Below are positions 1 to 64,000 of a stretch of DNA of 64,000 nt, one piece after another. The stretch lies in IMG/VR virus record IMGVR_UViG_3300035138_000081; one strand, written 5' to 3'. The position numbers and the translations under genes were made by a program. The notes under the pieces were generated by a model. That model ran no database searches and was not told the origin of the DNA. It saw only the letters and a list, made by a program, of their open reading frames with translations. This stretch comes from a virus. How positions within the stretch are numbered: the stretch's first letter is position 1; the number at the start of each line of letters is the position of its first letter.

Positions 1-51
1 ATTGACTCACATCTACCTTTAAGCATTTTACATTTTTACATCTATCACAAA

Positions 52-1455
52 TCATTTAACCCTCCATTGTTTCTGATCTTCTGATAATTCGTAACCGTTC
101 ATTTCAAATGCTTTTCTTTTTAAATTACAAGGACCGCAATTGTTACACGGTTGATCATAGTTTTCATAGCACGACCAAGAATGTTCAATTGGTGCACCAA
201 GTTCTAATCCTAACTTAACAATTTCATGTTTTACATAATTTCCAACTGGTTCTGCTACATAAATTGATTTACCTTCTGCAACTGCATTAGGTAAGAGTTC
301 ATTAAACTTTCTAATAAATTCTGGATCATTATCACTAAAGGCTCCTGCTTCTTCCATGTTATTACCTAATAAAATTGCATCATAATTAATACTTTCTGCA
401 TACGCTGTTGCCATTGATAAGAACACTAAGTTTCTAGCATAGCACCATTCTTTTGCAATTTCAATACCTTCTTCTCCTTGTGCAATCTTTGCATTTGGAT
501 CAGTTAATCTACTTCCCTTAGCGGTACTCTTCCAAAAGTCTGTTTCAATTATTTTGTAATCGCATTTTAATGCTTTTGCGATATTTTTAATTGCTTCCAA
601 TTCTTTTCTTTGTGCTCTACAATCATACGCAAAATGCAATAGCTTTATTTTATCATATGTTCTTTTTGCGTGTGTTGCAACAACTGTAGAATCTAAACCT
701 CCACTGCACACTACTAATGCTTTTTGTTGTTTAAGTGGTTTACGATATAAGAGATCGAATGTATTAAAAGTATTATAACCCGCAACTAATTCAACTCCTG
801 AATATGGTGATATTTTTTGAACTGCATATTTATTTAAATCGAAAGCTTCTTTTAAGGATGAGAAACCCCAGTTAGAATGAGAATCTTTTGCAACGTATAT
901 TGGTTTATAGTTACACATTAAGATTATCGATAGCGGATTAGTTAAATTTCCAATTGCTAAGCTATAACTTCCTTTTAAAGTACAATTTAAATATTCAATA
1001 ACTTCTGATGCTTCATAATATTCTGATGTACCGAATCTTTTATAAAGCAATTGAGGTATTATTGCGCTATCTATTTTTGTATCCATTTTAAGATCATATT
1101 CTTTTATAAGTTCTTTATCATTAGCTATTGTTCCATTATGCGCAACTACCCAATTTTCATATCTAAATGGTTGCACGTCTGTTAATTTTTTATTTGCTAC
1201 AAATTCTGTAGTAGGTTCTGCTCTAAAGTTTGTTATTATCCAACCACCACAAGTATCTGTAGAAAAATTTGTTGTACTTAAAATTGCTTCTTCAGTATCT
1301 AAAAGCTTTATTTCTACATTATTTCCTGATTTCATTTTTGCAGCTTTTACTAATCCAAAACTATCTCTTCCTCTTACTTTACCATACTTTGTAATTCTAG
1401 AAAGCATTTGAGGCATACAACCTGTTCTTGTTAATGTTCCTCCAATTGAGCACAT
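52..1455 (-). CDS. queC: Gat-QueC fusion: class-II glutamine amidotransferase + QueC-like 7-cyano-7-deazaguanine synthase
   Basis: Starts MCSIGG (Cys2 Ntn-amidotransferase nucleophile). C-terminal half has PP-loop VVCSGGLDSTV and Cys cluster SWSCY..CNNCGPC as in QueC. Confidence 0.8.
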   Translation of the reverse strand: MCSIGGTLTRTGCMPQMLSRITKYGKVRGRDSFGLVKAAKMKSGNNVEIKLLDTEEAILSTTNFSTDTCGGWIITNFRAEPTTEFVANKKLTDVQPFRYENWVVAHNGTIANDKELIKEYDLKMDTKIDSAIIPQLLYKRFGTSEYYEASEVIEYLNCTLKGSYSLAIGNLTNPLSIILMCNYKPIYVAKDSHSNWGFSSLKEAFDLNKYAVQKISPYSGVELVAGYNTFNTFDLLYRKPLKQQKALVVCSGGLDSTVVATHAKRTYDKIKLLHFAYDCRAQRKELEAIKNIAKALKCDYKIIETDFWKSTAKGSRLTDPNAKIAQGEEGIEIAKEWCYARNLVFLSMATAYAESINYDAILLGNNMEEAGAFSDNDPEFIRKFNELLPNAVAEGKSIYVAEPVGNYVKHEIVKLGLELGAPIEHSWSCYENYDQPCNNCGPCNLKRKAFEMNGYELSEDQKQWRVK

Positions 1456-2222
1456 TTTATATCACCTATCCAATCTTGTAAATATTTTATATTGGCTTTG
1501 CATAAGTTTGCAATTTGATTTGAAAGGCCGTCTATTGAAAAATAATCTGAAGGTCTGTGAGGATATTTCAAAAAGTTTTTATAATTTGCTATTGACATGT
1601 TATAAATACCATATACAATTGGCTTAGCACTATCTACTGAACTTACCCAATCAAAATTAGCTAATTGCACCGTATCACCTAAATTTTCTTCCATCCCTAG
1701 CATATGGTAATACTTCTCTTTTATATCTGGATTATTCAATTGAAGATAATTACAAAAATCTACTCTTCTACCTAATCCACTAACCTCACCAATTTCTTCA
1801 TAAATTCCAAAGCCACTTATTGCTGGCATTTTCATCATTGTATTGTAACAAAACATTATCTCAGTTAAATCACTCCCTTGAGGTACACCTATCAAATTTG
1901 CTGAAGATATTTTTGATACTTTCTCAATTGCTTTTTCAACTAAGTTTAAAGTTTTGGTTGCATCAAATCTTTTATCGGGTAAGATAAAGTGTTGTGGATT
2001 TAACTCTTTTAAGATGGGTGTTAATTTCTTTAGAGGCAATGATTCCCCTAATTCAAAAGCACCATTATCTAAAATAATAGTATCTCCTTTTTCTTTACGA
2101 TCTAAATAAAATTTGCGATATGTATCATTTAACAAATAGATGTGCGCTAATACCATGTGGGTATCAGATAATGTTGCAAATTCATTTAAATATGGCACTG
2201 GACTTATAGTTGCAACTTTCAT
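1431..2222 (-). CDS. dpdA: DpdA-like guanine transglycosylase (TGT superfamily)
   Basis: 263 aa. LDNGAFE resembles the TGT/DpdA catalytic DSGGFQ loop. Embedded in the folE-queD-queE-queC cluster, as in phage deazaguanine islands. Confidence 0.5.
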   Translation of the reverse strand: MKVATISPVPYLNEFATLSDTHMVLAHIYLLNDTYRKFYLDRKEKGDTIILDNGAFELGESLPLKKLTPILKELNPQHFILPDKRFDATKTLNLVEKAIEKVSKISSANLIGVPQGSDLTEIMFCYNTMMKMPAISGFGIYEEIGEVSGLGRRVDFCNYLQLNNPDIKEKYYHMLGMEENLGDTVQLANFDWVSSVDSAKPIVYGIYNMSIANYKNFLKYPHRPSDYFSIDGLSNQIANLCKANIKYLQDWIGDIKCAQLEEH

Positions 2223-2623
2223 TATTTTATCTCCTTTTCAATATCATTTACTTCTTTATTATTTGCAAAATGCACTTCAAAATGAGTTGCAAATGCTAAA
2301 TTAGTTAATGCAGCTGCAAGATGATCTTCAGAATTCTCGCCTGCAGAATATGCATATAAATGTCTCATTGCAGCATCTACACATTCAGAAATTGGAAAAC
2401 CTTTCTTCCAATTATCTTTTCCATATTTTGGAATGCTTTCTTCAATTCTATCTGCGATACGTTCAAGTGCCGCTAGAGGAACTAAAGACAATTTTGATTT
2501 CCCTTGTACTTCTTTCTTGCCACCAGTTGAATATGTTTTAGCATTTGTTGCAGGTGCTACTTTATTTCTAGTTTTTGCTGCATTGTACCAATCTTTATCT
2601 TGCACTTTTAATTCTTCTCCCAT
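2222..2623 (-). CDS. dATP/dGTP diphosphohydrolase-like protein (DUF5664-type)
   Basis: GKSKLSLVPLAALERIA..KYGKDNWKKG..RHLYAY..DHLAAALTNLAF matches the remembered GK-x-L-P..KYG-x-NW-x-G..RH..HLAHA..NL pattern. Start moved to ATG 2623, which follows an AAAGGAAG RBS. Confidence 0.55.
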   Translation of the reverse strand: MGEELKVQDKDWYNAAKTRNKVAPATNAKTYSTGGKKEVQGKSKLSLVPLAALERIADRIEESIPKYGKDNWKKGFPISECVDAAMRHLYAYSAGENSEDHLAAALTNLAFATHFEVHFANNKEVNDIEKEIK

Positions 2624-2655
2624 TTTATAACTTCCTTTCAATAATTTATATTTAT

Positions 2656-2684
2656 ATTATATAATAAATTTTAATAAAAATAAA
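2656..2684 (-). promoter_or_regulatory. sigma-A/sigma-70-like promoter
   Basis: On the minus strand: TTTATT, 17 nt, TATAAT. Upstream of the 2623 gene. Confidence 0.5.
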
Positions 2685-2710
2685 GGTTTTTTAATAAAAA
2701 AAAATTATAA

Positions 2711-3265
2711 TTATTCTGATACAAGGTACGCTTCTTTTTTTAATTTGAAAAAAATATCATATGTCTTTGCTGTGTTCTGAGTTTGGGTAATTATTTCCTT
2801 TAGCGGCAATTGTTGTATTAGCAAATTTCTTAAAATGTTAAAGGATTCAAGTTGTTCTTTTGAAAGATCAGTTTGAATATTCGCCATCATTCTAATTTCT
2901 AAATCTGCAGGAAATGTACATTTACATATTCTACTTAATTCATGTACGTTATACCCATGTTCAATAATATCAAAAATATTTCCAAGTTCAATAAAATTAG
3001 TAGGGTTCCATCTATGCTGTTGTAAATTTTCAATTGGGTAAAAGTCTAAATAATAAGTTCCATCAGCACCTTCAGATATTCCAAATTTAAAATCATCTAA
3101 AGTTAAGAGAGAATACTTTGGTATTCTCTCCATATCTTTTGTTAGCGAAATTCTATTTCTATTAAGAGTAGCAATAGCATTATCTAAATTATCAAATATC
3201 TCTTTTGGAACTTGCAAAGTTTTTCTATTCCCTACCATTTCTAAACCAAACATCATTTCGCTCAT
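2711..3265 (-). CDS. hypothetical protein inside the deazaguanine cluster
   Basis: 184-aa ORF, co-directional and tightly packed between the folE and DUF5664-like genes. Confidence 0.6.
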   Translation of the reverse strand: MSEMMFGLEMVGNRKTLQVPKEIFDNLDNAIATLNRNRISLTKDMERIPKYSLLTLDDFKFGISEGADGTYYLDFYPIENLQQHRWNPTNFIELGNIFDIIEHGYNVHELSRICKCTFPADLEIRMMANIQTDLSKEQLESFNILRNLLIQQLPLKEIITQTQNTAKTYDIFFKLKKEAYLVSE

Positions 3266-3274
3266 AAGTTTCTC

Positions 3275-3841
3275 CTATTTACCTATCTTTAAGGCATTAA
3301 AAAATTCATTCTTTAAAGTATCTTGTTCTAAGAAATAGCCTGTTACATGTGAAGTAATTGTCTTGCTTCCAGGTTTTTGAACACCTCTCATTGTCATGCA
3401 TAAGTGTTCGGCTTCCATCACGACAATGCAACCCTTACAATCTAGATTATCTTGAATACAATTTGCAATTTGAGATGTCAAACGCTCTTGTATTTGCAAC
3501 CTTCTTGCAAAGGCTTCAGTTACTCTTGCAAACTTACTCAATCCAGCTACATAAGTTCTTGGTAAGTAACCTATATGACATACTCCAAAGAAAGGAACCA
3601 TGTGGTGTTCACAATGAGAATAAAATGGAATATCTTTTACAATAACTAGTTGATCACATTTTTCTGCATCAAATTTTCTTTTAAGAAATTTTGCAGGATC
3701 TTGCTCGTATCCTGCAAAGATTTCTTTATACATTCTTGCAACTCTATTTGGAGTATCTCTAAGACCTTCTCTCAAATATTCACTTGGTTCTATTTCTGAA
3801 AGCAATACGGTTACTGCTCTTTCAATTTGTGATTCATTCAT
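3275..3841 (-). CDS. folE: GTP cyclohydrolase I
   Basis: 188 aa with FYSHCEHHMVPFFG active-site motif. Confidence 0.9.
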   Translation of the reverse strand: MNESQIERAVTVLLSEIEPSEYLREGLRDTPNRVARMYKEIFAGYEQDPAKFLKRKFDAEKCDQLVIVKDIPFYSHCEHHMVPFFGVCHIGYLPRTYVAGLSKFARVTEAFARRLQIQERLTSQIANCIQDNLDCKGCIVVMEAEHLCMTMRGVQKPGSKTITSHVTGYFLEQDTLKNEFFNALKIGK

Positions 3842-3852
3842 GGTTTTTTCTC

Positions 3853-4449
3853 CTATTCTAAATTTAAATATGTATGTGCTTGTAAACCTAATCTTAATCT
3901 TGAATCTCTTTCAATAAATTCGAGTGCTTTTTGCAAACTATTTGCGGGATCTTTTGCATTGATTTGGAGAAAACAATTCCCTAGCGGTACCTTATCAACT
4001 TGAATGTTAGTATAATCAAGTTCATCATCCACAACATATTTAAGTTCAAAAGGTATGCACTCTTTATGTATTTGCCAATCATTTAAAGGTTTTGGAGATA
4101 CAGTTACCCAATCTAAACCTTCAATTTCAGATGTTGCGCTTGTTCCATTTGTTTCAAGTGCAATAAACATTTTTGATTTGTTTAAACCTACATATTCTTT
4201 GATTGCATTTAGTAAATAGCTTAAATCATATAAGGTAGGTTCTCCACCAGTAATTACAGTTAATGCACAATTGAAATCTAATTGCTGTATAATGTCTATT
4301 GAGCGCATTGTTTTCTTTACCTCATGATCAGTATCACACCATTTACAATTCAAGTTACAGCCAGCTAGTCTAATAAAATTAGCTAGCTTACCTGTATGAA
4401 TTCCTTCACCTTGAATTGATTTAAAAATTTCTACTACATTATAATTCAT
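3853..4449 (-). CDS. queE: 7-carboxy-7-deazaguanine synthase (radical SAM)
   Basis: CNLNCKWCDT cluster motif and ITGGEPTL. Start set to ATG 4449, which follows a GGAAGGGA RBS. Confidence 0.85.
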   Translation of the reverse strand: MNYNVVEIFKSIQGEGIHTGKLANFIRLAGCNLNCKWCDTDHEVKKTMRSIDIIQQLDFNCALTVITGGEPTLYDLSYLLNAIKEYVGLNKSKMFIALETNGTSATSEIEGLDWVTVSPKPLNDWQIHKECIPFELKYVVDDELDYTNIQVDKVPLGNCFLQINAKDPANSLQKALEFIERDSRLRLGLQAHTYLNLE

Positions 4450-4765
4450 GTATGTCATCCCTTCCTGAATAGCTTGCACCAATTGTTTGAATCATTTCAA
4501 AAATTACGTGCTTAGCATTTTGTTCTATCCACCTGCGATATTTCATCATGTCATCTTTGTTGTTTCTTTTTACTGCATCCCAGTATTCTTCAAATGCTAC
4601 AAATACTTTATCAAGTTCTGCTTGGGTTTCTTCAAGTTCACCTTTTATAATAGCATATCTTTCAAGGTCATTTTTTATATGACCCCATTTAGCAATTCCT
4701 GCATTTGTTTCTGACTTAACCGCATCCCGTAATGCTCTCATTAATTGCTTATCATCTACGTACAT
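4439..4765 (-). CDS. hypothetical all-alpha protein, possibly MazG-like
   Basis: Start moved to ATG 4765 (GGAGG RBS) because the track start overlaps the promoter. The IKGELEETQAELD acidic helix is only weakly MazG-like. Confidence 0.5.
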   Translation of the reverse strand: MYVDDKQLMRALRDAVKSETNAGIAKWGHIKNDLERYAIIKGELEETQAELDKVFVAFEEYWDAVKRNNKDDMMKYRRWIEQNAKHVIFEMIQTIGASYSGRDDIHEL

Positions 4766-4805
4766 AATACTACCTCCAAAAAGTTTTAAATATTTTATTA
4801 AATAT

Positions 4806-4834
4806 ATTATATGATAAAACTTTAAAAAAATCAA
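4806..4834 (-). promoter_or_regulatory. sigma-A/sigma-70-like promoter
   Basis: Minus strand: TTGATT, 17 nt, TATAAT. Confidence 0.6.
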
Positions 4835-4863
4835 TAGATTTATATTAAAAAATTATTAAAATT

Positions 4864-5307
4864 TTAATATACTACAGTTGCATAGCTGTATGGTGATTCC
4901 CAAAGTCTAATTCTTGAAAGATGTATTCTTTCACCATCAAATGCGTTTATTTTATCTTCTAAAATACTTCCCATTACCATTGCTAAATTTTCTGTTGTAG
5001 TATTTGAAGAGCATAAGGCAAGTTTCATGCCCGCTTGCTGCGAATTCTGAAGTAGTTGTAGGTCTATTGCATCACCATGAGTATTTACTACCATTGAGTG
5101 ATCAAACCCTTTAACAATATTGTCATTTACCATTACTTTCAACTTTCGAAAATCAATTACCATTCCATCTTTATCAAGTTTATTTGCTGCAATAGTTACT
5201 TCTAATTTATAAGTATGTCCATGTAAATTCTTGCAAGGACCATCATAATTAGTTAACCTATGTGCCATTGGAATATTAAACTGCCTAGTTACTCTTACTT
5301 CTTTCAT
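4864..5307 (-). CDS. queD: 6-carboxy-5,6,7,8-tetrahydropterin synthase
   Basis: PMAHRL..CKNLHGHTYKLEV motifs. Start set to ATG 5307, which follows an AAGGAGG RBS. Confidence 0.85.
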   Translation of the reverse strand: MKEVRVTRQFNIPMAHRLTNYDGPCKNLHGHTYKLEVTIAANKLDKDGMVIDFRKLKVMVNDNIVKGFDHSMVVNTHGDAIDLQLLQNSQQAGMKLALCSSNTTTENLAMVMGSILEDKINAFDGERIHLSRIRLWESPYSYATVVY

Positions 5308-5387
5308 CTTTATTTCCTCCTTGTTTGTTTTCATTTTTTGATGTACTAAAAGCCTTTTGAATTTCTTGTTGTAATTCAGCAAAGATA

Positions 5388-8168
5388 CTATTTACTTTGC
5401 TCTTTGGACTGCTGGTCATCGTATTCCACCTCTATCTCTTTTAAGATTTGAATAAACCTAGGCGATTTATGATAGAACCCGGGTTTTGCTTTGTTTTCAA
5501 TCAACATATGATTAATAACTAGCATTCTAAAAAGTTCTGCTAAAAGATTTGGTTCAATAACTTTAGTTGCTTCAAGAGAACTATAAGTTATTACACTTGA
5601 TGCAAATATAGGTAATACATCTATATTTAAAATCTTCTTAACATCTTCAACCTTATCAGCTGCAACTCTTTTTGCTTTAAGTTTTGTTTTGCTATAGCCT
5701 GCATAATCAAAAGATCGCTTGCTATAAATTTCATCTAAAAAATCTTTTGCAAATTCAACGTGTTCAGAAGTTACAATAACTTCCTCACCAGTTTTTGTAC
5801 TAAAAAGTCTACAAGCAGCTGCTACTGCAATTTTAAGCAATTTAAACCTTTGGTTGGCTCCTTCTACTAGCGGTATTTCTGCCGAATAAAAATTGCCTTG
5901 TTCAACAGCATATTTTAAAAGCAATTGTTCAGCATCTTTATCTATTTGAATATTTTTTGACGTTCGACTCCAAGCCCAAAGAATTAATTTAGAACATAAT
6001 TTTGCAGAATATTTTAAGTTACAAAAAGAATCTTTTACTCTTGCGGCATTAATTTCTTCTAAAGAAATATCATCCTTAGAAGTTGCAATTGCAAAATCAA
6101 ATCTTGCAATATCTTCTGGTTGACCTATTAATGAAGGTACTGTAAGTACGCCGTATGTTTCATTACTTAAACCGCCATATCTTGGATTTGATATCCAAAT
6201 AAGTCTTGTACGTGCATACGTTCGTTCAGTATGTATTTTTACAATTTCGGCTACTCCTCTTGATCTAATATCTGACATTTTAGAAATCTCATCAGTAGAT
6301 AAACCACTTGCCTCATCTATTATAAATATTCTAGTATCATTTAAAGGTATCTTGCCCCAAGTAATCATCCAGCGTCTATCATTTTGTTGCATTCCTCCAA
6401 CTAATCCGCTAAAGGAAGTATTCTCAGCTGTTGACATTTCGCCTAGTTTAAAATACTCAAGCATTTTAGCAACAGTTTCTGATTTACCTGTTCTAGTATC
6501 TCCAATTACGAGCATCTCAAGCCAAGGTTTTTGAACTTTATAACCCTGAAATTTTAAATCTAGAACAGAATGATATGTTAAGTCAATGCCTGTAAGCAAA
6601 TCTCTTCTGCCAATAATTGCGGTTATTTTTTCAAACTCTTCATGAATATCATCAAATTTTTCTTTAACTGAAAGTTCCCCTTTCTGAAAAACTTTAAGAC
6701 TATCAAACAATTTTGAAGACATTTTAAAACTTCGAATATCATCTTGTAACGCCTTTGCTTTTTCTAATACAAAAGTTGTTTTTTGATTCCAAGGTTCTGC
6801 ACAAAGCTTTCCTGTAAATTGATAAGATTTATTTGCGGATACTCTATCTTCATTTGCATAAAATGCGAGTTGTATCATATACTTGGAAAAGAAATCACCT
6901 ACTTCTGGTGCTAGCAGAAGCTCTTCTACATTAGTATATTTAATTACTTTGAAAGAGCATCTTCTACATTTTCTAGGTATTCCACCCATTTGATATATTC
7001 TTTGAACTTTTGTAGTGTTTGGAATACGTATAAATTCCAAAAATTCATCACTTTTAAAAACCTTTGAAGAAACTTCAGCTGTGTTATTTGGGCATTTATT
7101 GCAATATTCAGGACGATCTTCTTCATTCTGCTCACAAGTATATTCAACTTCTTTTGGTACTATATAAGGGCTTTCATCTTTACCAACTACTCTAGCGGGA
7201 TAGCTTATTATATCTTCGTGATTTTCAATTTGAGTAGCAGAATATAAATCATTGACCATTTTAACATCTGTTTGAGAAGTGTCATCTACCTCTAAATCTT
7301 CAAGTTTTACAAATCTTGCTTTACTTATTAAAACATTAAATTCTTCTATTGTATGATCTTCCGTGAAGAAATCTGTAATATCCATTCCAGCTTCGGGTAA
7401 TTGAATTATTTTAACATCTTTACCACTTTTGAGTAATCTTAACGCAACTTTTTCTGCATTTGTTTGACCTGCTTTATCCATATCATAGCAAATATATACT
7501 GTATCGCTTAATAGATCATGCCATTCTGATTTCCAAGTACCTGCACCACCAGTATTAGAAATGCTATTTAATCCAAAAGTTCTTAATAATAAAGCATCCC
7601 ATTCACCTTCACACAGATACGTAATTGAATCTTTTTGAAACAAATTCAAAGGATATAGTCTTGCGGACCCACATCCTTTAACATTTAGCATTTTAGGTAT
7701 CTTATTTGGACTATACTTTCTAAGATTAACACATAATCCCATCTTAGTAAAAATAGGGATAATGTATCTTTGAGTATGCATATCCCAACCAATATTGTGA
7801 TGTTTAATCGTTTGTTCAGAAAGCAATCTTTCTTCTAATAAATAACTATAGTGCTCTTGTTTTAAATTAGATTGATATTCACAAACATCTTCATAACTTA
7901 TTGATGGCGGTAAGGTATCACTTTTAAGATATTTTTTTAAAATTGCATTGGCTAATTTAAAGCTAACTTCATGAAATAGCATTATCCAACTAATTATATC
8001 CCCACAAAAATCTTCATCTCCAAAATCTTTATAATTTCCAGTTTGCAAATTAATACATAATGAAGGGCTTGAATCATTCCTAGTAAGTGCACTTACTCTA
8101 ATTTCACCATCTTCACTTGGTGTTGGGAGATCGCCAAGATAATATTCAAAAAATTTAGAAAACTTCAT
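5388..8168 (-). CDS. DNA primase-helicase (TOPRIM + P-loop NTPase)
   Basis: TOPRIM-like YLCEGEWDALLL and YICYDMDKAG. Walker A GDTRTGKSE and Walker B IFIIDEASG. Confidence 0.75.
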   Translation of the reverse strand: MKFSKFFEYYLGDLPTPSEDGEIRVSALTRNDSSPSLCINLQTGNYKDFGDEDFCGDIISWIMLFHEVSFKLANAILKKYLKSDTLPPSISYEDVCEYQSNLKQEHYSYLLEERLLSEQTIKHHNIGWDMHTQRYIIPIFTKMGLCVNLRKYSPNKIPKMLNVKGCGSARLYPLNLFQKDSITYLCEGEWDALLLRTFGLNSISNTGGAGTWKSEWHDLLSDTVYICYDMDKAGQTNAEKVALRLLKSGKDVKIIQLPEAGMDITDFFTEDHTIEEFNVLISKARFVKLEDLEVDDTSQTDVKMVNDLYSATQIENHEDIISYPARVVGKDESPYIVPKEVEYTCEQNEEDRPEYCNKCPNNTAEVSSKVFKSDEFLEFIRIPNTTKVQRIYQMGGIPRKCRRCSFKVIKYTNVEELLLAPEVGDFFSKYMIQLAFYANEDRVSANKSYQFTGKLCAEPWNQKTTFVLEKAKALQDDIRSFKMSSKLFDSLKVFQKGELSVKEKFDDIHEEFEKITAIIGRRDLLTGIDLTYHSVLDLKFQGYKVQKPWLEMLVIGDTRTGKSETVAKMLEYFKLGEMSTAENTSFSGLVGGMQQNDRRWMITWGKIPLNDTRIFIIDEASGLSTDEISKMSDIRSRGVAEIVKIHTERTYARTRLIWISNPRYGGLSNETYGVLTVPSLIGQPEDIARFDFAIATSKDDISLEEINAARVKDSFCNLKYSAKLCSKLILWAWSRTSKNIQIDKDAEQLLLKYAVEQGNFYSAEIPLVEGANQRFKLLKIAVAAACRLFSTKTGEEVIVTSEHVEFAKDFLDEIYSKRSFDYAGYSKTKLKAKRVAADKVEDVKKILNIDVLPIFASSVITYSSLEATKVIEPNLLAELFRMLVINHMLIENKAKPGFYHKSPRFIQILKEIEVEYDDQQSKEQSK

Positions 8169-8183
8169 GTACTATCACTCCCA

Positions 8184-8369
8184 CTATTCTTCATCATTTG
8201 CTATATTTATATCATATTTATAACCTTCACCATTCCAATAATTTAATGCACCATGTCTAATTACTGCACTAAAAGATCTGCCAGTTTCTTCTGCGATCTT
8301 TTCAAAAAAAGTCTTTTGTGCAGATGACATGCTTAAGCTTATCATTTCTGTCAATCTCTCTCTTGCCAT
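8184..8369 (-). CDS. small ribbon-helix-helix-like protein
   Basis: 61 aa. The SFSAVIRHGALNYW segment resembles RHH/CopG-type helices. Confidence 0.4.
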   Translation of the reverse strand: MARERLTEMISLSMSSAQKTFFEKIAEETGRSFSAVIRHGALNYWNGEGYKYDINIANDEE

Positions 8370-8424
8370 TATTTACACCTCCATTATAGTATTTGGAGAG
8401 CCAAAGCTCTCCATTTATTATGCC

Positions 8425-8838
8425 CTATTTAAATAAATCTAATTGCTCTTGTTTGTCACCATTCAGTAAAGATTTTACTGAAGAATTTGTTTTGTTATTA
8501 TATACTTGATGTTCTACTTGTGCAACTGCACAAGCACCAATAAATTCATCTGGTTCAAAATTAAACTCACCTGAAAGGCTTTCTTCATCAATTCCTAAAG
8601 CAATTAAGAATTCTTTTAATTTCCAAAGTGCATTGTCTTTTAGAGATGTGCAAGCCCACAATTTTCTACCATTATACTTTGTTTCAATTTCTGGATCATC
8701 AGAACCAATTATTGTAAACTGCCAATTATAATAATTTTTATCTTCTCTGTACTCAATTTTTTCAACCTCTACATCATAGGTTCCTTCTGGAACTATTGCA
8801 CTGTTATCCTCTACTTTACTAAAATCAATTGCGCTCAT
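8425..8838 (-). CDS. DUF669 family protein (Sak3-like ssDNA-binding)
   Basis: VPEGTYDVEVEKIEY..GRKLW..LKEFLIALGI pattern typical of DUF669. Sits next to the AAA_24 ATPase. Confidence 0.65.
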   Translation of the reverse strand: MSAIDFSKVEDNSAIVPEGTYDVEVEKIEYREDKNYYNWQFTIIGSDDPEIETKYNGRKLWACTSLKDNALWKLKEFLIALGIDEESLSGEFNFEPDEFIGACAVAQVEHQVYNNKTNSSVKSLLNGDKQEQLDLFK

Positions 8839-8872
8839 ATTAATATCATCCTCTCATTTATTTTATAATTAT

Positions 8873-8901
8873 ATTATATATTAATTTTTAATAAAAATCA
8901 A
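8873..8901 (-). promoter_or_regulatory. sigma-A/sigma-70-like promoter
   Basis: Minus strand: TTGATT, 17 nt, TATAAT. Confidence 0.6.
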
Positions 8902-8925
8902 TGGTTTTTTATAAAAAATTTCCTA

Positions 8926-10806
8926 TTAGGAAATTCCATATTTGTTCCAGATTAAATCTAGAATCTTAGTAATGTTACCGCTAGAGAAAAGTAATACACC
9001 TTCTCCTAAAGCTTCTGTTCTATCTTTAGCATCAACTGTACCATCTGGTTGAACTTTAAGTACTCTTTGTAAGCCACCTTTACCTTTTAAGATATCAATA
9101 TATCCAACAATATCAGGAATTCCTGGAATCTCAGTTGATTGTTGTCCTGGAAGTTGAACAGTAACCGTTATTTTCTTTGTAGTTTCATCTACTATTCTTT
9201 GAGACAAAGTTGTAAAGAAAGTATGTAAAGGCAAGTCCCTAAAGTTTTGCATAATCATAAGCATCTGGTTCAAAGATTTACCCCAATGTTGAATTTCTGC
9301 TTGCTTTATTTTGGTCCAACTTCTATCCTCTAGCGGTATATACTTGTCACCTTCTGCAAAGTAGTGTAAACCAACCTTTTGTAAGGCTGTTACAGAATCT
9401 AAGGCAATTGCTTTATACGGGTGTTTTTGAGTTGCTAAATAATTAAAATACTTGCTAAGTTCTGAAATGCTTGTTACATTAAGAATTGTATACTTGGTTG
9501 GATCTTGCTTTGCAAATCTTATTGGTGCACCACCTTCACAATCAAGAACAAGTATTGGACTAGTTCTTTCATCATTGCAGCAATCTGCAATTAAGCTCGT
9601 GTTGTGAGTAACTACATGATTTTCTGTAAGAAACAACCCACTTGGATTAGCTGTTCGCAAACATATTGTCTCTTGAGAACCTACCGGAACTATTTCTCTA
9701 AGTGTTCTGCGACTTTCACTTTGACCTTTCTTAAATTTAGCAGAATGTTTTACAGAACTGAAACACTTAATTGCATATGGCATTTTAATTTCTAAAACAT
9801 AGGCTTTTTTACATTCAATATACACACCATCTTTTTTATATCCAGAATCTTCAACTGACAACTTCGCAGTTCCTCCAAGTGAAGTAACTAGATGTTGTAC
9901 ATCATCCGCCAACTGTTTAGAACTTGAACTATAAGAAGCGGAACTACCATCTACCCAACCATCGGTATCTATGATGCCTTGCAACATTTCTGTACGTTGT
10001 TTAACACTTCCATATTTGTACGCAAGTGGAATAAACTTTTCGTGAGATCTTTTAGCCCAAAGACCCCACTGCCTTAAACAGTATTCTAAGTGACCATCTA
10101 CAATCGCCCAATCAATACCATTTGGATTTTTCTTACTCATGGGTTTAAACGTTCCTTTAATACCACCTTCTGCATATTGGTTTCTGCAATAGTTTAAGAT
10201 ATCTTCTTCTGTGTTTGAAAAACCAATATAGTTACTTGCAAAACAGCCATCTCCTAATAGCAATCCTAAATAATAGGGTTCGTATGGGTAGTTCTTTTCG
10301 GCATATTCTACTGGTTTACACATCGGAATATAAACATTCCACTCCTTACAATCCAATTTCTTATCTACTTTATAAAGATCAGTTTGAAGCAATTCACTCA
10401 TTGTTACTGTTTTAAACCGATCTTTTCTATAGTCTCGCATGTTACGTGTCTGAATGTTCCATAAATGCGACTTATCACACACAATTGTCGTACCATCAGA
10501 AAACTTTAATGCATAGCAGGGTTGTAATCCCTGTTTATAAATACCCTCAACTCTATGGAAGTACCCATCTTCTCCAGCAACCAAATCTGTCGTTTTTAAT
10601 TCTTCAATAGGAATGTATCCTCTCTCTGTAATAAGTTTAGTACCTATCGCTAAACCCTTTCCTCTTCCACCGGGACTGTGTAAAAGTATGTTAAGATACT
10701 TAAATTTTTCTGAAACATCAATTCCTGGTAAGCCTCCAACTACACCTTTTGGTATAGCTGCTTCTTTTTTAAGTTCTGCTTTAGGGTCTATTTTTGGTTT
10801 TAGCAT
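8926..10806 (-). CDS. AAA_24/Sak4-like recombination ATPase interrupted by an intein
   Basis: The exteins join to give Walker A SPGGRGK|TSL. Walker B is AIALDSVT. The insert carries a Hint domain plus LAGLIDADG motifs. Confidence 0.75.
   Translation of the reverse strand: MLKPKIDPKAELKKEAAIPKGVVGGLPGIDVSEKFKYLNILLHSPGGRGKGLAIGTKLITERGYIPIEELKTTDLVAGEDGYFHRVEGIYKQGLQPCYALKFSDGTTIVCDKSHLWNIQTRNMRDYRKDRFKTVTMSELLQTDLYKVDKKLDCKEWNVYIPMCKPVEYAEKNYPYEPYYLGLLLGDGCFASNYIGFSNTEEDILNYCRNQYAEGGIKGTFKPMSKKNPNGIDWAIVDGHLEYCLRQWGLWAKRSHEKFIPLAYKYGSVKQRTEMLQGIIDTDGWVDGSSASYSSSSKQLADDVQHLVTSLGGTAKLSVEDSGYKKDGVYIECKKAYVLEIKMPYAIKCFSSVKHSAKFKKGQSESRRTLREIVPVGSQETICLRTANPSGLFLTENHVVTHNTSLIADCCNDERTSPILVLDCEGGAPIRFAKQDPTKYTILNVTSISELSKYFNYLATQKHPYKAIALDSVTALQKVGLHYFAEGDKYIPLEDRSWTKIKQAEIQHWGKSLNQMLMIMQNFRDLPLHTFFTTLSQRIVDETTKKITVTVQLPGQQSTEIPGIPDIVGYIDILKGKGGLQRVLKVQPDGTVDAKDRTEALGEGVLLFSSGNITKILDLIWNKYGIS
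9601..10656 (-). mobile_element. intein (352 aa) with LAGLIDADG homing endonuclease, class-3-like
   Basis: Residues 51-402: GLAIGTKLIT...VVTHN followed by +1 Thr. Two LAGLIDADG motifs (YLGLLLGDGCF, GIIDTDGWV). First residue is Gly (GGT), not Cys/Ser. Confidence 0.7.
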
Positions 10807-11120
10807 TCTTCATCCTCCTCTGCATCTGGATCTTCCCAATCGGATAGTTCACAGTCATCTCTTGAATCGCAATCTTCACAACTGCAACCGTCACAAAAGT
10901 CACTGCAAGGTAAAGTATCATCAGAACATTCTTTACAAATGTATTCACCACACGCACCACATTCACCAATTTGCGCATTTGAATAGCAATCTGTGCAAAA
11001 CCAGTTTTCACACGAGCAACATTCATACATTTCTTCTGGTGGCATTTCTTTACCGCAAGCATAACAAGTTTTTGAAATATCTCCTGTTTCTATATCTCCC
11101 ATATTAATCATTGAATTCAC
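10800..11120 (-). CDS. Cys-rich acidic protein (multi-zinc-ribbon-like)
   Basis: 106 aa with about 20 Cys in CxxC/CxC spacing and an acidic tail DWEDPDAEEDEEC. Confidence 0.55.
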   Translation of the reverse strand: MNSMINMGDIETGDISKTCYACGKEMPPEEMYECCSCENWFCTDCYSNAQIGECGACGEYICKECSDDTLPCSDFCDGCSCEDCDSRDDCELSDWEDPDAEEDEEC

Positions 11121-12306
11121 TCCTATAATAAATTCCTCTTTGAGGTTTTATTTGATAATGATTTTTCATACGATTTTTAAACGTAATCTGATCATCATGA
11201 TTTAGTGCAATGCACAAAGCTTTGTAATCGCATTTCCAACCACAATCTCTTGTAGGATTTGGATAAAAGCACTTTCTATACATTGCATTTACAACATCTT
11301 CAAACATTGACCAATAGTATTGTTCTTGCATTTTTAATTGGTTTTTGTTAAAAGTAAATATAATACGTTTGAAAAAAGTATTACCTTTCTCTTTTAAGGT
11401 TTTAAGTACATTCGCATATCTTTCATACTCTCTAGGGTTAACAGTTTCACACTCTTGCATTGTTTTTAAATATACATCATATGTTGAATCAATTGTTAAA
11501 ACCCTTGAAAGCATTCCACTTTGAAGAACTTTGGGTATTACTGGAAGTTTCTTTCTAAGAATATTATAACACCCAATAAAGTTGGATTTAAATATTCTAT
11601 TTGCACAAAAGATATATCCCAATACTTGATCATCAAAGAAAAATTCGTCATCTTCAACTCTATTCTTGCTTGTTTTATGATCTACAACCATATACTTTTG
11701 TTTTACGGTATCATATACTACAAGATCAATTGTTCCAATAATCTCTGGTATATAATAATCTCCCATAATTTCAATCACAAATGGTGTAACATCTTTTCCA
11801 TGAATCTTTTCGGTATAAAAAACTTCATTTTCACTTTCTACCTCTAGCGGTAATGCGAACTGAAATTCAGTTGCTAAAACTTTCCAATTTTTATCTTGTT
11901 CTTCAGCCCAACTAAAATAATGATCTAGCATTGCACTACCCAATTCACCATGTTGAATATATTTTTCAATAGTTTCTTCTTTTTTATAATGAATATTTGC
12001 AGCTTCAAGAATTTGATACCATCCTTGAGCAAAGGCATTTTGAGCAATTGTTTTTCTTTTTTCATTATCACAATGCTTATAATATAGTTCCAAGCCTTTA
12101 TGAATATTTGTACCAAAATTTAAAGCTAAAGAAGGTTTAATAGATTCCATATTCAAGCCATTAATGCTTGAAAAATGCCATCTACGCCTACAATCTCTAA
12201 ACTCTTGAAAATCTGTTATAGACATTCTAAGACGTTTATATCCCTTTTCATAAAAAAGTTTTTCAAACTGTTGATACCAGTCTTTATACTCTTCTAGTGT
12301 ACGCAT
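11104..12306 (-). CDS. PD-(D/E)XK (RecB/Cas4-like) exonuclease
   Basis: IDLVVYD..VVDHKTSK core and C-terminal Cys cluster CGWKCDYKALC. Confidence 0.65.
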   Translation of the reverse strand: MRTLEEYKDWYQQFEKLFYEKGYKRLRMSITDFQEFRDCRRRWHFSSINGLNMESIKPSLALNFGTNIHKGLELYYKHCDNEKRKTIAQNAFAQGWYQILEAANIHYKKEETIEKYIQHGELGSAMLDHYFSWAEEQDKNWKVLATEFQFALPLEVESENEVFYTEKIHGKDVTPFVIEIMGDYYIPEIIGTIDLVVYDTVKQKYMVVDHKTSKNRVEDDEFFFDDQVLGYIFCANRIFKSNFIGCYNILRKKLPVIPKVLQSGMLSRVLTIDSTYDVYLKTMQECETVNPREYERYANVLKTLKEKGNTFFKRIIFTFNKNQLKMQEQYYWSMFEDVVNAMYRKCFYPNPTRDCGWKCDYKALCIALNHDDQITFKNRMKNHYQIKPQRGIYYRSEFND

Positions 12307-12346
12307 AATATATTCCTTTCTAATTTTTTTATTAATTTATATTTAT

Positions 12347-12375
12347 ATTATATATGAAAATTTAATAAAAATCAA
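12347..12375 (-). promoter_or_regulatory. sigma-A/sigma-70-like promoter
   Basis: Minus strand: TTGATT, 17 nt, TATAAT. Confidence 0.6.
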
Positions 12376-12393
12376 TGGTTTTTAATAGATTTT

Positions 12394-13983
12394 TTATAAA
12401 TTTTTATATAGATCTTTGACTAATTCTTTATCGTCTAAAATCGACGATAATAAATTTTGTTTTTCTTTCAACACTTGTTCTTTACGCGTTGCAACAGTAT
12501 TTTGTGCAATAATATGATAATATGTTTTCAAGCGAGTAGAATTCATTCTATGTATTCTATCTTCAAATTGCTCATTAACATGAGGTTGCCATGACTTATC
12601 TCCAAAGATCATATAATCACATTCATCAATAGATAGGCCTTCTGACATTGCAGCAATTGAGCCTACAAGTACCGCACGTTTTTGCTTTTTAAATTCTTGA
12701 CAAATAGCATCCCTATCTCTGGAAGCACCAGTAATTACATATACAGGTATCTTTGCTTTTTTAAGTTTTTCTGCAAGTAGAGTAGTTGCTTTAATGTAGT
12801 TTAAACCTACAATAACTCTTTGATTTCCAATATCTTGAATAAGTTCAAGAATTGTGTTTTCAACTACAGAATAATCTTCTCCTCCAAGTATTGCGGGATT
12901 TGCTACAATTTGTTGACCTCTAATAATAGCTTCAACTGCAGATTCTACAACTAAAGTATCTTCATCTTTACGTTGTACTACCATATTCTTCTTTAAAAGT
13001 TTATATGCTTTTGCTTGAGCACCATCTAACTTTACAGGTATTTCAATATGTCTCTTTTCTGGCAGACCTTCTTTCAATCTTCTAATTGAATAAAGTTGCA
13101 TTAGCCATTGAAGTTCTTTAATTTTATTTTGCTTTAAACCTTTGATTTCCTTACTGAAAAAGCCATCTTCAACTTCACAAAAATATTCTATAAATCCCCA
13201 CTTTGAAACAAATGCGTGTGGATCAATAATGTTCAATAGTTGCCAAACATCTTGAGGTGCATCACCAATAGGATTTCCAGTAGCTAGCCATACATGGTTT
13301 GCTTTAATCTTTTTAGCACCTTTAACAATTTGAGATTGAGGATTCTTTAATCTGTGACCTTCATCAAAGATAACTGCATCCCATTCTTGTTCATGCAAGC
13401 ATGGATAGCCACCTCTACTCTTTGCAAGTCTTAGCATTTCATAGTTTACTAAAGTATATCTTTCACTTTGATTGATAATTCTTTGACGTATATTCCTTTC
13501 ACCTTCACAGGGCTTAACTTTTATACCATACCACTTTAAAAACTCTCTTGCCCAATTCTTCTTAAGATATCCTGGAACAACAATTAAAACTTTCTGCCAT
13601 TGCAGAAGTTCCGCTAGAGAAATGAGTGACAAAGTTTTTCCTAATCCTCGATCGTCTGATAGGATACCACTTTTAGCAGCTTTTGCAAAGTGCAAGAAGT
13701 CAACTTGAATTTGAGATAATAACCTATGACCACAACGTTCGCCATGTGTACCTTTAACACGTAGCACTTTATTTATTCTTTCGGAAGTCATTTCTCTTAG
13801 CGGTATTAGGGCGTCTCCAAAATCAAAGAAAGTATCTAGTTGCCTATATGTTAAGGGGTTGATAGGAAAACTTATTATATCTTTTTTCGCATATGTTGCA
13901 CCAAAGATTTTTGTAAGTTTTTTGAAAGTGTCTTCATCAACATTTTTAAAATATATTCTGTTTCTCTTGTATTCATAATTCAT
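12394..13983 (-). CDS. SNF2-family helicase
   Basis: DDRGLGKT Walker A, IFDEGHRLKN (DEGH box), C-terminal helicase motifs. Confidence 0.85.
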   Translation of the reverse strand: MNYEYKRNRIYFKNVDEDTFKKLTKIFGATYAKKDIISFPINPLTYRQLDTFFDFGDALIPLREMTSERINKVLRVKGTHGERCGHRLLSQIQVDFLHFAKAAKSGILSDDRGLGKTLSLISLAELLQWQKVLIVVPGYLKKNWAREFLKWYGIKVKPCEGERNIRQRIINQSERYTLVNYEMLRLAKSRGGYPCLHEQEWDAVIFDEGHRLKNPQSQIVKGAKKIKANHVWLATGNPIGDAPQDVWQLLNIIDPHAFVSKWGFIEYFCEVEDGFFSKEIKGLKQNKIKELQWLMQLYSIRRLKEGLPEKRHIEIPVKLDGAQAKAYKLLKKNMVVQRKDEDTLVVESAVEAIIRGQQIVANPAILGGEDYSVVENTILELIQDIGNQRVIVGLNYIKATTLLAEKLKKAKIPVYVITGASRDRDAICQEFKKQKRAVLVGSIAAMSEGLSIDECDYMIFGDKSWQPHVNEQFEDRIHRMNSTRLKTYYHIIAQNTVATRKEQVLKEKQNLLSSILDDKELVKDLYKNL

Positions 13984-14443
13984 CTATTTGTACTCCAATC
14001 TCATCAATTGATATTTTAAGTATTTTATTGCAATAGCGTATGCCGTGAGCGATTGCATCAATTGCATGTCTTTTTTGAGAGTTATCTTTTTTAATATCAT
14101 TCCATTCAAAACTAGTATTTTCTGATAGCATATTTTTTGCAAATTGCAAATAGCCTTTCTTTTGAGCTTGTGTTTGCATGGCTATTTCAGATACCCAATG
14201 GTATTTTGCTTTAAGGGCACCAACAAGTTCAATAGTTGCTAAAGCTTCTTTTGTTAACGTTGCAAAAGGGTTTACAAATCTTTCAACTACAATGGTATCT
14301 ATAATACATTCATCATCAAAACTATTTTTGTATACAAACTCATCTGTGCAAAGGCCTGCATTAAGCAGTACAATGCTTGCGTTAACAACTTGAAACGTTG
14401 CATAGCCTGTTGTAAGTCCTGGATCAAAACATTTCAATAGCAT
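13973..14443 (-). CDS. RuvC-like Holliday junction resolvase
   Basis: CFDPGLTTGYA, VVERF and DAIAHG motifs. Start set to ATG 14443, which follows an AAAGGAG RBS. Confidence 0.7.
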   Translation of the reverse strand: MLLKCFDPGLTTGYATFQVVNASIVLLNAGLCTDEFVYKNSFDDECIIDTIVVERFVNPFATLTKEALATIELVGALKAKYHWVSEIAMQTQAQKKGYLQFAKNMLSENTSFEWNDIKKDNSQKRHAIDAIAHGIRYCNKILKISIDEIGVQIDEL

Positions 14444-14465
14444 AGTGTGTTCTCCTTTCATAATA

Positions 14466-14488
14466 AAAGAGAGCTCAAGGCTCTCTTT
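14466..14488 (-). terminator. stem-loop between the small zinc-ribbon ORF and ruvC
   Basis: AAAGAGAGC, 5-nt loop, GCTCTCTTT. Confidence 0.45.
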
Positions 14489-14491
14489 TAA

Positions 14492-14641
14492 TTAGTGTGG
14501 TTTATTTTTTGCTTGTTCTTCTCTTTTCTTTTTTTCTATTTCTTCATTTTGCTTTGTTAAACAGTTCCCACAAAGTTTTAAACTACCACCATCTCCTGCA
14601 TATCTTTTTGCACCACATTTTTCACAAGTCTTTTCTGACAT
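14492..14641 (-). CDS. 49-aa zinc-ribbon protein (below the ORF-track cutoff)
   Basis: Manual translation gives MSEKTCEKCGAKRYAGDGGSLKLCGNCLTKQNEE..., with CxxC..CxxC. Confidence 0.45.
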   Translation of the reverse strand: MSEKTCEKCGAKRYAGDGGSLKLCGNCLTKQNEEIEKKKREEQAKNKPH

Positions 14642-14653
14642 AATTTCATCCTC

Positions 14654-14887
14654 CTACTTATTTTTTGATTTATAATTCGTTAGAGAACTCTTACAACTAG
14701 AGAGTTGTCTTTCTGCTGTTGATAAATTGCTTTTTGCAAATGATATATTGCTATCCCAACCACAATCTGGATGTTCCTTATGCAATTTTGTAAACTCTAC
14801 TATTTCTCCTTTAAATGTTCTAATTGAACTTTCTAATGAAGATATCTCTGCCTCTAATGCTTTAATTTCTGAATCATATTTTCCCAT
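14654..14887 (-). CDS. small coiled-coil protein, array member 1
   Basis: 77 aa with heptad segment EIKALEAEISSLESSI. Confidence 0.6.
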   Translation of the reverse strand: MGKYDSEIKALEAEISSLESSIRTFKGEIVEFTKLHKEHPDCGWDSNISFAKSNLSTAERQLSSCKSSLTNYKSKNK

Positions 14888-14907
14888 CTGTCATCATCCT
14901 TTTCTAT

Positions 14908-15144
14908 TTATTTATTTTGCTCTTTTAGAGCTGCTTGCCATTCAGCATATTTGCTTCTTGCACTTTCTCTTGCACTTGATAAATCATTCTTTTTACTTGC
15001 AATTTGATCTCCTAATGCTTTTTTTAATGCTAAAGTTTCTGCACTAGATTGCCTACTTTCTAGACTCCTTATTTCTGATGTTAAACTTGATATCCTGCTT
15101 TCAAGGTTATTATATTCTCTTTCTAAATTTGCTGGATTTGCCAT
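14908..15144 (-). CDS. small coiled-coil protein, array member 2
   Basis: 78 aa with NLESRISSLTSEIRSLES. Confidence 0.6.
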   Translation of the reverse strand: MANPANLEREYNNLESRISSLTSEIRSLESRQSSAETLALKKALGDQIASKKNDLSSARESARSKYAEWQAALKEQNK

Positions 15145-15165
15145 AATCTTTCCTCCTAAGATTTT

Positions 15166-15381
15166 TTATAGACCTCTTTCTAAAGAAGCTATTTCACTTT
15201 CAAGTGAGCTTATTTCACTTGCAAGATCAGATAATTCATTATTTAATTCCTTTGCTCTTTCACGATCTTTACAAGTTGCAAAGGCTATTTTAGTTGAGCT
15301 ATGTATATTGTTTAAGGTTCTCAACTCACTTTTCTTATTTGAAATTTTAGTAAGTATTGCGATTCTTTGATCTGGTGTCAT
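15166..15381 (-). CDS. small coiled-coil protein, array member 3
   Basis: 71 aa with LSDLASEISSLESEIASLE. Confidence 0.6.
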   Translation of the reverse strand: MTPDQRIAILTKISNKKSELRTLNNIHSSTKIAFATCKDRERAKELNNELSDLASEISSLESEIASLERGL

Positions 15382-15410
15382 AATTTCTACCTCCTAATTT
15401 GTTCACTAAT

Positions 15411-15638
15411 TCATATACCATATTCACTTAATTTTCTTTTATAAGACCTATTTTGATCTTCAAGTACTGAAATTGAAATCAACATACTGTCTATTTCAGA
15501 TTGTAATGTCTTTATTGTTTGAGGATCTTTTAAACCTTCTATTGCTCTTTTACGTTGTTCAATCATTTTGTTATAAGAATTAATAGATGTATTGTTACTT
15601 GATATCCATTCTTGAAGAGTTTCCCAAGACGGTTTCAT
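15411..15638 (-). CDS. small coiled-coil protein, array member 4
   Basis: Start set to ATG 15638 (MKPSW), just after the upstream stop. Contains LQSEIDSMLISISVLED. Confidence 0.55.
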   Translation of the reverse strand: MKPSWETLQEWISSNNTSINSYNKMIEQRKRAIEGLKDPQTIKTLQSEIDSMLISISVLEDQNRSYKRKLSEYGI

Positions 15639-15639
15639 A

Positions 15640-15876
15640 TTACTTACCTTCTTTCTTAGCAACATCCGCTAATTGTGATTCATATTCTGAAACTCTGATT
15701 TCACAAGTTAATATTTTACTATTGCAAGATTGCATAAAATTTTCTGCATTGCTTTTTTCTGTTTCATCAATAGCACTTCTTGCAGCAATTGATGCTTTGG
15801 TATATTCATTTCTCCAATTATTTAACTCATCTCTTGCAGCATCTAAATTCTTTTTAATTGCATCATAACTTAACAT
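15640..15876 (-). CDS. small coiled-coil protein, array member 5
   Basis: Start set to ATG 15876, which follows a GGGAG RBS. Helical throughout. Confidence 0.55.
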   Translation of the reverse strand: MLSYDAIKKNLDAARDELNNWRNEYTKASIAARSAIDETEKSNAENFMQSCNSKILTCEIRVSEYESQLADVAKKEGK

Positions 15877-15895
15877 AATTTCTATCTCCCTTAGA

Positions 15896-16132
15896 TTAAT
15901 TAAATTTTGATATTCTTCTTTCAAGGCAAGCACAATCTGAGTGTAATTCAATTATTTTATCTCTTAACTCACTAACCTTATCTTCTGCATTTGCAACATC
16001 CACACAATCATATTGGCTTGATATTTTTTTCCAAGAAAGGTCTTTTTGTGCATTCGCAAGCTTTGATATTGCACGATCCAGTTCGCTAGACTTAGATTCT
16101 AATGCACTTTTAAGATCTGCTAAACTAGCCAT
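15896..16132 (-). CDS. small coiled-coil protein, array member 6
   Basis: 78 aa with LADLKSALESKSSELDRAISKL. Confidence 0.6.
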   Translation of the reverse strand: MASLADLKSALESKSSELDRAISKLANAQKDLSWKKISSQYDCVDVANAEDKVSELRDKIIELHSDCACLERRISKFN

Positions 16133-16161
16133 TTAAATTATCCTCCCATTTAAATCATCTC

Positions 16162-16413
16162 CTAAAATTTACTTAATTCGGTTACCCACATTTGTTTAGT
16201 AGCTTGCCATTGATCAATATATTTTTCACATAATCTTATTAGTGCATTTGCTTCATCTATTTGCCAAGTTGCACCTTCTTTTTTTGCATCTACGAGTGCA
16301 CTTTGTGCACTAGCTAATTCTCTTTCATATTGTGCTATTTTGTTATAAGCGGTAGATATTTCTCTTTCACAATCTCCCTTTGTTAATGCCATTTTAATTA
16401 TCCTCTCTGCCAT
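16162..16413 (-). CDS. small coiled-coil protein, array member 7
   Basis: 83 aa, helical. The start is ambiguous between M1 and M8. Confidence 0.55.
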   Translation of the reverse strand: MAERIIKMALTKGDCEREISTAYNKIAQYERELASAQSALVDAKKEGATWQIDEANALIRLCEKYIDQWQATKQMWVTELSKF

Positions 16414-16415
16414 AT

Positions 16416-16811
16416 TTATTTTCCTAAACTTGCATTTACACTAGCTATTTGACCTTCTAAAGTTATTATTTTATTTTCTAATTCACTAATTGCCTCTTGA
16501 CAAGTAGTTTTAGAAACACCTGTAAGATCTGATAGTTCTTTTTCTTTTAAAAGTTTTAAAGTAGCTACATCTTGTATCTGTTTTCTTAAATTATCAATTA
16601 CTGCCATTGCATTACCTCCCTTAATTAAGTTTAATAATAACTCTTTTTCTTTTTTCAATTCTTGTTGCAAGTCGTATACTTTATTACAATAATCTCGTTG
16701 TAATGCTGGTGATTTACCACCATGTACAACTTGTGCTTTATACTTTTCAATTAAACTATTGCATCTTGTTATGTTATCATATATTTCTTGCACTTCTTCT
16801 TTAATTGTCAT
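16416..16811 (-). CDS. coiled-coil protein, array member 8 (double length)
   Basis: Start set to ATG 16811, overlapping the upstream stop. C-terminus is EAISELENKIITLEGQI. Confidence 0.55.
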   Translation of the reverse strand: MTIKEEVQEIYDNITRCNSLIEKYKAQVVHGGKSPALQRDYCNKVYDLQQELKKEKELLLNLIKGGNAMAVIDNLRKQIQDVATLKLLKEKELSDLTGVSKTTCQEAISELENKIITLEGQIASVNASLGK

Positions 16812-17013
16812 TTGATAGTACAGCCTCCAATTTTGAAATTTGTAATTGAATATCACGAATAGAACGCTTATACTCTTGTATCTTGTTTAAAATTGCAATT
16901 CTTAAAAGATCTTGACCTGTTCTAACGTGACATAGCTTTTTTTGTTCAACTTCTAAATCCTTTTGTAAAGTACTCAATACTGCTTTTAAACTATCAAGGT
17001 GCGTATTCGTCAT
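16801..17013 (-). CDS. small coiled-coil protein, array member 9
   Basis: 70 aa with LDSLKAVLSTLQKDLE and IQLQISKLEAVL. Confidence 0.6.
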   Translation of the reverse strand: MTNTHLDSLKAVLSTLQKDLEVEQKKLCHVRTGQDLLRIAILNKIQEYKRSIRDIQLQISKLEAVLSNDN

Positions 17014-17064
17014 TTTATCACCTCCAATAAATTAAAGTTAATAATTTATTTATTTATTAAATAT

Positions 17065-17093
17065 ATTATATAATAAAAATTAATAAAAATCAA
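17065..17093 (-). promoter_or_regulatory. sigma-A/sigma-70-like promoter
   Basis: Minus strand: TTGATT, 17 nt, TATAAT. Heads the coiled-coil gene array. Confidence 0.6.
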
Positions 17094-17207
17094 TGGTTTT
17101 TTATAAAAAAATTAAAAAAGAAGCCTTAGGTACAAGACTTCTTTAATTAATAAATAAGGATATATTATGTATGACTAGTACTAATTGGATAGCTAAGTAC
17201 TAAGATT

Positions 17208-18098
17208 TTAGACTTGTGCTGTTTCTGCCTTTGAAGCTTCAATTTCTTCTGCTTTTGCAGTTGCTTTTTCATCTGCTTTAGCTTTCTTTAAAGCTGCTTT
17301 ATGTTCTTGATATTTCGCAGCAACTTTTCTTGATTTGTATAAATGCATACAAGAATATCTAAATACCTTTGCATACATTGGATCTTCAATAGTAATTTCT
17401 CCTGCAACTAATTTAGGTCCAAAAGTTTTTAATAGCTTTGTTCTGTTTTCAGTATAGCTTAATTTTGAATTAGTAGCAGCTCTTGCAAAATGTTCTTCTG
17501 GAATTTCAGCTAATCCAAAATCAATTTCTGGAACACCTTCAATAAATGCTAGCATTTTAGTATCAATAGCTGCAATTGATTCAATGTTAGCTGCAACAAG
17601 TTCTTTTACTTTAAAGTCTTCTCCAAAGAAGTATGCTTTTACTTCTGCATCTTTTTGAAATAAGCATATTCTTTTTGATACTACCTTAGTTTTCTTTTCT
17701 TTCTTTTTATCATTTGCAGCATTCTCTAATGCTTTTGATACATCATTTTCTACTACTGCTTCTTCTTTACTTTCAGTTACAACTGTTTCTTCTACTTTTA
17801 CTTCTTCCATAGTTTCAACAGTATCAATTTCTTTTTTAACTTCAGCCATTTGTTTCTCCTCCAATTGTTTTAGTATTTCTGTTATTTGAGCATCTTTAAA
17901 ATCTATACCCGTTATAGTTTTAAAAGATGTTTTAAAAGAATTCTTTTCATTTGCTGTAGCTCTACCAAGCTTATCAAATTGATCTTTAAGTAATTCTAAT
18001 TGAGTACCATCCATTAATAAAAATGTATAAACTTCATCTTCCGATTTAACTAATGCACCAGTACCTTCATCAAGATTATAAAATTTCAAACGTGCCAT
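17208..18098 (-). CDS. hypothetical Lys/Glu-rich protein
   Basis: 296-aa ORF with a strong AAAGGAGG RBS and its own promoter. No motif recognised. Confidence 0.6.
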   Translation of the reverse strand: MARLKFYNLDEGTGALVKSEDEVYTFLLMDGTQLELLKDQFDKLGRATANEKNSFKTSFKTITGIDFKDAQITEILKQLEEKQMAEVKKEIDTVETMEEVKVEETVVTESKEEAVVENDVSKALENAANDKKKEKKTKVVSKRICLFQKDAEVKAYFFGEDFKVKELVAANIESIAAIDTKMLAFIEGVPEIDFGLAEIPEEHFARAATNSKLSYTENRTKLLKTFGPKLVAGEITIEDPMYAKVFRYSCMHLYKSRKVAAKYQEHKAALKKAKADEKATAKAEEIEASKAETAQV

Positions 18099-18143
18099 TA
18101 ATCTGCCTCCTTTTATTTTCTTATTTCTTATTTCTTATTATTT

Positions 18144-18172
18144 ATTATAAGTTATTTTTAATAAAAAATCAA
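18144..18172 (-). promoter_or_regulatory. sigma-A/sigma-70-like promoter
   Basis: Minus strand: TTGATT, 17 nt, TATAAT. Confidence 0.6.
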
Positions 18173-18251
18173 GGTATTTTTTAAATTTCTTTTCCTCTAG
18201 GAAACTTTTTTATATTATATATAATAGGAATTTTTGAATTTTCCGTCAAAG

Positions 18252-18355
18252 TACCGCTAGAGGAACTAGAATACCCTTCTGTAAAATTTAATAAGTTATG
18301 GAAAATTCATTTTATATATAATGGATATAATCGATTTTAAATTGCCTTTTCGTAT
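18252..18355 (-). promoter_or_regulatory. composite intergenic element, copy E1 (reverse orientation)
   Basis: Contains CCGCTAGAGGAA, TTATATATAATGGATATAATCGATTTT (18312-18338) and CCTTTTCGTAT. It is the mirror image of the copies at 31347 and 42363. Confidence 0.3.
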
Positions 18356-18402
18356 AAATTATATAAACCGGTTAATTTAAATCGACTATATCCATTAATA
18401 TT

Positions 18403-18699
18403 TTAACCGTTTTCTATTTCTTTTTCTAACTTGGCTATGATAAATTTTTTATTTATAATAGCGTTTCTGGTATCCTTTTGATTTAATCTCAAATTAGAAA
18501 GTTGCCTTCTAATTTGAGATATCCTTACGCCTACAGAATTTGTACGTCTTATCGAGTTAATTCCTTTCAGGTAATCTAATTTCTTTTCCCTAGCGGTAAT
18601 TGCATCCGCTATACTTTTAGCTTCACTTTCATACCCGAGTAAAGAATTTTTAAGAATGCTTAATCTTTGCTGGGCCCATTTTTTATCTTCTGGTGCCAT
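18403..18699 (-). CDS. coiled-coil protein related to the array
   Basis: Start set to ATG 18699, which follows a GGGGGTG RBS. Helical, basic. Confidence 0.55.
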   Translation of the reverse strand: MAPEDKKWAQQRLSILKNSLLGYESEAKSIADAITAREKKLDYLKGINSIRRTNSVGVRISQIRRQLSNLRLNQKDTRNAIINKKFIIAKLEKEIENG

Positions 18700-18790
18700 T
18701 ATTTTCACCCCCTGGGATTTTTTATTGACGGTATATATTATTGACGGGTGGGACCTATTTTTAAAAGGCCCCTTTACAATATACCCGGTG

Positions 18791-19063
18791 TTAGAAAAGC
18801 CTACCTAATTCAGTTTCAACATCTTTAAGTTTGTCTTTAAGAGCATATACTTCTTTTTGTGCATTATAGAATATGCTTGCTAAACTATCTCTATCTTGTT
18901 CGTATGTTTTCCTGTTGCGTGGATGTGGTGTACTGCTTAGCAATGCTGAATACTCTTGTTTTGCATTGTTATAAGTTGTTGTTACCGAACTTATTTGCCT
19001 TTCTAGTGCAGCTTTTTTACTTTCTAAATCGCGTATTTTTTGAGAATTTTTGTTGTTTTTCAT
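18791..19063 (-). CDS. coiled-coil protein related to the array
   Basis: 90 aa with IRDLESKKAALERQISS. Confidence 0.55.
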   Translation of the reverse strand: MKNNKNSQKIRDLESKKAALERQISSVTTTYNNAKQEYSALLSSTPHPRNRKTYEQDRDSLASIFYNAQKEVYALKDKLKDVETELGRLF

Positions 19064-19101
19064 AGGTCCTCCTAAATTTTTATTAAATATTTTATATTTA
19101 T

Positions 19102-19130
19102 ATTATATGATAATATTAAATAAAAATCAA
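19102..19130 (-). promoter_or_regulatory. sigma-A/sigma-70-like promoter
   Basis: Minus strand: TTGATT, 17 nt, TATAAT. Confidence 0.6.
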
Positions 19131-19267
19131 TAGTTTCTATATAAATTTATGAAATTTTTATTTTTTCCTGCAAACCAAAGTTTTTCAAAAATTTTTGCAA
19201 ACCCAACGGAAATTTTTTCAAGTGTTTTCTAACAGGTTTTTTTTTTAAGTTTTCTTGAGTTTTTGGA

Positions 19268-19292
19268 TTTTATGTTTCAAAATCAACACGGG
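19268..19292 (+). repeat. 25-nt conserved box, copy A
   Basis: TTTTATGTTTCAAAATCAACACGGG matches 29211-29235 at 23 of 25 positions. Confidence 0.6.
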
Positions 19293-19424
19293 CAGGGGCC
19301 CCCATTGTTTTTCCTTGGTGCATTTTATCTGTATAAAAAATCGTAGTATTTCTCCCATAAAAATAAAAATCGGAAAACATAACAAAAGAAGGAATGCGCT
19401 AGCATTCCATCTCCTGTTATTGCC

Positions 19425-19655
19425 TTATAAAGGCTTTTGTACGAAGTTGGCATATATCCAAAGTACTTTGGCCTGTATTAGACTTTGTACTGTGGTCCAT
19501 TCTACGCCTGCCAGCAATCGTCTTGCGGACAATTCACCAAATTCGATTGCTGCATAGAATTCCCTCACCTTATCAGCCTCTTCCACTGATAAGTGTTTTA
19601 AACTTTCGTCTCTATAACCATCCGCTTCCACTTGGAAATATTTTAACTTAAGCAT
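19425..19655 (-). CDS. hypothetical protein
   Basis: 76-aa ORF, overlaps the next gene by 8 nt, co-directional. Confidence 0.5.
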   Translation of the reverse strand: MLKLKYFQVEADGYRDESLKHLSVEEADKVREFYAAIEFGELSARRLLAGVEWTTVQSLIQAKVLWIYANFVQKPL

Positions 19656-19896
19656 CTTTACCCTCCTGTAAATTTTTTAAATGTGCCTTCAGTGACGGTA
19701 TTTCAGTCCCTTCCATAAATATTTGCTGCTGTATCAAATCCGTAAGTTTCTGACGTATTTGAACCCTTTTGTCAGGATCCTTAGTATTGCTTAATGCCTT
19801 AGCATTGTAAAGTATTGCACCGTCAACCCATTGAGCTTCCTTCATAGAAGACTTTAATTTGTCCTTTGCTTGCTGTAATTCCACTGATTTAAACAT
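19648..19896 (-). CDS. helical/coiled-coil hypothetical protein
   Basis: 82-aa ORF, helical. Confidence 0.5.
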   Translation of the reverse strand: MFKSVELQQAKDKLKSSMKEAQWVDGAILYNAKALSNTKDPDKRVQIRQKLTDLIQQQIFMEGTEIPSLKAHLKNLQEGKDA

Positions 19897-19945
19897 AAGA
19901 TATCCCCCTTTTAATTTAATGCGTTCTTAAGAATAGCAATAGCTG

Positions 19946-20200
19946 CTACCCATCGATGGTATTCATTAAATCTAATAAGTTTATATCCCCTTGCAAAGTA
20001 ATTACTGGTGCATCGCTTATATATTTGCCAGAGCTTATGCCTTCCCTGGGTATCTGCATTTTTAAATATTCTGCTCTTACCCTGCCAGAGCTTAATATTA
20101 ATTTATGTCCCCCATTGAATTTTAATATTACCCCTTCAGGATAATCCCCATTATTATTTTCTCTATATTCGCTTATATATGCCTTTAAAGTGTATGCCAT
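19946..20200 (-). CDS. hypothetical protein
   Basis: 84-aa ORF, co-directional. Confidence 0.5.
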   Translation of the reverse strand: MAYTLKAYISEYRENNNGDYPEGVILKFNGGHKLILSSGRVRAEYLKMQIPREGISSGKYISDAPVITLQGDINLLDLMNTIDG

Positions 20201-20361
20201 TTATATTTCCCCCTTTAGTTAATTTTTTATAATATTTTATTATAATATTATTATATATTATATTAATAAATTTATAAAAGCTTATATATCGGTTTTATAA
20301 TTAATTATGTTTATATATTATTAATATAATAATGAAAGCTTTAATTTTTATAATATTTTAT

Positions 20362-20799
20362 TTATTTTAAATGCTTTTCAGGATCCTTAGTCTCATCAGT
20401 TAACACAGTTATTATTGTACGCTCACGGCATAGATATTCTTCATTATTATAGCGAATCACGTTTGGTTCTGTTTGTGTTCCCCTAGAGGCATGTTCCAGC
20501 ATTTCGGCTTTAACAGCATCCATATCCATCTTAAGCACTCTGCTTAAATATCTTACTACTGCGTGATCAGATACCTCAACGTGTTCAGCCATTATACCTT
20601 CATTTGCTTGTGCCATAAGTATATACTTCTTATAGCGCATTGCTTCCTGATTGGCTTTAGCAATCTTTGCTGCTACAAGAGCTTTTTCATCTTTTAACTC
20701 TTGCATATATTGCATTATAGAATCCTGTGCATCTACTAACTCACGCAAAGTCATTTTTTCTAGCTGCGTATCTGCATATGGTACGTTTACTAAGTGCAT
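20362..20799 (-). CDS. hypothetical protein
   Basis: 145-aa ORF, first gene of the minus-strand block, with its own promoter. Confidence 0.55.
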   Translation of the reverse strand: MHLVNVPYADTQLEKMTLRELVDAQDSIMQYMQELKDEKALVAAKIAKANQEAMRYKKYILMAQANEGIMAEHVEVSDHAVVRYLSRVLKMDMDAVKAEMLEHASRGTQTEPNVIRYNNEEYLCRERTIITVLTDETKDPEKHLK

Positions 20800-20839
20800 A
20801 GTATTCCCTCCTTATATTTTATTAATATTTTATATTTAT

Positions 20840-20868
20840 ATTATATAATAAAATTTATAAAAAATAAA
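20840..20868 (-). promoter_or_regulatory. sigma-A/sigma-70-like promoter
   Basis: Minus strand: TTTATT, 17 nt, TATAAT. Confidence 0.45.
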
Positions 20869-21040
20869 TGAAAATATTAATAAATGAAGTATTTATTTAA
20901 TATATTTATATAATTGGAAATAATTAATTATAATTGCTTATAATAAGCTTAAATGCCATTTTATTTTATTATAAAGATATAATATAATATTATTATAATA
21001 ATTATAAAAAATTATTAAATATATTAAGGGGGAAAATACT

Positions 21041-21580
21041 ATGGCAAACACAAGGGAAAAACTGATGGCACGCTGGGACATCAAGGAACTGAACTATAAC
21101 ACACGCTGTAAAATAGCTGACATGTCTATATGGAAAGAATATGAAGAGGTTGCTAACTGTTACTTCTATAAAAGCAATGGCACAGCAAAGTTATTTGATG
21201 AGTATACAGCTATTGCTAGAAACAGAGTGCTAAACCATAAGAAATATATAAGAGTATTGGAAGGTTGCTATAATTACATGGAACAGAAATTTGAACGCTA
21301 TTGGGACTATAACTTAGATTTACATAAGTGGGATGACATTGTAGGTGCAATGAATAAATATCCTAAAGAAGTAGTATGGCACTGTCATATATTTAAAATA
21401 ATTTATAAAACTTGGGAAGGTAAATTCGTAGCACTCTTAAATACAGATGAGTGTAAAGATATAAGATTTGATGAAGCTATGGCAGCTAACTTAACACTAA
21501 TAACCCAAGCAATAGAAAACTGCAACATTACTTTAGCAAAGCACATTGGTAATAAGTGGATAAAAGGCATCGAAGGGTAA
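21041..21580 (+). CDS. hypothetical early protein
   Basis: 179-aa ORF with a GGGGGAAAA RBS. Confidence 0.6.
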   Translation: MANTREKLMARWDIKELNYNTRCKIADMSIWKEYEEVANCYFYKSNGTAKLFDEYTAIARNRVLNHKKYIRVLEGCYNYMEQKFERYWDYNLDLHKWDDIVGAMNKYPKEVVWHCHIFKIIYKTWEGKFVALLNTDECKDIRFDEAMAANLTLITQAIENCNITLAKHIGNKWIKGIEG

Positions 21581-21611
21581 ATAATTTTAAAAATCTAAGG
21601 AGGATACACAT

Positions 21612-21905
21612 ATGTATAGCTTTAAATTAAATTTAACACCAAGGGAAAACCGTGAATTGATAATAGACTTATTTAAAAGCCGTATTTTAAATAGCTTTGC
21701 TGCAAGTAAATATAAAGCAGCAAGACTTGAAGAACATTGTGAAAACAGAGATGAGTGGCCCTTTATTATAGAAACTTTAAAAGCTTTAAAAGCTGCAACA
21801 GAAGAAGATAAATGGGCAATAGAGATAGAGAAAAAAGCATATATCGCACATATAGATCATGCAATTAAGTGGGCGAAACATGTAAATGCAATCTTAAATG
21901 ATTAA
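21612..21905 (+). CDS. hypothetical early protein
   Basis: 97-aa ORF with an AAGGAGG RBS. Confidence 0.6.
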   Translation: MYSFKLNLTPRENRELIIDLFKSRILNSFAASKYKAARLEEHCENRDEWPFIIETLKALKAATEEDKWAIEIEKKAYIAHIDHAIKWAKHVNAILND

Positions 21906-21953
21906 TATAAAGGGATGCTATGCATCCCTAACATCTTTAAAGGAGGATGGATT

Positions 21954-22550
21954 ATGAAAGCTCAAGATTATGTTACTTATACTATCTCCCTATTGGAAAG
22001 AGCAGATGGTTTATCAAGAGAAGATAAATACATAATAGCTAATAAGCTTAGAAGATCCCAAATGGATTTGGACTCTTGCACAGCAGTATTAGGTATATTG
22101 CAAAGCATTGTTACAGAAGTGCAATATTATGCAGAAGATTTTAATAAAGCAGATGTTGCTAATACTATAGCAAACCTAAGAGATGTTCAGTCTCATTGGC
22201 AATCTCAAATGGATGCAATCCGCAAATTACCGCTAGAGGAAATTGAAAATACCCAAGGGGAAATTTTATTCTATGTGCTTTCTGTAGTAACTGACATAAC
22301 AGCATATTGCTATGGATATGATTCTGCAGAACAGATGACAGTTGACTTAAATATAGGTGCTGAAGAGCAAGTATTAGCATTGCCCGATGAGATTATATTA
22401 AACATGAGGCAAGCAATATTCACAGGCAAGGCTAGAGTAAAATGCATAGCAGAAAACAAAGCAATAAACATTATAGATGCAACAGTATATGCTTACCCAA
22501 TGAAGAAAAGAACTTTATATGTAGTACCAGCATATGACACTTTAGATTAA
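21954..22550 (+). CDS. hypothetical early protein
   Basis: Start set to ATG 21954, which follows an AAAGGAGG RBS. Confidence 0.6.
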   Translation: MKAQDYVTYTISLLERADGLSREDKYIIANKLRRSQMDLDSCTAVLGILQSIVTEVQYYAEDFNKADVANTIANLRDVQSHWQSQMDAIRKLPLEEIENTQGEILFYVLSVVTDITAYCYGYDSAEQMTVDLNIGAEEQVLALPDEIILNMRQAIFTGKARVKCIAENKAINIIDATVYAYPMKKRTLYVVPAYDTLD

Positions 22551-22574
22551 AATAAAACTTAGGAGGAATACCGT

Positions 22575-22724
22575 ATGGCATTATCATTATTAAAGAGTGC
22601 GTTAACAGAAGTTTACAGAGGTAAGAAAGATCAAGCATTAGAAAATCTATTGGGACTTACATTAAAATTAAATAATCTTTCCCTAGCGGTAATGGTGATA
22701 GATACCCGAACATATATAAAATAA
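22575..22724 (+). CDS. 49-aa hypothetical protein (below the ORF-track cutoff)
   Basis: AGGAGG RBS. Manual translation gives MALSLLKSALTEVYRGKK... Followed by a terminator. Confidence 0.45.
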   Translation: MALSLLKSALTEVYRGKKDQALENLLGLTLKLNNLSLAVMVIDTRTYIK

Positions 22725-22726
22725 AG

Positions 22727-22751
22727 AAAAGACCCATAGGGTCTTTTTTTT
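22727..22751 (+). terminator. rho-independent terminator
   Basis: AAAAGACCC, ATA loop, GGGTCTTTT, then a T-run. Confidence 0.75.
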
Positions 22752-22761
22752 ACCATAAAAT

Positions 22762-22782
22762 AAGAACCCCTTAGGGGTTCTT
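22762..22782. terminator. second hairpin between convergent genes
   Basis: AAGAACCCC, TTA loop, GGGGTTCTT. Confidence 0.6.
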
Positions 22783-22789
22783 ATTTTAT

Positions 22790-23383
22790 CTACCATTTAC
22801 ACTTTTGTTCCCATTGAGTTTTTCTTGCGGTAAACTTCTCAAAAGCAATTGCCCAGTAATCTAAGAACTCTGATGCTTCTACAAAAGTTAATTGCCTATG
22901 TGGTGCTCTTAAATCAAAGGCATTACATATTAAATTTACAAAGTTCATCTGTGCTGCACTGGCCATTCTTACTTTCTTACGTGCTTCCCTTTCTCTACGT
23001 GCTTTCTCTTCCCTTTCTCTTCTTTCTTGCTCTTCTCTTTGTCTTCGCCTTTGTGCCCATTCATGAAACATATTAAATGCAGAGTCTCCATAACCTCCAT
23101 TCATAAAGTCATCAAATTCATTTGCGCGATCATAGCTACTATAGCTATTAGAGTTCTTCTTATCTTCGTATGCTTTGCAATGTTGTGTATATAATGGACT
23201 TGAGTTATAGTTTGTTACATCATTACACGTAAAGCCTACATCTGCTTTCATTAATGTACTGACAATGCATTTCCATCTGTACTCTGCAGTTTCTTTTTCA
23301 CTTGATGTACCCCATAAGTACATCTTATAAACGTTCTTAGCTCTCCTAAATTTAGTTTGTACTGTTTTGCTATCCATAGTCAT
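22790..23383 (-). CDS. hypothetical protein with a charged RE-rich helix
   Basis: 197-aa ORF containing RRRQREEQERREREEKARREREARKK. Confidence 0.55.
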   Translation of the reverse strand: MTMDSKTVQTKFRRAKNVYKMYLWGTSSEKETAEYRWKCIVSTLMKADVGFTCNDVTNYNSSPLYTQHCKAYEDKKNSNSYSSYDRANEFDDFMNGGYGDSAFNMFHEWAQRRRQREEQERREREEKARREREARKKVRMASAAQMNFVNLICNAFDLRAPHRQLTFVEASEFLDYWAIAFEKFTARKTQWEQKCKW

Positions 23384-23386
23384 AAT

Positions 23387-23659
23387 CTACAGCCTCCTTA
23401 TTTTATTAAAAATTTCTCTATGCGATATATCGCCCTTCTCTAATATCTTCTCTGTCTCTTCTTCTGATAAACCTGCTACCTGTAATGAGTAACCTGCTAT
23501 CACGATAGGGTCTTCTTTTATAAAGCGTGAGTAAAAGTACCCACAATTCTTCCTAGCATCTAAAGCATTTTCTTCTGTAGTACACTTAACACAGTACCCT
23601 AACAGTGTACACTCTTTCCAATAGCCGCATATGCTATATGGCTGACCTATCTTGTGCAT
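23387..23659 (-). CDS. hypothetical Cys-containing protein
   Basis: 90-aa ORF, co-directional with the 22790 gene. Confidence 0.5.
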   Translation of the reverse strand: MHKIGQPYSICGYWKECTLLGYCVKCTTEENALDARKNCGYFYSRFIKEDPIVIAGYSLQVAGLSEEETEKILEKGDISHREIFNKIRRL

Positions 23660-23703
23660 TAGTATTCCCCCTTAGTATAATTTATTAAATATCTATATTA
23701 TAT

Positions 23704-23732
23704 ATTATATATTACTTTATTAAATAAATCAA
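23704..23732 (-). promoter_or_regulatory. sigma-A/sigma-70-like promoter
   Basis: Minus strand: TTGATT, 17 nt, TATAAT. Confidence 0.6.
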
Positions 23733-23750
23733 TATATTTTTAATAAATTA

Positions 23751-23882
23751 TTATTTTTCTTCTGTAGTTTCTTCAAAACCACAAGTTGGGCATTGCCTGA
23801 CAACTAATACGGTATCTTTATCTGGATGATTATACTCTCGTATTTTTACTAAGGTAGTACCATCATTTGGACATGTAGCCAT
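23751..23882 (-). CDS. 43-aa zinc-ribbon protein (below the ORF-track cutoff)
   Basis: Manual translation gives MATCPNDGTTLVKIREYNHPDKDTVLVVRQCPTCGFEE... Preceded by a GGAGG RBS. Confidence 0.45.
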   Translation of the reverse strand: MATCPNDGTTLVKIREYNHPDKDTVLVVRQCPTCGFEETTEEK

Positions 23883-23908
23883 CCTATCACCTCCTTACGT
23901 AAAAGTAT

Positions 23909-23937
23909 ATTATATGATATTTTAGTGTATAAATCAA
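23909..23937 (-). promoter_or_regulatory. sigma-A/sigma-70-like promoter
   Basis: Minus strand: TTGATT, 17 nt, TATAAT. Confidence 0.55.
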
Positions 23938-24005
23938 GAGGGTATATATAAATAAAATTATTAATATATTAATATAAAATTAATATATATTTTTATTAAA
24001 AACCC

Positions 24006-24034
24006 TTTATTTCCTTATTAAAATAATATATAAT
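24006..24034 (+). promoter_or_regulatory. sigma-A/sigma-70-like promoter
   Basis: TTTATT, 17 nt, TATAAT. Confidence 0.5.
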
Positions 24035-24093
24035 ATAATTATATTAATATTATAAATATTAATAAATAAATTATTTTTACAGGGGGAAATACT

Positions 24094-24318
24094 ATGGGTA
24101 ACACTACGGTAACACTAAGGGAAGTACAGGGTATAATTAACACTTTGGTAAAATATTACCTAACAGATAAGTGTACTATGGAAGAAGGGGGTATATTATT
24201 AACCCATATGGAAAAACTACAGAAACTTATGGATACTAAAGATAGTAACTCTATAGAATTACAAAACCAAAGGGATCTTATGGTAAAACTTTTAGGGGAT
24301 AAGGGGTTAACCATATAA
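24094..24318 (+). CDS. hypothetical early protein
   Basis: 74-aa ORF forming a single-gene unit with its own promoter and terminator. Confidence 0.6.
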   Translation: MGNTTVTLREVQGIINTLVKYYLTDKCTMEEGGILLTHMEKLQKLMDTKDSNSIELQNQRDLMVKLLGDKGLTI

Positions 24319-24336
24319 GGGATAATAAATAAATAT

Positions 24337-24374
24337 AAGTAAGGGGTATATACCCCTTACTTATTTTTTTTTTT
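24337..24374 (+). terminator. rho-independent terminator
   Basis: 12-bp stem AAGTAAGGGGTA/TACCCCTTACTT followed by a T-run. Confidence 0.85.
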
Positions 24375-24413
24375 AAATAATATAAAATTAATATATTTTT
24401 TATTAAAAATATA

Positions 24414-24442
24414 TTGATTTATTTATTAAAATACCTTATAAT
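24414..24442 (+). promoter_or_regulatory. sigma-A/sigma-70-like promoter
   Basis: TTGATT, 17 nt, TATAAT. Confidence 0.6.
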
Positions 24443-24496
24443 ATAATTATATTATTATTATTAATATATAAATATATTTTATAGGGGGAAATATTT

Positions 24497-24694
24497 ATGG
24501 ACACATTACAAAAGGCACTTAGGGAAATCTATGTTAAAGGTATAGACAGTGATACCGCAGTTAAGAAATATGGCCTTACAGAAGACGATTTGGTATACTT
24601 CTTCTTGGATGGTGACTTAAGTAATATCACTGATAGTAAACTAAGAGAAGCATTAGCAAAGAAACTTATGACATTTAGAGGTGAAAGGGGTTAA
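24497..24694 (+). CDS. hypothetical early protein
   Basis: 65-aa ORF with a GGGGGAAA RBS. Confidence 0.55.
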   Translation: MDTLQKALREIYVKGIDSDTAVKKYGLTEDDLVYFFLDGDLSNITDSKLREALAKKLMTFRGERG

Positions 24695-24698
24695 GATT

Positions 24699-24986
24699 AT
24701 GGACTGCAATGCACAGAATACTTTACTAGTGAAGGCTTATACCTTCACTGCTAAAACATTACCAAAGCAATTAGATACGGTAATGGCAGCAAAGAAAGAC
24801 TTTAAGGTTAATTGCTATGATGATGATACCTTACACATTCGCTTTGGAAGTAACAGCTTTGTACAGGCAGTATTAACACCACTTGGTAGATGGAGCGTAC
24901 TTATATATCATAACGGTTTTACTTACCAGGATGAGGGAAATGCAGAGCACTTAGGCTTACACCTACCATTTAATCAATCTTATTAG
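24699..24986 (+). CDS. hypothetical early protein
   Basis: Start set to ATG 24699, which follows an AAAGGGG RBS. Confidence 0.55.
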   Translation: MDCNAQNTLLVKAYTFTAKTLPKQLDTVMAAKKDFKVNCYDDDTLHIRFGSNSFVQAVLTPLGRWSVLIYHNGFTYQDEGNAEHLGLHLPFNQSY

Positions 24987-24998
24987 GGGGAATATATT

Positions 24999-25277
24999 AT
25001 GTGTAAAAAACTAATAGCAATGGCTAAGCTATTTAAACAGATGGAAAAGAAAGGGTTCATTACTGGACTCTCTCTAGATAAAATTATCTTAACTGATGAA
25101 TTCCATAAAGGTCATGGAAGTGTTAAGATTTGGGAAGGTACATATTGTGAACTATGGTACCTTGTAGAAAAGAATTGCTTTGTCACATGCAACTGTGATT
25201 TAAGTCATTTGGTAGAAGCATCTGCAATTGAGAGCAATATAAACTTATTATTAAAGCACTATATGGAGGAGATATAA
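24999..25277 (+). CDS. hypothetical early protein
   Basis: 92-aa ORF with a GGGGGAA RBS. Confidence 0.55.
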   Translation: MCKKLIAMAKLFKQMEKKGFITGLSLDKIILTDEFHKGHGSVKIWEGTYCELWYLVEKNCFVTCNCDLSHLVEASAIESNINLLLKHYMEEI

Positions 25278-25278
25278 T

Positions 25279-25767
25279 ATGACAAAAGCAGAAGATCCAT
25301 TCTTAAGAGAGAAACAAATGTTTCTGCAACAGTGCAAGATAGAAATCTGCAAGAAAGTTAAGAAAGCGGGTTTCATATCTAAGCAGATAAATTATAAGAT
25401 TCCTAAACCGACAGAAGTTTGGGAAATCTTAAACACAGATTTATACACTTTAGTATATACACCCGAAAGAGGTGTAATCTTAAATATTAAAGGGGCATGT
25501 GTAGATGAAATAGTTAAAAAGCAGATAGATAGCTTATACCATATCGCTAACAGCTTTAACAGAAAGACAGAGGCATTAGCTACAGTGTATGATGGATACT
25601 GTGATGTATTTAACACTAAAGGTCAAATACTTCGTCAGGAACCTTTGTTTAAAACAGTAGCTTCTCTAGCGGCAAATAACAATTCTCACAAAATAGATAA
25701 ACTTTTACAAGGAGAAACAATTCAAGTTGGTGTAGGGCGTTATAAAAGATCGTTTCCAGATGAATAA
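25279..25767 (+). CDS. hypothetical early protein
   Basis: 162-aa ORF with a GGAGGAG RBS. Confidence 0.6.
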   Translation: MTKAEDPFLREKQMFLQQCKIEICKKVKKAGFISKQINYKIPKPTEVWEILNTDLYTLVYTPERGVILNIKGACVDEIVKKQIDSLYHIANSFNRKTEALATVYDGYCDVFNTKGQILRQEPLFKTVASLAANNNSHKIDKLLQGETIQVGVGRYKRSFPDE

Positions 25768-25784
25768 CCGCTAGAGGAATTTAA

Positions 25785-25819
25785 AATAATTAGGCCCAAA
25801 GGTCTAATTATTTTTTTTA
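25785..25819 (+). terminator. rho-independent terminator
   Basis: AATAATTAGGCC, CAAA loop, GGTCTAATTATT, then a T-run. Confidence 0.8.
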
Positions 25820-25838
25820 TTTTTTTATAAAATACCCC

Positions 25839-25867
25839 TTGATTTTCTAACCAAAATATTATATAAT
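25839..25867 (+). promoter_or_regulatory. sigma-A/sigma-70-like promoter that leads into ORF-free DNA
   Basis: TTGATT, 17 nt, TATAAT. No ORF of 60 aa or more on either strand for the next 2.2 kb. Confidence 0.6.
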
Positions 25868-25873
25868 ATATTT

Positions 25874-27808
25874 AATATATAATATAGGAAGTACTATTAC
25901 TAAGCAGGTTGAAATACTTGTAACAGTAAGAAGAATGGAACCTATGTTGTAGAAGTGCACAAACGTGAGATGCATCAAAGCCTTAGAAAAGCTTTGTAAC
26001 ATTGATTTAAAGAGAGTGGAACTGTTAGTTAGCTCGCACGTAGACTTATGTAAAATAGTTGTCCGAAGGGACCGAAGAACATTACACCATCAAGATCCTA
26101 AGGGGATTTAATTGTAGTAACATCTCTGTGTGAAAAGCAGAGAATCACTTGCAAATACATTGCAATATGCTTAGATAAAGAACAGTGCACGATCGATGAG
26201 AGATATTGAAATGAAAGGGTGAAACTCCCTTGGTAAAAGTAGATATCAAGCAACTATAGAAAATATGTCGAGTACGGAATTATTATATAGAGCTTTTATA
26301 CCAAGACGCTACTTTATAACTAGGTTAAAGCTTAAGGGTAGGCTAGGGTATATCAATTAATTGATGAAGGTTCTGAAGCTCAAGAAAGGGATAGGTCAAT
26401 AACAAACTATTGAGAATTTAATAAGGATATAATATTACCCAAGTAGATCCAAAAGAGGTCCAGGGAAATAGAATATCTTTAGAAAATTTAATATAGTGAG
26501 GATCTTGAACGGAGTATTGAAGGGGGGGAAACTTCTGTAACTAAGATCGGTTGTAAGATGAGTAACTTATAGTGAAAACTTACGATAGCGGGAAGGGATT
26601 GTTGATATTACTTAATGCGAACCAGGAGGTTGGTAGCCAACGAAGTTCGCAAACGAAAATGGGAATGCCGAATAGTTTTTCAAAGCTTAGAGAAAGCGAA
26701 ACGAGAAAAGCAGCTTTAATAAAAATATAAAGAGGCCAATGGAGCATATAAAAGTTCATCTCTCGTGTGAATAGGAGTAAGCAGAGAATCTTCCTGATAA
26801 AAGGTTCTAGAGATAGACCGTGCTAGCAATAGAATTATTGGGGTGTGCATTGTATATAGCTATTTAGATTGAGGCTTACGCTGTCACAAAGCGTAAGGGG
26901 AAACTCTCTAAGATGAAAAAGCTGAAACTAGGGAGGATGCATTATTTAAGACAGGTACTTTCCAATACCGAAAGCTTTAGAAGTTGTAAAGCCTTAAAGA
27001 CAGATGCCAATTCTTATTTAGAACTTAATAGAAGTAGGCTATAGGGATTGTTTATTGAACAGTGGGTATGTTTGCAGTTTGAATAAAACTAAGGAGTGAA
27101 ACTTAGCAAAGTTCAAAAACATATTAGATATAAACAACTAAGTACCTTTCTATACTTAGGATTGATATAGTTTAAGCTTCTAAAGAGTTACAGGTAAGTC
27201 TTAAATACCATGTTAGCGTTGTAACTATGCAGTATAGAATGACCCTTACGCACTTACAAAAAGTGTAAAAGCATAATTAAGTTTATGTAGAGGCTATCTT
27301 ACCTTAGCAGTTAAAGCAAAGCTGCATGTAAGGGATAGCATATATGATTAATAAGCTCTAACGCTACAGAAAACTGTTGAATCATATATGTAGTTGAATA
27401 TATTAGCATAGACAAGTTGATATAGTAACCAACAGTTATCTTATATATGAAGAGGACTTACACACACATAGTCTAGTGATACTTAAAAATTATTGTAGAA
27501 CTCTAGCGCTAAGGGTTATCCAATACAAAATTTTTATTAGGTGTATAGTCTTTTACATTTAGCATGTATATATATCTATAAAGCTCCTCCTATAACAGAA
27601 CACTCTTTGTATTTACTTATAAATAATTAATAACTACTTACGCTTAAGCACAATAACCGCTAGAGAAACCCTATGCTGTTTTTTTGTGTTAAGTTGTATT
27701 AAGCAAGTTTACCCAACACAGTAACATATATAAACACTATAGCGTAAAGTTTTTACGTATTTAGTGCCTATTAAATAATTAATAGGCCATACCCTAGGTA
27801 TTTTTTTA
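25874..27808 (+). ncRNA. candidate large structured non-coding RNA (about 1.9 kb)
   Basis: Sits between a consensus promoter and a hairpin plus T-run. All three stop codons are frequent in every frame. G+C is visibly higher than in the spacers. Many stems of 7-11 bp (26617-26650, 26875-26897, 27089-27106, 27293-27339, 27340-27389). Confidence 0.35.
27789..27808 (+). terminator. short hairpin plus T7
   Basis: ATACC, CTA loop, GGTAT, then TTTTTTT. The stem is only 5 bp. Confidence 0.35.
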
Positions 27809-28306
27809 AATTATTTTTTTATTTTTTTTTTTATTTTTTTTTTTAACCCTTTGCCGCTAGAGGATTGGTTTATTACCTTGCCTTTAGTGTTACTTTGTAG
27901 GTATTAATTTTTTATTAAATTTTTGGGTTTTTGCTGATAGAGGGGGATATAAATTAAATTTTTTTTTTGGAAAAAATAAATTATATCTCATTGGTATAAA
28001 AAACATATATATATATATATGCGATCGAATATATTGGGAGTCCCATTTTCCATTAGTAAGTTATTATTAATATATTATTAATATATTATATCTTTAAATA
28101 TATGGTATATACTGTAGTATACTCCAATATTCTCCATTTTTTAGATTTATATTCCTACATATATACATACCTATTCCATATCATTTATAGGACATATTCC
28201 GAGGAGCTATACTTTATTTTTCCCAATATTTTTTTTTTATATATAACCCCAAAAATTCCGCCAAACCCAAAAACCACCCAAAATTCAAGATACCGTCACC
28301 CAATTA

Positions 28307-28336
28307 ATAAAAAGGAAATAGTTCCTCTAGCGGAAA
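28307..28336 (+). repeat. 30-nt exact repeat, copy 1
   Basis: ATAAAAAGGAAATAGTTCCTCTAGCGGAAA is identical to 42403-42432. Confidence 0.85.
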
Positions 28337-28359
28337 GAGCCAGGAACACCACAGAAAAA

Positions 28360-28527
28360 TAATAATAATTATAAAAGAAAATTATTATTATTATAAATCA
28401 TTATAAATAATAATTATTTAATAATTAAATAATTAATAATTAATAATTAAATAATTATTAAATAATAATTAATTAATAATTAAACAATTATTAAATAATA
28501 ATAATTAAAATTAATAATTAATTAATA
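28360..28527. repeat. nearly pure A/T block of AATTATTAAATAAT-type repeats
   Basis: Tandem and inverted A/T-only repeats with almost no G or C. Confidence 0.8.
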
Positions 28528-28724
28528 GCTAAGGATAACAGAGAAGAGCACCTGCTTAGATAAGACTGCTAACTTACTGCTAAGGGTAAACCTATTCCCT
28601 AGAGGAAACTTGCACCCCCTATAGAAACAGACTACCCCTGTGAATTGTTACCCGGTGGTAAAATATTAAGCAGGTGACAAAATTTTAGGGTGTGGGCGAT
28701 TTTAGGAATCCCCGTATATTTTAA

Positions 28725-28804
28725 ACCGGATGGATAAAAATAAAGGAACCGAACCGAACCGACGAAAAAACCCTAAATACGAAGGGATACCGGATGGATA
28801 AAAA
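28725..28804 (+). repeat. direct repeats ACCGGATGGATAAAAA x2 flanking (GAACC)x3
   Basis: 16-mers at 28725-28740 and 28789-28804, with GAACCGAACCGAACCGA between them. Confidence 0.7.
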
Positions 28805-29210
28805 ATAAAAATAAAAACCAATTTTAAATATAAAAACCGAAATTATTTACCGTACGTTCTTGCGCAACCTCAAACACCCAAGTGGGCGAGAACCATGCAG
28901 ACTTAACCAAAATGGAGTCAATTCCTTTAGCGGTAAGTCTGCTTGTTGATGTTGTAATTCCTCAAGAGGGGAACTGTGAAGAAGGAATTGTTACTGACTG
29001 TTTTGAGTTTCCGACTCTTGAGGGGTAGTGTTGGGTTATTGGGAGGGAAGGGGTTTGGAGGTGAGAATGCTTGAGGCGACAAGTTTGGTTACCGAATCAA
29101 AAGATTGATTTCTGCGAAGAAGTGTTTTACCGCGAAACCGAAAATTTTTGAAATTTCGCAAGTTTTCCCGTTTGGTTGGTTTCCTTCCGGTTACTCGATC
29201 CGTTCAGGCG

Positions 29211-29235
29211 TTTTATGTTTGAAAATCATCACGGG
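29211..29235 (+). repeat. 25-nt conserved box, copy B
   Basis: TTTTATGTTTGAAAATCATCACGGG matches 19268-19292 at 23 of 25 positions. Confidence 0.6.
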
Positions 29236-29336
29236 AGGGTACGCGTTCAAAATTCCCTAGGGGGTTAACTACTATAAAAATTTAGGTTAGTTTTTCTCGC
29301 GCCCAAAAAAAATTTTATGTGCGACGGCTCAGGGAC

Positions 29337-29387
29337 GCATAAAGTACTGGGGCTCCGTATAAAGTACTGGGACCCCGTATAAATTTA
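29337..29387 (+). repeat. about 20-nt direct repeats, 2.5 copies
   Basis: CGCATAAAGTACTGGGGCT, CCGTATAAAGTACTGGGACC, CCGTATAAATTT. Confidence 0.7.
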
Positions 29388-29795
29388 AATAAAAAAAAAA
29401 TAATTATAAATTATAATTATTATAATTTATAATTATTTTTTTATTTAATTATTAAAATTAAAAAGAATTATATATTTTAATATTTATAATTTATAATATT
29501 TATCATTTATTATAATTATATTTTTTAATATTTATAATAAATGATAATTATAATTTATAATTATTAAAATTTTTAATAAATATAAAAATATAAAAAAATT
29601 TTTAAATTTTTAAAATTTTATATAAATTAGAGTATTTATTAATAAATTAATAATATATTAATATAATCTAATATAATTCCCTTATATAATATTTTATTAA
29701 TTTTATAATATATTATATAATATTATTATATTAATAATATATAATATATTATATTATATTATTATATTATTATATTATTAATAAATAATATAATA
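29388..29795. repeat. nearly pure A/T palindromic/tandem repeat block
   Basis: Long A/T palindromes, for example TAATTATAAATTATAATTATTATAATTTATAATTA near 29401-29440. Confidence 0.75.
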
Positions 29796-29809
29796 AAGGG
29801 GAAATAAAA

Positions 29810-30463
29810 ATGGGTAAAACTACAAATACCATAACTAAAACTGGGGATAATAACAATAATAATACTAATACTATAGGGGGGGATAATAATTTAAATAATT
29901 TAATTATTAATAATTTAAATAATACTTTAAATAAAACTAATAATTTAAATATTAATAATTTATTTTTTAATAATATTAATATAATTAATAATTTAAATTT
30001 TAATAATTTAAATAATTTAATTATTTTAAATAATAATAATTTTAAAATAGAATTATTAAATAATAATTTAATTATATTATTAAAAAATTATAATTTAAAT
30101 AATTATAATAATTATATTAATTTACAAAAATTATATTTAAATTTAAATAATTTTAATATTTTTTATAATATTATTATTAATAATTTAAATTTAAAAAATA
30201 TAATAATTAAAAAATATAATTTAAATAATAATAATATTAATTTTTTAAATATATATAACTTTATTTATATATTTAAATCTTCTAATTTAAATAATAAAAT
30301 AAATAATTTTTTATTAAATTTAAATAATATTATAAATAATAATAATTTAAATATTTTAAATATTAATACATTTAATAATAAAGAATATAAATTATTAGAA
30401 GATTTAAATATTATATCCCATAATATTAAATATAGTATAAATATTAATAATAATAATATTTAA
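29810..30463 (+). CDS. Asn/Ile/Leu-rich low-complexity ORF (coding status uncertain)
   Basis: 217 stop-free codons in roughly 95% A/T DNA. Has an AAAGGGGAAATAAAA-ATG RBS like the early genes. The normal-looking N-terminus MGKTTNTITKTGDNN is followed by NNLNNL-type repeats. Confidence 0.4.
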   Translation: MGKTTNTITKTGDNNNNNTNTIGGDNNLNNLIINNLNNTLNKTNNLNINNLFFNNINIINNLNFNNLNNLIILNNNNFKIELLNNNLIILLKNYNLNNYNNYINLQKLYLNLNNFNIFYNIIINNLNLKNIIIKKYNLNNNNINFLNIYNFIYIFKSSNLNNKINNFLLNLNNIINNNNLNILNINTFNNKEYKLLEDLNIISHNIKYSININNNNI

Positions 30464-31190
30464 AAAATTTAATAATTATATTATTTAATTAATTTATTTA
30501 ATAATTATAAATTATAATTATAATTTATAATTATTATTTTTTATAATTTTTTAATTAAATTTTTTAATTATTAAATTTTTTAATTATTAAATTTAATAAT
30601 TAAATTTTTTAATAATTAAATTTTTTAATACCCGGAGATTTTTAATAATTAAATTTTTTAATTATTAGGGCCCCAAATATTTTTGCCCCATAATAATTAA
30701 ATTTTTTAATTAAATTTTTTAATTATTTGGACCCAAAATTATTATGAGGCATAATAATTAAATTTTTTAATATTTTTTTAATGGGGGAAATAAACCCGGT
30801 ATTTTGCCCCGGTTATATAACCCCGTTTATATACCCGGCTATATATACGGGCTATATTAAGGCTGCTATTAATATTATTAATTTATTATTATTAATATAT
30901 TAATAATATTAATAATAATATTAATATTATTAATATATTATATATTATAATAATTATATTATTTAATTATTATTATAATTAATAATTAAATATAATAATT
31001 ATTTAATTAATATATAATAATAATTATATAATATAATAATTAAATAATATAATAATTAAAAAATATAATTATTATATTATTTAATTATATTTTTTAATTA
31101 TTATTTTTTAAAATTATTAAATTTTTTAATTATTAAATTTTTTAATAATTAAATTTTTTAATAATTAAATTTTAAAATATTTTGCCCTGC
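30464..31190. repeat. A/T repeat block (AATTAAATTTTTTAAT units) with embedded G/C islands
   Basis: Repeated AATTAAATTTTTTAATTATT units interrupted by short islands such as ACCCGGAG, GGGCCCC, GGACCC. Confidence 0.75.
30795..30860 (+). repeat. iteron-like tandem repeats CCCGG(Y)TATATA, 4-5 copies
   Basis: CCCGGTATTTTG, CCCCGGTTATATAA, CCCCGTTTATATA, CCCGGCTATATATA, CGGGCTATATTA. Confidence 0.65.
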
Positions 31191-31346
31191 GGCGGTAAAA
31201 TACTCGAGGCGTTTATACTTCCCCCGCTTAATCTCTTCTCCCCCCAAATAGACCTTGACTCTTTTTGCTCAAGCCAAGACGTGGCTCAAGCCAAGCTTTA
31301 TATAAACCAGTTTTTAACCGAATAAAAAATCAACGGTTGAATAAAT

Positions 31347-31427
31347 ATACGAAAGGATTATTTTAATTGGTTTATATCCATTATATATAAAACCATCAAT
31401 TTGGTTCCTTGTTCCCCTAGCGGCTAT
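31347..31427 (+). promoter_or_regulatory. composite intergenic element, copy E2
   Basis: ATACGAAAGG, then TATATCCATTATATATAA, then TTCCCCTAGCGGC. Same order as copy E3. Confidence 0.3.
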
Positions 31428-31502
31428 CTTGCGTGCAAACAAAAACCGAAACACGAGCACCTAAAAAAATTTTATAAAAAAAAATAAAATTTAGTAAAAA
31501 CA

Positions 31503-31531
31503 TTGATTTATTTATAAAAATAATATATAAT
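31503..31531 (+). promoter_or_regulatory. sigma-A/sigma-70-like promoter
   Basis: TTGATT, 17 nt, TATAAT. Heads the plus-strand block. Confidence 0.6.
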
Positions 31532-31572
31532 ATATTTATAAATAAATATAAATAATTTGTAGGAGGAAGATA

Positions 31573-31992
31573 ATGTTTAGAAAAGAAGACACAACTGGAT
31601 ACTTGTTGCTTATAAGAGCTAACAAGCAACAATTTAGCTTAAACTTAGATGAAATTAGTACTTTTGGAGAAGCTTACCTTAAGGGCAAGCACAATGAAGC
31701 TTATGGTGGATTTAATTTGCACAAACTATTTTACACATTTGTTAAATTAAACAGAGAGCAAGATTTTAAATTTTATTTGATAAACCGTGTGCTTGGGTAT
31801 AGTGTTGAACTAACAGCCGATGATGCATTTAGCGAAATATACATACACAGCTTAATTGCGATGCAGAACACAAAACGCGTAGAAGCTGAATTAACTTGCG
31901 ATGAAGTAAGCAGTTTACTTGATGAAGAAAAACCAAAAATGCATACCCTAGCGGAATTACGCGCGAAAGTGAGGAAGCAAAATGAAAACTAA
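31573..31992 (+). CDS. hypothetical protein
   Basis: 139-aa ORF with an AGGAGGAAG RBS. Confidence 0.6.
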   Translation: MFRKEDTTGYLLLIRANKQQFSLNLDEISTFGEAYLKGKHNEAYGGFNLHKLFYTFVKLNREQDFKFYLINRVLGYSVELTADDAFSEIYIHSLIAMQNTKRVEAELTCDEVSSLLDEEKPKMHTLAELRAKVRKQNEN

Positions 31993-32551
31993 TGATGTAT
32001 ATTTAGTATTTGGTGATGAACGCAAACAAGTTGCAACTTTACATGAACTTAGAACTGAGAAAGACTATTTGGTTGCGTATGAGTTAGCCGTTATTGATGA
32101 ATGGGACTTAAATGGAGAACATAAAACACAAATAGAGAATTTAACACCAAAATTTAGTGAATTTTATAGTTTAGTTAGAAAATGTATTGATTTTAACCTT
32201 GATTTTTACTTATGGTGTGAAGAAGGAATGATTGATATGCGTAGTGACACTAAATTGCAAGAATATGAATTGACTTTTTATTTAACAGAAGAGATTATTG
32301 AAACTTTTAACACTACAAGGGAAGCTTTTGAATGTTTGAGAATGTTGAACCAACCTAGACTGTGGTGGAATGTTAAAGGAATTGTGTACAACAAGAACAA
32401 AATTGAAAGCATAATTTTAAGAAAAAAAATAGTGAGTGCAAGAGATACGAGAGAAACATGGTATAGTGGTTATTTGGATAATGCCGAAATAATTGATATT
32501 GAAGAATTTATAAAATTAAATACAGTAAGATTTGCTGTGAAGGAGGTTTAA
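31982..32551 (+). CDS. hypothetical protein
   Basis: 189-aa ORF, overlapping start/stop with its neighbour. Confidence 0.6.
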   Translation: MKTNDVYLVFGDERKQVATLHELRTEKDYLVAYELAVIDEWDLNGEHKTQIENLTPKFSEFYSLVRKCIDFNLDFYLWCEEGMIDMRSDTKLQEYELTFYLTEEIIETFNTTREAFECLRMLNQPRLWWNVKGIVYNKNKIESIILRKKIVSARDTRETWYSGYLDNAEIIDIEEFIKLNTVRFAVKEV

Positions 32552-32552
32552 G

Positions 32553-33311
32553 ATGGGGATACAAGTTTTTGATGGTACTGACACATGCTTTACAAGAAAA
32601 TGGGTGCTTAGGTGGAAGTTAAAAAATATAAAAAGATGGGAAGGCATTGAAACTGCTGGTGACCCTGAAGCAATTGCTTTTGCTGAAGCTGTACAAAAAA
32701 AGCAAAGTAAGTGGATAAAACACACTTTTTTGATAGGGAAATTGGTTGAAACTGGTGAAGTTTGGAAGAAAATGAACACAAACCAGTATATGAAGATGGA
32801 TATTGCAAAAATGAGTAACAATGCTGAAGAAATGAGAAAGAAGTATACTGAAGGGCAGTTTGAAGATTTATATAAGAAAATTGAGTTAGTAAAAAGCAAT
32901 TTGGATGAAGCTAAAACTGCAGCAAGAGAACAAGTTTTTAAAACAATGCAAGTATTTTTACAAAGAGACGAAACATATGAATTTAAAACTTACATGCTTA
33001 AAGATGCTAACTTGCCCATACACAAGGCAGAAATGCATTTGCGTATGCTTATAAAAAAACACGGTTTTAATTATGCAAAAGTTGTGAAGGGTTTAGACAT
33101 TAATGAAAGAAGTATACTTATAATGGCGGAAGATACAACTACTTTAGAACAAGCCATTATGCAGAATACTGTATATGCAAAGCCTGAAGGGAGGATTGCA
33201 CTTGTATACAGTATTTTAGACTTTTGGAAGAAGCAAGATGAAAAAGAAGCAAGGGAACTTAAAAAGCTTAAAGAAGCTAAAAAACGTGCTGCGGAGGAGT
33301 TTAGTGAGTAA
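32553..33311 (+). CDS. hypothetical protein
   Basis: 252-aa ORF with an AAGGAGG RBS. Confidence 0.6.
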   Translation: MGIQVFDGTDTCFTRKWVLRWKLKNIKRWEGIETAGDPEAIAFAEAVQKKQSKWIKHTFLIGKLVETGEVWKKMNTNQYMKMDIAKMSNNAEEMRKKYTEGQFEDLYKKIELVKSNLDEAKTAAREQVFKTMQVFLQRDETYEFKTYMLKDANLPIHKAEMHLRMLIKKHGFNYAKVVKGLDINERSILIMAEDTTTLEQAIMQNTVYAKPEGRIALVYSILDFWKKQDEKEARELKKLKEAKKRAAEEFSE

Positions 33312-33621
33312 CCAGAGTGAATTTGATGAAAAAGATATTTTTGGTGACATTGTAGATTTTGAAACAGATGAACGCAAAGACAAACAAGTACAGTATGAAC
33401 ATATTTGTGAAGTTTGTAAAGGCGCGTTGTATATTGATGTTGAAGTAGAACGTGAAAAAGTTGACTATTGCCAAGTTGCAGAAGAAGCGGTAACGAGAGA
33501 AAATATGCCGCTACAATATTTTAACACATATTGCCCGAAGTGTGGATGTGAAACACGTATAGGTGTACTTGCACAGAAAATTTTGAGTATTAGTATAAGT
33601 TGTGATTGGAAACTTTTATAA
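33304..33621 (+). CDS. zinc-ribbon protein
   Basis: Start set to GTG 33304, which follows a GGAG RBS. Contains CEVCKG...CPKCGC. Confidence 0.45.
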   Translation: MSNQSEFDEKDIFGDIVDFETDERKDKQVQYEHICEVCKGALYIDVEVEREKVDYCQVAEEAVTRENMPLQYFNTYCPKCGCETRIGVLAQKILSISISCDWKLL

Positions 33622-33627
33622 TAACCC

Positions 33628-33656
33628 TTGATTTATATTATAAAATATATTATAAT
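33628..33656 (+). promoter_or_regulatory. sigma-A/sigma-70-like promoter
   Basis: TTGATT, 17 nt, TATAAT. Confidence 0.6.
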
Positions 33657-33689
33657 ATTATTATAGAAATTTTTAAAAGGAGCAATAAA

Positions 33690-33938
33690 ATGGCAGAGAC
33701 AAATAGTGAGAAATTGGCTAAGATGGAACAAAGCTTGCAAAAAAACAGCAATACTAAAAAAGTACAAGCATTTAACTTAAAGGCAGTAAATGCGGATTTG
33801 ATTATTGCAGCTGCAAAAGCTTTAAACCTTAGCAAGAGTGGTATAATTGATGTATTGATTGAAAGCAATGCTGCAGAACTAACAGCATTGATTGAAAAGA
33901 ACATGCCAGAAACAGAACCAGAAGAAATTTTGGAGTAA
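33690..33938 (+). CDS. hypothetical protein
   Basis: Start set to ATG 33690, which follows an AAAGGAG RBS. The track start overlaps the promoter. Confidence 0.55.
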   Translation: MAETNSEKLAKMEQSLQKNSNTKKVQAFNLKAVNADLIIAAAKALNLSKSGIIDVLIESNAAELTALIEKNMPETEPEEILE

Positions 33939-33965
33939 CCCCTAGCGGAATTGAGGTGAACTAAG

Positions 33966-34598
33966 GTGGAATGTGAAAAAGTAGCAGATGGCAGAGTATT
34001 GAGTTACCCGTATGTTGATTTACTAATGTATATTGAAGAACTAAAAGGTTTTAAGAATACTGACAGTGAAAAATTGAGCAAAGTATATAGTTTAGTGCAA
34101 AAAGTTTATTTATATGAGAGAGTGGAATTTGCTGCGTTTTTAACTGATGCCGCTATGGATGTTGCTACTGCAGATTGGAATTTTTTAAAGAGAGAGTTTT
34201 TAAATTGGACAGCACCAAATGAAGTTAAAGCTTTTGAAATATTGCAAGATTTTATTGGAAGCAATAAAATAACAAGTATTTATGCACTTGAAAAGCATTT
34301 ACACCGTATTGTTGAATTAGAGCAAAAATTGCCAAGTTTTATTGTTGCAGGGTATTTGTACAGTTTAAGTGAGTACGCAAAAGATTATTTAATAAATAAA
34401 AATGCAAAGTGTGAATTGCCTAAGATAGCGGAACATATTGTGAATTGCATATATAAATACCAACTTGAAATAATTGCAGCGCATAAGAAGTGTTTTGATG
34501 TGAATAATAAGACACTTGAAGAGGTTAGGCGAATAGATAGCATGAAGAGGAAATACACTTTGTACTGGAGAATACAATATAAAGGAGACATAAAGTGA
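33966..34598 (+). CDS. hypothetical protein
   Basis: 210-aa ORF with a GTG start after a GAGGTGA RBS. Confidence 0.55.
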   Translation: MECEKVADGRVLSYPYVDLLMYIEELKGFKNTDSEKLSKVYSLVQKVYLYERVEFAAFLTDAAMDVATADWNFLKREFLNWTAPNEVKAFEILQDFIGSNKITSIYALEKHLHRIVELEQKLPSFIVAGYLYSLSEYAKDYLINKNAKCELPKIAEHIVNCIYKYQLEIIAAHKKCFDVNNKTLEEVRRIDSMKRKYTLYWRIQYKGDIK

Positions 34599-34852
34599 AA
34601 AATTATATTGGTTGTAAAATAGTAGCTGCAGAACCAATGACAGCTGGAGAATTTGAGAAGAAGTTTAATAAAAAAGTAAGTGATGAAGAGCAATTAGGGT
34701 ATTTAGTAGTATACCCACCAATTGGAGATAGTGCGGGCGTATATACAAGTTGGTGCCCGAAGAGTGTTTTTGAAAAATGCAACAGAGAAGTTGATACTGC
34801 TGAGGAGGAGCTTATGGGTGATGTAGAGAAGGGTTATACATGGAAAGACTAA
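34595..34852 (+). CDS. hypothetical protein
   Basis: 85-aa ORF, overlapping start/stop with its neighbour. Confidence 0.55.
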   Translation: MKNYIGCKIVAAEPMTAGEFEKKFNKKVSDEEQLGYLVVYPPIGDSAGVYTSWCPKSVFEKCNREVDTAEEELMGDVEKGYTWKD

Positions 34853-35070
34853 CAGAAAGTTTTGCAAAACTTGGTATTGCTTTTAAAAAGTGTTTTACTA
34901 ATGTATTTAAGAATTTTTGGATTGCAAAACAACTTACTAGAGGCAAACGAGAACTTGTAAATGAATTACTTGATTTTACAAATAAAGAAAATGAATTTTG
35001 TGCATTAACAGGTTACACCTTTAAAGATTTTATAAAACTGTTACATGATGGTAATATACAGATAAAATAA
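34840..35070 (+). CDS. hypothetical protein
   Basis: 76-aa ORF followed by a hairpin and T-run. Confidence 0.5.
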   Translation: MERLTESFAKLGIAFKKCFTNVFKNFWIAKQLTRGKRELVNELLDFTNKENEFCALTGYTFKDFIKLLHDGNIQIK

Positions 35071-35083
35071 GAGTAAGAGTAAT

Positions 35084-35105
35084 TAGGCCGCAAGGCTTTT
35101 TTTTT
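35084..35105 (+). terminator. weak hairpin (GCAA loop) plus T9
   Basis: The GCC/GGC core stem is short, but it is followed by a run of 9 T. Confidence 0.45.
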
Positions 35106-35137
35106 GAAAAGAAATTAAAGAATTTTATTAAAAACCC

Positions 35138-35166
35138 TTGATTTTTTTAGCGAAGTATTTTATAAT
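35138..35166 (+). promoter_or_regulatory. sigma-A/sigma-70-like promoter
   Basis: TTGATT, 17 nt, TATAAT. Upstream of the terminase genes. Confidence 0.6.
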
Positions 35167-35210
35167 TATATATAATAAATATTATATTTTTTTAATAAAG
35201 GAAGTTAAAA

Positions 35211-35825
35211 ATGAAAACTGTTACGAGTGAAGAGTTACAAAAACATAAGAAGATATGCCCAGTGTGTAATAGCCCAAAGGCGAGTTTATATAATGGTGGC
35301 TTGATTGCAGGAGTTGCAGAAATAGTTGTTATGAATAGAATGATTGCTGATGGAATATATGTAACTTTAACACAGATAATGGAACATAGCAAGTATATGC
35401 ACCAGTTAGTGGATGATAGTGATTTGGAGAATTGCATACAGAAATGGGGAGAACATTTATGTGATGAAAGCAATACACTTACTAAAGTGCAAGAACAAGT
35501 TGCTATTACAGAACTAAATGATTTTGTAGCTAAGAAAACAGTTAATGAAATGATTTGGCAAGAAGGTTTACCACTTGCAATGGGTAGACTTACTGGTGCT
35601 TTAAAAAATAATACTTTGAAACCACATGAGTTATGCAAGATAGTAGATACTATGATGAAGTGTGGTTTAGTTTTAAGTGATGAATTAAAAACAGGAAATA
35701 ACAGAATTGTAATTGCAGAAGAAACAGAAAGAGCAAATGTAAGAAAACCACAAACATTAGGTAGTTTAGAAGATACCTTATTAGAAATTGAAGACTTTAA
35801 TACTAAGAAAGTGAATGGAAAATAG
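35211..35825 (+). CDS. putative terminase small subunit (assigned by position)
   Basis: 204-aa ORF immediately upstream of and overlapping terL. N-terminal CPVC. No family motif recognised. Confidence 0.35.
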   Translation: MKTVTSEELQKHKKICPVCNSPKASLYNGGLIAGVAEIVVMNRMIADGIYVTLTQIMEHSKYMHQLVDDSDLENCIQKWGEHLCDESNTLTKVQEQVAITELNDFVAKKTVNEMIWQEGLPLAMGRLTGALKNNTLKPHELCKIVDTMMKCGLVLSDELKTGNNRIVIAEETERANVRKPQTLGSLEDTLLEIEDFNTKKVNGK

Positions 35826-37384
35826 TGTCTCTAGCGGAAAACTTACTGAACTTGTCAAAGGCTAAGAATGCGAATTTTTTAGAAACTAAAACAGAATCAA
35901 CAGGACGGCATAGCAAACTACCAGAAGAGTTTGCTTTAAAACCGAGTGCATTGATAGCACGTGATACTATGAAGGCGTTACCGAAAGAAAAGCGTATTCA
36001 GTTAGCTTTAGCAAATCCAGTAATTTTCGGAGAATACTATATAAAACCGTATGTAAGGAAGTGGAATAGTTGGACTGCTGATCATCAATTCTTTATGTTA
36101 GAAGAATCAATGAAATATCGAGATATTGTTATACATGTCCCAGTTGAACATGCAAAAAGTACTTGGTTTAGCTTAGTAGTACCTCTTTGGCTTATGTGCA
36201 GAGATAGAAATACACAGGGAGCTATCATAAGTAATACAAGTAGGCAAGCAGAAGGCTTTCTTGCAGCCATCAAATGGCATATTGAGTATAATGACATATT
36301 TAGAGAAGATTTTGGAGATTACGTTTTACCTAATAAGAAAGAAGCGAAATGGACGGATAGTCAAATCTTTGTTGTAAGAGACGCAGAAGAACAATCGAAA
36401 GATCCAACGATACTAGCAATAGGTACTGGAGGTGCTTTGTTAGGTGCAAGATTGGATTGGGTTATTGCTGACGACATCTTAGACCTTAAAAATAGCCAAA
36501 CTGAAATAATGAGAGACAAAGTTGAAAGTTGGTGGGATGAGATAGTTGATAGTCGTGTTGTGGATGGTGGGAGAAGAATAGTTCTTGGTACCTTACAACA
36601 CACTAAAGATTTACTATGCGTGCTTAGCGACCGAAAGAGTTATCATTATGTACACTTAGCTGCTTGGGATAAAGATACCAATGCTACTTTATGGCCAGAC
36701 CAATGGCCGCTAAGGAGAGTAATGCAAAAGAAGGCAACCATTGGTACTTTGAAGTGGAATAAAGTAATGCAAAATGATAGAAGTGCAATTAGTGTAGGCA
36801 TTCTTGATGATAAGTGGCTAAACTATTATGATAATCTACCTCCTACCAATAGATTAAAGGTGTACATTGGAGTTGATCCAGCAATAGCAGATGACAGGAC
36901 TACTGCCGAAAGCAAAGCACAAGACAAATTTGGTCTTGTGGTTGTAGGCTATGATGGCATAAGAGCATACCTTCTTGAAGAGTATGAAGAATGGTTAACA
37001 TTTCCTGAGCAACTGAAACTGATTGATGTGTTCAACTCTAAATGGTCACCTATCATGATAGGTATTGAAAGTGTTCAGTATCAAAAAGCACTTGCACAAG
37101 CTAGTTTGTTACTCAGTAGTTTACCACCAGTTCTTCCAATTCCTGTTGGTACACAGAGTAAAGCAACTAGGATTGAAGCATTTAGTGTTTATTGTGAAAA
37201 TAAAGTTTTCTGGATTGGTCGGCATCATGAGCGTTTCATTGAAGAATGGCGTTCTTGGGAACCAGGCGGAAAAAGTCCAAACATTCTTGATGCAAGTGTT
37301 ATTGCAATGATGTGCATCAAGAGTAGAGGTAATATAGAAGATATACAGCTTATACCGAATTCTATACAGCATGTTAGTTGGTAA
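35825..37384 (+). CDS. terL: terminase large subunit
   Basis: 519 aa. ATPase Walker B-like DWVIADDILD and a nuclease-domain IGVDPAIADD pattern. Sits upstream of the portal gene. Confidence 0.8.
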   Translation: MSLAENLLNLSKAKNANFLETKTESTGRHSKLPEEFALKPSALIARDTMKALPKEKRIQLALANPVIFGEYYIKPYVRKWNSWTADHQFFMLEESMKYRDIVIHVPVEHAKSTWFSLVVPLWLMCRDRNTQGAIISNTSRQAEGFLAAIKWHIEYNDIFREDFGDYVLPNKKEAKWTDSQIFVVRDAEEQSKDPTILAIGTGGALLGARLDWVIADDILDLKNSQTEIMRDKVESWWDEIVDSRVVDGGRRIVLGTLQHTKDLLCVLSDRKSYHYVHLAAWDKDTNATLWPDQWPLRRVMQKKATIGTLKWNKVMQNDRSAISVGILDDKWLNYYDNLPPTNRLKVYIGVDPAIADDRTTAESKAQDKFGLVVVGYDGIRAYLLEEYEEWLTFPEQLKLIDVFNSKWSPIMIGIESVQYQKALAQASLLLSSLPPVLPIPVGTQSKATRIEAFSVYCENKVFWIGRHHERFIEEWRSWEPGGKSPNILDASVIAMMCIKSRGNIEDIQLIPNSIQHVSW

Positions 37385-37481
37385 AATGCTATTTTGAGCT
37401 ATATTTTAATTTTCAGTCATCCTTTAGCGGTTATGCCGTAAATGAATTGAAAAATCTTTTTGAAAAAAGATCACCTATGTA

Positions 37482-37505
37482 GAATGAAGGTGAGAACCTT
37501 CATTC
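37482..37505 (+). terminator. hairpin after terL
   Basis: GAATGAAGGT, GAGA loop, ACCTTCATTC (10 bp), followed by AATTTCTT. Confidence 0.55.
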
Positions 37506-37527
37506 AATTTCTTAAAAGGAGAAGTGT

Positions 37528-37779
37528 ATGAATAAGATTAGATTAATGTTTAAAGATGATTATTTAAGAAAACTCGCAATTGCAGATCATTTGAGTGAAT
37601 GCAAAATGCTTTATAATAGATATAAATTAGCTGAAACTAAAGATAGAAAAGTGCAGTGTGAAAACTTATGGGATAAAGAACTAATGGATCTATTCATTTT
37701 GCTAACAGTTCACTTTTCAGGTCAGGGTGAACTGAAAGCAAAGCGAGTAGCTCGCTTTAAAGAAAAAATGGAAAACTAA
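37528..37779 (+). CDS. hypothetical protein
   Basis: 83-aa ORF with an AAAGGAGAAG RBS. Confidence 0.55.
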   Translation: MNKIRLMFKDDYLRKLAIADHLSECKMLYNRYKLAETKDRKVQCENLWDKELMDLFILLTVHFSGQGELKAKRVARFKEKMEN

Positions 37780-37791
37780 GGAGAGGGACAC

Positions 37792-38385
37792 ATGCAAGCA
37801 CTAGAAATATTTACTTATAAAGAGTGTGAAATACGTAAAATTGAAAAAGATGGTACTACTTGGTTTGTTGCAAAAGATATTTGCAAAATATTAGATATTC
37901 AAAATGTATCTCAAGCCTTACAAAGATTGGATATTTTCGATATATCCGATATATATATCGAAACCAATTCGGGTAGAGGTAGTAAACAAACATTAAAAAC
38001 TGTAAATGAAAGTGGACTTTATAATTTAATATTTACATCTCAAAAAGAAGGTGCAAAGGAATTTAAACGATGGGTTACTTCAGAAGTACTTCCAAGCATT
38101 AGAAAAACTGGTCAGTATAAAATGCAAAGGTCTAATGATGAAATGTTTCAAAGTACTACAAAGTGTTTAGAAATTGCTGATAGTGCAAGTACATTAGTTG
38201 GAGAGAAGCTTTGTAAGGTATGGAGTGGAACGGGTGAGTGTAAATTACATCCAGATTTGCAAGTATTAATTGATGCTATTGCTCTTGCAAAAAGGCATAT
38301 AAATTTTGTACATAATAGTCAAAAAGAATTATTCGAGAATTATGGTATGAAAGTTTTGAAAGGTGGTTGTACACATGAAAGATGA
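37792..38385 (+). CDS. Bro-N domain protein (antirepressor-like)
   Basis: FVAKDICKILDI...NESGLYNLIFTSQKEGAKEFKRWVTSEVLPSIRKTGQY is typical of Bro-N. Confidence 0.7.
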   Translation: MQALEIFTYKECEIRKIEKDGTTWFVAKDICKILDIQNVSQALQRLDIFDISDIYIETNSGRGSKQTLKTVNESGLYNLIFTSQKEGAKEFKRWVTSEVLPSIRKTGQYKMQRSNDEMFQSTTKCLEIADSASTLVGEKLCKVWSGTGECKLHPDLQVLIDAIALAKRHINFVHNSQKELFENYGMKVLKGGCTHER

Positions 38386-38560
38386 GATGCTTAATTTACA
38401 TCAACAATTAATTTTAAAATATGACTATCTTCAAGAAGCAGTACAACTTATTCTAAATAATAAAGATAAAAATCCATATATAGGATTAGAAAAGTTGAAT
38501 ACTCATTTAAAGAAACAGGACTTGCTTTCTATAGCAGTTATTAAAGAATTTGAAAAATAA
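38375..38560 (+). CDS. hypothetical protein
   Basis: Start set to ATG 38375, which follows an AAAGGTGG RBS. Confidence 0.45.
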   Translation: MKDEMLNLHQQLILKYDYLQEAVQLILNNKDKNPYIGLEKLNTHLKKQDLLSIAVIKEFEK

Positions 38561-38635
38561 AAAAGCAATTATCCAAATGCATTTAGCTAATTATTTTTTT
38601 ATAAAATTTTAAGCGATATACGTTCATTTAGCAAA

Positions 38636-38674
38636 AGAGCTACTCTGTACAAGTAGCTCTGCTATATTTTTTTT
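38636..38674 (+). terminator. rho-independent terminator
   Basis: AGAGCTACT, 7-nt loop, AGTAGCTCT, then a T-run. Confidence 0.75.
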
Positions 38675-38696
38675 AGAAATGAGGAGACTAAGGTGG

Positions 38697-38867
38697 ATGA
38701 GTGTAGAGAGAGTACTGTGGTACTTTTATAGTTTTTTAGCAGATACGTTTTCACGTAGTGCACTTATATATGTGATAATTGTAATGTTAACATTTATTAT
38801 ATTTATAAATGCACTAGATTTAATAGCATCATTTGCAGACTTTATATTAAACAGAAAGAAGGGTTGA
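38697..38867 (+). CDS. small membrane protein
   Basis: Start set to ATG 38697, which follows an AAGGTGG RBS. Hydrophobic segment LIYVIIVMLTFIIFINAL. Confidence 0.45.
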   Translation: MSVERVLWYFYSFLADTFSRSALIYVIIVMLTFIIFINALDLIASFADFILNRKKG

Positions 38868-38871
38868 ACAT

Positions 38872-39453
38872 ATGTTATCTAGAGAAGATACAAAAAGGCA
38901 TATTAAAAGAGTAAATGAGTTGATTGAAACTTTCATAGGAATTGGAGTTAATTCCTATACTTTTGAAATCTCTCAAGTAGCTATTAAAGAGTTATTTAAG
39001 AGAGGTAGAGAACACGATGCATCAAAATTAGAAGCTCCAGAACTTAAGATATTTGATAAGTATACAACTAAGTTAAAAAAATTAACTTATCAATCTGATG
39101 CATACAAGAGATGCTTAAGAGAAATGAAACCAGCCCTTCAACATCACTATAAACATAATAGGCATCATCCAGAACATTTTAATCATATTTCTGAAATGCA
39201 TTGGGTAGATTTAGTTGAGATGTTCTGTGATTGGTTAGCTGCAAGTGAAAGACACGAAAACGGAGATGCTTCGAAATCAATTATTTTAAATGCAGATAGA
39301 TTTCACTTTGGGTATATCGGAGTATGTATTCTTCATAATTCTCTAGCGGTAATGCGCCATCCAGAACTTGCACAACTTGTAAAAGGTACGCTTTGGGAAC
39401 TATATGAACATCAAGATGATATTCCAGTAATATTTAAAGATACAAGGAGGTGA
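38872..39453 (+). CDS. His-rich DUF5662-like protein
   Basis: REHDASKLE and HHYKHNRHHPEHF motifs. The family name is from memory only. Confidence 0.4.
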   Translation: MLSREDTKRHIKRVNELIETFIGIGVNSYTFEISQVAIKELFKRGREHDASKLEAPELKIFDKYTTKLKKLTYQSDAYKRCLREMKPALQHHYKHNRHHPEHFNHISEMHWVDLVEMFCDWLAASERHENGDASKSIILNADRFHFGYIGVCILHNSLAVMRHPELAQLVKGTLWELYEHQDDIPVIFKDTRR

Positions 39454-39457
39454 GAAC

Positions 39458-40972
39458 TTGCCATATGAAATAGGTTGTATTGGTAGAGGTCAGAGTGAAC
39501 TTTTTACACAACATTTAGCTACAGATGAGTATTTAAGTACTTTAACATGGCCTAGAGATCTTGATATTTATAACAAGATGAACCGTGCAGATGCACAAAT
39601 CAAAGCTACTTTGTTGATGCTTGAATTACCTATACGTAGTACTAGATGGTACGTTAAACCAAAAGATTCATCTGAAAAAGCAAAAGAAATTGCTAACTTT
39701 ATCAATGATTGTATCTTTACTGGACCACCAGAAGGATTGAATACTGCTTTTGAAGAATTTTTAAAGAATGTATGTACAATGTTTACATACGGTCATGCAG
39801 TATTTGAGAAAGTGTTTAAAGTTGGAGAAGATGGGTATTTAAAATGGCATAAATTTGCAATCAGACCACAACCAACAATTTATGATTGGTTGTATGACAC
39901 TACAGGTGAACTAACTGCAATACAACAATATAACATATCACAAAATTGGAAAGTTGTTACGATTCCTAAAGAGAAATTATTAGTATTTACTCATGATAAG
40001 CAACAAGGAGATGTAAAAGGTATCAGTGTTTTAAGATCTGCGTATAAGCATTGGGCAATCAAAGACTTTTTATATAAAATATCGAACATCGGAATTGAAA
40101 GAAACTTTGTAGGTACACCAGTAATTAAACTTCCCGCAAATTATACTAATGCAGATTATCAACTTGCAAAAGAAATTGTAACGAATGTAAGAACGGGAGA
40201 GTATGCAGGAATTACTTTACCGGATGGTTTTGAACTTGAATTGTTTGAAAGTAAAAGAACAATGATGGATGTTATTCCATATATTAATTATCAAGATATT
40301 CAAATCAGTAGAAACATTCTTGCACAGTTTATGAATCTTGGTGGTAATCAAACTACAGGAAGTTATAGCTTATCAGAAAGTTTAAGTGATCTATATTTGA
40401 TGATGTTAAATGCATCTGCTAAATATATTGCAAATACTTTTAATTCTCAAGCAATTCCAGAGCTTGTAAAAGCAAATTTTGCTAGTGATCTTTATCCAAA
40501 ACTTTGCTATCAAAGATTAGGAGATGAAAGATTAATTGATGCAGTTAGATTATTGGTTGATGGTAAAGTAGTTGTACCAGATGAAGATTTAGAAGTGTGG
40601 GTTAGAGAAACTCTTGAACTTCCAGATAAGAATCCTAATAATGTATATGCTTACACAGATGTAGAATTAGAAGAAATCAATACAGCAAAAGCAGCAATGC
40701 AAGCTGAAAGAGAAGATGCAAACTTAGAGAAAGACAGAGAGTTACAGAAATTTGAAGCTTCTGCAAGAGTTAGTGCTTCAACTCCAGCACCAAATAGTAA
40801 AAATGATAAAGTAGTAGATGCGAAGAAGAAAGCACAAGAATCAAAAACGAACAAGGTATCTGGAGAAAAGAAAGAAGATAGTAAACAAAGAAATACAACA
40901 GCTCCAACGAGAGATGAAAAAATAGAACCAAGATCAGTTGAAAGAAAGAAAAGGGATGTAGAGAAGAGGTGA
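39458..40972 (+). CDS. portal protein (Mu gp29/DUF935-like)
   Basis: 504 aa. Lies between the terminase and the Mu-like head genes. Has the charged C-terminal tail typical of portals. TTG start after a GGAGGTG RBS. Confidence 0.7.
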   Translation: MPYEIGCIGRGQSELFTQHLATDEYLSTLTWPRDLDIYNKMNRADAQIKATLLMLELPIRSTRWYVKPKDSSEKAKEIANFINDCIFTGPPEGLNTAFEEFLKNVCTMFTYGHAVFEKVFKVGEDGYLKWHKFAIRPQPTIYDWLYDTTGELTAIQQYNISQNWKVVTIPKEKLLVFTHDKQQGDVKGISVLRSAYKHWAIKDFLYKISNIGIERNFVGTPVIKLPANYTNADYQLAKEIVTNVRTGEYAGITLPDGFELELFESKRTMMDVIPYINYQDIQISRNILAQFMNLGGNQTTGSYSLSESLSDLYLMMLNASAKYIANTFNSQAIPELVKANFASDLYPKLCYQRLGDERLIDAVRLLVDGKVVVPDEDLEVWVRETLELPDKNPNNVYAYTDVELEEINTAKAAMQAEREDANLEKDRELQKFEASARVSASTPAPNSKNDKVVDAKKKAQESKTNKVSGEKKEDSKQRNTTAPTRDEKIEPRSVERKKRDVEKR

Positions 40973-40979
40973 TAAAGAA

Positions 40980-41486
40980 ATGAAAAGAGTACAAGGGATT
41001 TATGTTAAGAGTCAAGCAGGAAGTTCATCTGCATCAATAACAAGACCAGATAATACCACTGCTTATGCTGCAGGAGATGTATTTGGTACAGATCCAGCAA
41101 CAAATATTGAATTTACAAATATTTTACAAGAAGCTGGACAACATTTTTATATTGCTAGTGTAAAACTAGTATATAATGTAAATGCTGTTCCTGCTAATAT
41201 GTCAACATTTACTTTGCACTTGTTCAATGCAGCTCCAACTGCTATTGCTGACAATGCTGCTTGGGCTTTGTTAAGTGCGGATAGTAGTAAGTATTTAGGA
41301 AGCATAGAAATAACATTACCAACTGATGAAGGTGAAGTTTTAGTAACATTTGAAGATAGTATAAATAAGAAAAGAAAACTTGCAAGTGAAAGTACAACAA
41401 TTTATGGTCAACTTGTTACAGACGGTAATTTTACACCAACATCTGAAGCAGTGGTAACTATAACATTAGAGACAGTAGGTGCGTAA
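40980..41486 (+). CDS. hypothetical head-module protein
   Basis: 168-aa ORF between the portal and scaffold genes. Confidence 0.55.
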   Translation: MKRVQGIYVKSQAGSSSASITRPDNTTAYAAGDVFGTDPATNIEFTNILQEAGQHFYIASVKLVYNVNAVPANMSTFTLHLFNAAPTAIADNAAWALLSADSSKYLGSIEITLPTDEGEVLVTFEDSINKKRKLASESTTIYGQLVTDGNFTPTSEAVVTITLETVGA

Positions 41487-41496
41487 TGTGCGTAGT

Positions 41497-42333
41497 ATGA
41501 AACGTATTCTTTTAGGTTTTGAAGACAGCGGATCAGTACCAATTTTAGATGATTTAGGAATTGCTGATAGTTTACAACTGGGTTTTGCAAATATAAGATT
41601 ATTAAATTCATATGAGGATTTTGCATATCTAATTTATCGACAAGATGATGCTGAAGAAGCTTATTTCTACTTTGAAGATGATGGTACGTTAGATACTAAT
41701 GCAATACTCACTTGGTTAGATGGAAGTATAGGGAAAGTTAAGAAATGGGGAAATCAAGGAAATCCGAGTTATCCAGCCTATCAAGATGATCCAGACAAAA
41801 TGCCGATCTGTGCCGCTAGTGGAAGTTGGTACGATGATGGAATATACTTTGATGGAGTAGATGACTTTTTAGAAATAGATATGTACGTAGCAATGCAGTT
41901 TACTTTACCAGAAGTTACTACTTACTTAAGTTTTAATGCATATGATACTAGTGGTTCATTGTTTGCAATCAATACAGGTAGTACGTCTGCATCACAGATG
42001 AATTTAGTTTTAAACTATGGATTGTCAACAATCTATTGCATTATGGCAGGTGGTATTAGACATGACACTCCAGTATCTGCAAACTTCAATGGAGGTTCAA
42101 ATACTTCAATATTTGATTGGTCAAGCAATACAGTTACAATGAAGTGTAACTCATCAGTACTTGATGGAACTTATGCAGGTCCAGTATCTACAAGAGACAC
42201 TATACATATTGCTTGCAGAGATGATGAAACCTCAGGAGAAGCTGCACTTTGTGAATGTAATATCAAGTCGTTATTACATTTTAATGAAACTTGTTACGAC
42301 AAATATGATACGTTTGTATCCAATGGATTATAA
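41497..42333 (+). CDS. LamG/concanavalin-like domain protein
   Basis: DGIYFDGVDDFLEI is typical of LamG-like jelly rolls. Start set to ATG 41497. Confidence 0.4.
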   Translation: MKRILLGFEDSGSVPILDDLGIADSLQLGFANIRLLNSYEDFAYLIYRQDDAEEAYFYFEDDGTLDTNAILTWLDGSIGKVKKWGNQGNPSYPAYQDDPDKMPICAASGSWYDDGIYFDGVDDFLEIDMYVAMQFTLPEVTTYLSFNAYDTSGSLFAINTGSTSASQMNLVLNYGLSTIYCIMAGGIRHDTPVSANFNGGSNTSIFDWSSNTVTMKCNSSVLDGTYAGPVSTRDTIHIACRDDETSGEAALCECNIKSLLHFNETCYDKYDTFVSNGL

Positions 42334-42362
42334 CGATTTAAAAATACCCTTTTATATAATTA

Positions 42363-42432
42363 ATACGAAAAGGTAAAATAAAATCGATTATAACCAGGCT
42401 ATATAAAAAGGAAATAGTTCCTCTAGCGGAAA
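42363..42432 (+). promoter_or_regulatory. composite intergenic element, copy E3 (candidate late regulatory region)
   Basis: ATACGAAAAGG, AAAATCGATTATAACC, CTATATAAAAAGG, TTCCTCTAGCGGAAA, directly upstream of the scaffold-decoration-capsid operon. Confidence 0.3.
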
Positions 42433-42451
42433 TGTGAAAGGTGGTGAATAG

Positions 42452-43555
42452 ATGAAAATAAACGAATATTTTTACACAGTTGCATTAGATGAATTGGTAG
42501 AAGATCAAAATACTTCGAATATTGAAATCATGAGAACCGGCAAATGGAAGCATCCAGTATATGGAGACTTTGTAATTGATGGAAATACCTTATCCGAAAT
42601 TTCCAAAAATTTTGAAGGTAACGTCAGAGGTGTGGATATTGCAATTGATCTTGAACATGGAGAAACTTCTCACAAAACAGAAGCTATGGGATGGGTTAAG
42701 CGTTTAAATAATACTGGTAAGAAATTACTTGCAGAAGTTGAATGGACTGAATCTGGTAAGAAAAAAGTTCAATCAAAGGCTTACAGATACTTTAGTCCAG
42801 AATTTAAGTTCAATTATGAAGATGCCGAATCAGGTAAAAAGTATACTAATGTTTTACTTGGTGGTAGTTTAACAAATAGACCTTTTATAAAAGGTATGGA
42901 AGCAGTTGTTTTAAGTGAAGAAGTTGCAACTAGAATGACTGGAGACAATGTCTTTACGGAAATTAAGAAGGAGGAATATCAAATGAATTCAAAGCTTTTA
43001 AATTCACTTAAGTTAAGTGAAAATGCTACTCAAGAAGAAATAGATGCGGCAATTAGTAAAATGCTTGAAAATTCAGTAAAACTTACTGAAGATTTAACAA
43101 AAGCACAAAAGGATGTAACAAAGCTTTCTGAAGATTTAAAAACTGAAAAAGCTGCTAAAGAAGGTATTGAAAAAATTAATGAAGGTTTATCTAAAAGACT
43201 TACAAACGTTGAAGTTAAATTGACAGAAAATGAATGGGATGCTTACGCTAGCAAAAAGTTATCCGAAGGCAAATTAACTAAGGCAATGGCTGAAAAGTTT
43301 AAAGATGCTTATATGAAAGATAAAGAAGGTACTGTAGCTTTAATGGAAACTCTTCCAGTAATGGTTGACTTAACTGAAAAAGGTTCTACTCAAGGTACTG
43401 GTGAAGCGGGAAAAGGCAATATTAAACTTTTTGAAGATGCAGTTGCTAAAGTTCAAAAAGAACAAAAATTAGGATACTTTGAAGCTTGTCAATCAATTGA
43501 AAGAAATAATCCAGAACTTTATAAATTAGCTGAAGCAGAAAGGAGAGGATTTTAA
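42452..43555 (+). CDS. Mu gpI-like head protease/scaffold
   Basis: The N-terminal TGKWKHP..G.F.I....L..I..NF...V....IDLEH pattern followed by a coiled-coil C-terminus resembles Mu-like prophage protein I. Confidence 0.6.
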   Translation: MKINEYFYTVALDELVEDQNTSNIEIMRTGKWKHPVYGDFVIDGNTLSEISKNFEGNVRGVDIAIDLEHGETSHKTEAMGWVKRLNNTGKKLLAEVEWTESGKKKVQSKAYRYFSPEFKFNYEDAESGKKYTNVLLGGSLTNRPFIKGMEAVVLSEEVATRMTGDNVFTEIKKEEYQMNSKLLNSLKLSENATQEEIDAAISKMLENSVKLTEDLTKAQKDVTKLSEDLKTEKAAKEGIEKINEGLSKRLTNVEVKLTENEWDAYASKKLSEGKLTKAMAEKFKDAYMKDKEGTVALMETLPVMVDLTEKGSTQGTGEAGKGNIKLFEDAVAKVQKEQKLGYFEACQSIERNNPELYKLAEAERRGF

Positions 43556-43935
43556 TGGCAGGAATGGAAGGAATTATGCATAAAACTTGGAATGCTGCTG
43601 CAGATTTAAGTTCAGCGGGTCAGTATAGGTTTGTTAAACTAGCATCCGCTTCTACTATTAATTTAGCTGGAGCAGGAGAATCTGCAATAGGAATTCTTCA
43701 GAATGATCCTGCATCCGGAGCTGGAGCAAACGTGATGGTAATGGGAATTTCAAATGTAGTTTTAGGAGAAGATAGTGTAACTGTTGGTGCAAGGTTAAAA
43801 GCTGATGCAAGTGGAGATGCTGTTGCAACAACTACCGATACAGAAATTTATAATGCGATTGCGTTGGAAGCAGGAGATGATGGCGAGATAATTAGTTGCC
43901 TGATCTGTCCTGGTGGTCCAACAATTTCAGCTTAG
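43555..43935 (+). CDS. DUF2190-like head decoration protein
   Basis: 126 aa, Gly/Ala-rich, lying between the scaffold and major capsid genes. Confidence 0.45.
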   Translation: MAGMEGIMHKTWNAAADLSSAGQYRFVKLASASTINLAGAGESAIGILQNDPASGAGANVMVMGISNVVLGEDSVTVGARLKADASGDAVATTTDTEIYNAIALEAGDDGEIISCLICPGGPTISA

Positions 43936-43952
43936 AAAGGAGTGAAAAATAA

Positions 43953-44921
43953 ATGAGACCTACACATACTCAAGTACATTATGATAGTATGTTACAAAAC
44001 ATATCTATTCAATATAGAAATTTCTTGTTCAAAGCGGATATGGTGTGCCCTATGGTACCTGTAGAAAAAGCTTCTGACAAATACTATATCTTTGATAAAG
44101 CAGAATGGTTTAGAGATACTGCAAAGAAAAGAGCACCTGGAACTGCTTCAGATAGACATGGATTTACTTTAAGTAATGATAACTATTTCTGTGAAGAATA
44201 TACAGAAGCAACAACTCTAACAAATGAAGATAGAGCAAATGCAGATTCTATTTTGAATCTTGAAGCTGAAAAAGCAAGATTTGTAACTGAAAAAATCTTA
44301 CTTAGGTATGAAATTGATGTTGCAGCACTTTGTACTACTAATACTAATTGGGGTACAAATTATTCAACTCCTACTTATGCGTGGGATGATTATGATAACA
44401 GTGATCCATTAATTGATATTGAAAATGCAAAAGATCAAATAGAAGGTAATACAGGACAACCTGTTAACAAAATGATTATTGCTTATGATGTTTGGAAAGC
44501 ATTAAAACATCATCCAGCATTACTTGAAAGAATGCCTTCTACCGCTTTGAAATCTGCTTCAATAGACCTTCTTAGAAATTTAACTGAAATACAGGAAATT
44601 CATGTAGCTGGTGGTATTAAAAATACATCTGCTTCAGGTGCTACAGCTTCTTACTCAAGAATCTGGACTGAAGATGTATGGATGGGACATGTTGCAAGTG
44701 GTCCAGCTAAAGCGACTCCTACTGCTTTATATGGATTCGTATGGCCTTATTCTACTCAAGAAGATTCTTCAAAAATTGCTAATATGGGCAATAAAGGAAT
44801 CAGGGGAATAAGAAGATGGAGAGATGAAAATATTCATTCAGATGTAATTGAAGGATACATGAACTATGATCTTAAGGTTGTTGGTACAGACTTAGGATAT
44901 CTTTTAGAAAATGTTATCTAA
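43953..44921 (+). CDS. major capsid protein (E-like fold family)
   Basis: 322 aa. Position after scaffold/decoration genes, followed by a hairpin. Confidence 0.7.
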   Translation: MRPTHTQVHYDSMLQNISIQYRNFLFKADMVCPMVPVEKASDKYYIFDKAEWFRDTAKKRAPGTASDRHGFTLSNDNYFCEEYTEATTLTNEDRANADSILNLEAEKARFVTEKILLRYEIDVAALCTTNTNWGTNYSTPTYAWDDYDNSDPLIDIENAKDQIEGNTGQPVNKMIIAYDVWKALKHHPALLERMPSTALKSASIDLLRNLTEIQEIHVAGGIKNTSASGATASYSRIWTEDVWMGHVASGPAKATPTALYGFVWPYSTQEDSSKIANMGNKGIRGIRRWRDENIHSDVIEGYMNYDLKVVGTDLGYLLENVI

Positions 44922-44929
44922 TCCAATGG

Positions 44930-44947
44930 GGTAATCTTCGGATTACC
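44930..44947 (+). terminator. UUCG-loop hairpin after the capsid gene
   Basis: GGTAATC, TTCG loop, GATTACC, then TTGTTG. Confidence 0.5.
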
Positions 44948-45001
44948 TTGTTGAGTTCCTCTAGCGGTAAAGTGTGGGGAAAATTAAAAGGAGATGATGT
45001 T

Positions 45002-46333
45002 ATGGATAACTTTATAGGGTTCTTTAGAAAGGTTACAACTAAAACTTTAAAAGTTACAAAGAATTTGCAAATTGGAGATAAATCAGTGTATGCTGGAACT
45101 GGAAAAACATTCTATGTTGATTCCGGTGCTTCAGGAGCATCTGATTCTAATTCAGGTGCAAATTGGACGGCTGCATTAGCTACACTTGATGGAGCAATTA
45201 ATAAGTGTACCGCTAATCAAGGTGACACAATAATTATTGCAGAAGGTCATTCAGAATCTTATACTACAACTGGAGCAAAAGCAACATTTGATGTTGCAGG
45301 AGTTAATGTTATAGGTTTAGGTTCTGGTTCAAATAGACCAACTTTTAGCTTTGGACATACTGGTGCAACTTTTACTATCAGTGCAGCAAATATTACAATT
45401 GAAAACTTGTTATTTGTTACTGCAGTAGATTCCGTAGTAACTTTTGCAACAATTAGTGGTAATGATTGTGCACTTATTAATTGTGAATCCAGAGATGTTA
45501 CTGATAAAGAAGTCGTAACAGATTTTACCGTTACAGGAGATAGATTTACTGCATACAATCATTTCAAAAATGGTTATGTTGCAGGAAACGCAAATGATTG
45601 TGTATTTTCTTTGAATGGAGTAGATTCTGCACTTATTCAAGGTTGCATATTCTTAACAAAAGCTTTAACTTCTGTTATTGAATTTGTAACTGCTGCAAGT
45701 TCTGAAGTAGTTGTAGATCAATGTACTTTCTTAGTAAGTGGTACTACTGATCTTAGTAAGAATGTTGTAGATACAATAACTGGTTCTACTTGGATAGTTC
45801 AAAGAAGTTGGGATATAGGTGCGGGTGAAGAATTTAGTGGTGGTTCTGCAAAGGCAATGATTGCAAAAGCGCATGAAATGTTAGGTTGTTGCCCAAGTAT
45901 TAATCATCCAAATTATTTAGCAGTAACTGCAGATTTAACTTCTGCTACATGGAACACTCAAGCAACTCATGAAGTGTTCACCGTAACTGGAGCAGTAAGA
46001 ATGATTGTATGGATCGAAGTTACTGATGCTGTTACAGATACTGGAGATGCTGGAACACTGACATTTGGTATTGAATCAGATGCAGATGCTTGGATTGCTT
46101 CTTCCGATTCTGATGATCTAGCTGCAAATACTTTCTGGGCAGATGCAACTCCTGGAGATGTAAGTGGTAATTTTAGTTCATTAGTGTTAGATAAAGTAGT
46201 TATTGGTGAAGATGTTGGCTATGAAATTGGTGGAGAAGCACTAACTGGAGGTTCTATAACTTTCCATTGTGTATATCAACCATTAAATAGTACTGGTGCA
46301 GTTGCTGCAGGCGCTGGTGGAGTATTAGCATAA
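45002..46333 (+). CDS. beta-helix-like fibre/spike protein
   Basis: Start set to ATG 45002, which follows an AAAGGAG RBS. Repetitive G/T/V/N-rich segments suggest a parallel beta-helix. Confidence 0.35.
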   Translation: MDNFIGFFRKVTTKTLKVTKNLQIGDKSVYAGTGKTFYVDSGASGASDSNSGANWTAALATLDGAINKCTANQGDTIIIAEGHSESYTTTGAKATFDVAGVNVIGLGSGSNRPTFSFGHTGATFTISAANITIENLLFVTAVDSVVTFATISGNDCALINCESRDVTDKEVVTDFTVTGDRFTAYNHFKNGYVAGNANDCVFSLNGVDSALIQGCIFLTKALTSVIEFVTAASSEVVVDQCTFLVSGTTDLSKNVVDTITGSTWIVQRSWDIGAGEEFSGGSAKAMIAKAHEMLGCCPSINHPNYLAVTADLTSATWNTQATHEVFTVTGAVRMIVWIEVTDAVTDTGDAGTLTFGIESDADAWIASSDSDDLAANTFWADATPGDVSGNFSSLVLDKVVIGEDVGYEIGGEALTGGSITFHCVYQPLNSTGAVAAGAGGVLA

Positions 46334-46354
46334 TATAGTTAAAGGAGTGATCAA

Positions 46355-46807
46355 ATGGCTTATTCAGTATTGGCGGATGTTCAATCTTTAATAAAATGGA
46401 TCACTTTTGATGCTACTTCTAAAGTTACATCAACCGAAGTGACAAGTACTTTTATTGCTGAGGCTGATGCATATATAGATAGCAAGTTAGAAAGAATATA
46501 TGCAGTACCAGTAACAGATGCAGATGATATAGAAATACTTAGATATATTTCTTGTAGAAAAGCTGCATGTGCTATTGCAAAGGTATTAATGTTGCAAGCA
46601 TCAGGTCAATTTGTTGAAATTGTAAAATCATGGTGTGAAGATGCTGAAACCAAATTACAAGAGATTTTAGATGGTACAGTTACGTTACCTAATACCACGG
46701 AAGTTGATACTACAAGTGGCTTATATTCATACATGGCTCACGGAAATGGTGATAATGATTACGCGGAATCCGAGCCGATTTGGAAAAGGACGGAGGATCA
46801 GTGGTAG
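46355..46807 (+). CDS. head-tail connector-like protein
   Basis: 150 aa, in the position of DUF1320/gp36-like adaptors. Confidence 0.35.
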   Translation: MAYSVLADVQSLIKWITFDATSKVTSTEVTSTFIAEADAYIDSKLERIYAVPVTDADDIEILRYISCRKAACAIAKVLMLQASGQFVEIVKSWCEDAETKLQEILDGTVTLPNTTEVDTTSGLYSYMAHGNGDNDYAESEPIWKRTEDQW

Positions 46808-47257
46808 ATGTTTAAAATTCAACTTATTGGTGCAAGTACAGTTCTGTCAGGTATTGCGAAGAAGTCCTTAAATTTTAAAAACTTCACGAATATCTTTACA
46901 GAAGTAACAAATGATTTTAGAAAAACAAATACAAGTATGTTTGCAAGTCAAGGTTCAACAGATGGAAGAAGCAAATGGGCACCATTATCTTCTTCCTATG
47001 CTGCTTGGAAAGCAAAAAACTATCCAGGAAAAGGCTTGCTTGTAATGACAGGTTCTTTAAAAAGTTCTTTAACTACAAGTGGTGGATATGCTGTTCAACA
47101 GCAAACAAATACAACGTTAAGCTTAGGAACTGCAGATCCAAAAGCTTCTTTTCATCAATTTGGATCTGGTAACGTTCCTGCAAGACCAATTTTAAGTCTT
47201 TCCACAGCACAAAAACAGCGTTGGATAAAGATTGCAGTAAAACATTTATTTAAATAA
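46808..47257 (+). CDS. Mu gpG-like virion morphogenesis protein
   Basis: FHQFGSGNVPARPIL resembles the conserved G..PARPFL motif. Confidence 0.5.
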   Translation: MFKIQLIGASTVLSGIAKKSLNFKNFTNIFTEVTNDFRKTNTSMFASQGSTDGRSKWAPLSSSYAAWKAKNYPGKGLLVMTGSLKSSLTTSGGYAVQQQTNTTLSLGTADPKASFHQFGSGNVPARPILSLSTAQKQRWIKIAVKHLFK

Positions 47258-47269
47258 GGAGAGGAACAT

Positions 47270-47734
47270 ATGAATGCAGAATACGCTTTGAATAACGTTG
47301 CAGATATTCTAGAAACATACTTAGCAAATGAAATAGTTACTGTTGAAACTGAAGCAAGTGCAACTTATAGTGCTCCTTCTCCAGCACAATTCATTTATGG
47401 TCCATATGTTGAAAGTTTAATTGAAAACTTTCCAGCGTGGATTATACTTGGAGATAATTCAAGTAACAAAATAAACTCTCAAGGTTATCAAGTTAGAACT
47501 TTCAGGTACGATTGTGTTATCTGGGCAGTAGCGGATGATCTTGAAAAGGTTCATAGATATATTTTGAGATATGCTGATGCAACAGTTAGAATTCTAAGAA
47601 ACGAAAACTATCTGTGGAATTACTTGTGTAATCCTCTAGCGGAAACTGCACGGTATTCTGATGCTTTTGAATCCGAAGTAGGATTAGCTCAAGGTGCATT
47701 AGTACAAGGCTCAATAGAAATTATTATTGCATAG
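47270..47734 (+). CDS. neck/tail-terminator-like protein
   Basis: 154-aa ORF between the connector genes and the tail tube gene. Confidence 0.3.
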   Translation: MNAEYALNNVADILETYLANEIVTVETEASATYSAPSPAQFIYGPYVESLIENFPAWIILGDNSSNKINSQGYQVRTFRYDCVIWAVADDLEKVHRYILRYADATVRILRNENYLWNYLCNPLAETARYSDAFESEVGLAQGALVQGSIEIIIA

Positions 47735-47749
47735 AAAGGAGATGGAATT

Positions 47750-48625
47750 ATGGCAACACCTTCAAAAATACACGTTGGTGCGGGTAACTTAGTTTTAAAT
47801 CCAGATTCTGTACCTATTGATTTAGGTTTAACTTCAGAAGGTGGAGTTTTAAAGTATACAGGTGCCTTAGAACCTATTGAAACTGATCAGTATCTTGCTC
47901 CAGTAGGATATTATGTTCCTGGAGAAGAATGTTCTTTTGAAACAATGCTTTCAGAAGTTGGTGCTTCTAAATTGCAATATGCGTTGGGATATGGTTCAGT
48001 AACTCAACAAGCTGCAGGTGCAGGTCAAGTTGCATATGATAAGATTTCATTTGGTGGAAATACTGTACTTACAGATTATGTACTGGAATACAGAGCACCA
48101 AAAAGAACTAACAGAAGTCTTTATATTAGAATAAGATTACATAAAGTTAATATGTCTCCAGAATTAGAAATTTCTTTCTTAAAAGATGGAACAACTGGGT
48201 TCAAACTTATTGCAAAAGCAGTATGTGATGTAACTCAAAGTGCTGGAGAGCAACTTGGATATTACCTTGAAGAAACTGCTGCTGCTACTGATGGTTCACC
48301 AGCAACTCTTGCTGTAAGTACTTTTGTACCTGCAGATGCTGCTTCTGATATTGCAATTAATACAACAATAGTAGTGACCTTCAATAGAGATATTCATCCA
48401 GATAGCATTGACTTAGGAAATTTTGTTTTAATTGAAGACGGTACAGGTATAGTAACCGGAACGGTTGCCCAAACCGATACCGACGAGGTAACATTTACAC
48501 CTTCCGCAAACTTATCGAATAGTACAGACTATTCATTTATCGTTGCTAAAGATTGTAAAGCATTAGATGATTATTCACAGATGGCTGCAAGTGAATGTGC
48601 AAACTTTACTACAGTAGCTGCATGA
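47750..48625 (+). CDS. major tail tube protein with C-terminal Ig-like domain
   Basis: 291 aa. C-terminus VPADAASDIAINTTIVVTFNRDIHPDSI is Big/SbsA-Ig-like. Sits upstream of the chaperone and tape measure genes. Confidence 0.6.
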   Translation: MATPSKIHVGAGNLVLNPDSVPIDLGLTSEGGVLKYTGALEPIETDQYLAPVGYYVPGEECSFETMLSEVGASKLQYALGYGSVTQQAAGAGQVAYDKISFGGNTVLTDYVLEYRAPKRTNRSLYIRIRLHKVNMSPELEISFLKDGTTGFKLIAKAVCDVTQSAGEQLGYYLEETAAATDGSPATLAVSTFVPADAASDIAINTTIVVTFNRDIHPDSIDLGNFVLIEDGTGIVTGTVAQTDTDEVTFTPSANLSNSTDYSFIVAKDCKALDDYSQMAASECANFTTVAA

Positions 48626-48630
48626 TATAT

Positions 48631-48648
48631 GAGGTCCATTCGGACCTC
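48631..48648 (+). terminator. hairpin after the tail tube gene
   Basis: GAGGTCC, ATTC loop, GGACCTC. No T-run follows. Confidence 0.35.
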
Positions 48649-48675
48649 AAAACTTAAATATAAAGGAGAAAAGGG

Positions 48676-49200
48676 ATGAACTTTAAATCAGATGGACAAA
48701 AACCAACTTTCAAAAAAGCAAAAGTACTAAATACCGCAAGTATTGAACAAACATTAGCAAATGCTAGAAAGCGTCAAGAACAAGATATTCTTAGAAATAC
48801 CGCTATCAAATTACCGCTAGGGAATACAGAAGTAGAATTAAAAGCACTTCCTTGGTTAGAATGTGATGATTTTGATAACGTACTGAGAGATGCATTTTTG
48901 AAAGTAGGAAATTTATTTCCTTCAAATCAAACTAATACTGCACCTCAAATTGATGAAGAGGGTAATATAGTAAATGCACCATCATTTGATCTTGAAAAAA
49001 TAATGGATGTTATTTTTGAAATTAAAAGTGATGATATATTGACACTTGCACAGATAGCTACAAGAGGAACTGTTACTAAAGATTTAGTAATAGAATCTGA
49101 AGCTACAAGAAATGATGTTATCGAAATAGTTGTAGAAGCTTTTAAATTAAATTATAGTGGGGTAAAAAAAATCTTCACCGCAAGCAAACTGTTCAGATAG
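48676..49200 (+). CDS. tail assembly chaperone (G-like)
   Basis: 174 aa, acidic, directly upstream of the tape measure gene, with a slippery A-run near its end. Confidence 0.6.
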   Translation: MNFKSDGQKPTFKKAKVLNTASIEQTLANARKRQEQDILRNTAIKLPLGNTEVELKALPWLECDDFDNVLRDAFLKVGNLFPSNQTNTAPQIDEEGNIVNAPSFDLEKIMDVIFEIKSDDILTLAQIATRGTVTKDLVIESEATRNDVIEIVVEAFKLNYSGVKKIFTASKLFR

Positions 49201-49505
49201 ATGACTTTGAATTCGGTTGGGGAGGTATGTTTGATTTATTGATGAATGAATATCATGTTTCCCTAGCGGAATTGCAAACTTGGACACGAGAGCAAATTTT
49301 TCTATTTTGTGAGAAGATTGAGCACAGGATTAAAGATGAAAGACGTTTTCAGGTACAACTTCATCAAATGGAAATGAAAGAAGACGGTTTAGATACTTCC
49401 GGAGCAGTTGCAATTGAAGATGTAATAGATAAGCAAAATGCTTTGAAGGAGGTGAGAAACAATGACAATAGAAGAGTTAATTTTGAGGATGTCCGCACAA
49501 GGTAA
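48676..49505 (+). CDS. tail assembly chaperone -1 frameshift product (GT-like)
   Basis: Slippery A_AAA_AAA at 49164-49170. The -1 frame is open from there into ORF 49227..49505. Confidence 0.5.
49164..49170 (+). promoter_or_regulatory. -1 programmed frameshift slippery heptamer
   Basis: GTA AAA AAA ATC in the zero frame. Frame arithmetic: 48676 is 1 mod 3 and 49227 is 0 mod 3. Confidence 0.5.
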
Positions 49506-52158
49506 TACTCAAGTAACTCAAGCTTTAAATAGTGTAGGAAGTGCTGTTACAAGTTTAACAACGCCTATTAACAATTTGCAAAATTCTGTAAATCAATTAG
49601 GTAACAGGTTTTCAAATCTAAATACTAGATTAAGTAACAATAGAAATTCTTTAAATAGTTCTAATAATGCTTTAAATAATAGTACTGGATTTTGGGGTAC
49701 TTTTAAAAATGTAGTTACAAAAGCCGGAGGTACTCTTTTGAATGTAGCAAAATCTGGTTTGAGTTCAATGATTGGAGGACTAGCTTCTCTAGCGAAAATG
49801 ACTGGATCAGTATTCTTAGTTGATTCATTAACAAGTGCTTTGTATAAGTTGCATCAAACAATGTCAACTGCTATTAAAACAGGGATTCGGTATAATGCTT
49901 ATTTAGAAATGCAATTAGTTAATTTTGAAGTTCTTTTAGGTTCAGCATCCAAAGCACAAGATTTGATGGATACTTTAGTTGAACGAGCCGTTACTACGCC
50001 ATATACCACAGCCGATTTAGTTAATGCAACGCAGTTAATGATGGGTTATGGTATGGAAACAGGTACCGCATTAGAGTATTTGGATATGTTAGGAGATTCC
50101 GCTAAAGGAAACTCAACGTATTTATATCATGCAGCATTAGCATTTTCACAAATTTATGCCCAAGGTAAGATGCAAGGTCAAGATGCTTTGCAGTTGATTA
50201 ATGCTCAAATACCTATTTGGAAATTGTTAAGAGAAGAAACTGGCTTAACAATGGACGAACTTAGAACTAAGATGAGAGCTGGAGAATTAAGTTTTGATTT
50301 AATTTCAGAAGCTATGATGAGTGCATCTGAAAAAGGTGGAATGTTCTATCAATCAATGGAAAAAGCTTCTCAAACATTTTCCGGAAGATTAAGTACTTTA
50401 AAAGATAAGGTGGAAATTTTCTTAGGTAAAGCAACTCAACCGTTATTTGATTACATGAGGGATGTTGCAATTCCAGGGACAATTAATCTTTTAGAACATC
50501 TTACAAAATTTGGTTCAAAGTTAAAAGAAGAAGTAGGTCCTGTATTTGACCATATTAAAGAAAGACTTTCACAAATGTTTGATATGCCAGATATTAGTGT
50601 AACAGACATAATTGATTTCTTTACTGTATCTTTACCAGATGCAGTTGACTATGTTGATTCTAAAATTGATCCTTTCTTTGATACCTTGCAAGGGTTAATT
50701 GATTTATTTAGAAATGCAAAAGTTAGTACTTTTAGAGATAAGCTTTTAGATTTATTACCAGATGGTTTTGCAGAACTTTGGGACAATATTTCTTACTATG
50801 TTGAAGGTTTCTTAAACAATTTGAGAAAAGTTGGAGAGTTTATTGGTGGAACATTTAAACCAGTATGGGATGCATTTGTAAAGAATTTTAAAAGCATAAA
50901 TTGGTCACCGTTAGTGGATGCATTTAACAGTTTCTTAAATGCTGCCAAACCTTTATTGCCAGTGATTAAATTACTTGCTGGAGTATTAGGAACCGTACTT
51001 GCAGTCGCATTAGGTCTTGTACTTGCTGCATTTAATGGTTTGATGTCAGTACTACCTTGGGTATATTCAATGATAATGAATGTTTATACTTTTCTATTAA
51101 GTGCTTGGACCGCTTTGATCGGTTTATTTACAGGCAATACGGAAATGCTAAAAGAAGGCGTTATGAATATGGTAACCGCCATTAGTGATTTCTTATGGAA
51201 TGGCTTAATGGCAATTATTGCATTTTTCAAAACGTTTATTAACACTATCATTGATTTCTTCGTAGGTCTCTATGATTCACTTGTAGGACATTCAATCATA
51301 CCAGATATGGTCAATGGAATTATTGAATGGTTTCAAAAATTATTTAATAAGGGCAAAGAAATTATTGGTAACATTGCTTCATGGATTGTTGCTAAGTGGA
51401 CTTACATTAAGATGAAAGCAACTGCAATATGGGCACTGATAACTGCAACGATATCTCAAGCCCTAGACAGGGTAAAAAGCTATGTTACTAATAAATGGGA
51501 AGCAATAAAAGCTAAAATATCAAATGCAATGTCATCAATACACTCTAAAATGTCAAGTGCTTGGAACAAAGTTAAAACAACAGTTTCAAATGCATTAGAT
51601 AGAGTTGTAAGTTACGTAAAAACAAAAATGGCAAAAGTAGTAAGTGCTATTGCGGCTATAAGATCAAAAGCAGCTTCCAAAGCTAAATCTGTTGGTAATG
51701 CTATTAAAAATGGAATTAAAAATGTAATTAGTTCAGCATATTCTTGGGGAAAGAATATGATGAATAATTTGATATCAGGAATAGGCGATAAGATTGCAGC
51801 TCTTAAAACAAAAGTAAAAAGTGCCGCAAATATTGTTTCAGATTTCTTAGGATTTAGTTCGCCTACAAAAGAAGGTCCTGGTAAATACGCAGACAAATGG
51901 ATGCCAAACTTGATTAAAATGCTTGAAGAAGGTTTACTTGCAGGTGCTGCTACATTGCAAAAAGCAAGTAGTGCTGTTGCATCAAATATAAAAGTTACAC
52001 CTATGATTGATAAAACAGTAGATACTTCTTCCTCTAGCGGCAATACGAATAATGATGTTGTAATTAATGTTAACGCAAACAATGCAAATTCAAAAGAGGT
52101 TGTTGAAATATTGTATACCAAGCTAAGAAATTTGGGTATCTATCCACAAGGAGGTTAG
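49462..52158 (+). CDS. tape measure protein
   Basis: 898 aa. Helical N-terminus, hydrophobic central TM-like segments, repetitive K/A/S-rich helices. Canonical position. Confidence 0.85.
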   Translation: MTIEELILRMSAQGNTQVTQALNSVGSAVTSLTTPINNLQNSVNQLGNRFSNLNTRLSNNRNSLNSSNNALNNSTGFWGTFKNVVTKAGGTLLNVAKSGLSSMIGGLASLAKMTGSVFLVDSLTSALYKLHQTMSTAIKTGIRYNAYLEMQLVNFEVLLGSASKAQDLMDTLVERAVTTPYTTADLVNATQLMMGYGMETGTALEYLDMLGDSAKGNSTYLYHAALAFSQIYAQGKMQGQDALQLINAQIPIWKLLREETGLTMDELRTKMRAGELSFDLISEAMMSASEKGGMFYQSMEKASQTFSGRLSTLKDKVEIFLGKATQPLFDYMRDVAIPGTINLLEHLTKFGSKLKEEVGPVFDHIKERLSQMFDMPDISVTDIIDFFTVSLPDAVDYVDSKIDPFFDTLQGLIDLFRNAKVSTFRDKLLDLLPDGFAELWDNISYYVEGFLNNLRKVGEFIGGTFKPVWDAFVKNFKSINWSPLVDAFNSFLNAAKPLLPVIKLLAGVLGTVLAVALGLVLAAFNGLMSVLPWVYSMIMNVYTFLLSAWTALIGLFTGNTEMLKEGVMNMVTAISDFLWNGLMAIIAFFKTFINTIIDFFVGLYDSLVGHSIIPDMVNGIIEWFQKLFNKGKEIIGNIASWIVAKWTYIKMKATAIWALITATISQALDRVKSYVTNKWEAIKAKISNAMSSIHSKMSSAWNKVKTTVSNALDRVVSYVKTKMAKVVSAIAAIRSKAASKAKSVGNAIKNGIKNVISSAYSWGKNMMNNLISGIGDKIAALKTKVKSAANIVSDFLGFSSPTKEGPGKYADKWMPNLIKMLEEGLLAGAATLQKASSAVASNIKVTPMIDKTVDTSSSSGNTNNDVVINVNANNANSKEVVEILYTKLRNLGIYPQGG

Positions 52159-52159
52159 C

Positions 52160-53662
52160 ATGAGGTATTTGTATATAGATGACGATAGAGATTGGGAAAC
52201 AAATGCGTTTCCCGCTAACGTCGATACAGAAATTACAATCGCAAAAGATAATTGGACTATTGATGAATCTTCAAATGGAACATCACTCTTTAACTTTACT
52301 ATAACGGATGATAATGGTGCTGAAATAGCCTTTGGTAAAGATATTGCTTTTTATGATGGCGATAAAGATGCAGGTGGTACTTTACTTTGGGGAGGTATCA
52401 TTGATAAAATTCCAACAATAACAGAAAAAGAAAAGGGTTCATTAACTTATCAAGTTAATGCTGTCGGTTTTAAAAAAATATTAGAAAGAATAGATATTGT
52501 TCAAGGGTACGAAAATAGATCGATTGAAGAAATTATTCAAGAACTTCAGACTTCATATTTTGCAGATTTAGGAATATCGTTGGGAACGATTGATGCAGAG
52601 TATCCAACAATAAACAATTGCATATTTGAACATATGGATGGTGTACAATGCTTAGATAATCTTGCAACATATGGTAACTTTTTCTGGTATGTTGATTATA
52701 CTAAAACATTGCACTTTTATGATTTAGCTGGTACTGAAAGACCTATAAGTAATACTAACATGACAGATTTTACAAGCATTTCAAATTTTCAAAGATCCAT
52801 TGATGGTTCAAATTATAGAAATGTTCAAATTGTTAAAGGTAATAAGGCTACAACTTTGATTCAAGAAGAAGAACATCCTACACCTGCACCAGATGATACA
52901 AGTAGAGAATTTACTTTAAAATATCCACTAGCATTAGAACCTACTATTGAAGTTTATAGAACCACTTCTTGGGAAGAACAAACTGTTGGTATTAGAGGTT
53001 TAACAGAAGGAATGCAATGGTATTGGACATATGGAGATTCACAAATATCACATGATGAAGATGAAGATGTTTTAGAAGTTGGAGATCAAATAAGAGTTAC
53101 ATACTATGGTTTAATTCCAATCTTAGTAAAAGCACAAGCAAATTCTGAAATTACCGCTAGAGGATATACTCATGAAGTATTTGAGCAAAATACATATTTG
53201 TATAACAAGCAAGATGCAATAAATTATGCAGTTCAATTGCTTACAAAATATGCAAATGATGGAGATTCTGCATCATTTGATACTTATTCAAAGTTGTGGT
53301 CTGTTGGAGAACAGTTTCAGATTACACTAGGTACACCTTGGAATGTTGATGAACAATTTTTAGTAGATTCAATATCTTGGAAACCAAGAGGTCCAGACGC
53401 AATTACTTACTCTTATAAAGTGTTAGATGGAGCAGTATTTGGTGGTTGGGAAGAATTTTTCAAAAACTTGTTTAGACCACAAGCCGTTGAAAAAGATGTC
53501 GATGAATCAATTGTATACTTTTATGGATATTCTGAAGTGGGTGACATTGCTGGTTCTTATTACTATAAAGTGATAACTCCATTATTTTCTGATACTGATC
53601 TATTACCAGATACCGATTTGCTTCCAGGAACACTTGTTACATCAGGAACAGTATATGATTAG
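52160..53662 (+). CDS. distal tail/baseplate protein
   Basis: 500-aa ORF immediately after the tape measure gene. Confidence 0.5.
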   Translation: MRYLYIDDDRDWETNAFPANVDTEITIAKDNWTIDESSNGTSLFNFTITDDNGAEIAFGKDIAFYDGDKDAGGTLLWGGIIDKIPTITEKEKGSLTYQVNAVGFKKILERIDIVQGYENRSIEEIIQELQTSYFADLGISLGTIDAEYPTINNCIFEHMDGVQCLDNLATYGNFFWYVDYTKTLHFYDLAGTERPISNTNMTDFTSISNFQRSIDGSNYRNVQIVKGNKATTLIQEEEHPTPAPDDTSREFTLKYPLALEPTIEVYRTTSWEEQTVGIRGLTEGMQWYWTYGDSQISHDEDEDVLEVGDQIRVTYYGLIPILVKAQANSEITARGYTHEVFEQNTYLYNKQDAINYAVQLLTKYANDGDSASFDTYSKLWSVGEQFQITLGTPWNVDEQFLVDSISWKPRGPDAITYSYKVLDGAVFGGWEEFFKNLFRPQAVEKDVDESIVYFYGYSEVGDIAGSYYYKVITPLFSDTDLLPDTDLLPGTLVTSGTVYD

Positions 53663-53672
53663 GAGGTGAAAC

Positions 53673-54230
53673 ATGAGAAAAATTATAAGGCGATATCCCA
53701 GAAGAGTTCCCGTAAGACTTGGATTAAAAAGACAAAAACAAATTAAAGAAAAGTGCGTTGTTCACGGAAACATAAAGGTGTTTGAGATTTCCCCTAGCGG
53801 TAAAAAGTCTCTTGTCAAATGTGCTTCAAATTTAATACTTGATGATACACTAGATTGGTTTGTAAGATGTACGTATAATACTGGCTATGCGGGTTGGTTA
53901 AAAATTAAACATTGTGCTGTTGGAGATGATAATACAGCCGTTACTGCGAGTGATGAAACTTTAGGAAATGAAATTTATAGAACTCCCTATGTATTAAGAA
54001 CTGATAGTTCTCCTGGATCAGTAACTTATGATTTTTATATTTCGGGTTCAGATATTACTACTGAATTAGATATTAAAGAAATTGGTATTTATGCAGACAC
54101 TTCAGAAGATTGGGCTGGTGGTGCAGGAAAAGATACCGGAAGACTTTTAACTCATGCATTGTTATCTTATACAAAAGCAACTACAGTAGAAATGCTAATT
54201 CAATACACGATAACATTTGCAAATGATTAA
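53673..54230 (+). CDS. tail structural protein
   Basis: 185-aa ORF within the tail module. Confidence 0.4.
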   Translation: MRKIIRRYPRRVPVRLGLKRQKQIKEKCVVHGNIKVFEISPSGKKSLVKCASNLILDDTLDWFVRCTYNTGYAGWLKIKHCAVGDDNTAVTASDETLGNEIYRTPYVLRTDSSPGSVTYDFYISGSDITTELDIKEIGIYADTSEDWAGGAGKDTGRLLTHALLSYTKATTVEMLIQYTITFAND

Positions 54231-54246
54231 CCGAAGGAGGATTAAG

Positions 54247-54624
54247 ATGGTTACAAATTTTATTAAGTACTTTTCAATACCAGAAGAAACTGGTGTAGAT
54301 AAAGCTTTAAAACTAAATACTTACTATGCGTTTTCAGCAGCATTAATGGATCTTGTAACTCAAGAAAATAAATGTGTTTTAATAAGGAGTTGTGAAGGCA
54401 AGCCAATAACAAAAGTAGTTAATGAATCTATTGAGGTAGAAGATGAAAAGGGAAATATAACATCCGCAATGCAAAAAATTAATAAGGAGGTATATTCATG
54501 GGAGGCAGTTGTAGAAGTATATTCGAAGACAGATAAGGTAGTAGAATTAGAAAATAGAAAAAGCATAATGCTTTCAAGAGGTAAAGATGTTCAAAATAAT
54601 ATGCAACCTGTAGGAGGTGATTAA
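54247..54624 (+). CDS. tail-module hypothetical protein
   Basis: Start set to ATG 54247, which follows a GAAGGAGG RBS. Confidence 0.45.
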   Translation: MVTNFIKYFSIPEETGVDKALKLNTYYAFSAALMDLVTQENKCVLIRSCEGKPITKVVNESIEVEDEKGNITSAMQKINKEVYSWEAVVEVYSKTDKVVELENRKSIMLSRGKDVQNNMQPVGGD

Positions 54625-56385
54625 ATGCCATCTTTTGGAGATTTTGATGCAGTTTCAGTAACGTTTGTTGATGCAGATTATCCTGCAATAAGTGCAACAA
54701 ATTTAAACAATGTAGTAAACTTGCTTGAAGAATTAGATACAGAAGCTGCAAGAAGTCAAGATATAAAATTTAAAGATTACTTACCATACTTTGCAGCAAG
54801 AAATTGGAAACCAATTGTAAGATTAAATGACAGTGCTGATTGGACAGGTGCTGGAACAGTATCATTAAGCAATGATGATACATATTCACCATTTGATCAT
54901 ACATCATTAAGATTGACTGAAACAAATGATACTGCCGGAACAATGGAAGCTTATCAAACGGGCTTGTCAATTGATTTAACTAAATTTGCGGATGAAATTA
55001 CTGCTGCAAGTACCGCAATGAATGTAATGTGGATAGTATATGTTTCTGATTCAGCGTATTGTTCATCGATAACAATTAGATTAGGTACAGATTCATCAAA
55101 TTATTTTTCAGTAACTTATTCACCCGCAGGAGGATTATCTTCTGGATACAACACTTTCATGCCAGAAAAAACAACGTATTCTTCAACTGGAAGTCCAGAT
55201 TGGAGTACAATAAATTACATTTCACTAAGATGGGCATCTGCTTCAAATGCATCTGGTGAATACGTCAACTTTAACTTATTGCAAATGACAAGACCTAGAG
55301 ATGGTTCAACTTATATTCCAGGATGCTGGACATTGGATGATGGTGCTGGAAGTTGGACTAACGAAATTGCTTATAGTTATGGACATGGTTGGCCATCATT
55401 AGTATATAATTATCTTTTAGAAAAAATGGGTTCTCAAATTTCAGAACCAGTAGATTCTATTTGGGCACTGGAACTTACTCCTGATTTTGAAGTATATTCA
55501 TTCGTTGGAAAGTTTGAATGGGGTGTTGTTGAAGAAGATGAAGTTCCAGAAATCAATTGGATATCAAATGGTTCAAATTATATCAGTGTCTATGTCTCTA
55601 GCGGTACTTTGTACATTGATGAAAATGTTGGCGGTGCTGGAGTTGCAACAGTAGAATCTCAAGCATTAACAAGCCCTCTTTATAGAGGTCAGAAATGCTA
55701 TTTATATATTGAAAAAGTTGAAGAGTTATTTAGAGTTATATTTAAGTGTGGTAATCAAGCAACAATTATTCTAGAACACGAAACTACAATTACAACTGCT
55801 GGATATATCTGTATGGGTTCTGGAAATAGTTCCGTAACTTCAAATGCGGGTTTAGGTATTCTAACAGATTATTCAATTTCACATACTCAAGTAAATCAAT
55901 TAAGTGGTGCTATTGGTGATGAAGATATCCCAACAGTTGTTTGTAAAAAAGAAGATACTACAAGAAGTTCAACTACTACAGTAGCTCAAGATCCAGAACT
56001 TTCAATACACTTACAACCAAATACGACTTATGAATTAAGTGCAAAATTATTTGTTGAAGCTGAGAGTGTTACACCTGGCGTTAAAATAGATTGGGAAAAG
56101 AGTGACGGTAGTGGTGACCAAATTGGGTACAGACTTACACACGGTCCTGGACAGAATGCAACTGCAACTTATAGTGATGAAGCTAGAATGTGTGGTTATG
56201 CTTATTCATCGGATATCTCATATGGCGTTGATGGTTCAAGAGCTTCTGGTATCTATGAAAGTTTTGTTTATCGTACAAGGAGTATTGGGGCAGAATTTAC
56301 AATTAGATGGGCACAATCTTCTAGCAGTTCAGATTCTGTAACTTTAAAGAAGCAAAGTTATATTAAAGCACAAAAAGTAAATTAA
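54625..56385 (+). CDS. tail fibre / receptor-binding protein candidate
   Basis: 586 aa, the last large structural ORF before the lysis genes. Confidence 0.4.
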   Translation: MPSFGDFDAVSVTFVDADYPAISATNLNNVVNLLEELDTEAARSQDIKFKDYLPYFAARNWKPIVRLNDSADWTGAGTVSLSNDDTYSPFDHTSLRLTETNDTAGTMEAYQTGLSIDLTKFADEITAASTAMNVMWIVYVSDSAYCSSITIRLGTDSSNYFSVTYSPAGGLSSGYNTFMPEKTTYSSTGSPDWSTINYISLRWASASNASGEYVNFNLLQMTRPRDGSTYIPGCWTLDDGAGSWTNEIAYSYGHGWPSLVYNYLLEKMGSQISEPVDSIWALELTPDFEVYSFVGKFEWGVVEEDEVPEINWISNGSNYISVYVSSGTLYIDENVGGAGVATVESQALTSPLYRGQKCYLYIEKVEELFRVIFKCGNQATIILEHETTITTAGYICMGSGNSSVTSNAGLGILTDYSISHTQVNQLSGAIGDEDIPTVVCKKEDTTRSSTTTVAQDPELSIHLQPNTTYELSAKLFVEAESVTPGVKIDWEKSDGSGDQIGYRLTHGPGQNATATYSDEARMCGYAYSSDISYGVDGSRASGIYESFVYRTRSIGAEFTIRWAQSSSSSDSVTLKKQSYIKAQKVN

Positions 56386-56386
56386 T

Positions 56387-56415
56387 TTGATTTTTTATTA
56401 AAAATATTATATAAT
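56387..56415 (+). promoter_or_regulatory. sigma-A/sigma-70-like promoter
   Basis: TTGATT, 17 nt, TATAAT. Upstream of the lysis cassette. Confidence 0.6.
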
Positions 56416-56473
56416 ATAGATATAAAATACTAGGGATAGATTTACGAATGATATCACGAAGGGAGTTGACAAC

Positions 56474-56707
56474 ATGGATAAGGATGTTCAAGAAATATTA
56501 GCAAAACTCGAAACAAGGATATCAGCTCTAGAAAGCAAACATACGAGTTTAGAAAAAACTATTTTAAACACTATTGCAAAATATCAAAATCAAATTTGGA
56601 AGTTAGTTGATAAAATGTGGAAATGCATTTTGGCTTTGATAGGCATTATTGCAGCGTTTGCAGGCATTAAACTTTCAGGTATCACAAGTTTTCTATCCAA
56701 TTTTTAA
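56474..56707 (+). CDS. holin-like protein
   Basis: 77 aa, with a helical N-terminus and a C-terminal TM segment ILALIGIIAAFAGIKL. Immediately upstream of the endolysin. Confidence 0.4.
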   Translation: MDKDVQEILAKLETRISALESKHTSLEKTILNTIAKYQNQIWKLVDKMWKCILALIGIIAAFAGIKLSGITSFLSNF

Positions 56708-56743
56708 TGAATACTTTTTTCAAATTGAAAGGGATGAACAGTA

Positions 56744-57487
56744 ATGTCGTATTCAAAATATTTAGTTTGTTTAGATGGAGGTCACGGAGAGAATACAGGT
56801 GGTAAGAGAACACCTACTATGCCAGATGGTTCCGTGATCAAAGAAAATCAATTTAATGATGATGTCATAGCATTAATGAAAAAGCATTTAGAATACTTAG
56901 GTTTTACAGTATTAGATGTTGCACCTGAAACAAATGATACTTCATTATCAACAAGAATTTCAAGAGCAAATGCTAGGTATAAATCTTTTAGTTTAACAAC
57001 AGCAATCTATGTAAGTATTCACTATGATGCTTACACAGGCTCATTCGATAGTTGTAAAGGTGGTAATTCTATCTTTTACTATCCTGGATCTATTAAAGGA
57101 AAGAAACTTGCAACTGCAATTTATAAATATTTAGTCCAAGGCACTGAACAAGCATCTAGAGGTGTTAAAACTGCGAACTACTATGTACTAAGAAAAACTG
57201 CAATGCCAGCAGTACTTTCAGAAAATGGTTTTATGGATGTACTTGCAGAAGCAAAGTTAATGCTTAATGAAGACTTCCAAAAAGAAGTTAGTAATGAACA
57301 CGTAAAAGGAATTTGCAAGTACTTTGGATTAACCTATAAAGCATATTCCTCTAGCGGTACTACCTCAACAAGTAGTTCAAGTACATATAAAGTTCAAGCA
57401 GGTTCATTTGCAAGTAAAACTAATGCAAAAAACTTAGTAAGAGAACTTAAGAAAGATGGATATTCCGCTTTCTATTATAAAGACTAA
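56744..57487 (+). CDS. N-acetylmuramoyl-L-alanine amidase endolysin with SPOR domain
   Basis: Amidase_3 motifs LDGGHGENTGGKR, SIHYDA, SENGFMD. C-terminal SPOR-like YKVQAGSFASKTNAKNLVRELKKDGYSAFY. Confidence 0.85.
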   Translation: MSYSKYLVCLDGGHGENTGGKRTPTMPDGSVIKENQFNDDVIALMKKHLEYLGFTVLDVAPETNDTSLSTRISRANARYKSFSLTTAIYVSIHYDAYTGSFDSCKGGNSIFYYPGSIKGKKLATAIYKYLVQGTEQASRGVKTANYYVLRKTAMPAVLSENGFMDVLAEAKLMLNEDFQKEVSNEHVKGICKYFGLTYKAYSSSGTTSTSSSSTYKVQAGSFASKTNAKNLVRELKKDGYSAFYYKD

Positions 57488-57519
57488 TAAAAAAAAATAT
57501 AAAAAATTTAAAAAATCCC

Positions 57520-57548
57520 TTGAATTTTATATAAAAATATTATATAAT
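57520..57548 (+). promoter_or_regulatory. sigma-A/sigma-70-like promoter that leads into ORF-free DNA
   Basis: TTGAAT, 17 nt, TATAAT. Confidence 0.55.
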
Positions 57549-57676
57549 ATATTTATAAATTATTTAAAAAATATTTATATTCATTAAATACTAGCATTGC
57601 AAGATTGTATTGTTTTGAGAAAAAGCTTTTAAATTTCATAGTTGTCCTTTGATGAGGATTGTAATTTATTTTATAC

Positions 57677-58271
57677 GGAAAGCTGTTGAAACAGCTTTCC
57701 TTAAACCCTCAAGAGAGAAATTAAAAATGCTTAGAAAATAATAAATTGTTTCAAGAAAATTTTTTGTTCCAATTAGTATTAGGAAAGCTTATGTGGTAAA
57801 GCTTTCCTTAAAGCCTCAAAAGAGTACACTAAGTACTTCCCTAATAAAATAAAGTTGAAATAATTAACAAATCAAGGAAAGCTTCCCCTATATAGAGCTT
57901 TCCTTAAACCCTCAAATAAAAGATTTAATGTTTTAAATCTAAATAATCTATTTTTAATATTAAAGGTTTTAATTACCAAGCAACAAGCTATATTTGACAA
58001 TATTAACTTTAAAAAGAGTACAGTGTTTACCTAAAACTATAGTCCATAAAGTTTTAGAAAAGGAAAGCTATAAAGAGCATAGCTTTCCTTAAACCCTCGA
58101 ATTTATGTTTTTTCTTTTTATTTTTTTTTATTTTTATTAATTGGAAGTAAATGGTTTCATTATATTCTTTCATAAGTAATTTTGGTATTTAGGAGTTGTA
58201 CATTCAATTAAATCAATTAGAATTCTTCTGGCATAGGAAAGCTAACGGAATAGCTTTCCTTAAGCCCTCAA
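57677..58271 (+). repeat. five copies of GGAAAGCTN-loop-NAGCTTTCC + TTAAACCCTCAA
   Basis: Copies at 57677-57712, 57782-57819, 57876-57915, 58062-58100 and 58236-58271. The ninth stem pair changes in a compensatory way (G-C, T-A, A-T, A-T). Loops are 6-12 nt and unrelated to each other. Confidence 0.8.
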
Positions 58272-58343
58272 ATCAAAATTTACAATATTCAATTTTTACC
58301 ATAATCCAAAATTTAAACAAGATAAGTATTTTAACTTTTGACA

Positions 58344-58368
58344 AGTGCCTCCAAGGTACTTTTTTTTT
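58344..58368 (+). terminator. rho-independent terminator
   Basis: AGTGCCT, CCA loop, AGGTACT (one G-U pair), then T9. Confidence 0.6.
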
Positions 58369-58528
58369 GAATATGCGGTAAAATACCTAATTTTAAATAT
58401 TTATTTTATATATTTTTATAAAAATTAACGATTTAAATACGGAAATACCCCTTTTAAAAATTTGGCGAATATAATTACGTTGGCCAAATTAAATCATTTT
58501 ATTTTCGATTTTACTTAAAGCATGCAAA

Positions 58529-58560
58529 TACCGCTAGAGGAAAGAGATTCCTTAGCGGTA
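58529..58560. repeat. inverted pair of the TAGCGG word forming a 13-bp hairpin
   Basis: TACCGCTAGAGGAA, AGAGA, TTCCTTAGCGGTA. Confidence 0.8.
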
Positions 58561-58571
58561 AATGCTAAATT

Positions 58572-58940
58572 TTATTCTGCCTTAACTTTATTTATTCGAA
58601 CTTCAAAATCATCAAATGTTGAAAAGATTGAAGTATCGATTCCAAAAATCCAAAAGTTATCTGGTTCTAGAATTGTTTTACGTTCATTTATTTCTGTACC
58701 TATAATCTCTCCATTTCTATAAAACAAGATAGATATTCTTATGTATCTAAGATTTTCATCTGAAACATTTTCTACTGCAGTAACTAAGTATTCCTCTTCT
58801 TCATCATATTCAGTTGTACAAATTTCTGCCTTACCACTTTTATCTTCTTTTAAAAATACATCATTATTTAATTTGCTATATAAACTAGCTACGCTTATAA
58901 CTATTACCAAAAACCCAATTGTACTAAATGCTCTTTTCAT
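58572..58940 (-). CDS. membrane-anchored protein
   Basis: 122 aa with N-terminal TM segment TIGFLVIVISVASLY. Confidence 0.55.
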   Translation of the reverse strand: MKRAFSTIGFLVIVISVASLYSKLNNDVFLKEDKSGKAEICTTEYDEEEEYLVTAVENVSDENLRYIRISILFYRNGEIIGTEINERKTILEPDNFWIFGIDTSIFSTFDDFEVRINKVKAE

Positions 58941-58961
58941 AATTATCCTCCTTAAAATAAA

Positions 58962-58982
58962 AGAGAGTGTATTGCACTCTCT
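58962..58982 (-). terminator. rho-independent terminator
   Basis: On the minus strand: AGAGAGTG, 5-nt loop, CACTCTCT, then TTTATTTT. Confidence 0.7.
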
Positions 58983-58984
58983 TC

Positions 58985-59467
58985 TTAGTATTTTATAAAT
59001 TTTACGTCTTTTACATTAACATCCCAACCTAAGCCTTCAATAGTTCCTTGTATTGTAATTTCTTGACCATCTTCTAACTCTGCAACTATATCTTTTTGAG
59101 AATCTTCTAAACTTAAATGCACATTAGTTATTCCAAATTCATCACCTTCTAGACTTAAAGACATAGAACCTAGTACTACAGAAATATTGCAAACCTTTCC
59201 AGCTATTTCATATAGCTTATCTTTATAAAGCTTATCAGCTTTAACTTCATTTGCTGCATATTCTTCAACGAGTTGAGTTGCACTTATAGTTCCTTCTACT
59301 TTAACCTCTTTTTTCTTTTCTTCTGTTTTAGCAGTTGAAACTTCTTTGGTTGAAGAAGTTTCAGTTTCTGTGTCACTAAGTGCTAAATTACAAGCACCTA
59401 CACACATTGTCAATCCTAATAACATAAATAGCATAATTCCACCAACTACTAATAACGTTTTTTTCAT
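58985..59467 (-). CDS. lipoprotein with OB-fold (tRNA_anti-like) domain
   Basis: Signal peptide plus lipobox LTMCVGAC. The ATQLVEEYAANEVKADKLYKDKLYEIAGKV pattern matches tRNA_anti-like lipoproteins. Confidence 0.55.
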   Translation of the reverse strand: MKKTLLVVGGIMLFMLLGLTMCVGACNLALSDTETETSSTKEVSTAKTEEKKKEVKVEGTISATQLVEEYAANEVKADKLYKDKLYEIAGKVCNISVVLGSMSLSLEGDEFGITNVHLSLEDSQKDIVAELEDGQEITIQGTIEGLGWDVNVKDVKFIKY

Positions 59468-59607
59468 TTTTCATTCTCCTTTTCATCTTCTTCTATACTT
59501 TTTAAAACTTCTTCAGTTTCACTAATAATAGTAAACTGTTCTACAATGTTGTAAGGGAAATCAGTTTCTCCTAGCGGAAACCACTCCGCTGTTTGAAATA
59601 TCTTCAC
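59464..59607 (-). CDS. 47-aa acidic hypothetical protein (below the ORF-track cutoff)
   Basis: GTG start overlaps the upstream TAG, and the stop overlaps the downstream ATG (ATGA). Confidence 0.35.
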   Translation of the reverse strand: MKIFQTAEWFPLGETDFPYNIVEQFTIISETEEVLKSIEEDEKENEK

Positions 59608-59816
59608 TATTTGTCCCTCCAATATTTCTTAAAAAAATTATTTGCTTGATACATGTGTTGAATTGCAAGTATACTAATTAATATAACTAAAAGCAATATA
59701 TAAATTATAGTAACTATTCCAAGTGCAATAAAAGGTATTGCAGCGTGCCAAAACTTAAATGGCACACCACATATTCTCAATACTACTAGATTTTGTACAA
59801 GTTGCCAAAGCAACAT
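59607..59816 (-). CDS. small membrane protein
   Basis: Start set to ATG 59816, which follows an AGGTG RBS just after the upstream stop. Two hydrophobic helices. Confidence 0.45.
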   Translation of the reverse strand: MLLWQLVQNLVVLRICGVPFKFWHAAIPFIALGIVTIIYILLLVILISILAIQHMYQANNFFKKYWRDK

Positions 59817-59835
59817 GTATGCACCTAATAGTCTT

Positions 59836-60096
59836 TTATTCAGTTTCAATTCTAACGACTTTCCTTGATTTATAGAGTATTTCTTCATGTGTGTAAATTC
59901 CTTTCCTCTTATTTGCATTCCAACTGTTATAAAAACTACTTAATTTAACTTGAGGTGCTCTTTTACCGGTTGCAGCTTCATAATACGTTTCATCTTCTTT
60001 GCAATAGTAAGCATACGGTATTTGATTACTGTAATTCTTTTTCTTATAGTGCAATGGTTTACCTTGTCTCATTCTTGTTTTGTTACCTTCTGTCAT
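59836..60096 (-). CDS. hypothetical basic protein
   Basis: 86-aa ORF, co-directional. Confidence 0.5.
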   Translation of the reverse strand: MTEGNKTRMRQGKPLHYKKKNYSNQIPYAYYCKEDETYYEAATGKRAPQVKLSSFYNSWNANKRKGIYTHEEILYKSRKVVRIETE

Positions 60097-60098
60097 AG

Positions 60099-60395
60099 TT
60101 ATTTGCCTCCATTTAGTTTCTTCTTTTCTTCCAAAAATTGTTGAAAACCTTCAAGTTGAGGATTCTTATTATCGGGTATCCTTCTCAGATTTTGTGTTTG
60201 AATATTTCTTTTTCTATTACTACCATATACATAAGTTCTTTTTGGTGATTGTTGATAACTGTATTTTCGAAACAAATATTGTACTTCTCTTGCAAGGTTC
60301 CAAGAATCTATTTGTGTAAATGTATCTAACCCATTATTTTCAATTAATTCAACAAGTTCCTTTTCTACTTTGTTCCAATTAATTTTATCCGACAA
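60099..60395 (-). CDS. hypothetical protein
   Basis: 98-aa ORF, co-directional. Confidence 0.5.
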   Translation of the reverse strand: MSDKINWNKVEKELVELIENNGLDTFTQIDSWNLAREVQYLFRKYSYQQSPKRTYVYGSNRKRNIQTQNLRRIPDNKNPQLEGFQQFLEEKKKLNGGK

Positions 60396-60720
60396 TGTTA
60401 TTCCACCCTTCTACTGTTGTTGAATTTTGTATAATTTGCTGATAAGAAAACTTTTCACATACTTTATCATAGTTTGGTGCATACTGCTTTCCAAATTTCT
60501 GTTTATTTTCTGCTTTTATCCTTCTGGATTCCTCTAGCGGCAATTGCTTTATGAAATCTTCTTCTATTGAAGCTCTTTCTTGATAAAACATATATGCAAC
60601 TTTTTTAAGAGACATATTTAATTCTAGGCATGACATGCAAAATCTTTTTAAACTTTCTACTCTATTCTTTCTCCAATCCGGAATTGTAATAGAGTTTCCT
60701 TGTGAATTCATCAATATCAT
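60385..60720 (-). CDS. hypothetical protein, paralogue of 61926..62258
   Basis: ENKQKFGKQYAPNYDKVCEKFSYQQIIQ resembles RNKEKYGNKWGPTWKYMLTKY..IIQ in the 61926..62258 ORF. The start is uncertain. Confidence 0.45.
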   Translation of the reverse strand: MILMNSQGNSITIPDWRKNRVESLKRFCMSCLELNMSLKKVAYMFYQERASIEEDFIKQLPLEESRRIKAENKQKFGKQYAPNYDKVCEKFSYQQIIQNSTTVEGWNNIVG

Positions 60721-60997
60721 CCTTTCTGCTGTAAGTGTATTCTACTTGTTGTTGGAAGAAGTATCTAATGTCTTCATCTCTAAGGCCTGATAGTTCTGAC
60801 AAGGATTGTAAGCCTTGTTCAGATGCTCTATAGAGTTCTTCTTGTATACCAAATTTCTTACTAGCATCTTCAATCGTCCAACCCAACTTCTCGCGTTGCA
60901 ACTGACACCATTTACCGAATTGTAATAATCGTTGAGATTTTGTAGATTTGTTGCTTTTTGCAAGGCGAAATCCCACTCTGTATTCTCCATCTGGCAT
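60662..60997 (-). CDS. HTH (XRE-like) protein
   Basis: LGWTIEDASKKFGIQEELYRASEQG is helix-turn-helix-like. Confidence 0.45.
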   Translation of the reverse strand: MPDGEYRVGFRLAKSNKSTKSQRLLQFGKWCQLQREKLGWTIEDASKKFGIQEELYRASEQGLQSLSELSGLRDEDIRYFFQQQVEYTYSRKDDIDEFTRKLYYNSGLEKE

Positions 60998-61218
60998 GTT
61001 GGTTCACCATTTCCTTTCTTCATATTAGCTAGCTTTCTTTCAGTTGTCATTTCTTCTAAGTTGTATTTTTTTAAAAGTTCATAATATTCCTTACAAAAAT
61101 TTGTACATTGATCTTCTTTTAAATGAATATCTCCTTGTAATGTCATTGTACGAGTATGTTCTGCTTTATCTGTAAGTGTTAGCTCATTTAACTTTATATA
61201 GTCTAATAAATTAGTCAT
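60742..61218 (-). CDS. hypothetical protein; C-terminal 85 codons overlap the HTH gene
   Basis: 158-aa ORF. Only the first 73 or so codons are free of overlap. Confidence 0.35.
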   Translation of the reverse strand: MTNLLDYIKLNELTLTDKAEHTRTMTLQGDIHLKEDQCTNFCKEYYELLKKYNLEEMTTERKLANMKKGNGEPTCQMENTEWDFALQKATNLQNLNDYYNSVNGVSCNARSWVGRLKMLVRNLVYKKNSIEHLNKAYNPCQNYQALEMKTLDTSSNNK

Positions 61219-61231
61219 AGTATCCCCCTAA

Positions 61232-61669
61232 TTAATTTTCCATAGCTTCTCTAGCTTTACCATCAACATATTCATTCCAAGTATTACCATTGTGACCTTT
61301 AACATGTACCCATTCTATTTTTAAATTACTAGCAAGAGCAATTAACTCTTGCCACATTTCTTTATTCTTAACTGGTGTTCTATTAGTTGTTCTCCAACCA
61401 TTCTTGATCCATTTTATATACCATTTTTCTTTAAAACAATTTATAATATACGCTGAATCTGAATATAAAGTAAAGGCGGCTTCAGTTTTAAATCTGCTTA
61501 AAGCTTCTAACACTGCTTTTAATTCCATCTGATTATTTGTTGTTTCTAATTGATGACCCCAATTATGTTCTTCAAGTATTCCTTTATCATCAAGGATTGC
61601 ATAGGCCCATCCACCAGTACCACATCTACAACTTCCATCTGTATATACCCTCCAAGGTTTATTTGCCAT
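61232..61669 (-). CDS. rnhA: ribonuclease HI
   Basis: YTDGSC, NNQMELKAV, YSDSAY and VKGHNGNTWNEYVD catalytic DEDD/H pattern. Confidence 0.85.
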   Translation of the reverse strand: MANKPWRVYTDGSCRCGTGGWAYAILDDKGILEEHNWGHQLETTNNQMELKAVLEALSRFKTEAAFTLYSDSAYIINCFKEKWYIKWIKNGWRTTNRTPVKNKEMWQELIALASNLKIEWVHVKGHNGNTWNEYVDGKAREAMEN

Positions 61670-61933
61670 TTAATCATCTCCTCCAATTTTAATTCCTTCA
61701 GTTAACGAAGTTATATATTTATCAATTGCTGCAAATTCAGTTAAATTTATCATACGTGCAAGTTCACTAAATTGTTTAAAGCATCTAGCACAAATTTCTA
61801 AATGAATTGTTTTTTCTCTAGGAATATGCAAATGTATTATCGGGTGTTTACTATTGCATGTACAGCATACATCACACGTATCTTTATTACTTATTTTTAC
61901 TTGAATTTTTTCCCAATCTTCTATTCTAATCAA
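61670..61933 (-). CDS. Cys-rich hypothetical protein
   Basis: 87-aa ORF with CDVCCTC...CARC. Confidence 0.5.
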   Translation of the reverse strand: MIRIEDWEKIQVKISNKDTCDVCCTCNSKHPIIHLHIPREKTIHLEICARCFKQFSELARMINLTEFAAIDKYITSLTEGIKIGGDD

Positions 61934-62258
61934 CTCCTATATCTTTTTCAAATTCATCATAGTTTGAATTTACTTTTATTGATGCTTGAATTATTTTAGA
62001 AGCATCAAAATATTTAGTAAGCATATATTTCCAAGTTGGACCCCATTTGTTTCCATATTTTTCTTTATTTCTTTTAAAAATTTCATCTCTATACTCTTCT
62101 GGTCTTTGCAATTTATACTTTCTACCAATTGTAAGTCTACGTGCATTTGCATAAATTGCTATTTGAATTGCAGAATACTTTTGTTCTTGAAGAAAATCTA
62201 TTTCTTGAGAGATTTCATATACTTCCCTTTCATAATTTTTTCTTATTTCATCTTGCAT
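61926..62258 (-). CDS. hypothetical protein, paralogue of 60385..60720
   Basis: 110-aa ORF sharing a C-terminal motif with the 60385..60720 ORF. Confidence 0.5.
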   Translation of the reverse strand: MQDEIRKNYEREVYEISQEIDFLQEQKYSAIQIAIYANARRLTIGRKYKLQRPEEYRDEIFKRNKEKYGNKWGPTWKYMLTKYFDASKIIQASIKVNSNYDEFEKDIGVD

Positions 62259-62352
62259 ATCTTATCTCCTTTCAAATATTCAAATAAATACGAATATGCT
62301 ATATTATTTTCTTGAATAAATTTTTCTTGATTTTTACTAAGTACAAAATCTT

Positions 62353-62610
62353 TTATTTATCAAAGCATCTTTTAACTTCTTCATAAGATACAGGTGTTTG
62401 ATGATTAAAGCCTCTTCTTTCAAATTCAACTTCTTGAAGTAAATGCCTTACAAATACTGCTACCGGATCCCAATTTTTATACAATGCATGAGTTTTCCAT
62501 TTATCTAAATCTTTTTTCATTGCACCAAAGTATGCATGAATGGTACGATGTTCATCTAGCAAATATTTATCTTCTAAATCTCTCAAAGATGTTTCCCACC
62601 AAATTTTCAT
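62353..62610 (-). CDS. pyrimidine-dimer glycosylase (DenV)-like small protein
   Basis: LEDKYLLDEHRTIHAYFGAM resembles the T4 EndoV [20 protein letters not shown]. This is a weak call. Confidence 0.3.
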   Translation of the reverse strand: MKIWWETSLRDLEDKYLLDEHRTIHAYFGAMKKDLDKWKTHALYKNWDPVAVFVRHLLQEVEFERRGFNHQTPVSYEEVKRCFDK

Positions 62611-62663
62611 ATCAATCTCCTTTCAAATATTTTATAAAGTTTTATAATTTATTTATTAAATAT

Positions 62664-62692
62664 ATTATATAATAAAAACTATTAAAAATCAA
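62664..62692 (-). promoter_or_regulatory. sigma-A/sigma-70-like promoter
   Basis: Minus strand: TTGATT, 17 nt, TATAAT. Confidence 0.6.
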
Positions 62693-62858
62693 TGGTTTTT
62701 ATAAATTATTATATTAAATTAATATTAAAAAACGTACTTAAAAACGGTTTTTCCGCTAGGGGAACATACTTCCAAATTATTAAAATGCGTTTTAAATATT
62801 AATGGATTTAAACCGTTTTTTAAAACGCGTTTTATATATTAATATGAAACCAAAAAAT

Positions 62859-62885
62859 AAAATCGATTATATCCATTATATATAA
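62859..62885 (+). repeat. 27-nt box AAAATCGATTATATCCATTATATATAA
   Basis: Exact reverse complement of 18312-18338. Partial copies at 31373-31390 and 42380-42395. Confidence 0.8.
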
Positions 62886-62908
62886 ATATAAATTTTTTAT
62901 AATTTTTA

Positions 62909-62937
62909 TTGATTTTTAATAAGAAATATCATATAAT
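62909..62937 (+). promoter_or_regulatory. sigma-A/sigma-70-like promoter
   Basis: TTGATT, 17 nt, TATAAT. Confidence 0.6.
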
Positions 62938-62976
62938 ATAATTAATAAAAATTATTTAATTAAAAAGGAGATAACT

Positions 62977-63504
62977 ATGAAAAAAGCAATTTGTGGAATA
63001 TGCAACAAAGAATTCGAAGATGATGGCAGCTCTAAATTTTGCTTTCACTGTGGTACTAAATTTTGTTCAGAAGAATGTCAATTAGAAGCAGGATTAAGTT
63101 TTGATTATGATGGAGATGTATTAATGTGCAAGATTTGTGAAGGGGTGTTTGATGAAAGTGATGGACTTATGTTAAATTTTCCAAATGAGAGTAAAGTTGA
63201 AAAAAGATATGATGAACTATATAAAAAAGCACAAACAGAAAAATTGAGTGTGGAAGAAACTGAAGAATTAGTAGATTGCTACGAACAAATATTTGAAAAC
63301 ATAAATCAAAAATATTATTTTATAAAAGACCTTCAAGATACAGACAATGAAGAGTGTGATAATGCAGTATTGAAAGATCAACTTTTACAAATGAAAATGC
63401 AAAGAGATTTTATGGAGCATCAACTTCAAGAAGCAAAAAGAGTAGTGCATAAATTGAAAAATCCTTCTTTGTTTAAAAGAATTTTGAATAGGCTATTTCC
63501 TTAA
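62977..63504 (+). CDS. zinc-ribbon plus coiled-coil protein
   Basis: 175 aa with CGICN..CFHCG..CKICEG and a helical C-terminus. Confidence 0.55.
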   Translation: MKKAICGICNKEFEDDGSSKFCFHCGTKFCSEECQLEAGLSFDYDGDVLMCKICEGVFDESDGLMLNFPNESKVEKRYDELYKKAQTEKLSVEETEELVDCYEQIFENINQKYYFIKDLQDTDNEECDNAVLKDQLLQMKMQRDFMEHQLQEAKRVVHKLKNPSLFKRILNRLFP

Positions 63505-63512
63505 AAATTATC

Positions 63513-63550
63513 AAAAAAAAAGGAGCTTTGATAGCTCTTTTTTTTTATTT
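63513..63550. terminator. bidirectional terminator between convergent genes
   Basis: A-run, GGAGCT, loop, AGCTCT, T-run. Confidence 0.6.
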
Positions 63551-63883
63551 TGGAATTTGCAATTTGTCAAACTTTTCAATATACTTTTCCTTAGCGGCAA
63601 TCCATAGCCCGCTTTCAGTTTGTTTTATTCCTGCAAGGTTTCCATAGCTAGTACCAACTTCTGCATCTATTGTAAATTTGATATCTGATTCTAATGGTTG
63701 ACGTTCCATTACTTCTTTTATAACATTCATTACTTCATGGAAACAAGATTTATGTATTTCAAATGTTATACTATCATGTACCGTAAACAGTATTCGTGCA
63801 TATTTTTTATAATATGCTTTAAAATGTCGATGCAATGTTGATAAAGCTGTTAAAGTAATTTGTGCAGCGGTCCCTTGTATCAT
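63545..63883 (-). CDS. family A DNA polymerase, C-terminal exon/fragment
   Basis: IQGTAAQ (Pol I has PMQGTAADI) and motif C FTVHDSITFE. The ORF opens exactly at the IQGTAA box with no RBS. Confidence 0.75.
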   Translation of the reverse strand: MIQGTAAQITLTALSTLHRHFKAYYKKYARILFTVHDSITFEIHKSCFHEVMNVIKEVMERQPLESDIKFTIDAEVGTSYGNLAGIKQTESGLWIAAKEKYIEKFDKLQIPK

Positions 63884-64000
63884 TAATTGATAATGGACTA
63901 TATCATGAACCTATAAACTTATGTAGGTCCCTTTGCGCTTCGGTTTCCCTACTCTACTCAGTTATTCATATCAGATACGTCTGATACTATCCTTTCGATA
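63884..64000 (-). other. intervening sequence interrupting the polymerase gene (candidate group I intron 3' part)
   Basis: In-frame TAG 10 codons upstream of the fragment. G/C-richer hairpins on the minus strand: TATCAGA-CGTA-TCTGATA and GTAGG..CCTAC. Confidence 0.35.

Follow-up and report, generated by a model that had tools for sequence, protein, structure and literature searches.

Site-specific single-strand interruptions have been documented in T5/BF23, phiKMV-like and tf/LUZ24-like phages. The sites of tf (TACTGTGAC) and PaP3/LUZ24 (TACTATGAC) are one base apart, and the authors suggested co-evolution of the nickase and its sites (PMC3517423). For enriched, strand-asymmetric, lineage-conserved phage words of 9-19 nt, association with nicks is the only experimentally established meaning. 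We analysed a 64,000-nt stretch of viral DNA (the window; IMG/VR record IMGVR_UViG_3300035138_000081) from a phage for which no homology to T5, phiKMV or tf phages was found. About 47 copies of a 15-base word, TTCCTCTAGCGGTAA, occur in its genes and spacers. Because related phages have their own slightly different versions, the word is most likely under selection as a signal read by a phage enzyme that acts on one DNA strand, at a nicking or a priming site.

The hexamer TAGCGG was found 58 times (37 plus, 21 minus), against 7.0 ± 2.45 expected from dinucleotide shuffles, and YYYYTAGCGGNA 37 times against 0.21. With the pyrimidine tract in front, TAGCGG gave 43-47 copies where fewer than one was expected, codon-preserving shuffles included; in coding DNA, YCYYTAGCGG was observed 19/9 times versus 0.78/0.23 in codon-preserving shuffles. 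The overrepresentation described in a first-pass annotation was thus stronger than claimed, and it withstood the codon-preserving check. The logo read t-T-c-C-t-c-T-A-G-C-G-G-[T/A/C]-A-a, with four G on the word strand in the core and information limited to about 15 nt. PWM scores were bimodal, with at least 17 bits at 43 sites (28 plus, 15 minus); an alternative, rule-based set contained 47 (30 plus, 17 minus). There were 43 exact cores with a pyrimidine tract, and any one-mismatch class had at most eight members, at or near expectation. Such sharp definition is usual for enzymes of high specificity. All 43 copies first listed exist, one of them shifted by one base (5868 instead of 5869); the minus-strand list had missed 2470, 6406, 8978, 36707 and 50099, plus a weak copy at 34150.

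A 7-deazaguanine gene set (52..5382, minus), given as context only, comprises Gat-QueC, a DpdA3-type transglycosylase (1431-2222), a dGTP diphosphohydrolase-like gene, FolE, QueE and QueD. Here, plus copies run antisense in the Gat-QueC ORF 52-1455(-) (TTCCCTTAGCGGTAC, 513..527), ORF 2711-3265(-) (TTCCTTTAGCGGCAA, 2795..2809) and QueE (ATTCCCTAGCGGTAC, 3976..3990), and a previously missed minus copy runs sense in ORF 2222-2641(-) (TTCCTCTAGCGGCAC, 2467..2481). At the QueE site, the ortholog in the relative L129 shows the TAGTGG variant of L129 through a synonymous proline codon change. The gene at 5388..8168 (minus) encodes a 926-aa DnaG-type primase fused to an MCM-like helicase (Toprim_2, MCM, PDB DnaG 2au3/4e2k, TIGR01391). 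It contains two weaker plus copies in antisense, TTCTACTAGCGGTAT (5862..5876, 14 bits, at the conserved peptide IPLVE) and CTACTCTAGCGGGAT (7187..7201), and one missed minus copy in sense, TTCCTTTAGCGGATT (6403..6417). At the codons of 5862..5876, L129 bears TTCCCCTAGTGGAA on the opposite strand. The rest of the shared replication/recombination module (8425..14461, minus) encodes a DUF669/SSB-like protein, an AAA_24 protein with a LAGLIDADG intein, a PD-(D/E)XK nuclease, an SNF2 helicase and a conserved 162-aa ORF. Copies in this part of the genome are TTTCTCTAGCGGTAA (8975..8989, minus; sense, near the AAA_24 ORF 3' end, also missed), ATCCTCTAGCGGTAT (9325..9339, plus), TACCTCTAGCGGTAA (11839..11853, plus; antisense in the nuclease gene), TTTCTCTAGCGGAAC (13608..13622, minus; sense in the SNF2 helicase gene) and TTCTCTTAGCGGTAT (13792..13806, plus). 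They are followed by TTCCTCTAGCGGTAC (18251..18265, minus; intergenic), TTTCCCTAGCGGTAA (18585..18599 and 22678..22692, both plus), TTCCTCTAGCGGTAA (22227..22241, minus) and CTTCTCTAGCGGCAA (25661..25675, plus).

An AT-rich, low-complexity non-coding region (28360..31200, about 21% GC) was reported as word-free, with TTCCTTTAGCGGTAA (28922..28936, plus) listed within it. Three minus copies lie to its left and five plus copies to its right, and the region is a possible replication origin. The three on the left, all intergenic, are TTCCTCTAGCGGTTA (25765..25779), TTTCTCTAGCGGTTA (27654..27668) and ATCCTCTAGCGGCAA (27851..27865). The plus copy TTCCTCTAGCGGAAA (28322..28336) is inside a 30-nt exact repeat (28307-28336 = 42403-42432) and recurs in the second repeat copy (42418..42432, plus; intergenic). 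Further plus copies are TTCCCCTAGCGGCTA (31412..31426), ATACCCTAGCGGAAT (31943..31957), AACCCCTAGCGGAAT (33937..33951, intergenic), TGTCTCTAGCGGAAA (35826..35840, terL codons 3-5), ATCCTTTAGCGGTTA (37419..37433, intergenic), ATTCTCTAGCGGTAA (39338..39352), TTCCTCTAGCGGTAA (44956..44970), ATCCTCTAGCGGAAA (47631..47645), TTTCCCTAGCGGAAT (49258..49272), TTCCTCTAGCGGCAA (52029..52043, near the 3' end of the 898-aa ORF 49462-52158, earlier taken as a putative tape measure gene; again at 60529..60543), TTCCCCTAGCGGTAA (53789..53803), TGTCTCTAGCGGTAC (55593..55607), TTCCTCTAGCGGTAC (57346..57360, near the endolysin gene 3' end), TTCTCCTAGCGGAAA (59566..59580) and TTTCCTTAGCGGCAA (63586..63600, in the ORF of a PolA C-terminal fragment). 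The minus strand has CATCCATAGCGGCAT (34147..34161, weak), TCTCCTTAGCGGCCA (36704..36718, 15 bits; antisense in terL, missed before), TTCCACTAGCGGCAC (41810..41824), ATTCCCTAGCGGTAA (48811..48825), TTCCTTTAGCGGAAT (50096..50110, likewise missed), ATCCTCTAGCGGTAA (53151..53165) and TTCCCCTAGCGGAAA (62750..62764, intergenic).

The strong strand bias described earlier rested on the overlooked minus copies: the true split was 30:17 (plus:minus; binomial P=0.08), and the minus-gene block at 1-20.8 kb contained nine plus and five minus copies, not nine of 11 in one direction. Orientation was indeed unlinked to transcription (17 sense, 20 antisense and 10 intergenic; n=47). The 30 plus-strand sites were spaced by about 2.1 kb with a CV of 0.45 versus 0.97 ± 0.16 simulated (P<5e-5), and this evenness held under different site definitions. 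An interval of about 2 kb, as first proposed, thus holds for the plus strand. On the minus strand, evenness was less secure, with CVs of 0.48-0.76 and P values between 9e-4 and 0.19. A high, even word density is maintained on each strand. Fourteen of the 17 minus copies had a plus copy no more than 850 bp to their right (minus-then-plus order, 14 vs 3), and opposite-strand pairs were as close as 22, 101 and 187 bp.

Scanning of related phages revealed related words. The closest metagenomic relative has the variant TTCCCCTAGTGGAA, a quasi-palindrome (TTCC-N-CTAG-N-GGAA). Two phages available in culture, BSP7 of Bacillus and Youna2 of Weizmannia, have TCRYCTGCGGA, about 85% on one strand (TCAYCTGCGGA in BSP7, TTCRCCTGCGGAG in Youna2), and 19/22 and 16/20 copies, respectively, are on the non-coding strand. 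Other relatives have CTGTAGCGGATAC or CACCTGAAGA; the word of L138 is cTTCTGTAGCGGATAC and that of L160 is CACCTGAAGA. The words of Youna2, BSP7, L138 and L160 lack palindromic structure. In all seven variants, C-T-[A/G] comes after a pyrimidine tract. A one-base switch from C to T between relatives occurred via synonymous codon changes at orthologous sites. Selection targets the DNA word itself, not the proteins, and the word sequence co-evolves with the phage lineage. Because the word survived codon shuffling, covaried synonymously in a relative and has related words in related phages, these results supported a signal that acts in cis, at the level of DNA and across the whole genome, and that selection maintains against coding constraint. 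The word family tracks the replication module marked by the primase-MCM gene, and not the 7-deazaguanine genes, in hosts and at GC contents that differ widely, although the loci were gathered with the primase as query and the link is partly built in.

Among the candidates of the first-pass annotation, T5-type single-strand interruptions and lagging-strand priming remain the best readings. By analogy with T5, phiKMV and tf phages, we tentatively favour the word as a recognition site for strand-specific nicking, at well below even odds. A phage-encoded sequence- and strand-specific enzyme would recognise the word and cut one strand at or next to it; the 3'-OH ends or flexible points so created could serve replication or packaging, and the sites would lie on both strands, many of them in divergent pairs separated by 20-850 bp. 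The one-base switch between relatives resembles the difference between tf and PaP3/LUZ24, the plus-strand density of one per 2.1 kb is close to that of tf (14 per 46 kb), and phiKMV-type nicks are on the non-coding strand, as are most Youna2 and BSP7 copies; tf, Rembedalsseter and T5 are likewise nicked on one strand only. However, all sites of a known nick system share one strand, whereas 17 of the 47 copies here are on the other strand, and the closest pairs would be fragile if both members were nicked. Known nick motifs also cluster toward one genome end, whereas this word is strikingly even. No nuclease candidate for nicking was found among the phage genes examined. The C-T-[A/G] kept in every variant counts against nicking, which leaves it unexplained.

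That trinucleotide is accommodated if the word is a hard-wired start site of the primase-MCM protein, the main rival reading and only slightly less probable, in which this protein, with its DnaG-type primase core and MCM ATPase, is the candidate reader. Initiation would take place at the central CTA or CTG. The pyrimidine tract on its 5' side (TTCCTCT) would be copied into a purine-rich primer (5'-AGAGGAA), and the box on its 3' side ((A)GCGG-H-A-A) would stay uncopied and serve as the contact for the recognition domain. Bacterial DnaG starts at d(CTA), d(TTA) and d(CTG), from the middle base (PMC2978363), and T7 primase sites too extend into a 3' flank that the zinc-binding domain recognises, with active sites 1-6 kb apart (PMC12839067). 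The even plus-strand spacing would set Okazaki or re-priming intervals of about 2-4 kb. Sites on both strands independent of transcription, word presence with and without Que genes among the primase-module loci, and the orientation switch across the AT-rich region, as expected for a bidirectional origin, also fit. Known primase recognition, however, involves 3-5 nt of low information, and a sharp 12-15-nt site would be unprecedented. L130 and L131, which share the primase family with intact Toprim residues, have no detectable dense word, and L132 (13 kb only) apparently has none. The Youna2 and BSP7 words are on the template strand of all genes; if they prime, forks run against transcription or the leading strand is primed. 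The quasi-palindrome of the closest relative suggests double-stranded DNA recognition.

The latter would suit a reading that we consider unlikely, in which a phage protein with an architectural, packaging-related or regulatory role binds double-stranded DNA at the word and no strand chemistry is involved. The core of the word is quasi-palindromic (CC-N-CTAG-N-GG), the phage has many small unannotated ORFs, and plus copies in the late region are often at gene junctions. But half of the copies lie within genes in antisense orientation, four of the related words are non-palindromic, and orientation matters, as per-strand regularity, the minus-then-plus order and the one-strand bias of Youna2 and BSP7 indicate.

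Per-strand, orientation-dependent spacing would also be expected of a Chi-like, self-marking signal for a translocating helicase-nuclease, an improbable reading. Frequent, correctly oriented copies would shield phage DNA from degradation or direct recombination, and they would be read either by AddAB/RecBCD of the host or by the phage's own SNF2 helicase together with its PD-(D/E)XK nuclease, both encoded in the module that the word tracks. Although the word includes AGCGG, the proposed identity with the B. subtilis AddAB Chi pentamer was rejected: AGCGG without the preceding T was not enriched (18 vs 20.6 expected), and the pentamer is missing from the word of BSP7, a B. subtilis phage. Known Chi sites are also shorter, at 5-8 nt. 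One Weizmannia and one Bacillus phage nearly share a word, whereas two close relatives differ by one base, suggesting a phage-encoded reader rather than the host's.

The word was also proposed as the context where DpdA3 inserts or omits 7-deazaguanine. The full Gat-QueC/FolE/QueD/QueE/DpdA3 set beside the replication genes and the four G of the core fit this, but the pattern in relatives makes it very unlikely: L130 and L131 have the DpdA3/Que module and no dense word, whereas L160 has a related word but lacks Que genes for 10 kb around its primase. Replacement of practically every G has been reported for the DpdA3 subfamily (PMC10516641), the DpdA motifs known so far span 2-3 nt (GA, GGC), and a modification target need not be enriched or evenly spaced.

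Still less probable is a host-determined word acquired by the phage, such as a DNA uptake sequence, since the words track a phage gene module across hosts. No uptake sequence is known from B. subtilis, which BSP7 infects. Even spacing in both orientations would agree with such an origin, and so would an inverted pair forming a terminator-like hairpin, which resembles USS/DUS behaviour. TTCCTCTAGCGGTAT (58528..58542, minus) and ATTCCTTAGCGGTAA (58547..58561, plus) are the left and right arms of this hairpin (-20.4 kcal/mol, z -4.0), which is followed by a U-rich run and sits between convergent gene blocks.

The dispersed word described by the first-pass annotation, a pyrimidine tract followed by TAGCGG, is real. 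TAGCGG occurs 58 times in the window against 7.0 ± 2.5 expected, and the extended word YYYYTAGCGGNA 37 times against 0.21. The logo, tTcCtcTAGCGG[T/A/C]Aa, contains no G at any of the three positions after GCGG; its information is restricted to about 15 nt, six core positions are invariant, and the flanks outside carried no further sequence signal save a mildly raised G+C content 10–20 nt downstream. PWM scores were bimodal, with 43 sites at 17 bits or more, and a rule-based list comprised 47 sites. When a single core mismatch was allowed next to the pyrimidine tract, each mismatch class gave at most eight copies, at or near expectation, compared with 43 for the exact core. Codon-preserving shuffles of the coding DNA, a check set beforehand, left 0.78/0.23 extended copies against 19/9 observed, so the word is not explained by codons. 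An IMG/VR scan with the exact 14-mer returned, among the matches listed, single chance occurrences only, without homology to the window. The word is a strongly selected, phage-lineage-specific DNA signal, and its earlier interpretation as genome-wide and cis-acting is supported. The coordinates first listed were correct but for one, given as 5869 instead of 5868; the list lacked five or six copies on the minus strand. Of the 47 copies, 17 read in the sense direction of a gene, 20 lie antisense to one and 10 fall between genes. Since half of them sit within genes in antisense orientation, the word was rejected as a promoter, terminator or RNA signal.

The copies are split between the strands (30+/17−, P = 0.08), which does not bear out the strong strand bias first claimed; in the left block of minus-strand genes, where nine of 11 copies had been said to point the same way, the count is 9+:5−. 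The 30 plus-strand copies are evenly spaced, with gaps of 0.5–4.8 kb and a CV of 0.45, where simulations gave 0.97 ± 0.16 (P < 5e-5), and this evenness was robust under three site definitions. Regularity on the minus strand was weaker and varied with the site definition (P from 9e-4 to 0.19). Orientation alternates more often than by chance (31 runs, 22.7 expected, P = 0.005). Fourteen of the 17 minus copies sit 22–850 bp left of a plus copy, where 6.6 would be expected (P about 2e-4 to 2e-3), so that copies often form divergent pairs with their pyrimidine tracts inward; the opposite order gave only three close pairs. This minus-then-plus pairing was not apparent in L138, a locus from a related phage, in a site list judged by eye.

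The only long orientation runs (−−− and +++++) lie on either side of an AT-rich region. This 3-kb stretch (28360–31200) between gene blocks is non-coding and of low complexity, with about 21% G+C, and may be a replication origin. It is built from degenerate, AT-rich repeats, both tandem and inverted, among which lie a few G+C islands (e.g. 29336–29375, and the CCCCGGTTATATAA repeats at 30807–30857). A public Logan contig starts at about 31.1 kb, the right edge of the stretch. The inverted pair of words at 58528–58561 forms a hairpin (58520–58580) with a 13-bp stem (−20.4 kcal/mol) followed by a U-rich run. Placed where the late and early gene blocks converge, it is probably a bidirectional terminator. 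An exact 30-nt repeat, ATAAAAAGGAAATAGTTCCTCTAGCGGAAA, found at 28307–28336 and 42403–42432, includes one copy of the word; the prohead protease/scaffold gene starts 20 nt downstream of the second copy of the repeat (42403–42432).

The window phage has a genome of at least 66.9 kb, comes from metagenomes only, and has 31% G+C in the window. No nucleotide match to the window was present among the phages deposited in INPHARED, an IMG/VR search with terL gave no close relative (best identity 28%), and tRNA and Rfam searches gave no matches. Transcription runs leftward at 1–20.8 kb and 58.5–64 kb. The leftward genes include a 7-deazaguanine set (Gat-QueC, a DpdA3-type transglycosylase, a dGTP-diphosphohydrolase-like protein, FolE, QueE and QueD), a replication/recombination module (DnaG-type primase-MCM-like helicase, DUF669/SSB-like protein, AAA_24 with a LAGLIDADG intein, PD-(D/E)XK nuclease and SNF2 helicase), RNase H and a PolA fragment. 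The rightward late genes (31.5–57.5 kb) encode terL, a Mu-like portal and protease, a long ORF first taken for the tape measure, and the endolysin.

Two cultured relatives, Weizmannia phage Youna2 and Bacillus phage BSP7, have the replication/Que module, terL and endolysin in common with the window, at identities of 23–49% and in identical gene order; the other structural genes are not shared. An unbiased k-mer scan of their genomes found the words TTCRCCTGCGGAG in Youna2 (about 20 copies, 4+/16−) and TCAYCTGCGGA in BSP7 (about 20 copies, 3+/19−), with 80–86% of copies on the non-coding strand. These words were nowhere mentioned in the literature searched. The closest metagenomic relative, one 58.6-kb JGI contig (loci L126 and L129) with a 68% identical terL, carries the same replication/Que module. 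Its word, TTCC[C/T]CTAGTGGAA, has a core that differs from that of the window by one base, and 36 kb contain 19 pattern-defined sites, or about 22 with weaker variants. A TAGTGG copy with the pyrimidine tract was not found in the window.

At orthologous codons the window and L129 each write their own variant (TAGCGG or TAGTGG) through synonymous changes. The primase peptide IPLVE is encoded by ATA CCG CTA GTA GAA in the window, with the word on the antisense strand, and by ATT CCC CTA GTG GAA in L129, with the word on the sense strand; in VPLG of QueE, the window uses CCG and L129 CCA. Word-less relatives have different codons at both the IPLVE and VPLG positions. Most sites lack positional conservation, indicating that density, not position, is maintained. 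The idea that the word keeps one orientation with respect to the replication genes was abandoned, since L129 has 5+:5−.

A metagenome scan with a primase alignment gave words in three further loci: cTTCTGTAGCGGATAC in L138 (14 sites, both strands), tTCCTCTAGCC(c)AA in L133 (five exact copies and 10 of the shorter core CTCTAGC, all minus-strand) and CACCTGAAGA in L160 (10–13 sites in several frames and orientations). The generic pattern TTCNYCT-N0-2-GNGG was enriched only in the window, L126, L129, Youna2 and BSP7. No dense word was found in L130 and L131, which both have the same module including DpdA3, nor by k-mer and pattern scans in L132 (13 kb), nor in the DpdA3-carrying Cellulophaga phage phiST. 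L160 has its word and no Que genes within 10 kb of the primase. The patterns in L130/L131 and L160 indicate that the word family travels with a primase-centred module, untied from DpdA3 and not universal within that module. Three sets of candidate words were discarded: GCTGTAG in L130/L131 tracks codons, CCTCCGGT and GTCCGCAT in L181 derive from a 60-bp coding repeat, and GTTATAAC in L128 belongs to a local 17-bp iteron array.

The same loci bear on the proposal that the word is the context for DpdA insertion, which loses its footing where DpdA3 occurs without the word and the word without nearby Que genes. The window does encode a transglycosylase; it is of the DpdA3 type, a subfamily reported to replace G completely (PMC10516641), the DpdA motifs known so far are GA and GGC, and the word is decoupled from the Que genes, so we consider this role very improbable. 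A word set by the host is unlikely, since almost the same word occurs in phages of two host genera while two close relatives differ by one base. Chi and uptake sequences resemble the word in being dispersed, orientation-sensitive, selected and present also inside genes; uptake sequences, in addition, have even spacing and give rise to terminator hairpins. They are, however, host-genome words of 5–12 nt, whereas the window word is phage-lineage-specific; a host uptake-type word is the least credible of all readings. The identification of the core with the B. subtilis Chi pentamer fails, as AGCGG not preceded by T occurs 18 times in the window against 20.6 expected and the BSP7 word lacks AGCGG. 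We give a Chi-like or self-marking signal only a slim chance. A primase-alignment scan of genome contigs found seven MAG contigs and pointed to no host.

Knowledge of site-specific nicking in phage DNA goes back to the 1960s; we know of no established function for them and, mostly, of no established enzyme. The sharp specificity, orientation dependence, per-strand spacing and lineage-specific co-evolution of the word point to a phage-encoded enzyme as its reader, which would act on one strand; that the word is instead a site for a double-stranded-DNA-binding protein seems improbable. Because site-specific nicking is the only established precedent for such words, we tentatively rank first the reading that the word marks nicks, with a phage-encoded enzyme that would cut one strand at or next to the word.

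The nick motif of the tf/LUZ24-like Pseudomonas phages, 5'-TACT/RTGMC-3', has 13–14 copies on one strand and one-base variants (PMC3517423); that of Rembedalsseter is WACTRTGAC. These motifs are likewise short asymmetric words inside genes, enriched about 10–20-fold or more, kept across a clade with little nucleotide similarity, with one-base variants, partly conserved positions and about one copy per 2–3 kb of the main strand. The present word is likewise strongly enriched, and is conserved in relatives (L126/L129, Youna2, BSP7, L138, L133 and L160), and its co-evolution by one base, TAGCGG versus TAGTGG, has a precedent in tf versus LUZ24. The tf/LUZ24-like phages are unrelated to the window phage; their motif is 9 nt long, confined to one strand and concentrated near one end of the genome, with nicks shown physically, whereas the window word, defined from sequence, is about 15 nt long and has about 47 evenly spaced copies on both strands (30:17), often in divergent pairs. 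Nearly all copies lie on one strand in Youna2 and BSP7, but not in the window.

The phiKMV-like motif 5'-CGACxxxxxCCTA/CTCCGG-3', on the non-coding strand, and the T5/BF23 interruption motif 5'-R/GCGCRGG-3' (PMC3517423) also have a long G+C-rich consensus in one strand, and phiKMV is nicked on the same, non-coding strand that carries the Youna2 and BSP7 words. They differ in having only 4–5 major sites per genome and no gene homology to the window phage; nick-less T5 mutants are viable. Two-strand use, close opposite-strand pairs and even spacing thus set the word apart from the precedents for nicking. Among about 50 window ORFs compared with Pfam, PHROG and NCBIfam, no nickase, methyltransferase or HNH candidate came to light, nor was a nuclease for this reading found. 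Taken together, the word would be best filed with the nick-motif phenomenon, as a denser, two-stranded, evenly spaced new variant.

The main rival to nicking, a hard-wired primase start site, is possible but less probable. The phage primase is DnaG-type, all word variants consist of a pyrimidine tract followed by C-T-[A/G], and an initiation trinucleotide (CTA/TTA/CTG) lies within each; bacterial DnaG begins its primers on the middle base of d(CTA) or d(CTG) (PMC2978363). T7 primase likewise reads the 3' flank, and its active sites are 1–6 kb apart (PMC12839067); the one-strand spacing of about 2 kb is within the size range of Okazaki fragments. With the sites of bacterial DnaG and T7 gp4 (5'-(G/T)2GTC-3' plus 3' flank), the system shares an encoded DnaG-type core, a central CTA/CTG, a bipartite layout (copied 5' part, uncopied 3' part) and kilobase-scale spacing. 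Known primase sites, however, are informative over 3–5 nt and do not stand out as long words in excess, whereas the window word extends over about 15 nt, is nearly invariant over 12–15 nt and has one-mismatch variants at chance. Moreover, the association with the primase is partly due to the search design, word-less relatives retain an intact primase, and the Youna2 and BSP7 words lie on the transcription template strand. A more elaborate version, somewhat more doubtful still, is a long, highly specific start signal for the DnaG-MCM protein, in which replication would start, and restart, at about 50 even, strand-specific sites that template purine-rich primers, and the nicks of other phages might be unsealed junctions at starts of this kind. 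Such start signals, if real, would connect hard-wired priming and the enigmatic phage nicks, until now separate; this alternative would be more novel than the nick variant.

Compared with known nick systems, the clade presents a much denser and more regular version, with about 47 sites even on each strand and visible word-lineage co-evolution linked to a defined replication module. BSP7 (B. subtilis) and Youna2 (W. coagulans) are cultured, genetically accessible members that suit both native-DNA and enzyme work on the role of the word. Should the word mark nicks, B. subtilis would allow their role to be tested; should it mark primer starts, this would be the first genome hard-wired with long, specific priming sites. 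Either way, a 15-nt signal can reshape codon choice, and occasionally protein sequence, over a whole phage genome, and a one-base shift in specificity can rewrite the word genome-wide.

Several other features of the window were recorded. The AAA_24 (Sak4-like) ATPase (8926–10806, minus strand) has a LAGLIDADG/Hom_end intein-like insert at residues ~265–340; the 262-aa orthologue of the closest relative is without it. A separate ORF at 63545–63883 (minus strand), preceded by an in-frame stop, encodes the C-terminal 112 residues of a family A DNA polymerase. Just beyond the window end, an intron or another ORF may break into PolA, or the gene may be split; in relatives the UDG-exo-PolA fusion is intact, at about 880 aa. 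Between FolE and DpdA3, a protein with a MazZ/DatZ-like dATP/dGTP diphosphohydrolase N-terminal domain (2222–2641, minus strand) is common to the window, L129 and L138, is not in L130 or L131, and may help G replacement by depleting dGTP.

Upstream of the SNF2 helicase lies a conserved 145–162-aa protein with invariant D-P-G..G, E and H..D..H (window 13973–14461, minus strand; L138 4360–4797; L137 740–1228; L133 3995–4459; L123 34846–35292; L124 30426–30866). Its motifs suggested a RuvC-like resolvase, but for the 162-aa ORF this gained no support: a PDB-sequence profile search and a Pfam scan gave no match, an hhalign comparison with E. coli RuvC reached a probability of 1%, and the AlphaFold model (pLDDT 36.7) was too low in confidence for use. 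Comparison of the window with L123/L124 and L126–L128 pointed to a mosaic origin: the window has the Mu-like head and portal module in common with the uncultured phages L126–L128, and the replication/Que module, terL and endolysin in common with Bacillus and Weizmannia siphoviruses with an SPP1-type portal. In L128, ten tandem 17-bp iterons (GTTATAACAGCTACATA) at 7744–7897, upstream of the terminase region, are probably an origin or regulatory array. L127, whose terL is 64% identical, has a palindromic word, TTTGCCGGCAAA (half-site TTTGCCGG), at seven sites in 21.5 kb (e.g. 1310, 15771 and 20838) against about 0.4 expected.

Follow-up and report, generated by a model that had tools for sequence, protein, structure and literature searches.

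The window, i.e. the entire 64,000-nucleotide stretch of phage DNA analyzed here, harbors a 1.9-kb segment without genes that is flanked on both sides by bacterial-type transcription signals. The gene upstream of it, which codes for a 162-aa protein, ends at 25767 and is followed by the intrinsic terminator of its operon (25783..25826, plus strand; 14-bp stem and T-run, -14.1 kcal/mol, z -4.8), which isolates the segment from that gene. Behind this terminator lies a consensus sigma-70-type promoter, TTGATT-N17-TATAAT (25839..25867, plus strand; family D10). Both elements had been noted in a preliminary description of the sequence, and the promoter can now be assigned to a class of near-identical TTGATT-N17-TAWAAT sites that occurs 17 times in the window against 1.62 ± 1.22 expected by chance. 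All copies but the one at 4416 are co-oriented with genes (16 of 17), and 15 of the 17 are followed, 26-58 nt downstream, by a Shine-Dalgarno sequence and the ATG of a real ORF. The promoter at 25839 lacks this arrangement: its leader starts with ATATTTAATA, common to several other promoter copies, and contains a Shine-Dalgarno-like AGGAAG, after which there is an ATT where the sister promoters carry ATG. Such a leader fits a unit that formerly expressed a gene. At the other end of the segment, a pair of terminator-like hairpins (27766..27808, plus strand; -12.6 kcal/mol, z -2.7) consists of a 9-bp stem and then the short ATACC-CTA-GGTAT hairpin with seven T residues that was previously reported at 27789-27808, and T-rich runs go on to 27846. 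This terminator-like pair was not called by the consensus scan because its stems hold few G-C pairs. If transcription starts where the -10 box indicates and stops at these hairpins, the predicted untranslated transcript occupies 25875..27808 of the plus strand (~1.93 kb) and contains neither a coding signal nor internal repeats. Judged from its sequence signals, with a promoter of a class that recurs in this genome in front and an intrinsic terminator at the end, the segment is a predicted transcription unit of the bacterial type.

The earlier finding that no ORF of 60 aa or more exists on either strand is borne out for 25868-27808, where the longest ORFs measure 59 aa (minus strand) and 52 aa (plus strand). 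The accompanying statement that all three stop codons are frequent holds for the plus strand (TAA 21-28, TAG 17-23 and TGA 6-16 per frame), whose three frames contain stops about as densely as chance would predict, but fails for the minus strand, on which TGA is rare (1-6 per frame); TAA is found 21-29 times in each of the six frames. Gene callers predicted no gene in this stretch (of locus L001), and codon-usage scoring of all ORFs of at least 30 aa and of all frames recovered no gene-like codon usage, with flat frame scores throughout. The local best-frame coding potential (-0.368) matches that of shuffled sequence (-0.372 ± 0.036), as against +0.05 to +0.21 in genes. No match was obtained when the plus and minus frames were compared with 50,697 phage genomes (tblastn), or when the ORFs of relatives and the window's own proteins were compared with the region; the six-frame translation had no significant match among PHROGs (one at E 0.32), and the plus-strand frames had none among 5.8 billion proteins. 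Stop-codon recoding was considered and rejected: when one stop is taken as sense, the longest stretch that opens is 101 codons (plus strand) or 149 codons (minus strand), and every frame is rich in TAA. A pseudogene is disfavored as well, with no residual protein similarity, codon phase or gene-like ORF fragments being found; the early regions of the relatives, checked for an intact gene at the same place, are unrelated mosaics and hence provide no positional homologue for comparison.

The base composition of the unit carries an indication of function. Its G+C content is 33.6% overall and reaches 36.3% in a purine-rich core (25900..27100, plus strand; G 23.4% vs. C 12.9%, A 37.2% vs. T 26.5%), values well above the 9-12% of the short true spacers, as had been claimed. 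The four-fold-degenerate sites of the phage, which serve as the neutral reference, have a G+C content of 12.9% with no skew (G 6.6% vs. C 6.3%). The G+C content of the unit is thus nearly 3 times that of unconstrained sites, and its excess of G over C and of A over T is absent from the four-fold sites, which argues that the stretch is not drifting neutrally. The apparent constraint is strand-specific and favors a functional plus-strand RNA, since an asymmetry of this kind would reflect selection on a single-stranded transcript rather than on duplex DNA. At the same time, the base composition lies within 0.006 per base of the frame-averaged composition of the phage's genes, a match that may have arisen by coincidence under transcript-level selection or may point to an unusual ancestry. 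The k-mer spectrum does not resemble that of coding sequence (AAGGG 6.5 vs. 0.7 per kb; GGGG 5.7 vs. 0.7 per kb), and the dinucleotide signature (delta* 146 vs. 82 ± 42) falls at the high end of what the genome shows, so that the unit may have been acquired fairly recently. Internal repeats are absent from 25868-27798, which is unique-sequence DNA, unlike the neighboring region at 27.8-31.2 kb. In the absence of direct or tandem repeats within these limits, an iteron origin and a CRISPR-like or sponge array were discarded as candidates.

No relatives of the unit were found in the collections searched. A blastn search for DNA homologues in phages and plasmids found none; the only other copies are contigs 100% identical to this one, and the second member of the terminase cluster turned out to be this phage again, from the identical Logan run. 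The terminase-anchored loci of the five closest relatives and two duplicate contigs (L004-L010) were searched with blastn and nhmmer: the region is absent at both the DNA and the protein level from the five relatives with 64-72% identical terminases, and no homologue was seen in nine loci from relatives. A terminase-anchored scan of IMG/VR returned only 28%-identical relatives, and the corresponding scans of GTDB genomes and JGI metagenome contigs returned none. Three segments of the region, used as exact patterns to scan IMG/VR, GTDB genomes and JGI metagenome contigs, gave no homologue, no relative of the neighboring 162-aa protein was found, and a literature search yielded no description of a comparable phage locus. 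The unit is, on this evidence, an apparent orphan specific to this phage lineage.

Lineage specificity, with absence from all relatives examined, also counts in favor of the view that the unit is non-functional DNA, either foreign non-coding DNA that was picked up recently or what is left of a cassette after the loss of its gene; in this view the promoter ahead of it is still active, and the sequence has yet to drift to the phage's AT-rich equilibrium. The AGGAAG leader with ATT in place of ATG, the atypical dinucleotides and the negative results on structure and conservation point in the same direction. The segment indeed resembles a decayed pseudogene in its normal gene-type promoter and leader and in its gene-average base composition. 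It differs from one in that no protein remnant is seen when all frames are compared with PHROGs and the 50,697 phages and the plus frames with the 5.8 billion proteins, no codon phase persists even locally, plus-strand stops are near random in density, and the k-mers are unlike those of genes. Among phages and plasmids, the unit has no DNA match. Furthermore, the substitutions that erased a coding sequence should also have pulled the G+C content toward 13% and removed the excess of G over C. We regard inert DNA as an unlikely explanation, if a serious one; were it correct, the locus would illustrate how visually impressive hairpins can mislead, their density here being that of shuffled sequence.

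All of the stems listed in the preliminary description exist, as do the recurrent GTGAAAC-type loops that it had placed near 26220, 26573 and 27097 (GTGAAAC at 26219 and 27096, GTGAAAAC at 26572), but the density of stems, on which it had laid weight, equals that of shuffles and coding genes. Perfect-stem hairpins of at least 6, 7 and 8 bp number 22, 6 and 3, respectively, compared to 17.7, 4.6 and 1.4 in dinucleotide shuffles and 19-25, 7-10 and 2-6 in four gene segments of the phage. GAAAC is in mild excess (7 vs. 2.3 expected), GNRA hairpins number 8 (4.2 ± 2.0 in shuffles, P=0.07; 4-7 in gene segments), and the 11-nt tetraloop-receptor half-site TATGG does not occur in the unit. Individual plus-strand elements include a long, locally stable imperfect hairpin (26403..26501; z -4.76, minus strand -4.72; -22.9 kcal/mol, z -3.9), a two-tier hairpin with GCGAAC/GTTCGC around GTTGG-TAG-CCAAC (26616..26651; -13.6 kcal/mol, z -2.7) and the 8-bp hairpin CTTACGCT / AGCGTAAG (26875..26897; -11.3 kcal/mol, z -3.1). 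The best-supported folded module is a plus-strand region of ~220 nt (27205..27428; -64.3 kcal/mol, z -5.23, MFE identical to the centroid), in which a long closing helix is predicted to surround a multi-hairpin junction (27243-27334) and a hairpin with an 11-bp stem (27338-27391). It is strand-specific (plus z -5.23, minus z -1.55) as no other part of the unit is, and ranks only about 20th of the 196 local structures when local folds across the whole window are scored by z. On the plus strand, the 1-kb folds of the unit have z of -2.5 and -3.1; the minus-strand values are -3.3 and -3.8 (coding controls: mean -0.64, range +1.3 to -3.9). Positional entropy is 1.205 vs. 1.135 ± 0.10 in shuffles, and 0.109 of the bases are paired at p>0.9, vs. 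0.120 in shuffles. Taken together, 200-nt and 1-kb z-scores, entropy, local folds and GNRA/UNCG loops do not place the unit clearly above the genome background, and a defined large RNA architecture is not supported by the folding models, in which z is modest, both strands are alike and well-definedness equals that of shuffles. The thermodynamic signals are not strand-specific overall, an observation that runs against the view of the locus as an RNA gene.

These results bear directly on the earlier proposal of a large structured RNA, taken here to mean that the whole 1.9 kb folds as a single giant, ornate RNA like GOLLD, ROOL or OLE, which might form a multimer or act as a ribozyme. Its broader part, a phage-encoded stand-alone non-coding transcription unit, agrees with the promoter, the terminator, the composition and the lack of coding signal, and an ORF-free, phage-borne unit with G+C well above neutral is compatible with the proposal as a whole, as are the plus-strand 1-kb z-scores, the single module at z -5.2 with coincident MFE and centroid, and the slight enrichment of GAAAC(T) and GNRA hairpins. 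A structured RNA on the scale of GOLLD, ROOL or HEARO drew no support from the comparison with shuffled sequence in hairpin density, entropy and confident pairing. Moreover, the minus strand folds equally well or better, the best module is unexceptional in the window, the receptor half-site is missing, and the empty homologue searches leave the proposal without covariation support. The Infernal comparison with Rfam, suggested earlier with GOLLD, ROOL, raiA, OLE and introns in mind, found no match at gathering score to any of the 4227 models of Rfam 15 in the whole 64-kb window, and at E<=10 only miRNA, snoRNA and sRNA noise and a 20-bit rRNA-fragment match far below threshold, the comparisons having covered the whole window, 5.9 kb and 2 kb; Rfam includes profiles for GOLLD, ROOL and OLE (PMC12286853). 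GOLLD and ROOL often lie near tRNA islands in phages or prophages, a typical rather than obligatory setting (PMC12286853), and ARAGORN detects no tRNA in the window. A single giant folded RNA is, on balance, quite improbable. Group I and group II introns were separately rejected, as they have no Rfam match here, the upstream gene has its own stop and terminator, and there is no downstream exon.

The tract without ORFs extends beyond the unit, with no credible gene at 27809-29809 and low-complexity DNA of ~8% G+C at 29400-31150. Repeat arrays start at 27799, and the block at 27.8-31.2 kb, with its iteron-like repeats and extreme AT content, looks from its sequence like an origin or packaging region. 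In addition, two plus-strand copies of a genome-wide 10-mer motif (family D17), AATAACCGCTAGAGGAA at the 5' border of the unit (25763..25779) and AATAACCGCTAGAGAAA in its 3' part (27652..27668), are 1889 bp apart, within the 1.5-2.7 kb spacing preferred in this genome; a scan of IMG/VR with the 14-mer TACCGCTAGAGGAA gave only single, apparently random matches. This setting raises the alternative that the unit acts as DNA or by being transcribed, through R-loop-like activation or priming of the AT-rich block or as a spacer in a lattice of CCGCTAGAGG with a period of ~1.9 kb. Besides the flanking motif copies, the promoter aims at the block with the iteron-like repeats and the 8% G+C tract, G-rich transcripts favor RNA-DNA hybrids, as in ColE1 RNA II, and one relative (L004, 7216-8254) has a comparable AT-rich block, with GC clusters, upstream of its packaging genes. 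However, terminator-like hairpins and long T-runs intervene between the unit and the block, a primer or activator transcript of 1.9 kb would be a long one, repeats and binding-site arrays are missing from the unit itself, and the AT-rich block occurs in relatives that lack a unit of this sort. We consider a role of this kind distinctly doubtful.

Least credible of all is the possibility that the unit encodes protein after all, in the form of several very small clustered proteins or of a gene with a reassigned stop codon or frameshifts: a 43-aa ORF (26913-27044) with a GGGG-rich motif 12 nt 5' of its ATG and a 52-aa GTG ORF (26572-26730) with a weakly positive codon score (+0.10) are offset by the TAA codons in every one of the six frames, the use of all three stops by the phage's genes (TAA 20, TAG 10, TGA 7), the failure of any ORF to reach gene-like codon usage, the absence of a local frame signal, and the identical Logan assembly, which rules out sequencing frameshifts.

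The unit is best described as a real, orphan, apparently non-coding entity that is probably functional. The interpretation that we tentatively prefer, at somewhat short of an even chance, is that a long, lineage-specific, untranslated plus-strand RNA of ~1.9 kb has a stand-alone gene here. Such a gene would be driven by one of the 17 stereotyped host-type promoters, with the upstream operon ending just before it, and its C-poor, G-rich transcript would be a poor substrate for Rho, which would permit full-length synthesis without translation. Most of the RNA would be loosely structured, the module at 27205-27428 and a few hairpins being its sole defined folds, and it might act in trans in infection, by regulation, as a decoy or by way of smaller RNAs processed from it. 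There is a slender chance that it typifies a new class of functional phage RNA of ~1.9 kb with no Rfam relative, strand-specific selection and at least one compact folded module, which could serve as a ribonucleoprotein scaffold, a decoy or a ribozyme in infection.

The genomes of tailed phages are densely filled with genes, and a 1.9-kb promoter-to-terminator unit without coding capacity is therefore unusual. It is part of a 5.8-kb tract without conventional genes that makes up ~9% of the genome. The contrast in composition (13% and unskewed at neutral sites, 34-36% with G over C in the unit) implies that the stretch is maintained, most simply as RNA. If confirmed as an RNA gene, it would exceed in length every non-coding RNA gene known from a phage and would open a new way into the study of RNA-based phage-host interactions.

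Comparison with known systems places the unit at some distance from each of them. ColE1 RNA II and the transcripts of the promoter-dependent origins of T7 and T4 activate or prime origins; the unit is similar to them as a predicted G-rich transcript aimed at an AT-rich, repeat-bearing region, but it is much longer, terminators intervene, and the origin here is putative. The protein-sequestering sponge RNAs CsrB and RsmZ share with it an untranslated, purine-rich character and G-rich motifs (AAGGG, 8 in the unit vs. 2.0 expected), whereas it has no repeated hairpin-loop GGA array or internal repeats. The sponge idea was dropped after motif counts of the GGA and Shine-Dalgarno-like type, in which GGA occurs 23 times (24.7 in shuffles), only AAGGG and G-runs are enriched, and no array is formed. 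The pRNA of phi29, a small phage non-coding RNA of 174 nt, is likewise untranslated and made from a host-type phage promoter, and its compact multi-helix fold has a predicted counterpart in the module at 27205-27428; the unit is ~10 times longer, has no Rfam match and does not adjoin packaging motor genes, the terminase gene being ~8 kb away. GOLLD and ROOL are large ORF-free phage RNA genes of unknown function that are transcribed in infection (PMC12286853). The unit is set apart from them by having no Rfam match, tRNA island, defined predicted architecture or homologue family, and it is more than twice the ~800 nt of GOLLD (PMC12286853); what it would share with them is the nature of a large ORF-free RNA gene carried by a phage.

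The window covers the greater part of an uncultured tailed-phage genome with a G+C content of ~31%. The minus strand carries, within 52-14461, the replication genes (primase/helicase, helicase and PD-(D/E)XK nuclease) and a cluster for 7-deazaguanine synthesis, and the structural module is on the plus strand, with the large terminase at 35825-37384, the portal at 39458, the protease at 42452 and the tape measure protein at 49462. The 7-deazaguanine genes (52-5382) form a queuosine-precursor cluster of a glutamine amidotransferase-QueC-like protein (52-1455), GTP cyclohydrolase I (3275-3841), a radical-SAM QueE-like protein (3853-4482) and PTPS/QueD (4864-5382), on the same strand as a dATP/dGTP diphosphohydrolase domain (2222-2641); the phage DNA is probably hypermodified. 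The unit considered here, namely a promoter (25839-25867) and an ORF-free body (25875-27808), is flanked by a plus-strand operon of small genes, which ends at 25767, and by the packaging module. Over 21251-27840 the sequence recurs at 100% identity in a Logan contig from run SRR11698124, indicating that it is not an artefact of one assembly. Independent assemblies break at 26526, 27840 and 31144: a 4751-nt JGI contig ends, by arithmetic, at ~26526 within a G7 run, and Logan contigs stop at 27840 and restart at ~31144, flanking a low-complexity block.

All the sequence features listed for the unit in the preliminary description were recovered in place, and its promoter is one of a TTGATT-N17-TAWAAT class that is clearly commoner than chance, with 17 copies in the window versus 1.6 expected. 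The copies share the orientation of the genes with the sole exception of the one at 4416. Behind 15 of the 17, at a distance of 26-58 nt from the -10 box, come a Shine-Dalgarno sequence and the start codon (ATG) of a real ORF; the two lacking these are the unit's own promoter and the copy at 4416, which opposes the surrounding genes. The leader of the unit (25868-25900) begins with ATATTTAATA, common to several sister promoters, and contains a Shine-Dalgarno-like AGGAAG followed by ATT where the sister leaders have ATG. The frame open from this ATT spans just 18 codons; it is either the relic of a lost gene's start or encodes a short leader peptide.

The base composition of the unit provides the strongest positive result of this analysis, and indicates that it is not drifting neutrally. 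G+C makes up 33.6% of 25875-27810 and 36.3% of the core (25900-27100), an excess over the 9-12% of the short true spacers, noted in the preliminary description, that is clearly more than chance. Four-fold-degenerate sites in 43 genes (A 44%, T 43%, G 6.6%, C 6.3%) have a G+C content of 12.9% and no strand skew, whereas the core has 23.4% G versus 12.9% C. Sequence old enough to have shed its reading frame altogether should, we infer, have shifted a long way toward 13% G+C and lost its skew; neutral drift is therefore unlikely. Moreover, a purine excess confined to one strand over 1.2 kb poorly fits a function of duplex DNA, which points to the predicted plus-strand transcript as the selected product. 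Hence, our best reading, held tentatively and at somewhat less than even confidence, is that the unit is a gene, restricted to this lineage, whose product is a long untranslated plus-strand RNA under selection. What goes beyond its predicted transcription and the maintenance of the transcript is inference: the RNA would for the most part be loosely structured, would contain one or a few folded modules, and might act in trans or as a precursor.

Three caveats attach to the argument from composition. Averaged over frames, the genes have the same base composition as the unit to within 0.006 per base, although the k-mers of the unit are unlike those of genes, with AAGGG and GGGG eight- to nine-fold enriched. 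The dinucleotide signature of the unit is near the top of the genome's range, and its leader has ATT in place of ATG. We consider it unlikely, given the argument against neutral drift, that the unit is inert DNA, recently acquired or a remnant, behind a live promoter. The closest phages, with terminases 64-72% identical and a structural module in common, have early regions that are unrelated mosaics devoid of a comparable long ORF-free tract, and the unit was not found in their loci by blastn and nhmmer, nor by blastn against phages and plasmids. Protein-anchored scans recovered nothing from GTDB genomes or JGI metagenome contigs, and from IMG/VR only terminases of 28% identity. DNA patterns scanned against all three collections gave no match, and the IMG/VR and JGI collections scanned do not contain the window's own source contig. 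The terminase cluster has a second member, but this proved to be the present phage again, from one and the same run, and the 162-aa protein encoded immediately upstream of the unit has no relative but itself among 5.8 billion proteins.

The preliminary description had instead envisaged a giant structured RNA, the unit being packed with well-formed stems. The latter claim fails against shuffle and gene controls: local perfect-stem hairpins with minimum stem lengths of 6, 7 and 8 bp number 22, 6 and 3, compared with 17.7, 4.6 and 1.4 in dinucleotide shuffles and 19-25, 7-10 and 2-6 in four segments taken from this phage's genes. GNRA-capped hairpins number 8 (shuffles 4.2 +/- 2.0; genes 4-7). 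Single-sequence evidence for structure is weak and mostly shared by both strands. The mean z of 200-nt windows is -0.72 on the plus and -1.00 on the minus strand, versus -0.21 and -0.65 in neighbouring genes (P=0.04 and 0.09), and 1-kb folds give -2.5 and -3.1 (plus) and -3.3 and -3.8 (minus), versus +1.3 to -3.9 in fourteen coding controls (means -0.64 and -0.84). Positional entropy, the fraction paired at p>0.9 and ensemble diversity are all the same as in shuffles. The exception, a plausible candidate rather than proof of a folded module, is 27205-27428 on the plus strand, where a long closing helix is predicted around a junction of four small hairpins, together with a hairpin with an 11-bp stem. 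Chosen after the fact, it has an MFE of -64.3 kcal/mol, identical to the centroid, with z -5.23 (minus strand -1.55), and ranks ~20th of 196 clusters when local folds on both strands are z-scored throughout the window, some higher-ranking clusters falling inside genes. Thus, the available evidence does not justify the label of a giant structured ncRNA, and an RNA of that kind is rather improbable. Within 27243-27339, the MFE helix and the stem described earlier are mutually exclusive: GUAAGGG(AUAGC) at 27328-27339 can pair either with CCCUUAC (27243-27249) or with GCUAUCUUAC (27294-27303). The unit has four copies of CTTACG (26578, 26875, 27246, 27640) versus 0.27 expected. Local folds stronger than any in the unit (z -6.3 to -8.4) are predicted at 22686-22958, 18277-18539, 57653-57915, 19374-19600 and 25303-25484, several intergenic and the last inside the 162-aa gene; these are candidate terminators or small structured elements.

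A role at the DNA level, or transcription serving an origin, appears comparably improbable for the unit, which has no internal repeats and whose one-strand purine excess favors an RNA product. Right after it begins a 3.7-kb block (27809-31500) of very different character, without conventional genes, which is probably an origin or packaging region, a genome-end region being a further candidate. It includes T-runs (27799-27846), islands of GC-rich sequence (28.5-29.4 kb) in which there are short direct repeats, and low-complexity DNA of ~8% G+C with GC clusters (29400-31150). The repeats listed for the block are two copies of ACCGGATGGATAAAAA near 28728 and 28790, a 20-nt unit repeated 2.2 times (29339-29383) and about four copies of CCCGGNTATATA (30807-30857). 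In L004, a locus from a relative, a similar but shorter AT-rich, GC-clustered block (7216-8254) precedes the packaging genes, so this block, rather than the unit, is the conserved architectural element. A plus-strand ORF in the block (29810-30463; 217 aa, almost all Asn, Ile, Leu and Lys; DNA of ~1-13% G+C) displays strong three-base periodicity, a gene-like codon score of +0.21 and an RBS-like AAAGGGGAAATAAAAATG, and has no match in Pfam; it is a genuine, extremely AT-rich repeat protein or else an accident of an AAT-type repeat. Genome-wide, CCGCTAGAGG, a 10-mer with ttaCCGCTAGAGGaa as its extended consensus, has 35 copies in the window when one mismatch is allowed, versus 0.33 expected, on both strands and in genes and spacers alike (e.g. 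2470, 9327, 18254, 22230, 25768, 27854, 42420, 57348), and is absent from loci L002-L006, which come from relatives. Its spacing is far more even than random (gap coefficient of variation 0.58 versus 0.96, P=0.0003), with 20 of 34 gaps at 1.5-2.7 kb versus 7.3 expected. The copies might be site-specific nick sites, DNA-modification targets, stoperator-like repressor sites or, as the reverse complement ends in AGCGG, a Chi-like signal; this motif may be more remarkable than the unit itself.

That the unit hides coding is highly improbable by stop, codon-usage, frame and homology tests, and the earlier claim that it contains no ORF of 60 aa or more holds. Plus-strand stops occur in all three frames at about the frequency predicted by base composition. 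At 21-29 occurrences per frame in all six frames, TAA is too frequent for any single reassignment to open up a long frame, and stop-codon recoding is ruled out; the phage's own genes terminate with TAA, TAG and TGA. None of the ORFs of at least 30 aa is gene-like in codon usage (best +0.10; genes +0.10 to +0.50), and no frame stands out in codon score. Best-frame coding potential in 40-codon windows (-0.368) equals that of shuffles (-0.372 +/- 0.036; genes +0.05 to +0.21), which excludes a heavily frameshifted recent pseudogene. No significant match was obtained between six-frame translations and PHROGs, translations of both strands and 50,697 phage genomes, or plus-strand frames and 5.8 billion proteins; nor is the region matched by the ORFs of relatives or the phage's own proteins.

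Membership of families such as GOLLD and ROOL, with which the unit had been compared in scale, was not borne out, as none of the 4227 models of Rfam 15 reached its gathering score, with only noise at E<=10 even when no more than 2 kb was searched. GOLLD and ROOL are often found near tRNA islands (PMC12286853), whereas no tRNAs were detected in the window. Taken together, these observations place the unit outside every described RNA family: it is a real and unusual non-coding unit, neither an artefact nor a member of a known family.

Follow-up and report, generated by a model that had tools for sequence, protein, structure and literature searches.

Five hairpin-and-tail modules with their own promoter and terminator downstream of phage lysis genes: a candidate protein-binding RNA array

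What is the role of a gene-free unit of about 0.8 kb that lies directly downstream of the lysis genes (holin/endolysin) of a phage and carries the same short hairpin five times? The window analysed here, a stretch of 64 kb, belongs to a circular or circularly permuted genome of 66.9 kb; the 2.9 kb outside it code for an HNH endonuclease and DNA polymerase A and nothing else. The phage is of the virulent type, with a low-GC Gram-positive host. The unit is placed where the late/lysis transcript, at its 3' end, meets a converging minus-strand operon, in an accessory region with a GC content of 0.21-0.28 around the array. According to Pfam and PHROGs, the flanking genes encode the endolysin and membrane or superinfection-exclusion (Sie-like) proteins, a Sie-like gene adjoining the array. 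The features of the region are the following:

57520..57555, plus strand: unit promoter, TTGAAT-17 nt-TATAAT plus a conserved extension (sigma-70 scan)
57556..57676, plus strand: AU-rich leader ahead of module 1, no significant structure (z = 0.06), no ORF
57677..57712, plus strand: module 1, 10-bp hairpin, UGAA loop, tail TTAAACCCTCAA (-17.3 kcal/mol, z = -5.1)
57782..57819, plus strand: module 2, 9-bp core (10 with an outer A-U), 8-nt loop, tail TTAAAGCCTCAA (z = -2.8)
57876..57915, plus strand: module 3, 8-bp core and U·G, 10-nt loop, tail TTAAACCCTCAA (z = -3.9)
58062..58100, plus strand: module 4, 10-bp core, 7-nt loop, tail TTAAACCCTCGA (z = -3.8)
58236..58271, plus strand: module 5, 9-bp core, 6-nt loop, tail TTAAGCCCTCAA (z = -4.7)
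58343..58368, plus strand: intrinsic terminator ending the unit, 8-bp stem and T9 (terminator scan)
58535..58565, minus strand: hairpin at the end of the converging operon, ACCGCTAAGGAA...TTCCTCTAGCGGT, read from the sequence and situated directly past the stop codon of a 122-aa gene (58572-58940, minus strand)

The promoter core was detected by the scan at 57520-57548, and the site agrees without a mismatch with the family TTGANTT-N7-AAAATAWTATATAATATATTTA; the window has eight such sites where 0 are expected. The remaining members of this family are correctly oriented and precede real genes or units, among them 31503 (late operon), 56387 (lysis cassette) and 25839 (another ORF-free unit); divergent promoters are found at 23.9/24.0 kb. 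The terminator hairpin with its T-run was reported by the scan at 58343-58361, and because the minus strand of 58343-58368 has no T-run, it serves plus-strand transcripts only. The scans thereby recovered both signals with which the initial annotation had bracketed an ORF-free unit. The sole ORF of at least 60 aa (58196-58381, 61 aa, TTG start) is unlikely to be translated, since its AGGAG motif touches the start codon with no spacer between them, and the description as ORF-free can be kept. Host RNA polymerase would start at the phage-family promoter (57520-57555) and end at the terminator (58343-58368), producing a plus-strand non-coding RNA of about 810 nt. No terminator was found between the endolysin stop and the array, either by the terminator scan or in the sequence itself, and read-through from the holin/endolysin operon may contribute to the array transcript.

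All five modules stand on the plus strand and follow one plan, (A)GGAAAGCT–variable loop–AGCTTTCC–TTAARSCCTCRA. The pattern GGAAAGCT-N(8-12)-AGCTTTCC matches exactly five times, at 57677-57700, 57782-57807, 57876-57903, 58062-58088 and 58236-58259, with 0 matches in shuffled sequence; the module starts given earlier (57677, 57782, 57876, 58062 and 58236) are therefore exact. The 3' arm together with the tail, AGCTTTCCTTAARSCCTCRA, identifies the same five sites only, with up to 3 mismatches permitted and 0.02 matches expected, and a covariance model run with filters off detected no further copy in the 64 kb, none lying outside 57677-58271. The copies are near-identical and 36-40 nt in size. 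The spacers measure 69, 56, 146 and 135 nt and are mutually unrelated, as had been noted for a range of 56-146 nt, while the module spacing (107, 96, 185 and 171 nt) is not helically phased. The 8-bp stem core is identical in five of five copies and the 12-nt tail, consensus UUAARSCCUCRA, is near-invariant and kept as strictly as the stem, which agrees with the conservation originally claimed. Loops, in both length and sequence, and spacers are fully diverged, whereas stem arms and tail show little or no variation, and this contrast argues for purifying selection on the stem plus tail. In contigs of the same phage (L050-L052) the array is 100% identical and thus offers no variation.

The modules all fold as hairpins (z -2.8 to -5.1) with largely single-stranded tails. 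Weak tail pairing is seen as a 3-bp CUC/GAG hairpin in modules 1 and 2, taking up the CUC of an otherwise mostly unpaired tail in module 1, and as GGC/GCC in module 5. Of the six segments outside the modules, the leader and spacers 1, 3 and 4 lack significant structure (z +0.2 to -1.2), and weak structure is seen in spacer 2 (z -2.4) and in the final, terminator-containing segment (z -1.8). If stems of 9 bp are counted, the loops measure 6, 8, 10, 9 and 6 nt, which replaces the 6, 7, 12, 9 and 6 nt of the initial annotation; after the extra pairs from the folds they are 4, 8, 10, 7 and 6 nt, and in four of five modules an A-U pair extends the stem outward.

Variation in the stem is confined to the ninth pair, which reads G-C, U-A, U·G, A-U and A-U in modules 1-5. 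The compensatory change described for this position holds in that it is paired in all five copies; it falls short in that module 3 has a U·G, only one column is concerned, and 19/500 shuffles equal the observed covariation score. The label "covarying" is hence formally true, resting on a single column, and a within-genome covariation of one base pair counts against a protein-binding RNA. Constant arms at varying separation form a stronger argument for the hairpin than covariation: the arms are identical and the gap between them ranges over 8-12 nt, as expected for pairing within one strand but not for a rigid dimer site in dsDNA. Since, in addition, the wobble of module 3 is valid on the plus strand only and the unit is bounded by a promoter and a terminator of its own, selection probably acts on a single-strand hairpin, as RNA, rather than on a fixed-spacing dimeric operator, as already argued from the first inspection.

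Several other readings of the modules were considered and rejected. An iteron origin or a dimeric dsDNA operator is at odds with the arm gap of 8-12 nt and the irregular module spacing. Loop-tail pseudoknots, box C/D features, small-peptide coding and per-module promoters were not consistent across the five copies, and the same applied, on inspection, to a minus-strand promoter/terminator reading; promoter and terminator scans found neither signal for individual modules. The modules were also rightly set apart from ordinary terminators, because four of five have no T-run; what follows the hairpins is UUAAACCCUC and not the immediate U-run of an intrinsic terminator, the long T-rich run downstream of module 4 starts at 58106, 17 nt past the stem, and within the unit the scan reports 58343-58361 only.

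For the transcript as a whole we infer action at the RNA level. It is quite possible, at somewhat less than an even chance, that the unit is a multivalent protein-binding RNA, either a decoy or a substrate for processing. The transcript would be AU-rich and mostly unstructured, except for the five stable hairpins. Each stem-plus-tail would offer a site to one sequence-specific hairpin-binding protein, perhaps encoded by the host, which would read the stem and the 3' flank and ignore the loop, and the same element may double as a cleavage site. Cas6-family and similar RNA-binding proteins read the stem and 3' flank of their targets. With five sites, the transcript would either titrate the protein (decoy or sponge) or be cut into small RNAs.

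CsrB, RsmY and RsmZ provide a functional analogy only, having their own promoter and terminator, a repeated short structured motif and unrelated linkers. In the Csr/Rsm sponges GGA is presented in hairpin loops, whereas here the stem and a 3' single-stranded tail are conserved; GGA occurs in the loop of module 5 only, the conserved GGA being inside the stem, and neither a sequence relation nor an Rfam match to Csr/Rsm was found. Among the approximately 75 ORFs, Pfam and PHROGs revealed neither Cas6 nor any other Cas domain, and no RNA-binding, Ro60 or ToxN-like domain. The decoy or sponge role put forward in the initial annotation still appears to be the best fit among the earlier functional ideas, although the phage ORFs yielded no partner protein. 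A type III toxin-antitoxin RNA (ToxI/CptI-like) was rejected in view of the unrelated 56-146 nt linkers between modules and the absence of a ToxN-like gene. Taken as guides or antisense RNAs, the spacers had no significant match elsewhere in the phage.

The eight invariant stem pairs fit recognition as DNA as well, which counts against the RNA reading. It is unlikely, though, that the modules function as DNA hairpins (extruded or single-strand) or as asymmetric sites of about 20 bp, AGCTTTCCTTAAACCCTCAA, at the point where the genome halves converge. Possible roles for such sites include fork pausing or termination, lagging-strand priming, recombination or resolution, and recognition by an HUH-type nuclease that binds the hairpin and cuts at a fixed distance 3' of it. 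In the circular or circularly permuted genome, the array start (57.5 kb) is nearly antipodal to the divergent promoters (23.95 + 33.45 = 57.4 kb), it coincides with the cumulative GC skew maximum, and its surroundings are AT-rich. However, the change in gene orientation fully accounts for the skew maximum, the five sites share one orientation and lack helical phase in their spacing, and a pure DNA site has no need of a promoter and a terminator. An origin would more typically be sought in the AT-rich repeat region at 28-31.5 kb, which does not lie opposite the array on the genome.

The ends of IS200/IS605 elements and REP elements share with the array a single-strand hairpin and a TCAA at a fixed 3' distance on one strand. 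At the right end of IS608, the TCAA that TnpA cleaves lies 10 nt 3' of the foot of the hairpin (PMC3201880). The 4 nt on the 5' side of the foot guide cleavage in IS608. Similarly, each of the five tails ends in TCAA (TCGA in module 4), which starts 9 nt past the stem foot, but the 4 nt 5' of the foot are not conserved (ATAC, ATTA, TCAA, AAAA and CATA). Further differences are that the modules are clustered in one 0.7-kb stretch, being neither element ends nor dispersed copies, and that their stems have no bulged base. The approximately 75 ORFs and the remaining 2.9 kb yielded no Y1/HUH transposase, including a cognate Y1/RAYT, and no domain of a Rep protein, relaxase or integrase. If the modules nevertheless acted as DNA at the convergence of the genome halves, they would represent an unusual terminus-type element of a phage.

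The C-rich tails suggest a comparison with the RoxS/RsaE and LhrC sRNAs of Firmicutes, which repress through a C-rich seed on G-rich Shine-Dalgarno regions. Here host RNases might trim the transcript to five hairpin-protected small RNAs, the AU-rich spacers being good RNase substrates, and the CCCUC tails, largely single-stranded in every fold, might repress host or phage mRNAs at such regions; both the trimming and the repression are considered improbable. CCCTC is rare, with 13 occurrences in plus-strand bins 1-62,080, five of which are the module tails, and a set of early genes has an unusual GGGGG ribosome-binding site, where pairing with the tail reaches about -8.7 kcal/mol, similar to that of the 16S anti-Shine-Dalgarno sequence. 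Yet no translation-initiation region of the phage offers more than about 5-6 nt of pairing, the pairing with GGGGG/GAGG sites covers about 5 nt and is no better than background, and the mean tail pairing is -6.3 kcal/mol compared with -11.3 kcal/mol for ribosome binding. An extended complement of the tail is absent anywhere in the phage; the module 2 tail has a single 9-nt match, at 26868 in the second ORF-free unit (1.9 kb), which is within chance. Such sRNAs would also leave the invariant stem unexplained, since any stable hairpin would serve, and the modules have no individual promoter or terminator. The set of anti-Shine-Dalgarno sRNAs suggested at the outset is not supported, its pairing with phage ribosome-binding sites being short and on average weaker than that of the 16S rRNA.

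Rfam gave no meaningful match, either for the whole window at gathering cut-offs or for the region at E up to 10, and there was no BLAST match to the array in INPHARED phages or PLSDB plasmids. An exact-pattern scan of IMG/VR returned one chance hairpin without the tail and no array copy, and the JGI metagenome contigs gave 0 matches. In GTDB, with one genome for each of 185,579 species, 37 single hairpins were found, none with a CCTC tail and none in an array.

These searches bear directly on the resemblance to Cas6-type repeats and RNA anti-CRISPRs proposed in the initial annotation. Type I-E/I-F repeats consist of a hairpin followed by a handle of about 8 nt. In a narrower form of the decoy idea, the modules, each a stem-loop with the 8-nt handle UUAAACCC, could soak up Cas6 or Cascade subunits as mimics of the host's CRISPR repeat, in the manner of Racrs; we consider this very improbable. 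The order of a hairpin and an A/C-rich handle of about 8 nt is the type I-E/I-F layout, the handle is short and conserved, the array is phage-encoded with no nearby cas genes, and it lies in an accessory region beside a Sie-like gene. A strong upstream promoter is shared with Racrs, whose defining trait is that their sequence resembles known CRISPR repeats (PMC10651486). However, the array is unlike known repeats: the best Rfam match, CRISPR-DR52 (E = 4.1), is on the minus strand inside spacer 1, none of the 185,579 species genomes has the array, the tail is missing from all 37 hairpins, and the IMG/VR and JGI contigs provide no array. These results are compatible with a host-private repeat. 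In contrast to real repeats, with identical loops and spacers of about 25-50 nt, the loops here differ in sequence and in length (4-10 nt) and the spacers are unequal (69/56/146/135 nt). Moreover, a Racr is a solitary repeat, while five copies are present here.

The position of the unit at the 3' end of the late/lysis transcript, between converging operons, is also what a passive or selfish element might occupy: REP/MITE-like palindromes, or hairpins acting as 3'-end stabilisers or insulators with no specific partner. Hairpins shield upstream mRNA from 3' exonucleases, and a size of about 40 nt is similar to that of REP elements. Nevertheless this origin is improbable, and so is gene conversion as the force that keeps the copies uniform, which would homogenise the loops too. 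A stabiliser or insulator has no need of a strictly conserved 12-nt single-stranded tail, four of the five modules lack a T-run, and the absence of copies elsewhere (phage, IMG/VR, GTDB and JGI) is unlike dispersed REP/MITE elements.

Relatives of the phage were gathered through its tail protein, endolysin and tail-fibre profile, giving 22 loci (L053-L074). The closest non-self matches in the protein database have identities of about 43% (tail protein) and 46-53% (endolysin), and the fetched loci are lower, at 26-35%. No recurrent hairpin family was seen in any of these loci, and the covariance model built from the five array copies (R2) matched none of them. The wider conservation that the initial annotation looked to in related phages, and the further copies it hoped to reach with a covariance model, are thus absent from the window and from all 22 loci. 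No homologous array was found in the databases searched or in the relatives that could supply phylogenetic covariation, a point against the protein-binding reading, and on sequence grounds the array is an orphan of a single lineage.

One relative (L054:15860-16540) has at the syntenic post-endolysin place an ORF-free stretch with tRNAs and five tandem Y-RNA-like modules, and a Ro60/TROVE gene lies about 0.7 kb downstream of them. The position, the five tandem modules, the conserved stem with a 3' segment and the variable interior are all as in the array; the sequence is different, tRNA-like inserts are enclosed, and R2 gives no match in L054. The array has no tRNA-like parts, and no Ro60 (TROVE) was found in the window ORFs or the remaining 2.9 kb. 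The L054 modules suggest that arrays of protein-binding RNA modules are used at the post-endolysin locus in this phage group. A more specific version of the protein-binding reading would make the array a new kind of five-valent RNA decoy for counter-defence or takeover, sequestering, or processed by, a host hairpin-specific RNA-binding protein other than the known CRISPR components; this we regard as rather doubtful. The target might then be a nuclease of a defence system or a global regulator of RNA.

Mimicry-type non-coding RNAs of phages (pseudo-ToxI, Racrs, sets of tRNAs and Y RNAs) constitute a small, growing class of takeover and anti-defence agents. Should the array prove to be a decoy of a non-CRISPR host protein, phage RNA mimicry would extend beyond mimics of CRISPR repeats and ToxI. 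If a specific partner is found, it would form with the array a new pair of RNA and recognising protein, and it might be a host target not yet known for decoy RNAs of phages. The unit is a tractable candidate, with a defined promoter and terminator and synthesisable modules of 36-40 nt usable as bait. A second ORF-free unit of about 1.9 kb, with the promoter-family site at 25839 ahead of it, is likely a structured RNA, and the two units together point to a rich uncharacterised RNA biology in this phage.

In silico scanning of the window for the two stem arms at variable distance, GGAAAGCT-N(6-16)-AGCTTTCC, gave five matches, all on the + strand and all within 57677-58259, and none in 100 shuffles. 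The 3' arm with its tail, AGCTTTCCTTAARSCCTCRA, marks the same five sites (modules m1-m5) and no other, even at up to three mismatches. A covariance model derived from these five modules, a search proposed by the initial annotation, was run unfiltered and recovered these five alone in the 64 kb, apart from weak minus-strand echoes of the palindromic stems. In the alignment the A/C-GGAAAGCT arm, the AGCTTTCC arm and TTAA..CCTC.A do not vary; the loops and flanks are unrelated. Pattern, alignment and pair counts (98% of cells paired) agree in general with the modules as first described, with small errors in the loop lengths. The covariation first reported is present in one pair with four types (AU twice, GC, UA, UG), but eight stem pairs show no variation and 19 of 500 shuffles reach the covariation score; four of the five modules have an outer A-U pair. 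The statistical weight of this covariation is low; that two invariant arms are kept at a variable distance argues better for a hairpin.

Folded as RNA, each module forms a hairpin of 9-12 bp (-13 to -18 kcal/mol, z -2.8 to -5.1) with a mostly single-stranded tail; there is a further weak 3-bp hairpin (CUC/GAG) in m1 and m2, and in m5 the tail GCC pairs with an upstream GGC. Significant structure is absent from the AU-rich leader and spacers 1, 3 and 4 (z +0.2 to -1.2), and weak structure was found in spacer 2 (z -2.4) and in the last segment, including the terminator (z -1.8). That the modules are passive stabilisers or selfish palindromes is improbable, since this would explain neither the strict tail conservation nor the restriction to one locus.

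The array had been described as bracketed by a promoter and a terminator, and both are borne out. A sigma-70-type site at 57520-57548 is by itself of little meaning, because a scan of this AT-rich DNA for such sites gave 17 against 17.7 expected. The same site matches without mismatch a 36-nt family, TTGANTT-N7-AAAATAWTATATAATATATTTA (consensus also written TTGAtTT-N7-AAAATAwTATATAATATAtTTA), which has eight sites in the window where 0 are expected; the main transcription units start at these sites. The family sites, of which the seven besides 57520 are all correctly oriented to what they precede, and the terminators around the array are:

8866, minus strand: upstream of the gene at 8838
23902, minus strand, and 24006, plus strand: upstream of the divergent early units at 23.9/24.0 kb
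25839: upstream of a second ORF-free unit
31503: upstream of the late operon
56387: upstream of the lysis cassette
57520: upstream of the array
62909: upstream of a + strand gene that stands alone within the polymerase region
58343-58368, + strand: intrinsic terminator closing the array (8-bp stem, T9)
58535-58565: own terminator hairpin of the converging operon

From the endolysin stop at 57487 up to the array the sequence shows no terminator, so late read-through would cross the array too. The sole ORF of at least 60 aa in the unit (58196-58381) has a TTG start at zero spacing to an AGGAG motif.

The window holds a near-complete phage genome, arranged as follows:

Rightward block: terminase (35825), portal (39458), protease, major head protein (43953), tape measure (49462), tail proteins
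Rightward block, 56474: putative holin of 77 aa, by position only (no family match)
Rightward block, 56744-57487: endolysin (Amidase_3+SPOR)
Leftward block: primase-helicase, helicases, exonuclease; 7-deazaguanine pathway (FolE, QueD, QueE, Gat-QueC); RNase H, Sie-like protein, DNA polymerase A

By way of an HNH gene and the main PolA gene, contigs from the same samples (the longest of this phage is 66.9 kb) connect the end of the window back to its beginning, which makes the genome circular or circularly permuted. DNA polymerase A is divided (62909-64000 and, on the contig beyond the window, L075:2138-6002): an HNH_3 endonuclease gene lies between a 112-aa C-terminal piece (63545-63883) and a 773-aa UDG-exo-PolA gene, and a 175-aa + strand gene (62977-63504) with its own family promoter is inserted beside it. 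The 7-deazaguanine DNA-modification set at 52-5382 (-) comprises a Gat-QueC fusion, GTP cyclohydrolase I, PTPS/QueD, a dATP/dGTP diphosphohydrolase-like protein and a radical-SAM QueE-like protein, which makes G-modification of the phage DNA probable.

The rightward unit (24.0 to 58.4 kb) and the leftward one (from 23.9 kb, via the wrap-around, to 58.57 kb) meet precisely at the array. A DNA-level element, which we consider unlikely, would suit this position, nearly antipodal to the divergent promoters (predicted at 57.4 kb, observed at 57.5 kb) and at the GC-skew maximum, as well as the invariant stem sequences and a TCAA that keeps a constant distance 3' of the hairpin, as at the IS608 right end. 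However, GC skew tracks gene orientation, no HUH enzyme was found in the phage, conservation is missing at the guide positions of the IS608 type, and a site acting purely as DNA needs neither promoter nor terminator.

The unit is real, oriented and under selection for stem sequence and tail, not for loop or spacer; from these three points we infer an RNA with equivalent docking modules. The five modules would be bound by one sequence-specific hairpin-binding protein, possibly the host's, and might also be cleaved, the transcript serving as a decoy/sponge or a processing precursor. This reading is put forward tentatively, as a fair way from certain. A role in takeover or anti-defence is conjecture, and would fit the accessory-gene neighbourhood with its Sie-like protein. 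That the modules act instead as C-rich seed sRNAs seems a poor prospect: the tails could pair with GGGGG ribosome-binding sites of early genes, but the pairing spans just ~5 nt and leaves the invariant stem unexplained. Mimicry of a CRISPR repeat is more doubtful still, as no repeat similarity was found and the loops vary.

No array-like sequence was matched in Rfam, INPHARED, PLSDB, IMG/VR or JGI metagenome contigs, and none was found in one genome each of 185,579 species, where the 37 matches are isolated hairpins without the tail. The array is identical in other contigs of the same phage. The nearest non-self protein-database matches are a tail protein (~43% identical) and the endolysin (46-53%), and the fetched tail-fibre relatives are 26-34% identical; 22 related loci yielded no recurrent hairpin family and no covariance-model match. 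Cas6, ToxN, Y1/HUH, integrase and RNA-binding domains were absent from ~75 ORFs and 2.9 kb outside the window. At present the array is an orphan of one phage lineage, without comparative support.

One related phage, L054, is informative at its region 15140-18770. Its endolysin gene is followed there by a 1.5-kb ORF-free stretch that contains a pair of tRNA-Met genes along with five tandem modules, TAAGAGTTACTTC...CTCTTnnCGATTTTCTC; tRNA-like segments are seen in three of these (T-arm-like GAGTTCGAGTCTC, anticodon-arm-like CTGGGGAAACCCA). Rfam called the tRNAs alone in this region, not the modules, which we take to be Y-RNA-like after the bacterial YrlA RNAs. A Ro60/TROVE (TROVE+vWA) gene lies ~0.7 kb downstream, past three small ORFs, as do further tRNAs; Ro60 was not found in the present phage. 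Arrays of RNA modules that bind protein do therefore occur at this position in the phage group.

In its proposed mode of action the array resembles multi-site protein-titrating RNAs and Cas6-recognised repeats, and it would belong to a known kind, phage or bacterial RNAs with repeated protein-binding hairpins. It is outside every family that could be tested: CRISPR/Racr, ToxI, IS200/IS605-REP, Csr/Rsm, intrinsic terminators, Y RNA and iterons all have one or more defining features that the array lacks. The array is clear-cut and easily tested.

The second ORF-free unit, ~1.9 kb (25839-27850, +), begins at a zero-mismatch family promoter, ends in a hairpin with a very long T-run (about 27770-27850) and has a GC content normal for the phage. 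It contains many GNRA-type hairpins, e.g. GGGTGAAACTCCC at 26218 and GGGGAAACTCTC at 26898, but no ORF of at least 60 aa, Rfam match or meaningful phage BLAST match, and is a candidate large structured RNA. The adjoining 27900-31500 may be an origin or packaging region: it is extremely AT-rich, its GC content falling as low as 0.17, and has AT repeats with a 16-nt period, long inverted repeats and GC-richer islands (28530-29380) with short direct repeats, among them two copies of CG(C/T)ATAAAGTACTGGG(G/A)C(T/C)C at 29336 and two of ACCGGATGGATAAAAA at 28725. A 217-aa 'ORF' in its low-complexity DNA (29810-30463) is unlikely to be a gene. Seven genes of 71-83 aa in a row at 14654-16413 (-), four of them (14654-15876) with only weak coiled-coil-type Pfam matches, suggest a tandem paralogous family. 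A subset of small genes (19648-25277 and 60742-61218), presumably early, has an atypical ribosome-binding site with GGGGG, A(A/G)GGGGGAA(A)TA-N-ATG, where late genes have AAGGAGGTGA. The motif CCGCTAGAG(G/A) recurs at transcription-unit ends: 25768, directly 3' of the stop codon of gene 25279-25767; 27657 and 27854, near the end of the 1.9-kb unit; 28326 (reverse complement); and 58543, within the terminator hairpin downstream of the array.
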